Under the pieces are notes generated by a model, which saw only the letters and a program-made list of their open reading frames with translations, was not told the DNA's origin and searched no databases. DNA of 64,000 nucleotides from Octopus vulgaris (Eukaryota), in assembly GCA_951406725.2 (NCBI GenBank), contig OX597824.1, forward strand, positions 11,160,001 to 11,224,000, given 5' to 3'. Numbering within the stretch: position 1 is the stretch's first letter; the number at the start of each line of letters is the position of its first letter. Positions 1-64,000 of the stretch are shown in pieces. Both the position numbers and the translations under genes were made by a program.

Positions 1-194
1 GTAGTGATCAACAACTTTTTATAATGGCCTACTTGATATTTTTAGATGTGTTTATGGCTTATATGTTAATCATATCTTACAGATAATAATATCCTTGCAT
101 GCCCACCACCTATCTTTTTTTCCCATCCCTGGCAATGTTTATGTAAGCAAAAATCAAATTATTACAAAAGACTGTTTAAAAGCCATCAACTGTT

Positions 195-572
195 CAGTGG
201 CTTGGGTTAGAAGATCACTTCTAAACCAAATGGTTTTGGGTTCAGTCCCTCTGCACAGCACCTTGGGTAAGTGTCTTTTTACAATAACCCCAAATCAACC
301 AATGCCTTGAGAGTGAATTTGGTAGATGGAAACTGTATGGAAGCCCATCATATGTACACATGTATGCGTGTGTGTGTGTGTGTGTTGGTATTGGTGCCCC
401 TGCCACATGACAACAGGTGTTGGTTTATTTATGTTCTTGTAACTTAACAGTTCAGCAAAAAAGGCCAACAGAATGTGCTAGACTTAAAAAAAAAAGTACT
501 GAGGTTGATTCAAAACGGTGCTTCAGCATGGCCACAGTCCAGTGACTGAAACAAATAAAAGAAAATAAAGAT
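195..572 (+). mobile_element. tRNA-derived SINE family A, degenerate copy
   Basis: B-box-like GGTTCAGTCC head, GAATTTGGTAGATGGAAACTG body, internal (TG)n and CATGGCCACAGTC..GACTGAAACAA tail shared with other copies. Confidence 0.8.
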
Positions 573-599
573 AAATGTTTGAGACTCAAAGAGAATATT

Positions 600-2552
600 T
601 CAGTGGTCCACCTGCAACCAATCCTTAGCACAGAAGCTCCCTTATTGGTTTAGTTGTATTAGCAAATAAATAAAGTCACGTACATTGAACCTGAATCTAA
701 GAGGGAGTTCAAAACTTAGGCCTCAGTGAAATACTTTACTGGTATTTTGTATATTAGTTTTCATTGAAATCAACCAGTAACAAGTAAAATTTGAGCCAAC
801 AGCCCTAAGACCTCAACCTGAATACCAAGAAGAATTTGGATTCTTTGAAAACAAACATCAACTTGTAGAAATTGTGAGCCGAGTAATCAGCTGTGCCAGT
901 CTTATCAAGCTTTTGCTTGACCTTTCTGTCTCATTCTCAAGTCTAGCAAACGACCATAAGGGTCAGGCCAGCATTTCTTATTCAGACTGATAATTATTTA
1001 TTACATAGGCACAAGCCACAAACTTTTGGTTGAAGTACTTATATTTTGCCTCATGCCAAGACTAAAAAAAACCCCCAAAAAACAGCCCCTGCTGACCAAA
1101 CACAACACTATGATTAATATCAACTGTCATTGATAATTAAAAAAAAATCAAACATTAAAAAAAATATTTATTAACAGTGAAACAATAGCTGTTGCTGTTT
1201 ATGAGGATAGCCATGGGTCAGTTTTGCTGTATTACACACAAAACAGAAGCAGAAAACCAAAGATGTTAAGCTGAACAGATCTTTGTTACAACACCCACCC
1301 TATTTCACTAACCGAGATGATTATTTGGTTAAGGGTTCTAATCATGGCATTCTGGTCTAAAATGTGATCACATTTTGAAAACTGGTAAAATAGTCATTGA
1401 TAAAGATTTAGCTGTTACACTGTAAGGGTTGAAAGGAGAACATAACATTTTCTTCACTGACATGTAACAGCTCACATTCTTGGTTAAAATAGATCTACGT
1501 GATAAAATGGTTTACACAATGCTTGGAAATTCTTAACTGCTGCAACTTTATAAGCAAATAACCAGCAGAACTGAATAAGCTTTGGTAAAATGTGAACTCA
1601 AAATAACGAAGCACTAATTAATTAAACAGTGCAGTAAGGCTGATTTTGTAACAAAGGTTTGTCTTCCCTTAATACCGAATTTCAGCTACTCATATGAACT
1701 GTGTGAGTATTAAAAGGAACCGTGTGAAGTATCTGCAGGATACGGAACTTCAAGGAGTTACTAAACTGGGAATCATAGACTGGAGTAACCATTCACTGAA
1801 CCAGTGGTCCAAAAATGAAAAGGGAAAGTGAAAGTACATTTTAAATTTAACAATTTGTGCCCAAAGCTCTCTTTCAAAAGAATATGTGTTAAATCCCTGA
1901 TCAAGCTCCTTTATTTTCCGATTTCAGTTCCAGTATTTTTTTTTTTTTCTGTTGCACCAGACAAAAGAAGAATACGGCCGGGATTAAAACATAAAAAATG
2001 AACACAAGATGAATAATAGTTATTAGAAGCCTGATACTGTTATAGATAGATATTTTAAAGAAGAACAAACGTTATCACTATGGTATATAGTTTGCTTTAA
2101 TAAAAAAGATATGAAGTTAAGTTTATTTTGCTTCTTTTTTTTTTGCAAAAAAAAAAACAAAAACATTTGGAATGTGTATATTTTTTAAATAGGATTATTG
2201 TTCAGGAGTATCTTGGGATTTTAGTTTTGGAATGGACTGGATATAATTATTTGTTTATTGTTGTCATCATAAGACTTTATTGGGCAAGACTAGACACAGG
2301 GAACTCATATGTAAAAACAAAAACAAAAAAAAAAAAACCGGGGGGTGGAGCAAATTTGGCAAGGAGCTAAGCTGTTGTGTTACAGACTTTCATACACATG
2401 TGAAATGGGGGGAGAAAGAGAAAGAGAGAAAGAAGAATATAGGGAAGACAAAAGGTGTATAAAAGAAAGTAAAACTTAAAATATATTCAACTCCCTAATG
2501 TTTTCAAGTTAAATATATAATTTAACATTTTTTTTTTCCAGTATCATTACCA
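600..2552 (-). other. Probable 3' UTR of the exon-B isoform
   Basis: Almost free of the SINEs that fill the intron. U-rich on the minus strand, with several minus-strand AATAAA hexamers (plus-strand TTTATT near 2253, 2122, 1910, 1167, 998). True end unknown. Confidence 0.45.
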
Positions 2553-2696
2553 TTAACCAAGAACATATCTCGGCTCTAGATCTTGTGGATACACAGAGAA
2601 GATTCCTACCGCAGGGGGGTATGCATAAGGACACATCTTTCCTGCTTTAAAGTATTTCCAAAGCATTATGAAACATCGCTTTATCTTCCGTAGGAT
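2553..2696 (-). CDS. Alternative terminal coding exon B: ILRKIKRCFIMLWKYFKAGKMCPYAYPPAVGIFSVYPQDLEPRYVLG* (243-aa isoform if spliced directly to exon 1)
   Basis: Acceptor tattttgtattacag|ATC. Open in phase 0 to TAA at 2555-2553. Colinear similarity to exon A. Followed by about 2 kb of repeat-poor sequence. Confidence 0.75.
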   Translation of the reverse strand: MLRKIKRCFIMLWKYFKAGKMCPYAYPPAVGIFSVYPQDLEPRYVLG

Positions 2697-2862
2697 CTGT
2701 AATACAAAATATTGAAATATAAGCAAGCTGTTATCAAAGATATTGGATATTGTTACTAAAAAAAAAAAAAAATGTTCTTTTACATAAATTTAGCAAACAT
2801 TGAATGATGATTGTTTTAGAATAAGAAACATGTCTGGTGTCTTAGCTACCTGTTCAATTCTT

Positions 2863-3276
2863 GGATCTTTTCGGTTTGAACGGCAGTTTTTTCTAGCGGT
2901 GTCATATGAAAATGTCACCCATAATTATGACCCTAGTATTGATCTATTGCATTTCAATCTGTTTTAGGGTTAGGGTTAGTTAGGGTATCTTTCTTTCTTC
3001 ACAAATGAAAATAAACCCAATTTGTTTCTTAAACGAGGGACATATTCATACACGGCACAATGTTTTTTACCTAATGGACGTCAGTGATTGGTTGAAATTG
3101 CAGAAATTGAAGAAAAAAAACAACAAATATCTTACAAACTATAGAATTTTCTCAATAAAGCCAAGAGAAAAAGATGTTTTATAAACACATTCTACCAGTG
3201 TATGAAGTTTAAAAATTTTTTGGTTATGTTAAAAATTAAATTATGTTAAAAATTGCCATTCAAACTGAAAAGATCC
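2863..3276. mobile_element. Non-autonomous DNA transposon (Merlin-like), 414 bp
   Basis: TIRs GGATCTTTTCGGTTTGAACGGCA / TGCCATTCAAACTGAAAAGATCC. Perfect 8-bp TSD CAATTCTT (2855-2862, 3277-3284). GG-starting TIRs with an 8-bp TSD fit Merlin. Internal TTAGGG repeats at about 2964-2985. Confidence 0.8.
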
Positions 3277-3479
3277 CAATTCTTATATTAATGATTTCTT
3301 GATAGAACTATATCTAGCTTCATCATTATGGTTTCACCCAAGTTATATATGTCAGCTGTTTTATAGCTTTACAACAAATGAAACTCACAAAGAAAGTTTT
3401 GTGGAAACAGGCAAACTAGTAACCTATTGAAACCCAGATCAAGAAGAGGCTAGGGCACACCCTATGGGAACCAGTTTCC

Positions 3480-4128
3480 AATAGAACAAGGAAAGTTCAC
3501 CAATGGACAAAACTCCCAAGGAAGACACAAACATAGACCAAAACCAACATGGAAAAGATCCACCGAAACTGAAGCATTGGCAGGCAGTTGCACCAGGGGA
3601 CAATTGCAATCTCTTGTTTCTTATTTCTTTACTACCCAGAAGGGGCTACACACAGAGGGGACAAACAAGGACAGACAAAGGGATTAAGTGTATTACATTG
3701 ACCCCAGTGCATAACTGGTACTTATTTAATCGACTCCGAAAGGATGAAAGGCAAAGTCGACCTCGGTGGAATTTGAACTCAGAACGTAGCGGCAGACGAA
3801 ATACCGCTAAGCATTTTGCCAGGCGTACTAATGCTTCTGCCAGCTCGCAATCTCTTGTTTCTTTATTGCCCACAAGGGGCTAAACATAGAGGGGACAAAC
3901 AAGGACAGACAAAGGGATTAAGTCGATTACATCGACCCCAGTGCATAACTAGTACTTATTTAATCAACCCCGAAAGGATGAAAGGCAAAGTCGACCTCGG
4001 TGGAATTTGAACTCAGAACGTAGCGGCAGACGAAACACCACTAAGCATTTCACCCGGCGTACTAATGCTTCTGCCAGTTAGCAATCTCTTGTTGGTGCCC
4101 TGTGCTCCACATGGAGTTATAGGAACTA
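3480..4128 (+). pseudogene. RTE-clade LINE 3' remnant split by two SINE B copies
   Basis: Translates HRPKPTWKRSTETE before, and QSLVGALCSTWSYRN* after, the SINE insertion. Both match typical RTE ORF C-terminal motifs. Confidence 0.6.
3619..4080 (-). mobile_element. Two tandem SINE family B copies
   Basis: Each has GTTCTGAGTTCAAATTCC and GCCTTTCATCCTTTCGG.GT.GAT. GCAATCTCTTGTT occurs at 3606, 3847 and 4081. Confidence 0.9.
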
Positions 4129-4170
4129 GATTTGTATGAAAACAGTCAAATTTGTACATAATCACATACT

Positions 4171-4548
4171 TTCTCTTTTTACTATTTTACTTGTTTCAGT
4201 CATTTGACTGTGGCCATGCTGGAACACCGCCTTTAGTCGAGCAAGTCGACCCCAGGACTTATTCTTTGGAAACCTAGTACTTATTTCATTGGCCTCTTTT
4301 GCTGAACCGCTAAGTTACGGGGACGTAAACACACCACCATTGGTTGTCAAGGGATGTTGGGGAGGGACAAACACAGACACACAAACATACATTCTTATAT
4401 ATACATATATACGATGGGCTTCTTCTCAGTTTCCGTCAACCAAATCCACTCACAAGGCTTTGGTCGGCCCGAGGCTATAGTAGAAGACATTAGCCCAAGG
4501 TGCCACACAGTGGGACTGAACCCGAAACCATGTGGTTCGTAAGCAAGC
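4171..4548 (-). mobile_element. SINE family A
   Basis: Near full-length match to the family A copies at 24884 and 52819. Confidence 0.9.
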
Positions 4549-4919
4549 AGATTTGTACAAAAACACCATGCCAGGTTTGTACCAAAGCACCAATCAAGGT
4601 TTATACTGAAGTACAGAACCAGATTTGTTGTCATTGTTTTAGCCACATATTTTTACTATACGTTTTTATGCCTTTTACTGAATCTACTAAAATCACACAT
4701 TTTTCTTTTTCTCTAAATTATTTGCTTTTCTTATCTTGATTACAATATCAAGATATCTTCCTGAAATAGCATGATACCCAAAAAACAGAACTAGCTCAAA
4801 GAATTCTCTCTCTAAATGTCACGATTTCAATAGATTTTCTCATGTTTGGCTTTAAATGTTTGACTTTAAATGCCAAAAATTTACTAATAAAATAATCGTT
4901 ATCATCAATGACTCATGAA

Positions 4920-5175
4920 AGCATATGACCTTGTAGTTAGTGTGTTACACTCGTGATCTTGCAATTGTGGTTTTGATTCCTGTACTGGGAGCCGGATTGT
5001 ATTCTTGAGCAAAACACTTCATATCATATTGCTCCAGTTCAGGAGCAATATGATATGACAGCCTGGCATTCTGTTCAGGGTAACAGACTGGAATCCTGTT
5101 CAGGGAGAATATTGTGATCTCAGTCACTGATATTGCCATGAAAGTGGATGACTAGCCCTATGAATCCTAGGACTC
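4920..5175 (+). mobile_element. Degenerate tRNA-derived SINE (family D / V-domain-like)
   Basis: Similar to 36694-36945: GATTCCTG..., TTCTTGAGCAAAACACTTCAT, GACTGGAATCCTGTTCAGGG. Confidence 0.6.
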
Positions 5176-5859
5176 ACGATGGTACTTACTTATCAGTGAC
5201 TCACAATTTGTCATCCTGGCATAAAACAAACATATCAGAAAGAAATTATGAAAAATACTCGAGATATGGTAATGAAGAACCTAGACAAGTCGTAACATGC
5301 TGTGACGCCTGACCAACCCAAGTCAGCTTGAAAAAAAACAAAAGGACACACACACACACACACAAAAATCAGACAAAAATATGAAGGTTAGGATTATATA
5401 TATTTTTTGTTTAATTCCATCTATACTCTGTGATTAATTCACTAACCAATCAATTGATGAATAACCTTGGATTTACAGTTCATATGGATTGCTTGGTAGA
5501 TTTGGCCAATTCAGATTCTTATATTCTCTACCTGACACTCTGTTACACAGGTGCATTTTTTTTTTTTTTTAATTTTCACAGTGAGTACTGAGTGCCATAT
5601 TCACCTGGATTTCTTCAATCACTCAAACCCACCTGTTCACCCACACAGCATTTGTAGATTTTCCTAAAATATTAGGTTAGTGAGTAAAACTATTGAAGAA
5701 AGAAATCAAAATTGGACCATGAAGACTTACCGGATCAATACCAATATGTGTGTGTGTGTGTGTGTGTGTGTATATCTTACACACACAAATGAAATGATAG
5801 ATATCAATAATACAAAAATTAATATATAACTTTTAAGCAAAAGATATCAAATAATCAAC

Positions 5860-5881
5860 AAATATATACATAAATGTATAT

Positions 5882-5912
<31 letters not shown>

Positions 5913-6203
5913 CATACACATATGTATATATACATACACACACACATATGTATATACATACACACACATATATATATATACACACACACACATATATATA
6001 TATACACACACACACATATATATATATATACATACACACACACATATATATATATACATACACACACACACATATATATATACATACACACACACATATA
6101 TATATATATACATATATGTATATATACATACATATATGTATATATATATATACATATATGTATATATACATACACACACATATATATATACATACACACA
6201 CAC

Positions 6204-6256
<53 letters not shown>

Positions 6257-6864
6257 CATATATGTATATATACATACATATATGTATACATACACACACA
6301 CACATATATATATATATATACATATATGTATATATACATACATATATGTATACATACACACACACACATATATATATATATACATATATGTATATATACA
6401 TACATATATGTATACATACACACACACACATATATGTATATATACATATATGTATATATACATACATATATGTATATACACACACACACATATATATATA
6501 TATATACATATATGTATATATACATACATATATGTATATATATATATACATATATGTATATATACATACACACACATATATATATACATACATATATATA
6601 CACACATACATATATATACACACATACATATATACACATATATATACACACATACATATATACACACATACATAAATATACACATACATATATACATACA
6701 TACATATATATACATACATACGTATATATACATACATATACATACATACATACATATACATACATACATACATATACATACATACATACATACATACATA
6801 CACACATACATACATACACACATACATATACATACATACATACATACATACATACATACATACA

Positions 6865-6896
<32 letters not shown>

Positions 6897-6910
6897 CATA
6901 TACATATATA
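5860..6910. repeat. About 1.05-kb compound (TA)n/(CA)n/(TACA)n microsatellite
   Basis: Almost pure alternating purine-pyrimidine sequence. It is the source of six spurious 179-352 aa ORFs. Confidence 0.97.
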
Positions 6911-8179
6911 AGTGATACTAGTCTTTAAGACTAGTAATCAAGCTGAAAAATGACAATGTAAAAATGATAAATATTAACATCAAAGAGGCAGAAAACAGTA
7001 TCAAGCTGACACATGATAATATCACATGCACCAAGCAATAATATCAGACAGGCAGCATACCAAGATCAAGCAAACAAATGATATCTGGCTAACTGGTAAA
7101 TTATAGTATCAAGCAGGTGATGATATCAAACATGCAAATAGTGATATTGAACAAAGCAATGATACAAAAAGCAAATATTGATAATAAGAAAAAAATATTA
7201 ATAGTAATAATAAAAATTAATGAAATTACACAAGTTTAAAGGATTTAGTACAGTTTTATTAGGGGATGTTAATTAAAGTCACATGATTAGGAGTTAAACC
7301 AGTACAGTCAGTGAAGTCAATCAAGCCATATGTCATTAGTGAAATTACTATTTTAATATGTTAGAGAACCTCATAGATATAATTAGTTAGGTTTCTAAGC
7401 ATGTTGTATTAATATAACCAGTTTAATTAATTAGATTAATAAGACCATTCTAGAGAGAACTTTAATGTTATCATTACTTTAGATGTTTGTTTATCAGTGA
7501 GAAGAATCAAGCTATAAGTCCCTAAATTTGAGACTAGTTATTAATTTGGTGAAATCACATTATTAACTTTCTCTGTGTTTCTATCTAATTTACAGTTTTA
7601 TCATTTTTTTTTCAGTTTCTTCATATCCATATCGCATCATGCCCTTTTCGTTACATTTTTACTTTGGTCTGATAGTCCTAACTCTTCATCTGCTTTTAAT
7701 ACCCACCATAAAAAGACAATGAGCGAGCCTCTATGTAGTTGTTCAACCTGCTAGAAATGGCAGTCAAATATCCTTTAAATTACATCCTAATGTTCTAAAT
7801 AAAAAAAGGACACACTATATAATGTAGCATCCTACATATTTATAAGAAAGTCTGAATAATCTTAACTGGTATATTTCTAATCATAAGTCTGCTCATTCAG
7901 AACTGACCATACCACCACCACTACCTCCAACACCACCAACTGGTCCTTGAGTGCCTTTAGCAGAGCTCTGTTATAGAGTCCTTAGACCAGATCCTTGGTT
8001 CCCTTCTTACATCAATTACATTAATCTCACCAGTTTAAGAGCAACAGCACAGAATGGTCATAGTTCCAGCCCAGCCCTTCTCCTTTGGCTAACATAAGTT
8101 AAAAAACAGAAATTTATAACAGCATTGAACTTAGGAACCAGTATTCTTATCTGTTCTTAAGCTACAATTGCAAAATAGA

Positions 8180-8407
8180 TTAACCCTTTCATTACTGTAT
8201 TTCTGTTGAGATGCTCTGTGTTTCTTTCAATTACTTGAAATATAACAAAGAATTTAGTAAACTAACTTAGTTATCATTCAGCTAGTGTTAGGAACATAGA
8301 TTGTGACTAAGGTTTGGTGGAAGATTTTAATTCCAAACTTATGAAAACAAGACATTTGTACTCAGAGCCAGAGTCGGTTTCAGCTGGGTTGGTAATGAAA
8401 GGGTTAA
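8180..8407. mobile_element. piggyBac-type MITE (family E)
   Basis: TTAA at both ends, TIR CCCTTTCATTAC / GTAATGAAAGGG. Second copy at 11935. Confidence 0.9.
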
Positions 8408-8504
8408 AGATTTGTCAGGAAGTTCTTCAGCAAAACTATATAGAGATTGGATTGCTGAGTCCATTTTAGGAATATGGTAAAGCATTACTCTTGTAGCAAA
8501 TATA

Positions 8505-9150
8505 ATCCTTTCTTATTTTGGTACAAGGCCAGCAATTTTGAGGGAAGGAGTCTAGTTGATTACATTGACCCTAGTACTTAACTGGTACTTATTTTATCAA
8601 CCCTGAAAGGATGAAAGGCAAAGGTGACCTAGACAGAATTTGAACCGAGAATGTAAGTACAGGTGAACTGCTACTAATCATTTTGTCTGATGAGCAAACA
8701 ATTCTATCCCCCACCTTAATAGCAGCAAATATTATTATTATTATTAAGGTGGTGAGCTGGCAGAATCGTTAGCATGCTGGGCGAAATGCTTACTGGTATT
8801 TCGTCTGCCGCTACGTTCTGAGTTCAAATTCCGCTGACGTCGACTTTGCCTTTCATCCTTTTGGGGTCGATTAAATAAGTACCAGTTACGCACTGGGGTC
8901 GATATAATCGACTTAATCCGTTTGTCTGTCCTTGTTTGTCCCCTCTGTGTTTAGCCCCTTGTAGGTAGTAAAGAAATAGATATTTCATCTACCGCTATGT
9001 TCCGAGTTCAAATTCCGCCAGGATTGACTTTGCCTATCATTCCTTTAAGGTTGATTAAACAAGTACCAGTTACGCACTGGGGATCGATGTAATCAACTTA
9101 ATCCTTTCCCCCAAATTTGAGGCCATGTGCTGCTTCCAGTAGAAAGGATT
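8505..9150. mobile_element. Older B-related SINE (minus, about 8505-8720) followed by a SINE B dimer (plus, about 8748-9150)
   Basis: Family B head and body motifs in opposite orientations, separated by (ATT)n. Confidence 0.85.
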
Positions 9151-9199
9151 ATTACTATTATTATTAATAATAATGGACATTGAAGATGACATGAGCATT

Positions 9200-9680
9200 C
9201 AGCTTTTGTGGAACAACTTGCATAAATGATTTGTTCGTAGGGACCAAATGTATGTGCTGTACATTAGCTGACTCCCTCCATCAAATTGACATTACCTGTA
9301 CAGGTGCACAAGTGTGGTACACGTCAGATGTCGAAATGATCGCAAAGTAACATGAAATGAAGTGTTTTACTCAAGAACACAGTGCACTGCTTGGTCCAGG
9401 AATTGAACCCATGGTCTAGCAATCACAAGTGCAACACCCTAACCACTAGGTCATGTGCTTTCACTTAATATTAATCATTTCTACTATAGGCACAAGACTT
9501 AAAATTTTGGGGTAAGGGGGCTAGTTGATTACATTGACCCCAGTTCATAACTAACACTTTATCAACCCCAAGAGCTTGAAAGGCAAAGTTGACCTCGGCA
9601 GAATTTGAACTCAGACTGTAATGACATGAAATGCTGCTTAGCATTTTGCCCAGCGTGCTAACAATTCTGCCAGCTTACTT
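9200..9680 (-). mobile_element. Degenerate tRNA-SINE (about 9200-9465) and B-related SINE (about 9475-9680)
   Basis: Reverse-strand tRNA-like head (GGTTCAATTCCTGGACC) and family B motifs. Confidence 0.65.
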
Positions 9681-9828
9681 GCTGGTTTCTACAAGAGTCC
9701 AGAGCAGGGAAAATCTAACAATTGACTTTCTCACTACCAGTCCTTACACATATTGAGTTCTAACACTTAGTTATTGGTACCATTGTAAGTAAGCAAAATC
9801 CTAAAATGTATATGTGTGTGTGTGTATA

Positions 9829-10010
9829 TCATGCTCGGAATGGTCAGTGGCAAGAGAGGAAGAGGCCGACCAAGAACCCGCTGGCTTGACATCATCAAGA
9901 ATGATACCGGAATGGACATAGCTAATCTGAAAGAAGTGGCCCAGGATAGAACTGACTGGAGGACACTGATCCAACGAGTGACCGAGAGTCGACTTCGACT
10001 GAGCGGCTAG
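9829..10010 (+). pseudogene. RTE (BovB-like) LINE 3' end
   Basis: IMLGMVSGKRGRGRPRTRWLD...AQDRTDWRTLIQRVTESRLRL is a classic RTE C-terminus. Confidence 0.85.
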
Positions 10011-10425
10011 AGAGAGAGAGCTTTTACATATCTAACAACACCTCATCTACTGTTTAACAATCTACGTCTGTAAGTTATTGATCTGTGTTTAGTAGATGTA
10101 AATGCATACTATATTAATACATTTTTAACTAATATCACAAAACACATATAGGTCGTTAATGAATGTATATTAGTATGTGATGGGTGTACTAATGTTAAAA
10201 TGTAAATTTGTAATGATATCAATTAATTTTAATTAACACAGAAGATTAATTAATACTACTGAATTTCAAATACAAAGGGGAAAACAATGACAAGCAACAT
10301 TCATTTGTCATCTTTGAATATTTTTAGACATGCATTCAAGATGCAAGACAGAAAATTTGCAGGGTGGTTGAATTAAGAGACAGGCAGCGGGTAATAGGAA
10401 GAGAATATAGAATTGAAACCTTTGT

Positions 10426-10536
10426 CTAGGGTCCTGTTAAATAGAGACAAGGAGCCGGAGGTGTAAAGCCAATTATGAAAGCTTCTTTTAGAATTTGCAT
10501 AGAAACACGAGCACCATGCCCAAGTTTCTTCTTAAT
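10426..10536 (-). CDS. Alternative terminal coding exon A: IKKKLGHGARVSMQILKEAFIIGFTPPAPCLYLTGP* (232-aa isoform if spliced directly to exon 1)
   Basis: Strong acceptor (ttctttgttttgttgaattttcag|ATT). Open in phase 0 to TAG at 10428-10426. Continues the basic RRKR run of exon 1, aligns to exon B, and is followed by repeat-poor sequence. Confidence 0.72.
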   Translation of the reverse strand: MKKKLGHGARVSMQILKEAFIIGFTPPAPCLYLTGP

Positions 10537-10643
10537 CTGAAAATTCAACAAAACAAAGAAAATATATGTAGATATAAGAGATGAGACAAATAAGAAATAT
10601 GAATAAAAATATATATGTGATGTGTGTTTATTGTTGTTGTTGC

Positions 10644-10685
<42 letters not shown>

Positions 10686-10994
10686 GGTGGTATAGTTTCT
10701 TTCCTTTTCACCTTTTGCACATTCATTGGACTGTGGTAAAGAATTGGTGTTAGATTATAAGGTGGAGAATCAATAGCTCAAATAAGACTCAGGTATCTGG
10801 GACAGTGCCATCTATACCTTCTTTAACCATTCTCCATTCGCTCATGGAAGTCATACAAATTTTAGAATCACTGATTATAGTTGAAACTGTAAATTTCTCC
10901 TCAACTTCATGGCTAAATAGTTAATCATTGGTAAATCAAGCAGTTATAAAGATTTGCTACAAAATCATCTTGAACAGCAAGGTGAATGAATGCG

Positions 10995-11470
10995 TCATCA
11001 TCATCATCATCATCATCATCATCGTTTAACGTCTGCTTTCCATGCTAGCATGGGTTGGACGATTTTAACCGAGGGCTGGCGAACCAGATGGCTGCACCAG
11101 GCTCCAATCTTGATTTGGCAGAGTTTCTACAGCTGGATGCCCTTCCTAATGCCAACCACTCCGAGAGTGTAGTGGGTGCTTTTTACGTGCCACCGGCATG
11201 GAGGCCAGTCAGGTGGTACTGGCAACGACCTCACTCGAATCTTTTTACACATGCCACCAGCACAGGTGCCAGTAAGGCGACGTTGGTAACGATCACGCTC
11301 AAATGGTGCCCTTTTACGTGCCACGGGTATGGAAGCCAGTTGGCTGCTCTGGCAATGATCACACTCGGATGGTGCTCTTGGTACCCTACTAGCACAGGCA
11401 CAAGTGCCAGTAAGGTGACGCTGGTAACGATCACGCTCGAATGGTGCCTTTTATGTGCCACTGGCACAGA
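10995..11470 (-). mobile_element. Family C retro-repeat (RTE-type 3' UTR or SINE) with (GAT)n tail and internal ~60-bp repeats
   Basis: Minus strand carries GTGGTTGGCATTAGGAAGGGCATCCAGCTGTAGAAAC and ends in (GAT)n. Many copies in the window. Confidence 0.88.
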
Positions 11471-11934
11471 AGTGTGTAATAATTCTACATTTTTGAGTTG
11501 GTACTATTTTCTTGCTCAACAGGTCATCACAAACATTACATGTGTGTGTGTGTGTGAAGAAAAATTTATCAATAGAAGGTTAACAGTAAATCAATGAACA
11601 TGGTCCCGCACTCTGGAACTTAAAAGAAAACGAAAGACCACATGGGCATGATAGGAGGAAATTTTGTTACTCCTATTTCAGTCTAGACAGTGGTGAAAAG
11701 AAAACAAAAAAAAGTTCAGACTACCACTGTATATTTATACAATAAACCATAATTTGAGTACATCACATGATTCTCAACTGAGAGGAGGGGTAGAATAACT
11801 TGAGTAATGCTTCTGTGGGTCACACATCACTATCTCAACCAGTGCTGACCTGGAGTTAAACAACCACTAACTACTGCCATCACCATTGCATTGAACGTCC
11901 ACTTTTCCATGCTCGCATGGATCAGATGAATTTG

Positions 11935-12157
11935 TTAACCCTTTCATTTCTGAATTTCTGTTGAGATGCTCTGTGTTTCTTTCAATTACTTTAAATATAA
12001 ACAAAGAATTTAGTAAATTAACTTAGTTATCATTCAGCTAGTGTTAGGAACATAAATTGTGACTTGGTGGAAGATTTTAATTCAAAACTTATGAAAACAA
12101 GACATTGTACTACAGAGCCAGAGCCGGTTTCAGCCGGGTTGGTAATGAAAGGGTTAA
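11935..12157. mobile_element. piggyBac-type MITE (family E) nested in a degenerate family C copy
   Basis: TTAA ends and the same TIRs as 8180-8407. Flanks (about 11885-11934 and 12158-12290) continue a family C-like sequence. Confidence 0.88.
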
Positions 12158-12329
12158 GGCAGATTTTCTACAGCTGGGTGCCCTTACTATCACCAACTCT
12201 TGCCTGTTTCTAGACAGAGTAATATTTCCCCATGGCCAGACATGTTTTTCATGGAAGAGTGATGATGATGCTTGTTTACAATCATCACGTGATATGAAGA
12301 ATACACACACACACACACGTATATATAAA

Positions 12330-13255
12330 GGGCTTTTTTCTACCATATCATCCACTTGTAAGGCTTTAGTCAGCCTAGGGCTATAGTATAAGACACCTGC
12401 ACCCATGCAGTAGGGTTGAACCTAAGACCACATGCTTGAGAAGTAAGCTTCTTAACCACACAGCCATGATCTTATCTTTTACTTGTTTCAGTCATTAGAC
12501 TGTGGTCATACTGGGGCACCACCAATTTTAGTCAAACGAATTGATCCTAGTACTTATTTCTTTAAAACCCTGGCACTTATTCTATTAGTCTCTTTTGCTG
12601 AACTGCTAACTCACAGGGATGTAAACACACCAACACCAGTTGTCAAGTGGTAGAGGTAGTGGTGGGGGAAACAAACATAGACACATTTTTTTCTTTTTAT
12701 TTGTTCCAGTCATTTGACAGTGGCCATGCTGAAGCACTGCCTTTAGTCGACCAAATCAACCCCAGGAATTATTCTTTGTAAGCCTAGTACTTATTCTATC
12801 AGTCTGTCTTGCCGAACCGCTAAGTTATAGGGACGTAAACACACTAGCGTCAGTTGTCAAACGATGATGGGGGGAAAAACACAGTCATATACACACACAC
12901 ACACATATATACATACACATGACAAGCTTCTTTCAGTTTCCGTCTACCAAATCTACTCACAAGGCTTTTGGTTGGCCCGAGGCTATAGTAGAAGACACTT
13001 ACCCAAGGTGCCACGCAGTGGGACTGAACCCGGAACCATGAGGTTCGTAAGCAAGCTACTTACCACACAGCCACTCCTACACATATACATATATACATGA
13101 TGGGCTTCTTTCAGTTCCTGTCCATCAAATCCACTCATAAGGCTTTGGTAGGCCTGAGGCTACAGTAAAAGACATTCTCCCAAGGTGCCATGCAGTGGGA
13201 CTGAACCTGGAACCATGTGGTTGGGAAGCAGACTTCTTACCACACAGCCATGCTT
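12330..13255 (-). mobile_element. Cluster of four tandem full or partial SINE family A copies (best copy about 12690-13082)
   Basis: Repeated TTGTTTCAGTCATT..., CAAATCCACTCA.AAGGCTTT and GAACCATGTGGTTGG motifs, all in one orientation. Confidence 0.85.
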
Positions 13256-14079
13256 ACACTGTGTAGAAATACTGATGTAATTACGCACAAAGGTTAATGG
13301 AATGGCAGAAGCAACACAACCCTCTCCTAAATATCTTACAGCATTCAAATTTATCTCTTTATACTCTGAGTTCAAATCCCATGGACGATGGACTTGTCTT
13401 TTATCTTTCAAGGGTCAATAAATTTAGTATCTAACATATATACTAGGCCATATTCAATCAGTTTATACTTTTCTCCATTAAAAATTCTTGGCTTTATGCC
13501 AATTTGAGAAAACCATTGTTAATATATGAATATTCGTTGAAGAATATCAACAATTTATGCTTTGGTGTTTAACGCATCTGAGTTCAAAAGCCATTAAAGG
13601 TTACATCATTATTTTCATGAATTTTTCTATCTTTCCTTCTTTCTTGTTCATTGTTAGTAATAGCTTGATAAACTAAAAATTACTTGTTAATTATACAAAG
13701 TCTCAGTCAATCGTACTATACAGCCGTTCCCTCCTCCTCCTCTAATTCAAATTGGTCACTGTGCCAAGTAAAATACAATGTATACTAAAAAAAAAATAAA
13801 TTAAAAATCAATATTGATGCATGTAAACATACGGGGTGATCGAAATGTAAGCATAATACAATGAAGGACTTTAAATGGTAGTAGTAGTAGTGATAATGGT
13901 GGTGGTAGTAATAGTAGTAGTTGTAGTAGTAGCAGTGTAGCCTCGGTAAGCTGTACTTGAGTTGGTTTATGACATGAATGTAATTAAGCGAATATCTAAG
14001 AAGAGACAGAGGTTAAAAACCTTGATTAGGGGATTCTGTAGCTCGGCCTCTAATGATATTGTACATACTACATACAATG

Positions 14080-14314
14080 TATTTCTTTACTACCCACAAG
14101 GGGCTAAACACAGAGAGGACAAACAAGGACAAACAAACGGATTAAGTCGATTACATCGACCCCAGTGCGTAACTGGTACTTATTTAATCGACCCCGAAAG
14201 GATGAAAGGCAAAGTCGACCTTGGCGGAATTTGAACCCAGAACGTAACGGCAGACGAAATACGGCTACACATTTCGCCCGGCTTGCTAACGTTTCTGCCA
14301 GTTCGCCACCTTAT
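14080..14314 (-). mobile_element. SINE family B, full length
   Basis: 11-bp TSD TACATACAATG (14069-14079, 14315-14325). Confidence 0.92.
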
Positions 14315-14340
14315 TACATACAATGGTTTACCATGTAGAG

Positions 14341-14690
14341 CAGAGGTCCACAACCACATTTTTAATCTATGGACCCCTTTGATTACTATTATATTTTAGT
14401 GGACTCCCGTAGCCATTCGATGTTTAAAACTAGTTTTATAGAGATTTCTCTCAGAATTTGTATTTTGTTTTTCACCCATTCACTTGAGTAGTTTGAACGA
14501 TGTAAAAACATTAAGAGAAATAAATCTAACCGTTTCTTGCAATAAAAATGTTTAAGACAAACTTTTTCTTCATGGGACCTTTAATATACTACTATGGCTC
14601 CTCATTTACTAGTCTGCTTGTGTCAACCACTGCCACCACCAAGGTTATATGGACTGCCAAGGGTAATATGAGCCCCAGTTGAGAACCACT
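14341..14690. mobile_element. hAT (Charlie-like) MITE, degenerate
   Basis: Ends CAGAGGTCCACAACC / GTTGAGAACCACTA. Related to 16508-17223 and 55145-55414. Confidence 0.65.
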
Positions 14691-15019
14691 ATGTTTCATA
14701 AGGAGTAAAGAGCTTAATGTAATGTCCATAGTTTATTCCATAGCATTTTTACTAATAGATTGCTTTATAAGGGATCTTTTACAATGTCAGCTTTTAAAGA
14801 ATTAGTATTTCTTGTTCTGACAGAGTTCATTAGAGAGAATATTGTTGCAAAGTGAGGAAGAGTTGCTGAGATCCAAGGAGGGGGAAGAACCTAAGAGATA
14901 TGGGCTTGGCCTACCTGAAGGGCAGGCTCATGACAAGGCAGGTGACTGTGCTAGGTGGAAGATCTTTTGCCAATGCTCCGTGAGGAGCAAGAGGAACTAA
15001 GACACACACAATCTTGCAC

Positions 15020-15340
15020 ATCATCACCATTTAACGTCCGCTTTCCATGCTGGCATGGGTTGGACGATTTGATTGAGGACTGGCAAACCAGATGGCTGCA
15101 CCAGACTCCAATCTGATCTGGCAGAGTTTCTACAGCTGGATGCCCTTCCTAACGCCAACCACTCCGAGAGTGTAGTGGGTGCTTTTACGTGCCACTGGCA
15201 CAAGGGCCAGTCTGGCAGTACTGGCAATGGCCACGCTCAAATGGTGTTTTTTACGTGCCACCTGCACAGGAGTCAATCCAGTGGCACTAGCAACGACCTT
15301 GCTCGAATGTTTTGTTCACATGCCAGTAAGGCGACGCTTG
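15020..15340 (-). mobile_element. Family C repeat
   Basis: Same core as 10995-11470. Confidence 0.85.
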
Positions 15341-15984
15341 CTATATATTTTAAAAAATTCAGCTCTGCAACTTCTCTTTCACCCACATATATATTTATAC
15401 ACAATACACACATGCACACACACACGCACGCACACACACACACACACACACACATACACACACACACATGCACACACGGAAGAAAAATAATGGTCTATAG
15501 AACTGATATTTTGTTAAGTACTCTTCATTATTAGATTATTTTTAAAATGTCTTTTTTAAACACTCACACTTCAAAAAGAATGAGTTGGTTGCATGAACTA
15601 ATCCACTTTGAAGAACTATCCAAAGGAATACCGGAACAGAATCATTTCCAATTGATCATGTCATCATTTTATTTACTCATGTACACTTCAAAAACAGATA
15701 GAGAATAGTCATACTCTTCTTCTTCCTCTCCCAATTATTTAAATCCGCTTCTCACTTTCACTCTCCTAACTTTCTGCTCTCCTCATTCTTACACATTTAA
15801 TTTAATTTAATCTCACTCCACTTAATCCACATTCTCCATCTGTTTTCCTTTCTTTCTCTCTCTCTCACTTTCTCCCGCTAGACTTGATCTTCTTCTCACT
15901 GTTATTTTCCACATAGCTTACCCCCTCCCCTGAATTTGATGGCCGTGTGCCAAAATTCAAAATCAAAATTTATAAGAGTGGATA

Positions 15985-16195
15985 AGGTAGTTAGCTGGCA
16001 GAATTGTTAGCATGACAACCAAAATGCTTAGTGGCATTTCATCTGTCTTTATGTTCTGAGTTCAAATTCTGTCAAGATTGACTTTGCCTTTTATCATTTA
16101 GGAGTCAATGAAATAAGTACCAGTTACACACTGGGGGCTGATGTAACTGACTTTCCCCAAATTTCAGGCCTTGTGCCTATATTAGAAAGGACTAT
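15985..16195 (+). mobile_element. B-related SINE
   Basis: AGCTGGCAGAATTGTTAGCA...TTCTGAGTTCAAATTC...CAGGCCTTGTGCCT. Confidence 0.8.
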
Positions 16196-16604
16196 TATAA
16201 GATTGGATATGTGAGACATTAAAAGGACTGAAGTGGACACTCCAATGACAGAAAGTAAAAGCCAAAAAAAAAAAAAAAAAGAAATGGCAAAAAAAAACCC
16301 TGTAAATACAGAAAAGAATTTGAAGAAAATTAAAATCCCCAAAAATCTGAAATGGAGGTCAGGGGTGGAGCAGTAAGAAACCGAATGGGACTAACAGACA
16401 GAAAAGAATGAAATTTTTTTTGGGGGGGGGGGATAAACCATGAAAAGTTTTGAAAAGAACTGAAAAATGCTGAAAAAAATTGGAAGAATTACATTTTTGG
16501 CTTAGGTCAGTGGTTCTCAACAAGGGTCAACACGATTTTTGGGGGTCCTTAACCCTAACCCTAAGAGTTTTTTGTTTATATTTAGATGCAATAAATTGGT
16601 TATA

Positions 16605-16742
16605 TTATTTACATTTGATGGATATTTGTCCTCATCTTGTTTGTTGTTAACACAACGTTTCAGCTGATATACCCTCCAGCCTTCATCAGGTGTCTTGGGG
16701 GAAATTTCGAACCTGGGTTCTCATTCCTAAGGTATTTTTCGA

Positions 16743-16776
<34 letters not shown>

Positions 16777-17043
16777 ATCACTGCCTGCAATTGAACTTGG
16801 AATCTTGGGGTTAGTAACCCGCGCTCTTAACCACTATGCCATATGCCATATGGTGTAGTGGTTAAGAGCGCAGGCTACTAACCCCAAGATTCCGAGTTTG
16901 ATTCCAGGCAGTGACCTGAATAATAATAATAATAACATCGAAAAATACCTTAGGAATGAGAACCCAGGTTCGAAATTTCCCCAAGACACCTGATGAAGGC
17001 TGGAGGGTATATCAGCTGAATCAAGATGAGGACAAATATCGTC
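16605..17043. mobile_element. Head-to-head inverted dimer of a tRNA-headed element with a Penelope-like, hammerhead-bearing 3' part
   Basis: Arms of about 200-230 bp are reverse complements around ~16845. Head TGGTGTAGTGGTTAAGAGCGC...GAGTTTGATTCC (A/B boxes). 12-bp TSD AAATTGGTTATA (16593-16604, 17044-17055). Confidence 0.85.
16649..16694 (-). ncRNA. Minimal type I hammerhead ribozyme fold (Penelope-like-element type)
   Basis: Minus strand reads GACAC-CUGAUGA-A-GGCUG(gaggguauau)CAGCU-GAAACGUU-GUGUU: intact core, stem II, palindromic ACGU stem III, and stem I GACAC/GUGUU. Activity untested. Confidence 0.65.
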
Positions 17044-17676
17044 AAATTGGTTATACTTCTACAATACTCAAAATATTTTAATTTCTTTAAAACAGTCCCT
17101 AATAATATTTAATAATAAAACTATAATAGGGATTTTTCAAACTGAATGGCTATGAGGGTACAACTGACTAAAAAATAGAAATCAAAGGGGTCCACAGATA
17201 AAAGAAATGGTTAAGAAACACTGGTTTAGCTTGTGTCTTATTCTTGGTAATAAAATCAATTAATGTCTGCTAGGCCTTGTAATGATTAAAAACAAAAACA
17301 AAATGTACCTTCTCAACTAAATGACACTAATTGTGCCATTAGAGTAATTACCAATAAATAGGATTTCATCAATTACTTATCCTTAAGCATCACTATCAAT
17401 TTCACATCAATTAGTGTATAACCTTTTGTTATTTCATTAGTATAGTAACTGCATATCGTTAATTAAGTCTACAATCATCTGTAAACAAAAGTCATTGAAA
17501 AAATAGAAGGTTAATTCATGCAGTATGCAACCAGTCTAATGATATGAATTAAGTTAATCGCTAAATTTATTTTGGATTTTTTCAGCCCATCCCACACTTA
17601 GTGTTCATTCTAAAACTAAAATTCACTGGAATATCTTGTAGCTATTTCAGGTTTCTACATTTCTTTATAATATCTT

Positions 17677-18079
17677 ACTGGCACTTGTGCCTGTGCTAGT
17701 AGGGTGCCAAGAGCACCATCCGAGCGTGATCGTTGCCAGAGCAGCCAACTAGCTTCCGTACCCGTGGCACGTAAAAGGGTACCATTCGAGCGTGATCGTT
17801 ACCAACGTCGCTTCACTGGCACCTGTGCCGGTAGCACGTGTAAAAAGATTCGAGCGAGGTCGTTGCCAGTACTTCCAGACTGGCCCCCGTGCCAGTGGCA
17901 AGTAAAAAGCACCCACTACACTCTCGGAGTGGTTGGCGTTAGGAAGGGCATCCAGCTGTAGAAACTCTGCCAGATCAAGATTGGAGCCTGGTGCAGCCAT
18001 CTGGCTTGCCAGCCCTCAGTCAAGATCGTCCAACCCATGCTAGCATGGAAAACGGACGTTAAACGATGATGATGATGAT
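17677..18079 (+). mobile_element. Family C repeat
   Basis: Core plus (GAT)n tail on the plus strand. Confidence 0.88.
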
Positions 18080-18524
18080 CTTGTGTGTAGTAGTAAGTGT
18101 TCATTGCAAAAGTATATCAACTTCTGTCATCATCACCATCACCCAGTGTTTTAAATCTGGGTTTTGTCCCTGTTAATGGGGGTGACCGAATCTACCTCAA
18201 TGCCATAGCAACTGAGGTAGGCAGGTGCAGCCCACCCCAACCTTTGGGCTGGCTAGTGCCCATCCACCTATGCTACCATGAGGCTGTTTTGGAGCTGGAT
18301 ATTCTACAGGGAGCATGCCCTTGCTTACCCTCAACTTCAGTTTCTAGACACAAGTGGTCTCGAGATCAAGGCCTCTACCACAATTTTTAAGAATGTGGCA
18401 GAAAACTAGCTCAGGAAGGCAGGGACGCCACTCCCTGAGACCCCTTTCGGGACCTCTCTACTGGGAAATATTTCCCTATGCATACTGTTACTAACTGTAC
18501 TCTGACATTTGTTTCAAAGTTTGT

Positions 18525-18865
18525 CACAAGGCCAGTAATTTTTGGGGAGGGGATAAGTCAATCATATCAACCTAGTGCTCAACTGGTACTTAGTTTATTG
18601 ACCCTGAAAAGATGAAAAGCAAAGTCAACTGCGTTTGAACTCAGAATGTAAAGTTGGAAGAAATGCTGCTAAGTATTTTTTCCTGATATAAGGTAATGGC
18701 GAACTTCTGCTGACTCTTTCACCACAACTTTCTCTTGCTCTTTCCTCCTGCATCTTGCAGCTCACCTGTGATGGACTGGCGTCCTGTCCAGGTGGGGAAC
18801 CTATACGCCAAGAAACCGAGAAACCGGCCCTTATGAGCCAGGCATGGCTCAAGAAGGAACAAACA
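18525..18865. mobile_element. B-related SINE (minus, about 18525-18685) and 3' half of a V-domain-like SINE (plus, about 18695-18865)
   Basis: Family B motifs reversed, then CCTGTGATGGACTGGCGTCCTGTCCAGG as in 36694-36945. Confidence 0.65.
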
Positions 18866-20394
18866 AAGCACACACACATGTATTTCTTGTGTACAGTTAG
18901 ATGTATGAATGCTAATGGTGAGTTTTGAGTTTCACTTAGAATACCATTATTCAGTTTATTTTTCATACTTTCTCTTTCTAAAGTCACACACACACACATG
19001 TGTACATACATGCTAGTATCAACAAGTGACAATGAGTGCTCAACACTGCATTGATGGATAAATATACTTTATTTGTGGATTAACAAGGCAACCGATGGTT
19101 TCAGATGGAAAAGGTCTCCACAATTTTTAAGCAATCCACTTGGAAATAGAATTCTTGATGTAGTTAAAATATTTGAGGAAAGTCCTTCTTAAATAAAAAA
19201 ATATTTATTATATAACAAAAAAAAATCCCAAAAACAAGGATATGAAGCTTTTGGAAGGGAATGGAAACATCCTTCCAAAATATTCATGTCATTCTGGTTT
19301 TCTTTGAAGACTTTTTTTCATATAATCAAATGTTTCTTGAAACACACATACACGAACATATATGTACTGTTGCTCCATGAAATCTTTTATTACAGTTTAT
19401 TATACTGTTAGTCAGTGTATCTAAATTAATACTGTAATGTTTACCTGATACAGAATATTTTTTTGGAAGAAGTAAATCTACAAATATTATCATTTGTTGA
19501 ATGTCTGTTATTTGGGAATAAGTTGGATGACATAAGGGGATATTACTTTGAAGAGGTTAATGGTTCAAAGAAGATAATAACAGCTTGTTGAAAGTTTATA
19601 TGAGTCAGGGCTGAAGAAAAAGACTAATAGCATAACTTATTAAAAAGATAAGTTTTCAGAAAAGAATGAAAAAATTTAATAAGAAAGTGAGAATTAGAAC
19701 AGTTGAAGTTAAAAATGCAAGTATGCCTGAAGAGCAAAAGGAAAGATGTGGTTTTGGTTACTTGAATCTTTGTTAAAAAGAAAGAAGATAAAAAAGAATT
19801 GAATAGAATAACCTCACAAGCAATGAATTCAATGAAATTGTTTAGTTATAACTTTGTCTGAATTCCCTCTTCAAACAATAATGGCAACAGAACTCTAAAC
19901 ATCTCATTGAAAGCTAAGCACTAAATCGCAAAATTGTCAGGCAACAAATTACAAAGAAAAAAAAAGAAAAAAACATGAAAAATTTAAAAAAAATACAGTT
20001 TTAGTAACGATTTGTAAGATGCTGTTAGTGAGACACTAATCATTAACAATGTAGTTCCATCTAAGCTGGATGTACAGCAATACCAATTTCCTTGCAGTGC
20101 AATGTATTAGGCAAACGCTTATGCATACAGAAAAGATATTTTTTGTCTTCTTTTACCTGTACTGGTGATGTTCAGAAACATTTCTCTGATGTCAGCTAAT
20201 AAAACACTAAAAATGACCAAATACAACAGAAGTTAAATTATTGACAAATATAGAAATAGTTGAATAGAGGAGGATATATATATTTTTTTTCATGTCTTCT
20301 CTATAGAAAAGTTTGTTAGAATATGTATATATATATATTACGTTTATATATTTGTTGTGCAAGATTTTTTATGTGAAATCGTGTGTTGAAACAG

Positions 20395-20528
20395 ATATTG
20401 TTGTATTTAGGAATGGTCATTTCGCCAGTTTAGCCAATAAAAAATAAATAACACTGAAGCAAAGTAACACCAAATATGTAGTGCATGTGTTTTTATTGGC
20501 TAAACTGGCAAAATGACCATTCCTAAAT

Positions 20529-20537
<9 letters not shown>
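20395..20537. repeat. About 50-bp inverted repeat embedded in (TA)n
   Basis: ATATTGTTGTATTTAGGAATGGTCATTTCGCCAGTTTAGCCAATAAAAA and its reverse complement about 45 nt downstream. Confidence 0.8.
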
Positions 20538-20575
<38 letters not shown>

Positions 20576-20924
20576 TAAATAAAAAAGACAAGATATAAAA
20601 CTTGAGATAGAACATTGAAATCAGTTTAATTTTAAATAAATAAATATATATTATATGTTACGTAGATGAATATTGAATAAGATTTGGTTGAGAGAGAGTT
20701 TATAAATGGATAGTAAAATAAAATTTACAATTGGTTAATAACAACATAATTCAAACAATAAGAATAACAACTATTAGCAATTACAGGTTTCAGATAAGTC
20801 GATGAGATTGTAGAATACACTAGAAAGGGTATCCTGTAAAATTCTGAGGATTGGGTTGATCAATTGTATTCCCCTTCTCCTGACAAAATTTGGTGATAAT
20901 TTTTTTTATCATATTGACTGGGAG

Positions 20925-21424
20925 AAATACCCTCCATCAAGCACTTGCCATATTCTGAACGCCTTACTTCCCTGGGCATAGATACATTGAAACTCTGACG
21001 TCTGGCAGCTGACTTAGCAGACACCCATAAAATTATTAACCATCTTACAAACAATAACTCTGAGCACCTTTTCAAACTCCACCTGTCTAACACCCGTGGA
21101 CATGTTTGTAAAGTCAGACAACAGCACAGCTCCCATGACTTTTGGAAACATTTTTTCATGCTAAGAGCTGCTGAAGCATGGAACAAATTGCCAGCATCAG
21201 TTGTTAGTTGTTGGAGCACTGCATCCTTCAAAAATTCCATGCTTCCTGAGATTCGCCAACACTACACCTGATTTTCTTCCCTCCATGCACACGCAAGCAT
21301 GTATCTGACTCATACACTGTTTACTTTCCGACATTTGTACATTACTGCATATGCTTTATACGCACTTTTGACAAGTTGTGGTGCACCTGAGCACTGTATA
21401 CAATAATTTCATTATTATTATTAT
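20925..21424 (+). pseudogene. CR1-like LINE 3' end with (ATT)n tail
   Basis: Near-identical to 33297-33745. NTRGH and WNKLP motifs. Flanked by a ~63-bp direct duplication. Confidence 0.88.
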
Positions 21425-21529
21425 CATAATTGTATTCCCCTTCTCCTGACAAAATTTGGTGATAATTTTAAAAAATTATATTGACTGGGAGTAACTGGCT
21501 GTAGCTATAATCTTTGACAATTCTTGATT

Positions 21530-21780
21530 GATGAAATTGATGAGATTAATATTCTTCTTGAACAGTTTCAAGTTGATGGTTTCAGCAAAAACATGGAAGG
21601 AGAGAATACCAGAGGGGCTACATTTTGGAAAAAAAAAAGGGCTGGGGACAGTAGTCAGTGTGGAACCCGGGAGAGAGTGTGGGAGTGGAGACAATATGAA
21701 TAGAAAGAGGAGGAGAGATGAGAGCAATGGGAGTACCTGAGAGAAGGTACCATGCTACCAGCTAGCTGTGAAGGACAAAG
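21530..21780 (-). pseudogene. LINE (CR1/Jockey-group) ORF 3' remnant; duplicate at about 23420-23680
   Basis: Frameshifted ...FFP...HVFAETINLKLFKKNIN, resembling the SFFP..WNSLP..FK C-terminal motif. Confidence 0.5.
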
Positions 21781-21803
21781 GCCTCTGTAATAGTGGTATT
21801 TGA

Positions 21804-22040
21804 AGGTGGCGAGCTGGCAGAATCGTTAGCACGCTGGGCAAAATGCGTAGCCGTAATTCGTCTGCCGTTACATTCTGAGTTCAAATTCCACCGAGGTTGA
21901 CTTTGCCTTTCATCCTTTCAGGGTTGATAAATTAAGTACCAGTTATGCACTGGGGTCGATGTAATCAATTTGATCCGTTTGTCTGTCCTTGTTTGTCCCC
22001 TCTGTGTTTAGCCCCTTGTGGGTGGTAAAGAAATAGGTAT
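21804..22040 (+). mobile_element. SINE family B (duplicate at about 23697-23933)
   Basis: Full family B consensus motifs. Confidence 0.9.
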
Positions 22041-22638
22041 TAGAATAGGCACAGATGTCACAGTAGTAGTAATAGTAGTAATGGTCATGACTAGAATATC
22101 TTAATTTTATATTGCATTATGTGTCATTAGTTACAGGTTTTCAACAAATCAATCATTGTTTCACTGCATTTCCAATGGCAATACTGACAATGGATTACCT
22201 TTATAACATGGGTGGAACAAATATCACAAGAGGCTTTACTCATAAGTACTGGTTCGTTGGTTTCCCCACAAAAGACAGACGAGCGTGCACATACACACAC
22301 ATGCATGCACGCACGCACTTTGTTTCTTCTCCAACAGATGGAGAAGAAACAAAGTGAAGACGATGGAGATGTGACTGTAACCAGGTTATTTTGCATTGGA
22401 TGTCAATGTTGTTATCTGTTATTCTCAGGTCATCCCTTACTGAGCAGATCAATGATCAAAGACATAAATGCAACTATTCAGTCTATTCACAAGGTAATAC
22501 ACTGAATCATTCTTATTTCCACCTGCCTTCTCTGCTGTTCCATACTCATTTCCCTTGTCTCACTTCATAAATCATAGCATTTCACTACCTGGAGAATTGC
22601 GATATGCTCCAGTGTTGATACAATATCAGAGGGATTGT

Positions 22639-22865
22639 TTAACCCTTTAGTGTTCAGATTATTCTATCAAACATAATGCTTATTGATTCACATTGATTTG
22701 AATTAATCATGCATTATCTCATATCTTCAAGATCTTGATGGTGTAATTACTTAATGTAGAATAACATTGTAGGGTAGGTGTGAGAGCCTGGATGTGGTCA
22801 GTTTGAGCATAAAACAGATTAAATATTTTGGCTGGATATGGCCGGTTTAAATACTAAAGGGTTAA
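22639..22865. mobile_element. piggyBac-type MITE (family F)
   Basis: TTAA-CCCTTTAGT...ACTAAAGGG-TTAA. The paralogous site at 24521-24524 has a single TTAA. Confidence 0.93.
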
Positions 22866-23098
22866 GCTAATTTTTTTGTGTAGCAAGCAACAAAATTCTA
22901 ACATTCTCTTGATTTCCTGTAATTCACACAACTTCATGGTCCCAGAAGACAAAATGGAAAAGGCATTGCTCTGGAGAATGGCAAGGGAGAAGCAGTGGAA
23001 CAGCCACTGACTCATGGTGCTTGCACTTACAGATAGCTATATCTGCTCCAATTGTGGTGATAATGGTGATGTGAGTGCGCGTGTGCGTGCATGCATGT

Positions 23099-23135
<37 letters not shown>

Positions 23136-23346
23136 CTCCTCTGTCTTTTGTGGGAAACCAATGAGCCAGTACTTCTGAGTAGTGCCTCTTGTGATATTTG
23201 TTCCACCCAAGTTGTAAAGGTAATCACATGCAAGCATGTATCTGACTCACACACTGTTCACTTTCCAGACATTTGTACATTACTGCATATGCTTTATATG
23301 CACTTTTGACAAGTTGTGGTGCACCTGAGCACTGTATACAATAATT

Positions 23347-23387
<41 letters not shown>

Positions 23388-24077
23388 AATTGGCTGTAGC
23401 TATAATCTTTGACAATCCTTGACTGATGAAATTGATGAGATTAATATTCTTCTTGAACAGTTTCAAGTTGATGGCTGCAGCAAAAACATGTAAGGAGAGA
23501 ATACCAGAGGGGCTACATTTTGGAAAAAAAAAGGGCTGGAGACAGTATTCAGTGTGGAACCCGGGAGAGAGTGTGGGAGTGGAGACAATATGAATAGAAA
23601 GAGGAGGAGAGATGAGAGCAATGGGAGTACCTGAGAGAAGGTACCATGCTACCAGCCAGTTGTGAAGGACAAAGGCCTCTGTAATAGTGGTATTTGAAGG
23701 TGGTGAGCTGGCAGAATCGTTAGCACGCTGGGCAAAATGCGTAGCCGTATTTCGTCTGCCGTTACGTTCTGAGTGCAAATTCCACCGAGGTTGACTTTGC
23801 CTTTCATCCTGTCAGGGTTGATAAATTAAGTACCAGTTATGCACTGGGGTCGATGTAATCAATTTGATCCGTTTGTCTGTCCTTGTTTGTCCCCTCTGTG
23901 TTTAGCCCCTTGTGGGTGGTAAAGAAATAGGTATTAGAATAGGCACAGATGTCACAGTAGTAGTAATAGTAGTAATGGTCATGACTAGAATATCTTAATT
24001 TTATATTGCATTATGTGTCATTAGTTACAGGTTTTCAACAAATCAATCATTGTTTCACTGCATTTCCAATGGCAATA

Positions 24078-24881
24078 CTGACAATGGATTACCTTTATAA
24101 CTTGGGTGGAACAAATATCACAAGAGGCTTTACTCAGAAGTACTGGTTCATTGGTTTCCCTACAAAAGACAGACGAGCGTGCACATACACACGCATGCAC
24201 TTTGTTTCTTCTCCAACAGATGGAGAAGAAACAAAGTGAAAACAATTGAGGTGAGAAAGTAACCAGGTTATTTTGCATTGGATGTCAATGTTGTTATCTG
24301 TTATTCTCAGGTTATCCCTTACTGAACAGATCAATGATCAAAGATATAAATGCAACTATTTAATCTATCCACAAGGTAATACACTGAATCATTCATATTT
24401 CCACCTGCCTTCTCTGCTGTTCCATGCTCATTTCCCTTGTCTCACTTCATAAATCATAGCATTTCACTACCTGGAGAATTGCTATATGCTCCAGTGTTGA
24501 TACAATATCGGAGGGATTGTTTAAGCTAATTTTTTTGTGTAGCAAGCAACAAAATTCTAACATTCTCTTGATTTCCTGTAATTCACACAACTTCATGGTC
24601 CCAGAAGACAAAATGGAAAACGCATTGCTCTGGAGAATGGCAAGGGAGAAGCAGTGGAACAGCCACTGACTCATGGTGCTTGCACTTACAGATAGCTATA
24701 TCTGCTCCAATTGTGGTGATAATGGTGATGTGAGTGCGCGTGTGCGTGCATGCATGTAAGTGTGTGTGTGTGTGTGTGCATGCTCCTCTGTCTTTTGTGG
24801 GAAACCAATGAACCAGTACTTCTGAGTAATGCCTCTTGTGATATTTGTTCCACCCAAGTTGTAAAGGTAATCCATTGTCAA
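24078..24881. mobile_element. 804-bp non-autonomous element with ~120-130 bp TIRs flanked by TA (Tc1/mariner-like); truncated duplicate at 22184-23225
   Basis: TA|CTGACAATGGATTACCTTTATAACTTGGGTGGAACAAATATCACAAGAGGC... and its reverse complement ending CCATTGTCAA|TA. Confidence 0.75.
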
Positions 24882-24883
24882 TA

Positions 24884-25052
24884 GGTGCAGGAGTGGCTGT
24901 GTGGTAAGTAGCTTGTTTACCAACCACATGGTTCCGGGTTCAGTCCCACTGCATGGCACCTTGGGCAAGTGTCTTCTACTATAGCCTCGGGCCGACCAAA
25001 GCCTTGTGAGTGGATTTGGTAGACGGAAACTGAAAGAAGCCCGTCGTATATA

Positions 25053-25086
<34 letters not shown>

Positions 25087-25292
25087 TGTGTGTGTTTGTG
25101 AGTCTGTGTTTGTCCCCCTAGCATTGCTTGACGACCGATGCTGGTGTGTTAACGTCCCCCGTCACTTAGCGGTTTGGCAAAAGTGACCGATAGAATAAGT
25201 ACTGGGCTTACAAAGAATAAGTCCCGGGGTCGAGTTGCTCGACTAAAGGCGGTGCTCCAGCATGGCCACAGTCAAATGACTGAGTAAAAGAG
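24884..25292 (+). mobile_element. SINE family A, full length
   Basis: A-box GTGGCTGTGTGG, B-box GGTTCAGTCCC, body, internal (TA)/(TG)n and tail. Confidence 0.93.
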
Positions 25293-26112
25293 TATATACA
25301 ATCTCACTGGTTGGTTCATCTAGATTATATGTGTGTGAGTGAGCAAGCTAGTTTGTGTGTGTGTTGATAACAGGAGAAAGACATTGGTGACTCTACCTTT
25401 TCAGCTTTAAGTAGCCATAAATAAAAGATGTATTTTACAATCCTCTTTACAGTCCATTTAAGAATTTGTTGATAATATTATAGTATAAACACTCCTTAAA
25501 TCATACGTCATTAAATCAAGAAAACAAAACTCTAGAGATATGACACTTATGTGAGAGTGATGTTTATAGATGCAAAGTAACTGTTTGGCTAAAGTATTGG
25601 AGCATCAGGTCAAAGGTCTTGAGTTCAAATCAACTGAAGGCAGGGGTATTGCATATATGGAAAGTTCAGCCATACATGACTGTTTTTACCTAGCATCCAT
25701 TTAATGCTAAAATTAAAGCTAATTAGTGGTGATTGGTGGCACTCTGTCGGTTATGACGACGAGTGTTCCAGTTGATCTGACAAACGGAACAGCCTGCTCG
25801 TGAAATTATTCCAGCCATAACCATCCTTCTTATTAGAAGTATATAGGGCTACATTATATTGTTTATGTTTTTTCTTTATTTAAGGTGGGGGCGTGATTTG
25901 AGGGCAATGATTTGGTTGCTATTTCTAGCAGGTTTGTGACCACAGAGTTCCCCTCATTGGTTTGATTCTAAGGCACACGAAATCACAGACCTTGTATTCT
26001 GAAGGCTTTCTTTCACATGATGATGATGATGATAACATATTTGGAATAGAAGAGGCAACTTTAGGTGGAGGAATTAGTTAATTATATCAACCCAATATTT
26101 AACAGATATCCG

Positions 26113-26483
26113 TGGAGGCACAATGGCCCAGTGGTTAGGGCAGCGGACTCGCGGTCGTAGGATCGCGGTTTCGATTCCCAGACCGGGCATTGTGAGTGTT
26201 TATTGAGCGAAAAAACCTAAAGCTTCACAAGGCTCCTGCAGGGGGTGGTGGTGAGCCCTGCTGTACTCTTTCACCACAACTTTCTCTCACTCTTTCTTCC
26301 TGTTTCTGTTGTACCTGTATTTCAAAGGGCCAGCCATGTCACACGCTGAATCTCCTCGAGAACTACATTAAGGGTATATGTGTCTGTGGAATGCTCAGCC
26401 ACTTGCACATTAATTCCATGAGCAAGTTGTTCCGTTGATCGTATCAGCTGGGACCCTCATCATCGTAACCGATGGAGTGCTCC
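26113..26483 (+). mobile_element. tRNA-derived SINE family D nested in an older B-related SINE
   Basis: Head TGGCCCAGTGGTTAGGGCAGCGGACTCGCGGTCGTAGGATCGCGGTTTCGATTCCC. Flanks 26060-26100 and 26490-26630 continue a minus-strand B-like element. Confidence 0.8.
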
Positions 26484-27079
26484 TACTAACTGGTATCCAA
26501 TTTATCAACTCTGAAAGGGTGAAATCTAAAGTTGACCTTGATGATAGTTTGAACTTGGGATGTAAAGAGATGAAAGAAATACTGCTCAGAATTTTTATCC
26601 ACCATGGTAATGATTCTGCCAGCTCACCACTTGGAGAGATAATGGTAATACTGACTACTCAAGTAAACTAAATGTGTTAATATGTAGTGAATTTGATAGG
26701 ATATGAAACTATGTAAGAGAAATCAGAAACTGAAAGTGCTATCTTGTCAGCTTTTGAGTCTTTAGAATTACGAGTTAATTGCAAGATATAAGAGGTCCTC
26801 AAAGAATTGGGTTAAAGAGTACTTGACTGATAAAAGAATCGTGATAAAATGACAAATAACATTTAGTTTTGTTGCTATCAAATTGGCTATCAAATAATAT
26901 TGTGTTGGAGAAATATGATTTAGAATCCATTACCAGAAAGCTGCGAATAAATATTTATAAGGCACTGGAAAATAATGGTTTTAAATATTTTGTATTTAGT
27001 TTTGTTTCACTAAGATTTGAGTTCAAATACTATGAAGGGTGACTTTATCTTTCTTTCTACTTGATGTTATAAGTGGTTA

Positions 27080-27489
27080 AAGTAAGGTTGTGAGTTCGAT
27101 TTCAGTTACTGGCAGCATGGTGTGTCCTTGAACAAGGCACTTCTCCATTACTCCAGTCCTCTCAGGTGACAAAAGTGAGTAGTACCTGTATACTGAAGGG
27201 GCAGCCTTGTCACATTCTGAGTCACACTGAATCTCCCTGAGAGCTACATTAAGGGCATACATGTCTATGGAGTACTCAGAAGGCCTCGAAACCGGTTTTA
27301 TAAAACTGGTTTTATATTATGATCAGTAAAACCGAAACCGATTTGCCAAAACCGATTTTAAGGCTTGCTGTTTCATATCTTTTCAATAAAAGATGTTTTA
27401 TGTAACACATTCTACCAGTATACAATGTTTAAAAGGGTTTAGTTACAAATAACTATTTTTTAAATGTTCCGGTCAAAGTGAAAAGATCC
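27080..27489 (+). mobile_element. Degenerate family D SINE followed by the right end of a Merlin-like element
   Basis: GAGTTCGATTTC head and GGGCAGCCTTGTCACA body. 27380-27489 matches the right end of 2863-3276 (...GAAAAGATCC). Confidence 0.6.
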
Positions 27490-27857
27490 GCTGTTTCTTT
27501 TTTCTTCGCAAAACATTTCTCCATTTTTTCTTTTCAAGAAATATCGTTGAAACTGAACTAACTGAACTGTTGTCAGTCGCCTTTAGTTGAGAGTGCTGTC
27601 TGTTTCATTGAAACATATCGCAACATATCAATTCTCACCTTCTTTCCCCTTGAACCTTAGATCAGCACCTTGTCATCTCCTTTGCTAACCCTTGGTTGAC
27701 TCATTGAATTTGCAGGTAACTGAGTTTATTCATAGCAAGTCAAGGAGATGCTGTTAGTCTTCAGTTGGGTGATCTTTCCCGTTAAGCATATGTAATAGCC
27801 AGTTCCAGATTCATTTCAAGGTTGTAACACTAAATTTTTTGATAAAAAAAGTGAAGA

Positions 27858-27925
27858 GATCGCTATAACAGACTATAGTGATCGCCATAACAGACGATAG
27901 TGATCGCCATAACAGACGATAGTGA
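27858..27925. repeat. 22-bp minisatellite x3
   Basis: GATCGC(C/T)ATAACAGAC(G/T)ATAGT repeated. Confidence 0.85.
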
Positions 27926-28759
27926 TGATGAAGCTGACATAAGCCAACAAGACATACTTTGTCAAACAGATTTGGCTCACGAAAATTCGGGTATTATTTA
28001 ATGAAATAGGAGGGAACCTAAAAACAAGTGTTACAGTTATCCCATCTACTTATGAAGGTAATGGACACATTTGTGAATACACAAGCGCAATGAAGAAAAT
28101 TAATGAAGAGCCCAAAATGGTAACAGATGGATTTGAAATTTCTAAAGAATTCGGGTACTATTTAAGAAGAGTGATCCCGGTGCGCACACTCACGTATCCG
28201 CGCTAGCCAGTGATGAGGACAATAGAAATGATGGCCAATTCAAATTGCTGTAGGGAAAACACAAATGAAAGGGATTTCAATTGTGGACATGAATATAACA
28301 CAAAAGTGATAAAGAAGACAGCTGGGGTGAAGCACAGCTTTTGAGAAAAGGCAAAGAGATAGGTAGAAAGGTGGACAATGTGTGAGAGAGAGGGGAGAGA
28401 GATAGTTGAGTTGATTAAAAAAAAAAAAAGGAAGCACAGCGCTTATGACGCTTTTCTGGGCCTTTGAGACAGTGGGTAGAAGGGAAGAATCTGTCTTTAG
28501 GCCAGAGATGCAATACTGACTTCATGTCTTGTGAGCCATTAGACAAGATTCTCATATCATGCTGACAGGACTATAATCAGCATGATACTGAGATTTTCAA
28601 GTAGGGGCTGCATGTTAGTCTTTGTTGAATGCAGCAGAAACTGTATGAGTGAGCACAGGATGATCTGAGACCTTGACCATATTAATGAAAGGGATCTCTT
28701 TTGATTCAAGCAGATCACAAATTCTCAAATACTGTTCAACAAGTTTACTGAAATGTAAA

Positions 28760-29156
28760 TCTTTATATATAAAGCTGAAGTTGTCTGTGTATGGCAGGTT
28801 TGGTAGCTTTCAACTAACACTATCTCCTCTGAGACCCTGCGGCGCAAGTTGACCAAAATTGAGAAAATGATAAAAGAAGGCTTGCTCTTCCTTCCATAGA
28901 AGAAAAAATTCAAATTGGACCATGTTAACACCAAATATTATTTACATCAAAAAGGTGCTTTTTTCCTATGAAAATCCCTATTTTTTACGATTTTGTTGAC
29001 TGCTGTGTTGCCATTTTTCGGTGTATTTCAACCAGAAAAATGTTCACTTAAAGAGAATAACAAGCTACATAATGCAAAATTTTTACTTTTCAAAACTTTC
29101 AATTCTAAAGTGTCGAAAAGAAAACAAACCCGAGCAACGCCAGGCTATACTGCTAG
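28760..29156 (+). mobile_element. Non-autonomous Helitron
   Basis: A|TC...CTAG|T ends and a subterminal GC-rich hairpin-like CCCGAGCAACGCCAGG. Same termini as 45917-46300. Confidence 0.8.
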
Positions 29157-29702
29157 TGTTCCTATAAAACTAACGACACCTTAATGTATCCTAGGCAAGG
29201 TAAGCACTAAATATTATCTAGGACAACAGAAAGAAAAACCAAACAAAAACAATCAGAAAACCTGTTTTGTTGGTGGAATGATTAAACAATGTAAAAATTG
29301 AAGGCTACATTTGTATAGTGATTTAATAAGAAATTCTTCCACATGAAAATGAATAAATGTATGAATACAACCTAATACTATTTATAAAACAATGCAAACA
29401 GAAAACAACACTGTGTCAGGAATATTTTATCACAAGCAATTATTTACATAAGAGTCAACTGTTTGGTTAATTATAACGACTTGCGTATTTACAAATGGTG
29501 GATTATCTTCCAGAGGGGGATTGGAAAGATGGAAGTCGTGTTACTCAATTTAAGTGATCGTGTCTGTAACATTAACAAAACTATATTATGAAGGTTAACC
29601 TTCTTCAATGCCAGGTCAGCTCGGAATCTAAAGGCGCAAAAGAATATCGATGATGAAATGCCTGTCAGAGACAGCTGAGAAGATCACAAGGGGCGAAAAA
29701 AA

Positions 29703-29918
29703 GGCGGTGAGCTGGCAGAAATGTTAGCACGCCGGACGAACTACTTAGTGGTATTTCCTTTGCCGTTAACGTTCTGAGTTCAAATTCCGCCAAGGTCGAC
29801 TTTGCTTTTCATTCTTTCGGCGGTCGATAAATTAAGTACCAGTTATGCACTGGGGTCCCTTTGTCTGTCCTTGTTTATCCCCTCTGTGTTTAGCCTCTTG
29901 TGGGCAATAAAGAAATAA
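29703..29918 (+). mobile_element. SINE family B
   Basis: Family B head and tail with a small internal deletion. Confidence 0.87.
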
Positions 29919-30219
29919 CAATTGTCGAAAAGAAATGATAGATGGAACTGAAAATGACTACAGCAAGCCACTAAACATTGGAGGAAGGAAACCCAGTTTG
30001 AAACTACTGGGTTGTGGCCCTAATATCACTCGGTGTCAGACCAATCCGCCTTGGGTGGCCCTACCAGGAACCGAAGTTCCCGACGGCATAGCTTTGACAC
30101 CATACAATAACGCCAGCATCCCCACCATACAATAACACCGCTTTTACATTAGTGTTAAAAATTCTTATTTGGTTCTTTTAAGCAATATGGAGCTATGACA
30201 AAGAACAAATCAAGTTTCG

Positions 30220-30490
30220 ATTAGGGAGCAAATATTTAAGAAAAAGTGGAAGTGGATTGGTAGCACAATTAGGACAGACACACCAAATGTAGTGAAAAGT
30301 GCTTTACAGTGGAATCCGGATGGATATAGAAAGAAAGGTAGGCCCAAGAACTCGTGGTGGAGATCAACACAAAAGGAACTAAAGAAAGGGGGACATTCAT
30401 GGCAGAGTATAAGTACAGAAGCGAAAAATTATGCGACGTGGAATTCAACAAGTGGCCTATACTCCGTGTTGGAGGAAATGAAAGAAATCA
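30220..30490 (+). pseudogene. RTE LINE 3' remnant
   Basis: KKWKWIG...ALQWNPDGYRKKGRPKNSWWRS. Confidence 0.8.
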
Positions 30491-31324
30491 CTAATCACAA
30501 TGACATTTGTTTATAACTGTTATGTGACATCAAGGCAAGGAGACATCAACTCATATACACACACACAATACACATACACACAATACACATACACATGACA
30601 GGCTTCTTTTCAGTTCCATTTACCAAATCAATTCAAAAGGTTTTTGTCAGCAAGACAACACTTGCCCATGGTGCCACATAGTGGAACTGAACCTGAAACC
30701 ATGTGGTTGGGGAAGCAAGTACCTTAACCACACAGCCACACCTGTAATAGTAAATCCTAAATATCCATTGTATTTTCCCTCTCCATTTCTTTTTGACAAT
30801 AGAGTTAAATTTGAGGAAGATTTTTTAATGTTTTTGCAAATATGTTTAGGGGTACCATAGGACCTTTCTCCATAATGATGATGGGGGTGATAAAAGTATG
30901 TCATATAAAAACTTAGTGTCACATACAGACGCAACAATGATTTCATTAGTGAAATATGATACAAAAAGAGATTGGACATGGTTGGAATTATCTCCTGTAA
31001 ACAACAGACTTATTCCACAACACAGGTTTGAATAACCTTGCTATTTAACAGTCCGTTCTTTGGTCGCTTATCGGACATTTCATTGAATTAATTTGTTGAA
31101 CATTCACAACACATGCAGAGAAAGAATATTTAATTTTATAGGGCAGTTAATTGATAGGGGGGATAATACTGTCCGATGTGACAGTATTTCTTTTGTGAAT
31201 GTTTTCTACACACACACATACACACACACACACACATACATACATACAGTACTAGAAGGCCTACTTATGTCATAAGCATAGTTCCACTTCCTTGTGACAG
31301 TGACAAAGCTATATTATATATATT

Positions 31325-31800
31325 TCTTGGGACACAAAACTCTACTTGTGAAGACCTGTTGAGGCAAGTGAGAATCAGAATCGAAATCGATCAACATCAA
31401 TGGAAATTGCAGCTGTGATACCAGTGCCGGTGGCACGTAAGAGAACCATCTGAACGTGGCTGTTGCCAGCGTCTCCCTGGCTGGCCTCGTGCCGGTGGCA
31501 CGTAAAAAGCACCATCAGTTCGTGGCCGTTGCCAGCCTCGCCTGGCCCCCGTGCCGGTGGCACGTAAAAAGCACGATCAAATCGTGGCCGTTTGCCAGCC
31601 TTGTCTGGCACCTGTGCCGGTGGCACGTAAAAAGCACCCACTACACTCACGGAGTGGTTGGCGTTAGGAAGGGCATCCAGCCGTAGAAACATTGCCAGAT
31701 CAGACTGGGCCTGATGCAGCCTCTTGGCTTCCCAGACCCCAGTTGAACCGTCCAACCCATGCTAGCATGGAAAGTGGACGCTAAATGATGATGATGATGA
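31325..31800 (+). mobile_element. Family C repeat with four internal ~62-bp units
   Basis: GTGCCGGTGGCACGTAA at 31424, 31489, 31551 and 31614, followed by the core and (GAT)n tail. Confidence 0.9.
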
Positions 31801-32133
31801 TATATATATATATATATATATTATATACACACACTTCTTCCTTCTCTCATACAAATGCGTATGTGTGCGTTGAAAAACTACTATTTCAAACAAGGAAAGT
31901 CCAATGTTTAACCTATTCTTAATATTCCATATATATCCAGATTCCAATCAAATATTGGTTTTAATTACTACTTTCTTCTAAAGATCTGGTATTTCAAGAA
32001 GGTTATGCAATTATTCACCTAACAGTTAACACACAACACACTAACATTCACTTGTGAAACACATGTAAAGATTATGAAATTTATGGTGTTACAATAAAAA
32101 AAATGAATCTATTTTATTCTGCTCTTAGATAAA

Positions 32134-32170
<37 letters not shown>

Positions 32171-32644
32171 TTCCCTCCCCTCTGTTAAGAGGTACAGACA
32201 TATACACATGTATACACATGGCTGGAACTTCTGCCTACCAAATTCTATCACAAGGCTTTGCTTGGCCTGAGGCTATAGTAGAAGACACTTGCCCAAGGTG
32301 CCACGCAGTAGGACTGAACCCGGAACCATGTGGTTGGTAAGCAAGCTACTTACCACACAGCCATTCCTGCACCTATATATCATATTTAACATATAAACAC
32401 GGTTGAGAGGCAAAAAATTGATAAATGTGCCATGTTAAAAACACAATACATGTTAAAGAGAGGCGAAAATTCTTCCCAGCAGTGGCTTGCAAGAATACCA
32501 GATGCGTTTCTGTCATCTTGGGCCTTGGCAATGATGTGTACTTGCAGCCACATACTTAGACAAAATTTGTTGCTTTTGATACAGTAAACAGTGAATAATA
32601 TGTTCATTGATATTGCAAATAGCTACTGGGCTGAACAACAATCC

Positions 32645-33230
32645 CTTTGACAGGGCCCTCCAATCCCTTATCTGGTTGTCAATGTGGAAACTAGGGATAG
32701 ACGAGTGGTTGATGAGAGCTGTACAAGCCATGTACAGGGATGCTGTCAGTAAGGTGAGAGTGCAACGAGTACAGCGAAGAATTCAGGGCACAAGCAGGGG
32801 TCCACCAAGGATCAGTCTGCACACCCCTCTTGTTCATCATAGTCCCCAAGGCAATAATAGAAGAATTTAAGACAGTTTGCCCCTGGGAGCTCCTCTAAGC
32901 TGAGGACCTTGTTCTTATAGCTGAATTACTATCAGAGCTAGAAAGAAGTTTTAGGTATGGAAGCAAGGTCTAAAATTGAAGGGCTTTAGAGTTAACCTAG
33001 CAAAAATCAAAGTCTTGGTAAGTAGGAAGGCAAACAAATCCCAAGTCCCTTCAGGTAGATGGTCCTGCTTGAACTGTAGAAAAGGCATAGGTAGAAACTT
33101 CAAAAGATGTACCTGGTGTAAGCTATGGACACATAAGAGGTGTAGCAATATCAGGAAGGTTTACAGGGAAAATAGTTTTGGTGTGTGGAAGATCCACAGG
33201 TACAATTAACACTTAAACTGTACCGAAAAT
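32645..33230 (+). pseudogene. RTE LINE reverse-transcriptase fragment with a Cys/His (PHD-like) insert
   Basis: FDRA...IW..MWKLGIDEWLMRAVQAMY, GVHQGS, ELL*AEDL (degenerate YADD), GFRVNLAKIK, then CLNC...CTWC...HKRC. Contains frameshifts and stops. Confidence 0.85.
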
Positions 33231-33296
33231 AAACTGTGTATGTGTTTGTCGCCCTCCACTGCTTGATAACCAGAATTGGCTTGTTTACAGCCTCGC

Positions 33297-33745
33297 AATT
33301 TAAAAGTTCAGCATTTGCCATATTCTGAATGCCTTACTTCCCTGGGCATGGACACATTGAAACTCCGACGTCTGGCAGCTGACTTGGCAGACACCCATAA
33401 AATTATCAACCATCTTACAAACAATAACTCTGAGCACCTTTTCAAACTCCACCCGTCTAACACTCGTGGACATATTTACAAAGTCAGACAACAGCACAGC
33501 TCCCATGACTTTAGGAAACATTTTTTCACGCTGAGAGTTGCTGAAGAATGGAACAGACTGCCGGCATCAGTCGTTAGTTGTCGGAGCACTGCATCCTTCA
33601 AAACTTCCATGCTTTCTGAGATTCGCCAACACTACACCTGATTTTCTTCCCTCCATTGTTCGCTTTCCAGACTTTATACGCACTTTCTGACAAGTTGTAG
33701 TGCACCTGAGCACTGTATACAATAATTTCATTATTATTATTATTT
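33297..33745 (+). pseudogene. CR1-like LINE 3' end
   Basis: LKLRRLAADL...NTRGH..K...RKHFFTLRVAEEWNRLP...FK, followed by 3' UTR and (ATT)n. Confidence 0.9.
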
Positions 33746-34709
33746 TATAAAAAAAACGAGACAGAATGAATAAATTATCACTCTTAAAAATCATTTTTAA
33801 TCGCACTAAAATAACCACTACGACAAAAAAGCTGGCTGCAGCACAATGTGACCGGAAATCCTTTTATGGCTGCCAGAAGTTTGACGAAGTAGAACTGTTC
33901 ATAAGTTGAAACTTTTTTTTTCGCTAATATATCAGTAGCCTAACACCAATCATAAATACAAAAACGCCGGTACTTAGTGAACTAAGTTACCCGAGATAAT
34001 ACGCTACCTTAACTAACACTCCTTTGACATATTTGTGTGTTCAAAATTAAGTGGGCCAATGATTGACTCAACTGTAACCACAAATGCTTTTGCTCACAAA
34101 TTAGGTATAAAATAAATGGAAAACAATCTTTCTTTATAAGCAAACGATGTCAAATTCCCCCACTTTTCAGCCTGGCCTCTTTACCTATGTCACGAGAGAT
34201 CAGTGTGTGGGTGAATGTCACCTACTAATACCGAAAGATTGCCGAAATAAAGATGAGTCTAAAAAAACTCCTAGACACTCCTGTTTCTTTTTAATTCGAA
34301 GATTTTAATATGATAAACATAAATCTGTCCTTGTGCTTATTCTACGTTAGAAATGATGATAATAGACATAAATAGAAGCTATCAGACCGAGTTGCCAGCA
34401 CCCCGTGGATTGTAAAAATATTAAGTTATTCACAACAATGGCTATTGCGAAATAATTTAGAAAATAATAACTCAGAGGCGCCATTCATGTAAAACAATGA
34501 GTCAAGAAGAGTGCCACTATGTGGTCACACGACTCGCTAAAAATAGCAAATAAATTCTCTCAGATTTCTATCCTGTCATCTTAAAATAATACGAGACAAT
34601 GTAATTCTAAAAAGATGTAATGACTATGCCATTATAATACCTCTCATCACAGGCCTGCTCAATCGTAGTCAACCTGGGGTTAAATAAGACAATTCGCGCT
34701 AACATATTC

Positions 34710-35680
34710 GTTTCTACTCTAGGCACAAAGCCCGACATTTTTGTGGGGAAGGGGTCAGCCGATTACATCAACACCAGTACGCAACTAATACTTAATTTAT
34801 CGACCCCGAAAGTATGAAAGGCAAAGTTGACCTCAAGAGAATTTGAAGTCAGAAAGTAAAGACAGACGAAATACCTATTTCTTTACTACCCACAAGGGGC
34901 CAAACACAGAGAGGACAAACAAGGATAGACAAAGGGATTAAGTCGATTATATCATGCAGTGGGACTGAACCTGGAACCATAGGGTTGGGAAGCAAGTTTC
35001 TTACCACAAAGCCATGCTTGCGCCTATATATTTATATCTCATTGTGTTAAATTTTCATACAGACATTGTTTATCTGTTTCAGTCATTAAACTATGGCCAT
35101 GCTACAGCACCACCTTCAAGAACTTTTAGTTGAATGAATTGAACCCAGTCCTTATTTTTCTTTAAGCCTGGTACTTATCATGTCGGTCTCTTTTTACTGG
35201 AACTGCAATGTTATGGGAATGTAAACAAACCAACACCGGTTGTCAAGCATTGGTGGGGACAGACACATATACAAAGACAAGCACACACAATGGGCTTCTT
35301 TCAGTTTTTATTTCTTTATTGCCCACAAGGGGCTAAACACAGAGGGAACAAACAAGGACAGGCAAAGAGATTAAGTTGATTTCATCGATCCCAGTGCGTA
35401 ATTGGTACTTAATTTATCGACCCCGAAAGGATGAAAGGCAAAGTTGACCTTGGCGGAATTTGAACTCAGAATGTAACGGCAGATGAAATACCGCTAAGCA
35501 CTTCGCCTGGCGTGCTAACGTTTCTGCCAGCTTGCCACCTTCTTTCAGTTTCTGTCTACCAAATCCACTCACAAAGCTTTAGTTTGTGTGAGGCTATAGT
35601 GGAAGACACTATTTCCAAGGTGCTAGACTGTGGGACAGAACCTGGAACCATATGGTTGTGGGGTAAGCTTCTTACCTATT
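34710..35680 (-). mobile_element. SINE cluster: B fragments, A fragments, and SINE B (35308-35538) nested in SINE A
   Basis: CTTCTTTCAGTTT duplicated at 35295-35307 and 35539-35551 around the B copy. Confidence 0.85.
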
Positions 35681-36693
35681 CACAAATGTTAGCAAAATTT
35701 AATAAATTGTTAAAAAAAAGGTAACAAACAAGTACAAAACAATCTAAAAGCTACTGATTTCTCAAGGCCCACTAATACATAAGAAAGGGCCTGAGGTCAA
35801 CAGAATATACCCTTCTCCCAGTGGTCCTGAAGCCCACTTGTTACTGATTTTTATTTTGAAGAAAACATCCAGGTGTGATATTGTTGAAGTTGAAACCATC
35901 AAATCAATTAATGACATCCCTAACTATCATGAGCAAAGCATGGTTATTAAACAACTAAAGTGTATTGAATGTTTACAAAAGAGAGCAATTAACACTGAAT
36001 TCATGAGATGCAATTATTTTTCTGCAAAATTATGGCCTTCTTCATCAAATTTAAATATTTACTCTTGAAAGCACATTCAACAGTAAATACACAAAATACA
36101 ACTATTTTTCTGCAAAATTATGGCCTTCTTCATCACGTTTGAATATTTACTCTTGAAAACACGTTCATTTTTCTCACCTGCAAAGCACTCATGTTTAGCC
36201 AGGTAAACACTTTCACAGGGCTCAGAAACAAAAAAGTGCCGACATATTTAATGAAAGAAGCTTCAAGCTCATTAGAAATAATTATATAGCAAAGAAAAGG
36301 TGAATTCTGCTCATAAACATAATTATAGGATAAGGTAGTGACAGAGTCTTTCTACCTGGTTGCTCAACCTGTTAGAAATAGCTATGTCTCTCTCAAATTA
36401 CACTACCGTCTTAAAGAAGAAAAAAAGGGGGTGGTGTATAAGTAGATATCCCTAAAAAGTGATGGTTACAGTTGGAATGCTGGAATGTCTTTAATCATAG
36501 CTGTGCTTGACCAGAGGTGACTTAAGGATAAACAACAACAGCTAATCAAACAAGGCTTTTTTGATGTAGCTGTTTAGCCTCTGGCCATCTCTAATGAAGC
36601 ATACTTTATGTTCTAAGACATTCCAGCAGTGACAATCTACTCTTATTTTCAGATGTTGAAAATATTTATTTAGGACTGCCTATTTATTTTAAG

Positions 36694-36945
36694 TGGAGGC
36701 GAGTGGCTTAGTGGTTAGGGTGTCAGCATCATTATCGTAAGACTGTGGTTTCGATTCCTGGACCGGGTGATGTGTTGTGTTCTTGAGCAAAACACTTCAT
36801 TTCACGTTGCTCCAGTCCACTCAGCTGGCAAAAATGAGTAACGCTGCGATGGACTGGCATCCCGTCCAGCTGGGGAACACATACGCCATAGAAACTGGGA
36901 AACCGGGCCCATGAGCCTGGCTAGGCTTTAAAAGGGTGCATTTAT
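36694..36945 (+). mobile_element. tRNA-derived SINE with V-domain-like core
   Basis: GTGGCTTAGTGGTTAG / GGTTTCGATTCCTGG boxes and CTGCGATGGACTGGCATCCCGTCCAG core. Confidence 0.8.
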
Positions 36946-37069
36946 TATTTATTTTAAAGATGGTATGGTGTATTTGAGGGAGATCTGGCTGCAGTTTCCA
37001 GTAAGGCAAATAACCACATAGATGTTCTTTTGTAGGCTTTATCTTTTTTATTTCTTAGGTCTCTCACAA

Positions 37070-37582
37070 GCCACAGTACTGGAGCTTAATCCAGTTTCCA
37101 TGGCATTTAAGTGACTGAGATCACAAACTGACCCCCTGGATGGGATGCCAGTCCATTGCAGGGTTAATTTCCCAGATATTACTGGAACTCATTTACAGTT
37201 GAGTTGACGGGAGCAACATAAAATGAAGTGTTTTGTTCAATAAACAATGCATTGCTTGGTCCAGGAATTGAAACCATGGCTTTACTACTTCATGCACCTT
37301 CAGCTTTATTATTTCTAGCTGTTGTGATATTGTTTTATTGTGAAGAATGTCTATCATTACCAGCATCACCTTACTGGCACCTTTGCCGGTGGTATGTGTA
37401 AAAAGATTCGAGCGAGGTCGTGTGGTTGGCGTTAGGAAGGGCACCCAGCTGTAGAAACTGCCAGATCAAGATTGAAGCCTGGTGCAACCATCTAGTTCGC
37501 CAGCCCTCAGTCAAATCGTCCAACCCATTCTAGCATGGAAAGCGGACGTTAAACGATGATGATGATGATGATGATGATGATG
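37070..37582. mobile_element. Minus-strand V-like SINE remnant (about 37070-37290) plus family C copy (plus, about 37345-37582)
   Basis: Reverse complement of the 36694 core, then family C core and (GAT)n. Confidence 0.75.
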
Positions 37583-37974
37583 ATCTATGCTTTGGCACCT
37601 ATTTTGAAAGCTAGCAGGTTGTCTGTTGAATGAGACTTGGGTGCTGTAGCACAAGATCAGCCTGTAATGTAGAAGTTTCTTCCTGAGTACTTGCAGACTC
37701 ATAATATGTACAGCTGTAGCTTTTACACAAGTGGTAATTCAAAACTATGGACTGTGAGTTAACTCACTAATAACAAGGTTTAATTGCAATATTTACATAT
37801 AGTAAACCATTATATGTTTTTTTTTTTTTCTTATGTGGAATAATATACATGTAAGTGTATGTATGTGCAATGATATTATATGTAAGAACCATTACTTGCA
37901 AGTAATCCTGTGAAAAGGTTAACATCGATGCAAAGAGAAAAAATGTTAACATAACAATAACAAAGTTCACAAAT

Positions 37975-38029
37975 GGAAGGAGGAGGAGGAGAAAAATAAG
38001 AACAAAAATAAGAAAAGGAAGAATAAGAA

Positions 38030-38060
<31 letters not shown>

Positions 38061-38140
38061 AAGAAGAAGAAGGAAAAGAAGAAGAAGAAGAAGAAGAAGA
38101 AGGAGAAAAAGAAAAAGAAGATGATGATGATGATGATGAT
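37975..38140. repeat. (GAA)n/(GAT)n polypurine microsatellite
   Basis: Direct inspection. It yields the poly-L and poly-S ORFs. Confidence 0.95.
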
Positions 38141-38370
38141 AGAGTATTGCTAGCAGCTGTATATTTGAACAGTTCAAATTGGAGAGAGTCTTCAGTTTGA
38201 ACAGATGACAGTGACAACTAATTGTATTGGATAATTAACTTTGAAAGTTACCTTTCCATATGGTATGAAACTGATACAGCAAAACCAAAGGGTTAGAAGC
38301 TAAAATATCTTTTTTTTTAGATAAAAATAACTAAAAATTTGACTAATAGACAAACAGATATAAACACATA

Positions 38371-39330
38371 CAGGGTGCGATGGGTAAATTGTCGCCATTT
38401 TAGACTGTTAATTTCAACGCCTGTGCATTGTTTGTTTTATGATTTTGTTGACTACACAGTATAGTGGGGTCAGTTGGGCACTGTCTGTGAGAAAACCAGC
38501 ACTATAATGCAATTCATTCAGCCAGAAATTTGGAAACATGCTGTACTGCTTGGCATTCATGCTGGAGGTTCCAGTATGAACAGCTGGTGAACACACAGAA
38601 CAACTTTTGGTTTGCCATGTCCCCAAAACATGTACTGAGAATGATAAAAATCAAACATCCAGTCAACATCATGGTGTTTGGAGCGATCGCTAGTGATGGC
38701 AATGTTATGCTTCCATTCATCTTCTCACATGGCTTCAGACTCAACATGGAGGCCTATATCAAGTGCCTGGAGGAGGTAATGCTGCCCTGGGTCAAGAGGG
38801 TGGCTGTTGGAAGACCCCCATGTCTGGCAACAGGACTCTGCACCATGCCACACAAGCAGAAGAACCCATGGCATTCAATTGACTGAGATCACAAACTCAC
38901 CTCCTGGATAGGATGCTAGTCCATTGCAGGGTTAATTTCCCAGATATTACTGGAACTCATTTACAGTTGAGTGGAAGGGAGCAACATAAAATGAAATGCT
39001 TTGTTCAAGAAACAATGCATTGCTTGGTCCAGGAATTGAAACCATGACCTTATTACTCCATGCACCTTCAGCTTTATTATTTCTAGCTGTTGTGATATTG
39101 TTTTATTGTGAAGAATGTCTATCGTTACCAGCATCACCGTACTGGCACCTTTGCCGGTGGCATGTGTAAAAGATTCGAGCGAGGTCGTTGCCAGTACCGC
39201 CTGACTGGCACATAAAAGCATCCACTACACTCTCGGAGTGGTTGGCATTAGGAAGGGCATCCAGCTGTAGAAACAATTTCTGTGACCACATCACTCCTAA
39301 CATCTGGCCACCTAACTCCCCAGACTGCTC
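38371..39330 (+). pseudogene. Decayed IS630-Tc1-mariner (maT/DD37D-like) transposon
   Basis: TA|CAGGGTGCGATGGGTAAATTG end. KHPVNIMVFGAIASDG...FIF..G.RLN..AYIKCLEEVMLPW, frameshifted VWQQDSAPCHT, and after an insertion NFCDHITPNIWPPNSPDC. Confidence 0.88.
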
Positions 39331-39869
39331 CAATCACCTCCATCCCCACTAGCTACACTACTGTCCTAGATTCAACTGAACATCTCTTAACCCATGGAGG
39401 GTAGCTCTACGTGGTCGTCCAATCTGTTTGAAAAGCAGTCCAGTCTCCCACAAATTACACACCCTACAGTATTAAAAATAGGACACCTTGAGCCATGTAG
39501 TTCTAGTTGAACTATAAATACAGAATGGTCATGGCGGGGAAAGTATTTGACCTTAGATCTACTGAACCAGAACTAACCTAAGGTTGAATTACCACGATTG
39601 AACAATCTAATGTTATCAACAAAGGAACCTCCATGTGAAAGTAACCAAATCTCCTTAAAATCACATCATACCACTGATCTGCTTGATAAGGACTACTAAG
39701 TTGCATATTTGGAGTATCATGTCTACTTTCGACCACCAACATATTCTGTTCATTCATGTACGACAGTAGTAACATATTAGTTACAGCCAGTGATGTTGGT
39801 GACAAGTGACTTCCTCAATTGCATACTGCATATCTAACAGACCAGACATACTAAGCCAAATAATCAATT

Positions 39870-40785
39870 ATCATCATCATCATCATCATTATCATTTAGC
39901 GTCCGTTTTCCATGCTAGCATGGGTTGGACGGTTCAACTGGGGTCTGTGAAGCTGGAAGGCTTCATCAGGCCCAGTCAGATCTGGCAGTGTTTCTACGGC
40001 TGGATGCCCTTCCTAACGCCAACCACTCCGTGAGTGTAGTGGGTGCTTTTTACGTGCCACCCACACAGGTGCCAGACAGAGCTGGCAAACGGCCATGAAC
40101 AGATGGTGCTTTTATGTGTCACCGGCACGGGGGCCAATGAAAAATTTAAACTTCAGTACATGAACACATATTTCTACCACCGCCCTGTTCACTGGCCAGC
40201 AAGTGGATTGGGTGCTACCATAAAGGTGCAGTTCTACCACTTGGGTCACTGTCTGACCAGTCAGACCCAGTCCCATGAGTTGATTTGTTGTCCTACTAGC
40301 TAGGTTGCCATCCTAAAATTCCAGGCCACCTCACTACAATTATTAAAAGTCAATAATTAAATGCACACACCACACATATATATGATACATGTGTTATAAA
40401 CATAGCTCTGTCATCATCATCATCATCTTTTAACGTCCGCTTTCCATGCTAGCATGGGTTGGACGATTTGACTGAGGTCTGGCGAACCAGACTCCAATCT
40501 GATCTGGCAGAGTTTCTACAGCTGGATGCCCTTCCTAATGCCAACCACTCCGAGAGTGTAGTGGGTGCTTTTACGTGCCAGTTTGGTGGTACTGACAATG
40601 GCCACGCTCAAATGGTGCTTTTTATGTGCCACCTGCACAGGAGCCAGTCCAGCGGCACTGGCAACGACCTCGCTCGAATGTTTTTTTTTTTTCACATGCC
40701 ACCAGCACCAGTGCTAGTAAGGCGACACAGGTAACGATCACGCTCGAATGGTGTGTTTAACGTGCCATCGGCACGAAGGCCAGCT
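39870..40785 (-). mobile_element. Two family C copies (about 39870-40137 and 40412-40785)
   Basis: (CAT)n followed by TTTCCATGCTAGCATGGGTTGGAC core, twice. Confidence 0.87.
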
Positions 40786-42573
40786 TTGGCAAAATAGTTT
40801 CAGATAGAAATTTTTGCATATTTATTCTCCGTTTTGAGTTCAAATTCCACTGAAGCCAATTCTAGAGTCCAATAATTGTAAGCATAGGAAAAGCCATGAT
40901 GATGATGATGACAAAGAACTCAGAGTAGGAGAGCAAAAAAAGCAATGGGGCAACAACCTGATGTGTATTTTGATAAAAGTGCAAAGATCTCATTTTGTCA
41001 TGTGAAATGAGAACAGATGTTCAATTTAATATAAACCATAGATATACTAGGTTCTAATTATCATCTTTTATTCTAACAACGCAACACCTTTCCAATACAA
41101 CATCGTATAACATACCAAAATCTCATGAATAAGCAAATAGGTTAAATAATGACATTGATTATTCATAAAATAAAAATTGTCATTTGCTTATTTGATTGGG
41201 TTGAATTCCAAACCATCTGTGCACTAATCCATTTGCAGCTAACATTGTTTTAAAGCAGTATTAACATAATTCCAATCGATTGGGAAATAATCAATAAACG
41301 GAGGCGGTGGATCGGCAGAATCTTCAGAGCATTTCACAAAAACACCAGAAACTATTTAGTAATGGTCCTTTATATTCTGAGGTCGACTTCAGATTTCACC
41401 ATTCCAGACTCAATAAAATAAAACAGTAGTCAAAGACCGAGGTCAATTTAATATTCCTATAAAGCAACCTTGATGTGAATGGAATTAGAATATCAACAGA
41501 AGATCGAAGATCAATATATGAATAAAAATACAAGGCTGGATAAAGATGATTGACAACGCGTAATTAAAATGTCGTTAATATTCCTCGTTTTATACGACTT
41601 ATTGCTCTCATTAAAAACTAGCTACAATAATGTTAGATCCAAAACAAGAGCAATTTCCATGTGCCTATCAACTACCACTCTTATATCAAACGTCTGAAAG
41701 ATGATGGAAATAGCTATGAAATACCAGTTCCTTTTCTCAGTAACGACAAGCATGGTTTCTGTAGAACCAGGTCTGCTTGAAATTAGCCTACCTATGTCAT
41801 TCATTAACAGCCACTCACTCTGAAGAATTTCAAAGAAATGGAGCAAATGCTAATAAAAATTTACATTTTAGCACAAGCACAAAGAACAAAGTTTCCTTAC
41901 AACTTGTTTTTGGTAACCTTATCATAATGGAATTTTAATTATAAATTTTTTATGCTCCACAAATTCTGTTTCAAAGGAACTTGACTTCAGTTTGTGTGTG
42001 TGTGTGTGTAATCAAAATTTCTAATTCTACTTTTTATAGTTTTATATATTGTCGGATGACAGTATATTGGGGGCAGAGTTCACTATGAATGGATGCCATA
42101 TTTGATACCAACCTCCACCTGTTTCAAGTAAGGTAGCAATCAGTCTACTGAACAACAAACAACCTGGACATGTTTACATGGAGAACAGGAAACAAACAAC
42201 ATGGTATCAGTGAGCTTTTTGTTCGCAAAGATTGTGCATTCTGTCAAGAAGACCAGATATTCTTCCACAGTGGACTACAAGCAAACATCAGGTGACACTC
42301 TTAGCTTACAAGCAGCAAACACATGTGAAGATGAGGGAGATACAAACTCACTCACTTTCTCACACACACATGGGCTTCTTTCAGTTTCCTCCAATCAAAT
42401 CCACGAACAAGGTTTTAGTAGGCCCAGGGCTATAGTAGAGGATAACTGCTCAAGATACCACACATTGAGACTGAACCTGAAACCACATGGTTGGGAACAA
42501 ACCTCTATGCTTGTATGTGTTTGTGTACATATAAGTACAAACAATCCATCTGTCTTCATCTTTTGTTAATTCT

Positions 42574-42624
<51 letters not shown>

Positions 42625-42627
<3 letters not shown>

Positions 42628-42823
42628 CGGGAAGCTTTATGAAAATAAACAAAAGACGAAGGCAGGTGGAGTACAAACAAACAATTGTATTTGTATGGTG
42701 CTCAGGAATATAAATAAAACAAGTCTTTTACGTTTCGAGCCTACGCTCTTCAACAGAAAGATACACAGAAAAGAAACTCGGAGAGAAAAAAATGCGTGCA
42801 GAAGCTAGCGATTCAACATGGCG
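42625..42823 (-). mobile_element. Penelope-like terminal fragment in (TA)n with a hammerhead-like fold
   Basis: Reverse complement of 44237-44431. Fold at 42724-42762. Confidence 0.65.
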
Positions 42824-42991
42824 ATATATATATATATACACACGTTTTTATTATATTTTTTTGTAATTTACTTAATCATTGGTATTTTATTGTTATTTTA
42901 ATTTTAATATTTCTATTATATGTAATTTTCTAGATGGTGTAATTTAATTGTTCATTTTGAATTGATAAAAGGTGGTTTTTTTCTAATTTTA

Positions 42992-43032
<41 letters not shown>

Positions 43033-43382
43033 GTGTGAAATTTGATTTAGTATTTCTAAATTGAATTTTTCCCTGTAAGTTTGGATTAATATTCCCTCAA
43101 ATAATTATTATATATATATATATATATATATATTACACATACACACAGACATGCATCTATGCATAGTTGTACGCATTTATAAATATTTACACACATACAG
43201 TACATTGTTCTCTCGTTATATTAGCTTAATATTAGATAAAGCTCATATCTAATTAATGCATTTATTCAACATTGTAACCATATGAATCACAAAACTATAA
43301 TAATGGTTGATGTGTAGTTTGCATAGTTAACATGTCAGCCCTTAATCTTTGTTAGAAGTTTAGCCTAATAACCCTCTCCTCA

Positions 43383-43546
43383 ACTCTCTCTCTACCTCTC
43401 TTTCTCTCACCATTTCAATCTCTCTCTCTCTCTCTACCTCTCTTTCTCTCCCCCATTTCAATCTCTCCCTCTCTACCTCTCTTTCTCTCACCATTTCAAT
43501 CTCTCTCTCTTTACCTCTCTATCTCTCACCATTTCAATCTCTCTCT
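43383..43546. repeat. ~35-40 bp CT-rich minisatellite x4
   Basis: CTCTCTCTACCTCTCTTTCTCTCACCATTTCAAT repeated. Confidence 0.9.
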
Positions 43547-44086
43547 GAGTTTTTCTTCTCCACAATGTCATTATCGCTGTAAGTTTTTTCCAACCCAAAC
43601 AGTAATTTTATGCCCAATATCTACATACCAAATGATCAGCTCAAGTAACACACCCACCCACCACATGCAGCTTGCTTCTATAAAATGACCAGTGACCTAC
43701 ATAATACTGACCACAATGACCTAAATTATATAGTTACATTCGTACATAACAATACTGACCACAGTGATTGCATACCTTACACAACACTGGTGATGGTAAG
43801 TGTACATACTTCTCTGTCGGCAAACCAGTGTTCCACAGTGTGTATATATCTTGTATCTTTTACTGGTTTTAGTCATTGGACTGCAGCCATGCTGAGGAAT
43901 TGCTTTGAAGGATTCAGTCAAGCAAATCAGCCTCAGTACTCATTTTCATTTTAAGCCCAGTACTTATTCTATTGGGACCTTTTGTCAAACTCTGCTAAGT
44001 TAAGCGGGTGTAAGCAAACCAACGTCAGTTGTAAATGTTAGATATAAAAAACAACACAAAATCACACCAATATATACATGTGTGTG

Positions 44087-44123
<37 letters not shown>

Positions 44124-44142
44124 AAATCAAAATCATATATAT

Positions 44143-44431
44143 ATGTTCGTTTTGGAAGTCACTTGACCCTGTTATCTCCCCTACTGACCTTCTCACGTCT
44201 GACCACTGTCCGAAGTCAGGGCACCATGATAGATCGTTAGCTCCTACATGCATTTTTTTTCTCTCCTTGTTTCTCTCCATGTTTTTTTCTGTGTATCTTT
44301 CTGTCGAAGAGCGTAGGCTCGAAACGTAAAAGATTTTTTCTGTTTCTATTCCTGAGCGCTATACTAATACATTTGTTTGTTTGTACTCCACCTGCCTTCG
44401 TCTTTTGTTTATTTTCGTAAACCTTCCCGTT
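44143..44431 (+). mobile_element. Penelope-like terminal fragment in (TA)n
   Basis: Same family as 42625-42823 and about 62160-62290. Carries a hammerhead-like fold at 44295-44334. Confidence 0.65.
44295..44334 (+). ncRNA. Hammerhead-like fold with non-canonical core
   Basis: AUCUUU-CUGUCGA-A-GAGC(guag)GCUC-GAAACGUA-AAAGAU: perfect stems I and II, but core CUGUCGA instead of CUGANGA. Confidence 0.45.
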
Positions 44432-44644
44432 ATATATATAAACAATTATTCGGTAGCCAAGATAAAACTCTGAGTTTCGGATGCCGAGGTGGAAATCCAC
44501 ACCACCATCTCTTCGGTTATCTGGCCATCTTGGCTACCAAATAATTGTCATATTATTTTACAGATAATTTCCTCTATTTACATAATATTGAGGTCTCTTT
44601 CTTTCTTTCGTTATCTTACCATTTTTACCAACATATTAAAAAAA

Positions 44645-45190
44645 TGACCCCTTTGGTCATGAATGACCATGGGATTGCACCTAGAAAGTTCCCCTCCTAG
44701 GCACATGTCCAGGCAAGGTTGTTTATGGAAGACCAGCAGTCGTCCATGCATACCAACCTCTCCTCTCCATATGTCACCAGTGTTATCCAAGGGAAAGACA
44801 AAGGTTGATACAGCTTGGTACCAGGAACATCACAACAGATTTCTAAAGTTGAACGTATTGGCACATAGTCATGTACTGAGAGGAATCCCTTTGGGGTTTA
44901 GATAATTCACCTTTGGAAACATGGGTGTTTCATTCAACATCCTTATTCAGGGACCTTTTGAGTGGGATGGGATACTCAACCTGAAGAAAATTCTAACCAG
45001 GCCCTACCTGCAAGATCATGTGCTGTTAAGCTTAATATGAGATCACCATGTCATGCAGATATAGTTGTGATGCACGTGCCTGGTGTACCCTTATAAGACG
45101 GGTAGTCATGATGGGTATACTGGGCTTCATATATTTTACCCCGGTGTCACTTTGATGACATGCAGTGCTCTCTCACTCAATAATAATAAT
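44645..45190. mobile_element. Composite retro-repeat; the right part looks like a LINE 3' UTR ending in (TAA)n
   Basis: Higher-GC block ending TCTCACTC-AATAATAATAAT. Family not determinable. Confidence 0.45.
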
Positions 45191-45294
45191 AAAATTAAAA
45201 TTTTTAAATGATTAACGGTGATGATTGACGATGATTCTTTTATAGTTAGGGAACAAGACTAGCAATTTTTAGGGGCAGAGAAAAAGTCAATACC

Positions 45295-45527
45295 TATTTC
45301 TTTACTACCCACGAGCGGCTAAACACAGAGGGGACAAACAAGGACAGACAAACAGATTAAGTCGATTACATCGATTCCAGTGCATAACTGGTACTTAATT
45401 TATCGACCCCGAAAGGATGAACGGCAAAGTTGACCTCGGCGGAATTTGAACTCGGAACGTAACGACAGACGAAATACGGCCACGCATTTCGCCCGATGTG
45501 CTAACGTTTCTGCCAGCTCGCCGCCTT
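45295..45527 (-). mobile_element. SINE B nested in an older B-related SINE
   Basis: TSD AGTCAATACC (45285-45294, 45538-45547). Confidence 0.88.
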
Positions 45528-45916
45528 TTATATGAATAGTCAATACCATTGGTGCCAGCATTTGGCTGGTACTTTATTTTATAGACCCTAAAAGGACAAA
45601 AGGTAAAGTGGATTTCTGCAGGATTTGAGCTTAGAGAATAAAGCCAGAAATTTCTAAATATTTCAAGTATGTAGGTCAAACTAACCCAGTTAGAAGAATA
45701 GCTGGAGTATATCCTGTTTAAAGAGGATGTATGAACCGTAAACAAATAAATAAATAAATAAATAAATAAAAATAAAAAAAGAAGAAAGAAACTTTTTTTC
45801 TTTGCAATATGATTGTAGGCAAGTTAGAAGTGGAAATTCAGAATAAAGTGTTCCGGATATTTGTGTGGATATTAGTTTCAGAAATATTATTTCTAAAGTC
45901 TATTTATATATACGTA

Positions 45917-46300
45917 CTAGCAGTATCGCCCCGGCATTGCTCGGGTTTGTAAGGGAAATAACTATATAAGCATTTTTAGAGATGTAAAGTATAATAGCCA
46001 TCTCAATATGGCTAACCACAAAGGGGGGGTGTTACTGTAGCTTTTTACGTTCTGAGATTTAATAATACATTTTTAGAGAGTTACTTCCCTTATATAATAG
46101 CAAAAAAATGCATTAAAAATGGGAAAAATTGATGGTAAATTTTTTTTAAAATCATAGACTCATCGTAGACGCGCACTAATACCCAGAAGGGCTCGATATG
46201 AATCACGACTATAAGATTAAACTGCACCGCAAAATGTGGGAGTAGTTAGGAATCTAAATTGTAGGAGACAGACACACAACTTCACTTTTATATATAAAGA
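45917..46300 (-). mobile_element. Non-autonomous Helitron
   Basis: Minus strand TCTTTATATATAAAAGTGAAG...CCCGAGCAATGCCGGG...CTGCTAG, inserted between A and T. Confidence 0.8.
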
Positions 46301-46884
46301 TATATCAATAATATATTGCATATTATAAAATATGTAGGAAATAAATGCAAATTATCACAGAATTATAAAATATCATAACATGAAATCATTTCGTACATAC
46401 ATGCATATATATACACACACATACATACGTACATATATATCATGAACTAACTGTTACTTTCTCAGATGCAGCACGGAATTTTGTCAGCGAACAGGTCGCA
46501 GTCTCAAAGTGACAAAAATATTTTGACAAATTAAATTTAAATGTTGAAGTGAATCTATTGTGTTTTGTGTGCTTCTTAAATGGCTTATAAACACCTTCCA
46601 TGCTGCAATTGTTTTCGTTCCAGCACATGATCTCAGATCAGGTCACTTGCTATGCAAGTACATCTCTGAAATCATTTCATTATGCATATATGCAGTTCTG
46701 TGCTTCAATGTATATTATGCACAGACATATATATACATGCACACACATACACACACAAACATACATATATGTACCTATTTATTTACACACACACACATAT
46801 ACTTACACATGCATATGTATTTACACGCACATGCACATATACGCACATACATATATGAATATTATTTACGCCCACATGCATACA

Positions 46885-47520
46885 CATCATCATCATTGTT
46901 TAACATCCGTTTTCCATGCTAGCATGGGTTGGACGATTTTGACTGAGGGCTGGCGAACCAGATGGCTGCACCAGGCTCCAATCTTGATTTGGCAGAGTTT
47001 CTACAGCTGGATGCCCTTCCTAAGGCCAACTACTCTGATACACACACACATACATATATGAATATTTATTTCTTTACTACCCACAAGGGGCTAAACACAG
47101 AGGAGACAAACAAGGACAGACAAACGGATTAAGTCGATTACATTGACCCCAGTGCGTAACAGGTACTTAATTTATCGACCCAGAAAGGATGAAAGGCAAA
47201 GTCGGCCTCGGCCGAATTTGAACTCGGAACGTAACGGCAGACGAAATATGGCAACGCATTTCGCCCGGCATGCTGACGTTTCTGCCAGCTTGCCGCCATT
47301 TATAATATATGAATATTATTTACCCCCACATGCATACACACACATACACATATGAATATTATTTACCCCCACATGCATCATCATCATTATGTAAGTCCAT
47401 GTTCCATGCTTACATGGGTTGAACAGTCTGACATGATCTGATATGTCCAAGGACTGCATTGTACATCAATATCTGTTTTGATATGGTTTCTACAGCTAGA
47501 TGCCCTTCCTAACACCAACA
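46885..47520 (-). mobile_element. Family C fragment, SINE B (about 47067-47298) and degenerate family C fragment
   Basis: Family motifs. ATATGAATATT-containing flank repeated around them. Confidence 0.8.
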
Positions 47521-47721
47521 GTAAATCAAAATTCCATAAATACTGTAATTCTGTATTGACTCAAATGGAAAAATGTGTCGCTCAGGAAGGACTTCTGTTT
47601 GAACAATTTTCATGGGGTTTCATATTTAGATGATTTTTATGAAATTCATTCAGTTGTTAAACATAAATAAATCTGGGAATTAAATGGTTTTGATTTACTG
47701 TCAGGTGACTTTTGGACAACC

Positions 47722-47774
<53 letters not shown>

Positions 47775-48012
47775 TGTGTGTGTGATGATGATGATATATA
47801 TCAGTGAAAGTGCTAAAAAGTCCCTGGCTTTAAGGGTATCATAAAAGGCCTGGTTGGGGGCCCAACGTTCCGAGTTCTTTTATGAAAGTTTAGAAAACTG
47901 AAGGACAGCTGCAATAAGGGTGTGAATCTGAGAGGGGAATATGTTGAATAAAATCATAATTAACTGATCTGCCTGTATTTTCTTTTACTGAGAACCAGGA
48001 ACTTTTCAACCC

Positions 48013-48483
48013 CTATCTTGCTCCGAACATTGACCTCCTGGAATCTGTCCAGAGACGTGCAACCAAACGCATACCCTCCATCAGACACCTACCATATTCT
48101 GAGCGCCTTGTTTCCCTGGGCATGGATTCACTGAAGCTCTGGCGTCTGGCGATGGACTTGGTAAACACCCACAAAGTTATCAACCACCTCACCAACAACA
48201 ACACTGAACACCTTTTTGATCTCCATGTGTCTAACACACGTGGACATGCCTACAAAGTCAGAAAACAACACAGCTCCCATGACTTTCGGAAACATTTTTT
48301 CACGCTCAGAGTTGCTGAAGCATGGAATAAACTGCCTGCGTCAGTTGTTGACTGCCATGACACTGCATCCTTTAAGGCCCTCATGCTTTCCGAAATCCGC
48401 CGAAACTACACCTGATTATATATACACTTTAGATGAATTGTAGTGCACCTGAGCACTGTACACATTTATTATTATTATTATTA
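48013..48483 (+). pseudogene. CR1-like LINE 3' end
   Basis: LLESVQRRATK...NTRGHAYK...FFTLRVAEAWNKLP, with (ATT)n tail. Confidence 0.9.
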
Positions 48484-48739
48484 TATAATCTGCACTAATT
48501 TACCAGCAGGAACTTCCTATTCTCATGGCTGCCAAACTAGTTTATAGACACCTCGTGCAGTGCAATATTAATAAACTTGTATCATTTATACTAATGTACA
48601 GGTACCTACGCAGATACATATTTGATATTTGTTTAATTTAGAGTATGAGCAAGCTTGGTTTGTAAAAATCGGTAGTCCGGAATGGCTTTGAACCAAAGGT
48701 TCTGGAAAAAAATCAATATTGAACTTCCCTCTCTCCCTG

Positions 48740-48753
48740 AGTGTGTGTGTGTG

Positions 48754-48801
<48 letters not shown>

Positions 48802-48817
48802 TGTGTGTGTGTGTGTG

Positions 48818-48862
<45 letters not shown>

Positions 48863-48945
48863 GTGTGTGTATATATATATATGTGTGTATATATATATAT
48901 ATATGTGTGTACCCATAACCCCTATCTTACTTTGTACTATATGTG

Positions 48946-48987
<42 letters not shown>

Positions 48988-49030
48988 TGTATGCATATAC
49001 ATATGCATACACACACATACATACATATAA
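48740..49030. repeat. (TG)/(TA) compound microsatellite
   Basis: Direct inspection. Confidence 0.95.
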
Positions 49031-49445
49031 GAAAAGTGGAAGATTTGCTAATCAAAAACAGACTTGGATGAAGATCAAAAGGATAGACTTAAGGAGTGAT
49101 GAAAGTATTTTGTTTGTCTCTGCCCTACCCCTCCACCAAGCAACACCGGCCCTATTTTATTAATTTCAAGATGATCTGCAACATCTCCTCCTCCCCTATG
49201 CATTCATTCATTGATAATAAGCAACTGACCTAATCAATAGGAATAATACCAGTCAAATGATTAATCTACAGTAATACTAACTAGTACAAAACCATACCAA
49301 CAGACGTCACCAATTACGGACGTCTGACGATTCATAATTTTTCTTAAGTAGAAGACCAGCTTGTTATAGCTTGTTATTGCATCTTCTTCAGATTCCATCT
49401 ACCAAATCCACTCACAAGGCTTTGATCAGCCTAGGACTATAGTCA

Positions 49446-49864
49446 AGGCGACGAGCTGGCAGAAACGTTAGCACGCCAGGTGAAATCTGTAGCTGTATTT
49501 CGTCTGCCGTTACGTTCTGAGTTCAAATTCTGCCGAGGCCGACTTTGCCTTTCATCCTTTCGGGGTCGATAAGTTAAGTACCAGTTATGCACTGGAGTCG
49601 ATGTAATCGACTTAAATCCCTTTGTCTCTTCTTGTTTGTCCTCTCTGTGTTTAACCCCTTGTGGGTAGTAAAGAAATAGGTATTTCATCTGCCTCTACGT
49701 TCTGAGTTCAAATTCTGCCGAGGTCGACTTTGCCTTTCATCCTTTCTGGGTCGATAAATTAAGTACCAATTATGCACTGGAGTCGATGTAATCGACTTAA
49801 CCCGTTTGTCTGTCCTTGTTTGTCCCCTCTATGTTTAACCACTTGTGGGCAGTAAAGAAATAGG
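49446..49864 (+). mobile_element. SINE B dimer nested in a minus-strand SINE A remnant
   Basis: TSD TATAGTCA (49438-49445, 49865-49872). The second monomer lacks the head. Confidence 0.88.
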
Positions 49865-50069
49865 TATAGTCATGCTGTGGGCCTGAACCCACAACGACAT
49901 GGTTGGGAAACAAAATCCTCAACGGCACAGCCATGCTAAAACACACACACACCACTTATGAAGTGCATCTAAGGATCATATTTTATTGTGGAACACCATG
50001 TGTAACTGAATACTGTTACATGAAACAAAGGAATACCAAGCCCAAACCCTTTTCTCCCCTCATTCATTC

Positions 50070-50277
50070 ACTCTTTTACTTGTTTCAGTCATGTGACTGT
50101 GGCCATGCTGGAGCACCGCCTTTAATCGAGCAAATTGACCCCAGGACTTATTCTTTGTAAGCCTAGTACTTATTCTATCTGTCTCTTTTGCCGAATTGCT
50201 AAGTTACGGGGACGTAAACACACCAGCATCGGTTGTCAAGCAATATTGGGGAGACAAACACAGACACACACACACAC

Positions 50278-50326
<49 letters not shown>

Positions 50327-50471
50327 TATATTCGACGGGCTTCTTTCAGTTTCCGTCTACCAAATCCACTCACAAGGCTTTGTTTGGCCCGAGGCTATAG
50401 TAGAAGACACTTACTGAACGTGCCATGTGGTTGGTAAGCAAGCTACTTACCACACAGCCACTCCTACACCT
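50070..50471 (-). mobile_element. SINE family A
   Basis: Near full length. Confidence 0.9.
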
Positions 50472-51452
50472 ATTCATATAACTATTTTAAAATGTTTCAG
50501 CTGCAAAGCTGCGGTCATGCTGGAGCACCACATACATTATATACATACACTGCATACATACAATCATTACATACATATATGTATATATATGTATATATAT
50601 ACATGATGATGCACCCACATGCTTGTTTTGATCTATCAACTGGTCAACCTACTAATTGAATTAACAGGCAAAGTGGCTGAGTATTCCAAAGACGTATGTA
50701 ACCAAGATGCCACACAATGGAACTGAACTTGGAATTTCATGGTTCGGAACTGAATTTCTTAACCACTCAACTATACCAGCATCTTCACCTACACAGAAAT
50801 TTATATACATCTATGTGCGTGGTATGTGTGCAAACACAGGTGTGAAATACGTCTGTGTTAACAGGTGTGAAACAGTAAACCAAGCTATGTCCCTTTACGT
50901 CAAATGTTAACAGCCATTTGATTAACAAAAATCAATACGAGTCAGTTGATTAATAGATACTGATAACAGTTCTTCAATAAGCAGAGATCAATAAGTATCA
51001 AACTGGAATAAGTTCTGAGGTCAACATGACAGACTAAAAACCTAGAAAGCAGTGCCCCTGCCTGACAACAGGTTGCAACTAGTGAAACATACTTCTATAT
51101 GTGAGCACAGAAGAATATATATATATGTATATATATGTATGTGTGTTATATATACATACAGTGTTGTTATTGTTTAGCTCAGGATCTGCCTTGTTTGAGC
51201 AGACCTATGCATGATAACAGACACTCTAGCATTGGCTATTATTCCTTTCTTTAAGACTTCATTGCCTAATGTATCCTTCCTGTTTTATGAGGGTAGGAGG
51301 TGGGATGTGAGATAAATTTAACTGCTATTTCCAGCAGGTCAGCTGTCCTTAAATGGTGATGGTAGTAGCAGTCATGATGACAGATGTGTATGCCAGTGTG
51401 TGTATATACGTCTGTGCATGGCGTGTGTATACATATATATTTTACACACACA

Positions 51453-51689
51453 GAAGGCGGCGAGCTGGTAGAAACGTTAGCATGGCGGGCAAAATGCGTA
51501 GCCGTATTTCGTCTGCCGCTACGTTCTGAGTTCAAATTCCACCGAGGTCAACTTTGCCTTTCATCCTTTCGGGGGTCGATAAATTAAGTACCAGTTATGC
51601 ACTGGGGTCGATGTAATAGACTTAATCCCTTTGTCTGTCCTTGTTTGTCCCCTCTGTGTTTAGCCCCTTGTGGGCAATAAAGAAATAGG
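51453..51689 (+). mobile_element. SINE family B
   Basis: TSD TATTTTACAC (51438-51447, 51690-51699). Confidence 0.9.
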
Positions 51690-51845
51690 TATTTTACACC
51701 ACATACAAACACGCTTCCTTGCTTCATGCTCTTGGTTGATGGGGCTGGGATCAAGTCTGGTGCAACCATCGGGTTCGCCAGACCTCAGTCAAATCGTCCG
51801 ACCTATGCTAGCATGGGAAGCGGACGTTAAACAATGATGATGATG

Positions 51846-51942
51846 ATATATATATAATATACACACACACACACATATATATATATGTAGGTATGTACAT
51901 ATATGTATGTATATATGCATATGTTTTTATATATTATTTTGT

Positions 51943-51981
<39 letters not shown>

Positions 51982-52287
51982 CACACACACATATATATAT
52001 ATGTAGGTATGTACATATATGTATGTATATATGCATATGTTTTTATATATCTGAGTTTTGTTGCCGTTCATATATATATATATATATATATATATAACAT
52101 ATATACATACACAACACACACAACAGATTTTGTTGAATTTTCTGCTGCTTAAACATACACACATATATATATATATATATATACATACACATATATACAT
52201 ATATACACACACATATGTGTGTGTGTACACATACATATATATATTTGTATATATATTTCATTAAGGCATTGCAATACTAATAACCTG

Positions 52288-52327
<40 letters not shown>

Positions 52328-52335
52328 ACACACAA
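51846..52335. repeat. TA/CA microsatellite block with an internal ~70-bp duplication
   Basis: ...ATGTAGGTATGTACATATATGTATGTATATATGCATATGTTTTTATATAT occurs twice. Confidence 0.85.
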
Positions 52336-52818
52336 ACATGAAACCTGATGCACATACACAGTGTATATGTGTGTGTGATGATGATGATGTGTACATCAGG
52401 TATGTCTATGTGTATGTTGTATGTGTTTATATATGTGTACACACACACATACATATTTATAAACATGAAACATGCGTGTATCCATATTATGTAGTGTGAT
52501 AAGTGTGTGCTTATATGAATGTTCACGCACACATTAAACAGGGCACTGTAACAGCCATAACCACAACAACAATATTGTGACATTTGCCAAGAATATCAAA
52601 TTGGCTTATGTTGCTCCATTTGATTCATGTAATGAGAGGATTTGATGTTGCCGCTACAGACCACCGCCGCCATCACAACTAAACTAATATGAACTACATT
52701 ACCACCTCCACCACCACCACCACCACCACCACTGCTAACATCTACACTTCTTCAGAACCACAAGCCAACGAGTGTGTCTCTACTTGGTTGCTCAACATGC
52801 TAGAAATAGTAACCAAAT

Positions 52819-53228
52819 AGGCGTAGGAGTGGCTGTGTGGTAAGTAGCTTGCTTACCAACCACATGGTTCCAGGTTCAGTCCCACTGCGTGGCACCTTGG
52901 ATAAGTGTCTTCTGCTATAGCCTCGGGCCAACCAAAGCCTTGTGAGTGGATTTGGTAGACGGAAACTGAAAGAAGCCCGTCGTATATATGTATTTATATA
53001 TATATGTGTGTGTGTATATGTTTGTGTGTCTGTATTTGTCCCCCCAACGTCGCTTGACAACCGATGCTGGTGTGTTTATGTCCCCGTAACTTACCAGTTT
53101 GGCAAAAGAGACTGATAGAATAAGTACTAGGCTTACAAAAAATAAGTCCTGGGGTCAATTTGCTCGATTGACTAAAGGCGGTGCTCCAGCATGGCCACAG
53201 TCAAATGACTGAAACAAGTAAAAAAAGA
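52819..53228 (+). mobile_element. SINE family A, full length
   Basis: Matches 24884-25292. Confidence 0.92.
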
Positions 53229-53516
53229 GAGAAAGAGAGTAAATCTCTTCTTCAGATCATGCTGTACCGTATAGGTGTGGTTAAGAAGCTCCCCTCCCAA
53301 CCATGTAGTGTCAGGTTCAGTTAGACTAATAACCTGGTTTATATATGTATGTACACACACATATATACATATTTATAAGCATGAAACATGCAGGTGTCCA
53401 TATTATGTAGTGTGATAAATATGTGATTATATGAATGTTCATGCACACACATCAAACCAGGGCACTGTATTAGCCATAACCACAACAACAATATGACATT
53501 CACCAAGAATATCAAA

Positions 53517-53922
53517 AAGGTGGCGAGCTGGCAGAATCGTTAGCACGCCAAGCGAAATGCTTAGTGGTATTTCATCTGCCATTACGTTCCGAGTTCAAAT
53601 TACGCCGAGGTCGACTTTGCCTTTCATCCTTTCGGGGTCGATTAAATAAGTACCAGTTACGCACTAGGGTCGATATAATCGATTTAATCCAATTATCTGT
53701 CCTTGTTTGTCCTCTCTGTGTTTAGCCCCTTGTGGGTAGTAAAGAAATAGGTATATCGTCTGGCGTTACGTTCTGAGTTCAAATTCCGCCGAGGTCGACT
53801 TTGCTTTTCATCCTTTTGGGGTCGATAAATTATGTACCAGTTACGCACTGGGGTCGATATAATCGACTTAATCCCTTTGTCTGTCCCCTCTATGTTCAGC
53901 CCCTTGTGGGCAATAAAGAAAT
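53517..53922 (+). mobile_element. SINE B dimer
   Basis: TSD AAGAATATCAAA (53505-53516, 53923-53934). Empty paralogous site at 52589-52600. Confidence 0.93.
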
Positions 53923-54574
53923 AAGAATATCAAATTGGCATATGTTGTTCCATTTGATTCATGTAATGAGAGGATTTGATGTTGCCACTACAGACAGCTG
54001 GCACTGTGTAGCATCTTGGTCAAGTGTCCTCTATGATAGACCCTGGGTTGACCAATGCTTTGTGAAAGAGTATGGTAGACAGAAACTGTGAGGAAAGCTG
54101 TCATATGAATATATGTATGTGTGTATCATTGTTTGTCCCTAACCATCACTTGACAACTGGTGTTGGTTTGTTTACATCCCTCTAACTTAACCGGGTTGGT
54201 AAAATAGATCTAATAGAATAAATCACGATATTACGGTATCAACCAGACTTTTGGATGTTGTTATACATCGCTGGTCACAGTTCACTTTGCCTTGTTTTAG
54301 TTTTCGAATAATGCCACCCCGCTGGCTAGGCAAGCAGGCCAACATCCCACCTGATTGGGAGACTAGTCCATAGCAGGGTTACCCTTTTACAGCTGAATGG
54401 AATGGTGCAACGTGAGAAAGAACACAACATTTTGAACCCAACTGTTTTGGTGTTACTTGGAGTCACTGATTCCATGCTAACTTACTTGACAGACATTCTA
54501 ATGCTTCTCTCATTCTTTCTCTTGTTCTCTGTGTTTATGTGTGTGAACATATTTCTCTTTGTATGAAGAGAGGG

Positions 54575-55092
54575 TACCATAAATCCTCAAGTATAATCCG
54601 CATTTTTCCCCAAAAAATTTAAAGGTCAAAATCCCTAATGTGTATTATATACGAGGTTAAAAATGAAAATTATTTCCTAAGCAATATCCGAGTCTCTATT
54701 TGCTGTCCGGCAATGTTTATTCAGACGCATTTTGTGATGTCGGGCGCGAAAATACCTTAAGCTAAGTCTGAAAGCAATGAAGTCATAAAAGAATCATCCA
54801 TGACTTGCAATAAGCAACATTTATTAAACGTTATTACTGTTATTTCTTTTATTTTCTGCAAACAAAATGCACAAAAAAGCTACACGTTTGCATTATGTTA
54901 TATATACAATAATAATAAAGGACGTTACCGTATATAGTTTTACACACCAAGGATGTTATATAGACCTCCTTGACTCAAGTAAGAGAAGGGGTGCGTATTA
55001 TACACAAGGTTTAGGTTTTTCAGAGGTACAGCCCCCTAAAAATCCCCTGCGTATTATACTCAAGGGTGGACTATACTCGAGGATTTACAGTG
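54575..55092. mobile_element. pogo/Tigger-like MITE
   Basis: TIRs TACCATAAATCCTCAAGTATAATCC / GGACTATACTCGAGGATTTACAGT. Confidence 0.7.
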
Positions 55093-55144
55093 AGTGCTTA
55101 TGTCAATTGCATTCAATTAATAAATTGGAATCTCTCTCTGTGTA

Positions 55145-55414
55145 CAGTGGTCCTCAACCAATAGTAAATTGGTGATCCACAGCAGTATTTTAAGGGTCCA
55201 TTAAAACATTTCACTTCAGATGTATTTATTGTAAAAAAAACAGGCAGCTTTCTTTCTTTAATGTTTTACGTAGCATGTTTCCGATCACTGATTCAGAATT
55301 TTGAAAGAATTGTCTATGAAAGTAGTTCTTAAACATCAAATGGCTTTGGGGATCCACCAGAGTAAAATAGTAATTAAAGGGGGTCCATAGGTAAAAAATG
55401 GTTGAGACCCACTG
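55145..55414. mobile_element. hAT (Charlie-like) MITE
   Basis: CAGTGGTCCTCAACC / GGTTGAGACCCACTG. Confidence 0.7.
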
Positions 55415-55436
55415 ATCTAATATGTTTGTGTGTATA

Positions 55437-56262
55437 ATGTCTTTCTCTATATGTGTATGTGTGTGTGTAAGTATCATTATCAATGTTTAATGTCCGTTTT
55501 CCATGCTAGCATGGGTTGGATGGTTCGACCTGGGTCTGGGAAGCCAAGAGGCTGCACCAGGCCCCAATCTGATCTGGCAGTGTTTCTACAGCTGGATGCC
55601 CTTCCTAATGCCAACCACTCCTTGAGTGGAGTGGGTGTTTTTTATGTGCCACCGGCACAGGGGCCAGAGGAGGCTGGCAACGGCCACAATCGGTTGGTGC
55701 TTTTTACATGCCACCAGCATGGAAACCAGTCAAGGCGGCGCTGGCATTGGCCACGTTCGGATTGTGCTTTTTATGTGCCACCAGCATGGGTATCACAACT
55801 ACAATTTCCATTTGATTTTTATTTTGATGTTGATGTACTTGATTCATTAGGTCTCCTGAAGCACAGCAGGTTGCCCTACAATCCAAGGTAAGCACAGCAG
55901 GTCGTCTTTCAAAGTGCAGGAAACAGATCGGGACATGTTACAGTCTTATAATTACCTCATCAACAAAGTATACATGATAAATAGTGATGGGAAAGGTACC
56001 CTACAATTGCCAAAGTCATTAAAACAATATTAGTCAATGACGTACATTGTTTTATTTTTTTCTCACTGTCTTTCTCTATATCAGTGCGCGCGTGCGTGCA
56101 TAAGTATCATCATTATCATCATCATCTAACATCCGTTTTCCATGCTAGCATGGGTTGGACGGTTCGACCAGGGTCTGGGAAGCCGAGAGGCTGCACCAGG
56201 CCCCAATCTGATCTGGCAGTGTTTCTACAGCTGGATGCCCTTCCTAACGCCAACCACTCTGT
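55437..56262 (-). mobile_element. Family C copy (about 55475-55875) and a local duplicate of its tail plus flank (about 56067-56262)
   Basis: Both share the flank TGTCTTTCTCTATAT...TAAGTATCAT and the variant GGTTCGACC.GGGTCTGGGAAGCC. Confidence 0.8.
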
Positions 56263-56509
56263 GTAGTGGTTTGCTTCCAGCACCAAAAAGTACTGTTGTC
56301 AAAACAGCTGGGCCACATCATCAGCATCCAAATAGCTGCGCCCACTCATCTCATTCTGCACCCTGGTGCAACATAGATTTTTTGAAAATATAATTTAAGG
56401 CTTTGGAAAAGCTATATTCATGCTTGGGCATCTTGAATAACATGTTCCTCATAATTTTGTCATACACAACTATGGTAAGCAAGTAGTTTTCTATATTTTT
56501 CTATAATTA

Positions 56510-57005
56510 TTAAGCCTTTAGTTACCATATTTTTTTTAATTAGAATACAGTATTTCAATTAATTTTGAAAATAATGAAGAATTTAATAAAATTTTGTCAT
56601 GATGAAGTCAATGTTTGGAACTTAAATCAATATAAAATTCTGATGAAAAGTTTTAATTTAGATCATTTTATAAACGAGAAGTTTGTATCACAGAACTGGA
56701 AGCCAGGAGAATTTCAGATGAGTCGGCATCAAAAGGATTAACTTTCTTTGCTAAGTGCACCAGTAATTTTCTTTATTTAACCCTTTGGTGTTCAAATTTC
56801 TCTATTAAATGTAATACTTTTTCACTTAAATTGTTTTGAATTAATCATGCATTGTGTTTATAGCTTTGAGGTTTCAATGATATGATTGTTTATTTTTAGA
56901 ATGTTACTGTAGGTTAGGTGTGAAAGGCTAGATATGGCCAATTTGAATATAAAACATATAGAATATTTGAGCCAGATATGGCCGGTTTAAACACTAAAGG
57001 GTTAA
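56510..57005. mobile_element. Two adjacent piggyBac-type MITEs (degenerate E-like, about 56510-56741; family F, 56777-57005)
   Basis: TTAA-CCCTTT...AAAGGG-TTAA for F. The E-like copy has decayed TIRs. Confidence 0.75.
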
Positions 57006-57711
57006 TCTCCAGTCAATATGATTAAGATCCCACCCCATAGTAGGTATATAAGCCAACAACAAAGCCTCACCTAACCGACAAGAAAAACAGTCAGTTGCAC
57101 TTTAATAAAATGTATATTTGCTAACAATCATTATATTACACTATGTTTGAATAATAATAATAAAAAATTGGGATGGTTATTGCGGGAATACCTTTCCTAT
57201 AGATCTGCACTATATAATGACTTTTTATAAAATTCTCTAAAGAACAGAACTTTAAAAGTAATTTATCCAAAAATTCAGTAAATTCTCGTGACTATTTCAT
57301 TTAGATGTTAATCAACTCATGCATGGTTGGTTCCTGCAGTAATTTAATATAAGCTGTACATCTATGAATTTGCAAAATTAATGTTTCATTATTTTTCCCA
57401 GCACAGACAGACACACTCTAGCAGGTGCCTACATACCTGTAATTTGCCCCCGATGTTAAAAAAGGTTAACCCAACCCACTTCAGCTCTGTGTGATCATTC
57501 AACCTGCAGAGCTGGGAATAAACAAAAGTAACATTTATATCTCCCCCACTTAACCCTCCACAGTTTTTTAGTTCTGCACACAGTGTTTTGATCTTTATCA
57601 TTCAGGTATCAGGTGTGTTTGTGTGTGAGTGTGTGGGGGGTGAGAAGGACAGGACACAATGTAATACCATCGATAGGATATGAACTTCAGACATTTTCCG
57701 GCTCATTTACT

Positions 57712-58083
57712 CATTTACTTGTTTCAGTCATTTGACTGCGGCCATGCTGGAGCACCACCTTTAGTCGAGCAAATCGACCCCAGGACTTATTCTTTGTAAG
57801 CCTAGTACTTATTCTATTGGTCTCTTTTGCCGAAATTACGCTAAGTTACAGGAACGTAAGCACACCGCCATCAGTTGCCAAGCGATGTTAGGGGGACAAA
57901 CATACACATACATACATATATACGACGGGCGTCTTTCAGTTTCCGTCTACCAAATCCACTCACAAGGCTTTGGTTGGCCCGAGGCTATAGTAGAAGACAC
58001 TTGCCCAAGGTGCCACACAGTAGAACTGAACCCAGAACCATGTGGTTGGTAAGCAAGCTACTTACCACACAGCCACTCCTGCA
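57712..58083 (-). mobile_element. SINE family A
   Basis: Full length. Confidence 0.9.
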
Positions 58084-58678
58084 CTTGTTGAGTTAGTTTT
58101 CTGTATGTGATTGGGTTCCATAAAGGACCAAGTTGAGAGAATGCTGAACAACCGAGGGATGAGCGGTTCATTTCTGGCCACAGGCAGTATACAATTCATG
58201 ACCAGGACACTAGAGTCCCAATGGTTCAGTCAGAATGAAAGAATATGTTTAGCCTTCTTGCTGAGAGTTAGGGGATGTCTCAGACACAATCACTACTAGC
58301 CATTCTTTGTACCTTCACATTTTCTTCAAGATGAATAGGATTGGTGGGTCCCAAAATCTCTTCTCAATTTTACTGTCAGTGTTGACTCCCTTAGTATTTA
58401 CCTTTTTTCAGGTGCTCAAAGGTGGAAGAAAAGCAGTGGTGCAAGTACCACTACAAAATTTAGTGTTTCATTAGTACACAGAGCCAGATGTTTGTAAGAA
58501 AAGAGTGTAGTTAATTGATTCACCCTCAATACACAACTGGTACTTATTGTATCAACCCAGCAGTGATTAACGACAAAGCTGTTGCTATGTCAACTATAAA
58601 TAAACAAATCGATGATCAAAAGCATCACAAACATAACCTCTGTGTATGTGTGCATGTATGTATACATATACGTGCTCG

Positions 58679-58712
<34 letters not shown>

Positions 58713-58720
58713 TATTACAC

Positions 58721-59095
58721 TTTTACTCTTTTACTTGTTTCAGTCATTTGACTGTGGCCATGCTGGAGCACCGCCTTTAGTCGAGGAAATCGACCCCAGG
58801 ACTTATTCTTTTGTAAGCCCAGTACTTATTCTATCGGTCTCTTTTGCCAAACCGCTAAGTTACGGGGATGTAAACACACCAGCATCGGTTGTCAAGCGAT
58901 ATTGGGGGGGACAAACACAGACACACACATATATATACGACAGGCTTCTTTCAGTTTCCATCTACCAAATCCACTCACAAGGCTTTGGTTGGCCCGAGGC
59001 TATAGTAGAAGACACTTGCCCAAGGTGCCACGCAGTAGGACTGAACCCGGAACCATGTGGTTTGTAAGTAAGCTACTTACCAGACAGCCACTCCT
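58721..59095 (-). mobile_element. SINE family A
   Basis: Full length. Confidence 0.9.
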
Positions 59096-59525
59096 ATATT
59101 TCAGACAGTAAATCTTTCTTTCTTAAGACGGTAGGGAAAGATTTGAGAGAAATTTAGTTGCTGTTTGTAGCAGGTCAAATGAAGATATAAAGCAATAGTG
59201 AATAACTTTATTTCCATCCCTTTGGGCAAATTAGGAAGAGAGGAACCTGTTGATGGAGTGTGTGTGTACTGAGAAAAATAATAAAGTTTTAACATTATAA
59301 ATTTATAGCTATGCAACTTATATTAATTAGTAGAAATGCACAGCCTTGTTCATACCAAAAAAATACAATCACATGAATTTGCTATCTGTTGGATAAATTG
59401 CTATAAAAATATTAATTTTTTAGGAAATATCATAAAAGTCACACAGTGCATGGACCTTTTCCTTGAAAAGACACACCTGTATGCAAAATTTCATCTACCT
59501 GGGGGGAAAACCACAGCCTATATAT

Positions 59526-59731
59526 ACTCTTTTACTTGTTTCAGTCATTTGACTGTGGCCATGCTGGAGCACTGCCTTTAGTTGAGGAAATCGACCCCAG
59601 GACTTCTTATTTTTTGTAAGCCTAGTACTTATTCTATCGGTCTCTTTTGCTGAACTGCTAAGTTACGAGGACGTAAACACACCAGCATCGGTTGTCAAGT
59701 GATGTTGGGAAGGACAGACACACAAACGTAT

Positions 59732-59771
<40 letters not shown>

Positions 59772-59933
59772 GTGACAGGCTTCTTTCAGTTTCCGTCTAC
59801 CAAATCCACTCACAAAGCTTTGGTTGCCCGAGGCTATAGTGGAAGACACTTGCCCAAGGTGCCACGCTGTGGGACTGAACCTTGAACCATGTGGTTGGTA
59901 AGCAAGCTACTTACCACACAGCCACTCCTACAC

Positions 59934-59934
<1 letters not shown>
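59526..59934 (-). mobile_element. SINE family A
   Basis: Full length. Confidence 0.9.
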
Positions 59935-59972
<38 letters not shown>

Positions 59973-60357
59973 AATGTTTGCTTTTATGTTATTATCTTTA
60001 CTATAGGCACAAGGCCTGAAATTACAGGGGCGGGGGTGAGTCAATTACATCGACCTCAGTGCTCAACTGGTATTTATTTTATTGACCCCAAAATTGCCCT
60101 TCCTAATTGTCAACTGCTTTGCAGAGTGAACTGGGTGGTTTTTATGTGGCACCAGCACTGGTGAGGTCTGCTTTGGCATGGTTTTTATACAGCGGGGAGC
60201 CCTTATTAATGTCAGCCACTTTATATATACATACACACACGTGTAACCACTTAGTCCCCTCCCCTAATTATAGGCCTTATGCCTATAGTTGAAAGGATTA
60301 TATTATAAATATACATACTCTACTTAATGCATTGAGTACTCTCATACTTTCTCTCTC

Positions 60358-60753
60358 TCTCTTTTACTTGTTTCAGTCATTTGACTGCGGCCATGCAGGA
60401 GCACCGCCTTTAGTCGAGCAAATCGACCCCAGGATTTATTCTTTGTAAGCCTAGTACTTATTCTATCATCAGTCTCTTTTGCCGAACCGCTAGGTTACGG
60501 GGACGTAAACACACCAGCATCGGTTGTCAAGCAATGTTAGGGGGACAAACACAGACATACAAACATACACACACATACATATATATATATATACATATAT
60601 ACGACAAGCTTCTTTCAGTTTCCGTCTACCAAATCCACTCATAAGGCTTTGGTCGGCCCGAGGCTATAGCAGAAGACACTTGCCCAAGATGCCACGCAGT
60701 GGGACTGAACCCGGAACCATGTGGTTGGTAAGCAAGCTACTTACCACACAGCC
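60358..60753 (-). mobile_element. SINE family A
   Basis: Full length. Confidence 0.9.
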
Positions 60754-62122
60754 AATGTACCGTAAAATATATAGCAAAAATGACGACTGGCATATAACTT
60801 CAAGATTTATGCTGGTGAAATCCACTGCACAGTTGTTGCCTTTGCTGGTTTGTTCTTACATCTATGGAGCAGTAAAATACAATGTTAGCCTCACTTTAGG
60901 GCTCCTTAGTTTGAAGGGCCTTAAAATTTAAAAGGAATAGGTTTTGATTTCTGAAATCTTCTGGTGAAAAATTTATAGCTAGAGGACCTTAACCCTTTCG
61001 TTACCAACCCGAACCTGATATCGTTTAGGGCCTCAGCAAATTTAATTCTTGCACTGTATATATATATATATGTATGTAGGTAATTTATGAATATGAACAG
61101 GGTAGGTGGGGAATTAAAATTGTCGACAGTCGGATGTCACAGCTAAATGCGTTCATCTTGAATATTTTAACTTAAAAAAACTCGTAGTCTTCACAGAAAT
61201 TATTGCCTACTTACATGGCCCCTTCTCTTAGGATGATCGTGTAAATCCCAGTAGAGACTGGCTACAAAATGTCTATGACAACTGCCCGTCCTCTCCTGCC
61301 TGTAAGGAATAAGACCTCCACAGACACAAAAAAAAAAAGAAAGCAACTGTAGTCCGACAACCATAGATTACTCAAGGTCCCACAATAATCATTAGGCTTC
61401 GAATAGATGCAGCGAAAAGTGACAGAAGTGGAGATTGCCAAATATGAACTACAAACTTCACAGACATGACTGTTTAGAGTAAAATACAACTTTGGTTGTG
61501 ATGACGGAAGACAACATTGACTTTCACATTATATATACATATAACAATAAGGGTTTTTGCAACAAGTTGCGTGACCACACACACACACACATATAAGTAC
61601 CAGAGAGAGGAAGGTCTTCCTTCCGGGGAAAGAAATTTTGTACTTCACCGCTCACTCTAGTTTCAATACTAGACACATAACTGAGCAAGCAATGAAAACA
61701 GGATACAAGTGGAGTAAACAGGAATGAATTCATTCATAATAGTGATTTCGTATAATAATAATAGCACACGGTCACAAATAGACTATCCAGGCGTATCGAA
61801 TATTAAAAGGGAGCGTCATAGCGATTTACAAGGAAATAAAAATTATCTTTTCCCAAACGGATTTGGTAAATTTTTACAAGTACACCCTCACGCGGTTTGC
61901 AAAGAAAACTCCCTCTCGGTAAATAGATAGGTAGGTGTGTGCGATTAATTAGCTGTGAAATCACATAAAGGCCTCAATAGCCTAGAGTTTCTTGGAAAAG
62001 CACTTGTCAAACACCTCATGGAACCATGTGTGTGTGGGTGTTAGCTGACAAACTAATATCAAAGTAAGAATTAATATTTATACAGTTTATCATATGATTT
62101 CATTAGACTGCAGCCAGTAACG

Positions 62123-62159
<37 letters not shown>

Positions 62160-62166
<7 letters not shown>

Positions 62167-62290
62167 GAATTTACAAAAAAATAAAAGACGGGTGTGTAAA
62201 CAGTAAACAGATGTTTAACGCTCGGGAAGTGAGGGAATCTTTGTTTCGAGCCTACGCTCTTCGACAGAAAGGAACACAGAAATAAACACA
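62160..62290 (-). mobile_element. Penelope-like fragment with decayed hammerhead-like fold
   Basis: Minus strand TTTCTGTCGAAGAGCGTAGGCTCGAAAC, flanked by (TA)n/(TG)n. Confidence 0.55.
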
Positions 62291-62312
62291 TATATATACA
62301 TATATATATGTA

Positions 62313-62360
<48 letters not shown>

Positions 62361-62729
62361 CTAAAATCTTCGACATCGATTTTATTCTATCCAAGATATT
62401 AGTCATAATAAGCGCCAATTTGAGACAGAAAACGGATAAATAGCTGACTGACGGAATTCGAACCCAAGCAAGCAATAGGCATCTCACTGGGTCCGTTATT
62501 TGTTGCTTTTTATCTCTGGTTGGTGCTTATAGCATATAAAACACACACACACATACATACATACATACATACATACGCGCGCGCGAGATGGTGTGTGTAT
62601 AGGAATTCATAGGTATAAATATCTATTAAAAAAATGCAGGGCTATTTGATTAAATAACTTCAGGAAGAAAAGTAAAACGCCAGCAATAATAATTGATAAT
62701 GAATGTATAAAGAAATAAAAGAAAAATAC

Positions 62730-63317
62730 CCTTTTTCGACGCGACTTCAATTTCTTATCGATTTTGGCGGAAGACGGAGTAATTTCTTCGATTGGGACTT
62801 CGACATCTGGAGATGTCTGGCATTGCTTGATATGGTCGGAGCTTCCTTTATGTTCGGAAGTTGCTGTACATTCTAAGTTTACACTTTGGTAACCGACTTG
62901 ACCTAGCACTTCGATTTTATCTGCTTCTTCTTGAACATGATGGTAAGACGGTCTCTTTGCAGAGAGTGCATTTTTAATATCCGTAATTGTAGAATTCTTT
63001 GTGGGGGTGATGGAAGATGGATATGCTATCGGAAAGTCCGAACGATGAAAGCCAGCATCAGGTTCATCAAACCCTTGTCTCATGGACATCGCGGAAACAG
63101 AGGAATTAGGTGTTTTGTTTTCAATCCTGTTAACATTTGGGGGTTCGTTGGAGATAGAGGTATCGGTAACACTAGCACAGTAAACGCCTGTTGTTGACAT
63201 CTCTACTTCACTTTCATCACAGATTTCTTTCAGTTTCGAATACGGTGCGCGATTCCAAACAGGCCTAATGTATCTTTTGTGGAAACCTACAGCCGTATCC
63301 CAGATTTTATGCCACAT
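62730..63317 (-). CDS. First coding exon (196 codons) of an uncharacterised protein: MWHKIWDTAVGFHKRYIRPVWNRAPYSKL..., S/T/E-rich probably disordered middle, ending ...KKLKSRRKR
   Basis: Longest non-repetitive ORF in the window, with higher GC/CpG than its surroundings. After AAAAGG the sequence reads GTATTT (GT at 62729-62728, phase 0) and the reading frame turns into T-rich intron-like sequence. No domain recognised. Confidence 0.85.
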
Positions 63318-64000
63318 TATAAAATATGAAGGGTCAAGTTAAGCAATGCATTGAATGGTTATTAGATTTCAGCACAAAGAAAAGTCAGCAGCGAACTCGA
63401 AATGGCAAAAAAAGACTGAAAATATTTTTTGTTAAAATGCGTGTTTTACTGTCGTCTTCCCAGCTAATTACAACAAAAACAGGTGAAAGGAGATCAAATC
63501 CTGTGCATGTAATCCACCTGTAACTCCGATTGTTGACTCAATAGCGAAAAACCAATTAATACAACCATAAATATAATGTTCTCTCTTTATCTTCTAATTA
63601 ACAATTTTCTCTCACACCATTTAGAGATATAAATTGCGAGAATGAATTAAGGTAAATAAATAACAGGTGTGACGTAGAGGGTAAAATCAATGAATACACA
63701 CAAACCAATTAGTATGACAATCCACGTGCTTTAAGAAAAAAGGAAGATTGAAAAAAAATTGTTGGGGGGAGGGGAAGAAATCGACTGCTATCTTTGTTGA
63801 CTATTTTCCCTTCTTTCATGTAAAAAATGCTTCCACTGATATTTTTTCTGCTGTATTTATGTGCGCGAGTTTGTCTGTGGCGAGGCTTCGCTTACTTTAA
63901 CAGCGATCTCAAAAATATAGAAGATGGTAATGTCTTCGACTTAAAAATGTATAGAAATCACACATATATGTAGATATATATCTATCGCTTTCTTCTTCTT
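63318..64000 (-). promoter_or_regulatory. 5' UTR / putative promoter region of the minus-strand gene
   Basis: Repeat-free and relatively CpG-rich. No splice acceptor directly before the ATG. Motifs: TGACTCA (63534-63540), TGACGTA (63670-63676), CCAAT (63705-63709), CACGTG (63723-63728). TSS not determinable. Confidence 0.35.

Follow-up and report, generated by a model that had tools for sequence, protein, structure and literature searches.

Alternative stop-bearing exons of an Octopus gene and the membrane anchors they may complete

Alternative last exons that switch membrane anchors are known from KRAS and CDC42. An uncharacterised gene in a 64,000-nucleotide window of the Octopus vulgaris genome raises the question of whether a protein of quite different make-up is handled in the same manner. 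A first-pass annotation of this window had proposed a constant body followed by one of two duplicated terminal exons, each supplying a basic amphipathic tail. How many such exons are joined to the body, whether they share an origin and what their products may do are the points considered here. We give an even chance to the view that one cephalopod gene combines a disordered, polybasic-ended body with one of three stop-bearing exons, each completing a different membrane anchor. As gene models these are already known, since all three isoforms stand in public annotation.

The coordinates, phases and translations proposed for exon 1 and for exons A and B were correct, and the spacings of 52 kb and 60 kb agree with those measured (Table 1). 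Good acceptors had been noted, and a pyrimidine tract ending in CAG indeed precedes both A and B. In four of four sequencing runs, a contig departs from its match to exon 1 at 62730 and resumes in another exon: exon B in run X4 (62730^2696), exon A in runs X18 and X20 (62730^10536) and exon C in run X8 (62730^20206). The first two junctions are those that the annotation had put forward for checking; the third shows that two alternative exons were too few. The junction contigs are those matching the first coding exon; the run types are guesses, none being labelled RNA, and transcription is accepted on the strength of the spliced junctions. Exons A, B and C are all in phase 0, each has its own stop, and their junctions occur separately in separate runs, so that one tail is translated per mRNA, as anticipated. 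Proteins matching all three forms are found in GenBank/RefSeq as annotated, uncharacterised Octopus isoforms (LOC115217382 X1-X3), with three isoforms in O. sinensis and likewise in O. bimaculoides. The splicing of exon 1 to A, B and C is thus real, and the gene has at least three alternative stop-bearing exons. Each of the four runs yielded a single splice form, a hint of sample-specific exon choice. At the other end of the gene, an acceptor-like AG lies in the 5' leader at the window edge, and a further untranslated exon upstream is possible.

Table 1. Features of the gene, in window positions
Feature	Coordinates	Strand	Description
5' leader	63318..64000	minus	RNA-derived contig coverage; 6 upstream ATGs
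First coding exon (exon 1)	62730..63317	minus	196 aa constant body; weak phase-0 donor AGG/GTATTT
Exon C	20157..20206	minus	CFIS + stop (20206-20192), terminal CaaX; RNA-derived contig junction
Exon A, coding part	10426..10536	minus	36 aa + stop; 52.2 kb downstream of exon 1
Exon B, coding part	2553..2696	minus	47 aa + stop; 60.0 kb downstream of exon 1

Whether these exons are also terminal is best answered for exon A. A broken processed copy of the gene, found elsewhere in the genome (contig C2), carries the exon 1-A junction and reads straight on from 10420 to 10345; at least one mRNA therefore ends with exon A, and a constant cassette role for it, with splicing to B, is rejected on the same ground. 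The idea that A always acts as a cassette is further weakened by the fact that a GT beside the contig end is expected by chance in about 6% of cases (55 GT in 900 nt). For exons B and C, the genome search gave no processed copy. Signals of the poly(A) type are present as ATTAAA at 10233 for exon A and as AATAAA at 2281 and 2259 for exon B; AATAAA also occurs at 19401 and 19391, which is relevant if exon C is terminal. A donor-like CAG/GTAAAA lies 50 nt past the exon C acceptor and 35 nt past its stop, and the RNA-derived contig ends 52 nt into the exon, so exon C may act as a cassette that carries a stop and is spliced in upstream of A or B.

The product of exon C is only four residues long, CFIS here and CIIS in O. 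bimaculoides, and forms a CaaX motif directly after the polybasic run (net charge +7 across the last 12 residues of exon 1). Three of four predictors call CFIS prenylated, as do 13 of 13 models in supplement rows of PMC9231725, and CIIS is given in the available text of PMC9927470 as the farnesylated motif of yeast Ras2. The quality of the motif is weakly informative in itself, because yeast farnesyltransferase is described in the accessible part of 10.1101/2023.02.06.527295 as tolerant of many Cxxx motifs; the predictors accept 17-42% of 8000 such motifs. Among the 826 acceptor-like AGs present across 184 kb, that of exon C is the only one with a CaaX and then a stop behind it; any Cxxx with a stop comes after 57 of 21,240 AGs. 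From these features, isoform C is predicted to carry a polybasic-plus-farnesyl anchor like that of K-Ras4B. It is unlikely that exon C is instead of recent origin and incidental, a truncating or poison exon whose CaaX arose by coincidence, so that A and B would be the only functional tails. Its brevity and its restriction to the genus Octopus (it is found in none of the 13 members of three distant relative clusters) would suit such an origin, and the donor-like site and the contig end fit a cassette masking A or B. Against this, run X8 assembled no form but that with exon C, and the exon is annotated in entries of three Octopus species and is changed between species only by F to I, which leaves a prenylatable motif; the rarity of Cxxx before a stop likewise speaks against coincidence.

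Tails A and B are predicted to share a layout of another kind. In A, a basic amphipathic helix (exon residues 1-18: muH 0.44, charge +4, shuffle p=0.04) is followed by an uncharged, hydrophobic and proline-rich segment; in B, the basic helix is strongly amphipathic (muH 0.64-0.70; residues 1-18: muH 0.64, charge +6, p=0.008) and again precedes a hydrophobic segment, the net charge of both segments being 0. The amphipathicity of tail A is modest across species (p=0.03-0.08). Exon A encodes the best-conserved tail, with 30 of 36 identities in distant relatives, and exon B, although correctly identified, codes for a longer tail than the 37 residues first quoted. The first-pass annotation was thus right about the basic amphipathic helices of A and B, but it missed the clearest lipidation signal, which is the CaaX of exon C rather than their cysteines. 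From the exchange of tails and from these two helices, it is reasonable to infer that membrane targeting differs between isoforms.

The annotation also derived A and B from an old exon duplication. The shared residues that it listed are present (7 identities in 36), but the common origin stands as marginal. Free local alignment is not above chance (p=0.45 for protein, p=0.42 for DNA) and hhalign returns a probability of 0.5%. With the register fixed at the splice site, p is 0.07 for the single pair and 0.02-0.04 for small profiles, and of the 15 offsets, 0 scores best. Duplication is accordingly plausible but weak as an explanation of the sequences. A likeness in fixed register could also arise from a shared helical register.

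A distinctly improbable alternative reads the polybasic run as a signal for nuclear or nucleolar import, with tails that shift the protein from nucleus to membrane and back, or that have proteins, calmodulin for example, as partners instead of lipid. The K/R-rich terminus of exon 1 is NLS-like, and calmodulin binding is common for basic amphipathic helices, so both count towards it. The helix of vertebrate C1orf115, according to the available text of PMC11757849, also directs nucleolar and speckle localisation, which gives the nuclear reading further support. A membrane anchor is the better match for the hydrophobic segments that follow the helices and for the alternative of a CaaX.

The body was described at first as constant and probably disordered with switchable tails, and this description has held up: three junctions and three proteins share it, and disorder is predicted by a structure model of low confidence (mean pLDDT 44), in which 189 of 232 residues fall below pLDDT 50 and helices appear at 2-16 and 203-217 only. 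Body identity outside the genus Octopus is about 42-60%. Short motifs lie along it, namely YSKL (Y26), DAGF (D87), YHHV (Y125) and the dileucine-like DKIEVL (D133). Y26-x-K-L, a short and common motif, is kept in six of six proteins scanned, and so is a second YxxPhi motif, of a type frequent by chance; the dileucine-like DxxxVL/II/VI, non-canonical in form, is found in five of the six and lost in Argonauta. An amphipathic helix is also predicted at about residues 2-18; in all four of four proteins examined, the first 18 residues have a muH of 0.57-0.62 with p near 0.004, and a distant relative shares 24 of the initial 31 residues. This conserved helix could be the main targeting signal for an organelle membrane, with the C-terminal tails as a second, switchable anchor in a flexible two-membrane tether; C1orf115 and FACI, whose N-terminus is given as disordered and lacking such a helix in the available texts of PMC11757849 and PMC8938335, lend it some weight. 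We regard such a tether as quite doubtful, the endocytic-type motifs indicating the plasma membrane or endosomes.

[quoted passage not shown] Exon A or B would continue it as a helix that binds phosphoinositides in the manner of C1orf115/FACI, while exon C would turn it into a polybasic-farnesyl anchor of the K-Ras4B type. A less well supported extension is that the clathrin adaptors AP2/AP1 may be recruited by the conserved YxxL/YxxV and dileucine-like motifs; the protein would then serve in endocytosis or sorting as a small adaptor, and the choice of last coding exon would set its compartment and membrane residence.

That no family was recognised at first holds for Pfam, where the body, the full proteins and the tails gave nothing near any cut-off, though the layout is C1orf115/FACI-like. 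The RDD1 profile (PF15828) returned no row for 14 proteins or six tails, and in a search of this genome none of the 21 listed matches (53 candidates) lay at these exons; the eight that were translated are low-complexity runs and one transposon remnant, judged to be chance. A random basic helix can score about 24 bits on this model. Profile searches recovered this family alone (6 matches among 2798 candidates, 4 among 3649), and a search of 1.84 billion representatives gave three family members and one repetitive match, the tandem-repeat protein P0023, which was rejected as chance. These profile searches revealed no sequence chain to vertebrate C1orf115 members, at a sensitivity that short-motif proteins can escape; for FACI/C11orf86 there was no Pfam family near cut-off and no vertebrate-named match. 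RDD1/C1orf115 was the top ESM Atlas match for two different queries, with scores of 0.82-0.84; these lie below 0.9, and in each search only five of ten named matches share the family, a result that the tool reads as probably wrong, and we treat them as leads only. A full-text search limited to main texts, run with two gene ids and with the accessions of two proteins, found no paper. A MOSC-domain gene and pyruvate carboxylase, which we take to be neighbours of the human genes in the C1orf115/FACI comparison, lie on other contigs than this gene, which is uninformative at such evolutionary distance.

Relatives were found solely in cephalopods or in records without an organism name. Distant ones end in a 47-aa tail, D, which was not found in this genome with one query, nor in the window extended by 120 kb of flanking sequence. 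Across A, B and D, muH ranges over 0.39-0.64, charge over +4 to +6 and helix shuffle p over 0.008-0.08, and the following segments have net charge 0. On its equal length and a fixed-register p of 0.0015-0.007, D may be a diverged orthologue of B.

By analogy, the layout resembles that of the vertebrate endocytic proteins C1orf115/RDD1 and FACI/C11orf86. The available text of PMC11757849 describes C1orf115, reported from fishes onward only, as having a disordered N-terminal part, a YxxL, an acidic dileucine-like ExxxIL that binds AP2, a charged amphipathic helix and an uncharged hydrophobic segment. The Octopus proteins similarly combine a predicted disordered N-terminal part bearing YxxL with a predicted C-terminal charged helix and a hydrophobic segment, and their non-canonical dileucine-like motif may correspond to ExxxIL, but they lack a Pfam match, are longer (200-299 aa against about 140), carry an additional amphipathic helix at the N-terminus and have three alternative ends, including a CaaX. 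[quoted passage not shown] The motif order is equal in the Octopus protein, although there is no sequence match and the same text describes no alternative FACI tails. It is improbable, though worth stating, that the gene is an invertebrate member of this group whose single lipid-binding helix was turned in cephalopods into a choice of three anchors, two of them phosphoinositide-binding helices and one a farnesyl anchor, made by tissue-controlled splicing, the constant exon supplying half of each; if so, a group tied to mammalian drug efflux and lipid uptake would extend to molluscs.

The switch itself has closer parallels. In CDC42 splice variants, alternative last coding exons exchange the membrane-targeting C-terminus. 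KRAS4A and KRAS4B likewise swap theirs through alternative fourth exons, that of KRAS4B being a lysine run with a farnesylated CaaX (PMC9663995, available text). Unlike KRAS, the Octopus protein contains no GTPase or other folded domain, and the polybasic half of its anchor sits in the constant exon. Both KRAS forms end in CaaX, whereas the Octopus switch would be between prenyl and non-prenyl helical anchors; if true, helical and prenyl anchors on a shared polybasic stub would make a compact natural experiment on anchor chemistry and localisation.

The gene under study is a real three-way C-terminal switch, in which a constant first coding exon is joined to one of three alternative stop-bearing exons, A, B or C. 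When the contigs of four of the 24 sequencing runs listed were compared with window positions 62640-64000, the match to the first coding exon broke at 62730 in all four and other sequence followed: exon B in run X4, exon A in runs X18 and X20 and, in a run X8 contig whose continuation maps to one place in the window, exon C. The first-pass annotation had proposed two alternative terminal exons behind a phase-0 exon 1. Its coordinates and translations are correct, and both of its junctions, 62730^10536 (X18, X20) and 62730^2696 (X4), occur in the contigs, but its count was too low, as splicing is three-way with exon C at 20206. One isoform was assembled per run, which hints that the choice of exon is sample-specific, given that contigs lose rare variants and that the tissues of the runs are not stated. 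Gene models are already public: Octopus sinensis LOC115217382, annotated as uncharacterised, has isoforms X1 (243 aa, B), X2 (232 aa, A) and X3 (200 aa, C), O. bimaculoides also has three (LOC106870965 X1-X3), and O. vulgaris database entries exist for the A and C proteins. Our reading of these models appears to be new: among open-access main texts, no paper was found under two gene ids and two protein accessions of the gene, nor, in the texts available, on a splice switch between CAAX and amphipathic-helix membrane targeting.

Coding exons of the gene
Feature	Position	Strand	Properties
First coding exon	63317-62730	minus	ORF of 196 aa, phase-0 end at GT
Exon A	starts 10536	minus	36 aa then stop
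Exon B	starts 2696	minus	47 aa then stop
Exon C	starts 20206	minus	CFIS then stop; pyrimidine tract and TAG acceptor

Evidence independent of reads comes from a broken processed fragment elsewhere in the O. vulgaris assembly (G000:C2:33197836-33198073; L024:1479-1716). Sharing about 90% identity, it carries a frameshift and a 13-nt deletion and lacks a poly(A) tail. In it, exon A follows directly on 61 nt from the first coding exon and the sequence reads on to window position 10345, so that exon A was terminal in the source mRNA. The fragment implies that isoform A was formerly expressed in the germ line or early embryo.

Exons A and B both follow pyrimidine tracts with a CAG end. Donor-like sites lie within exon B (GCG|GTAGGA, window 2610, minus strand, after codon 29) and 6 nt past the exon A stop (window 10420, minus strand); the X18 contig stops at the second of these. 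Between the two exons, an AT/AC microsatellite of 1.05 kb (5862-6910) gives several spurious long ORFs; ORF fragments in introns (30199-30516, 33270-33641, 38491-38886 and 47960-48415) resemble the ends of LINE reverse transcriptases and a remnant DDE transposase. Exon C carries a donor-like CAG|GTAAAA 50 nt in, ranked second of 45 GT sites over 900 nt by a rough matrix, and the X8 contig ends 52 nt past the junction. Exons A and B both start with AT, and a branch into them, with exon C as a cassette, would stop the contig at exactly 52, judging by this one contig end. The exon C stop precedes the donor-like site by 35 nt, close enough, by the usual rule, for the mRNA to escape nonsense-mediated decay as long as the following exon is the last. 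Poly(A) signals 0.8 kb downstream also allow exon C to be read as terminal.

The first coding exon has a weak donor. Its 683-nt leader contains six upstream ATGs, and a CAG-ending, acceptor-like pyrimidine tract lies at the window edge (64000; L020:1-60), beyond which two RNA-derived contigs extend by 59 and 158 nt; exon 1 may thus be just the first coding exon, with another further upstream. Position 63634 (plus strand) reads A in place of T in all four runs, and an additional C follows 63872 in the three runs covering it; these differences suggest an allele or assembly error and do not match the pattern of A-to-I editing.

The only relatives found were from Octopus and Argonauta, together with unnamed Logan/ENA proteins in three clusters; the latter are 35-40% identical, and we infer that they come from more distant cephalopods. 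Tail A is identical at 36/36 residues in O. bimaculoides and at 30/36 in Argonauta and two distant proteins, far above the accompanying body (82/193 to 104/174), and is therefore under strong constraint. Tail B is identical at 40/47 in O. bimaculoides, against 185/196 for the body (Fisher p=0.055). Distant proteins carry another 47-aa tail, D, which may be the orthologue of B (p=0.0015-0.007 in register); a one-query genome search, and the window with 120 kb of flank, yielded no separate D copy in O. vulgaris. The CaaX form is absent among 13 members of the three distant clusters. Other forms apparently read into the intron (window 62729-62607, minus strand; proteins P0006, P0012, P0013, P0015 and P0017), with a tail identical at 17/23 residues between two distant clusters that may be a further functional end.

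An old duplication had been proposed for exons A and B. The shared residues named for it are all present (7 identities in 36), but the local alignment is not significant (p=0.45 for protein and 0.42 for DNA; hhalign probability 0.5%). When the exons are aligned in register from the acceptor, a single pair gives p=0.07 and small profiles p=0.02-0.04, the best of 15 offsets being 0. Duplication is plausible from these comparisons; convergence on a helical register behind a shared stub would look similar.

A structure model (9 sequences, mean pLDDT 44) places helices at 2-16 and 203-217 only. The protein opens with a highly conserved amphipathic stretch of 18 residues (muH 0.57-0.62, p about 0.004; window 63264-63317, minus strand) that holds two tryptophans, and a distant relative is identical at 24 of the protein's first 31 residues. 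In tails A (muH 0.44, p=0.04), B (0.64, p=0.008) and D (0.46, p=0.05), the first 18 residues, to which these values apply, lead into a hydrophobic segment whose net charge is 0. That the protein is a two-ended tether seems to us improbable. The last 12 residues of the constant exon have a net charge of +7, and this polybasic run would supply one half of an acidic-membrane anchor; nuclear or protein-binding roles are similarly doubtful. In the anchor reading, tails A and B would supply the other half with their predicted helix and hydrophobic tail, and exon C with a predicted farnesyl group, in the style described for KRAS4B (PMC9663995). CFIS is predicted to be prenylated by 3/4 methods and 13/13 models, and all of them predict this for CIIS, the O. 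bimaculoides form (PMC9231725); yeast Ras2 is described as ending in farnesylated CIIS (PMC9927470). Across 184 kb, a CaaX followed by a stop comes after 1 of 826 acceptor-like AGs, the sole case being exon C, and any Cxxx followed by a stop after 57 of 21,240 AGs. Weighing against this match, predictors pass 17-42% of all Cxxx and yeast FTase is described as broad in specificity (10.1101/2023.02.06.527295); that exon C is incidental is unlikely, if worth keeping in mind. Two YxxPhi motifs are kept in the body of 6/6 proteins scanned, and 5/6 have a dileucine-like DxxxVL/II/VI; more tentatively, the body might draw in AP2/AP1 and act as a small sorting adaptor. Taken whole, the reading of these junctions, ends, motifs and conserved stretches as switchable anchors on an AP2/AP1 sorting adaptor has, in our estimate, an even chance of being right.

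The vertebrate RDD1/C1orf115 heads the ESM Atlas matches of two queries, the Octopus A isoform (0.84, with 178 features shared) and the C-terminal half of a D isoform (0.82, with 176); these are leads only, because both fall below 0.9 and the family is common to just 5 of 10 named matches. The Octopus proteins and tails have no Pfam match, the exons are not among the PF15828 matches listed in a profile search of the O. vulgaris genome, and profile searches found no bridging relatives. That chance matches to PF15828 occur is shown by a locus elsewhere (L003, G000:C17:35879116-35879205), where an off-frame reading of what resembles a mariner transposase remnant reaches 24 bits. Published accounts of C1orf115 and FACI (PMC11757849; PMC8938335) give these disordered proteins YxxL and acidic dileucine-like motifs, together with a phosphoinositide-binding module made of a charged amphipathic helix and a hydrophobic segment. 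The Octopus protein fits this description by analogy, phosphoinositide binding being predicted, although the analogy does not account for its N-terminal amphipathic helix. As it failed the sequence tests, we do not class it as a member of either; by analogy, it likely works as C1orf115 and FACI do.
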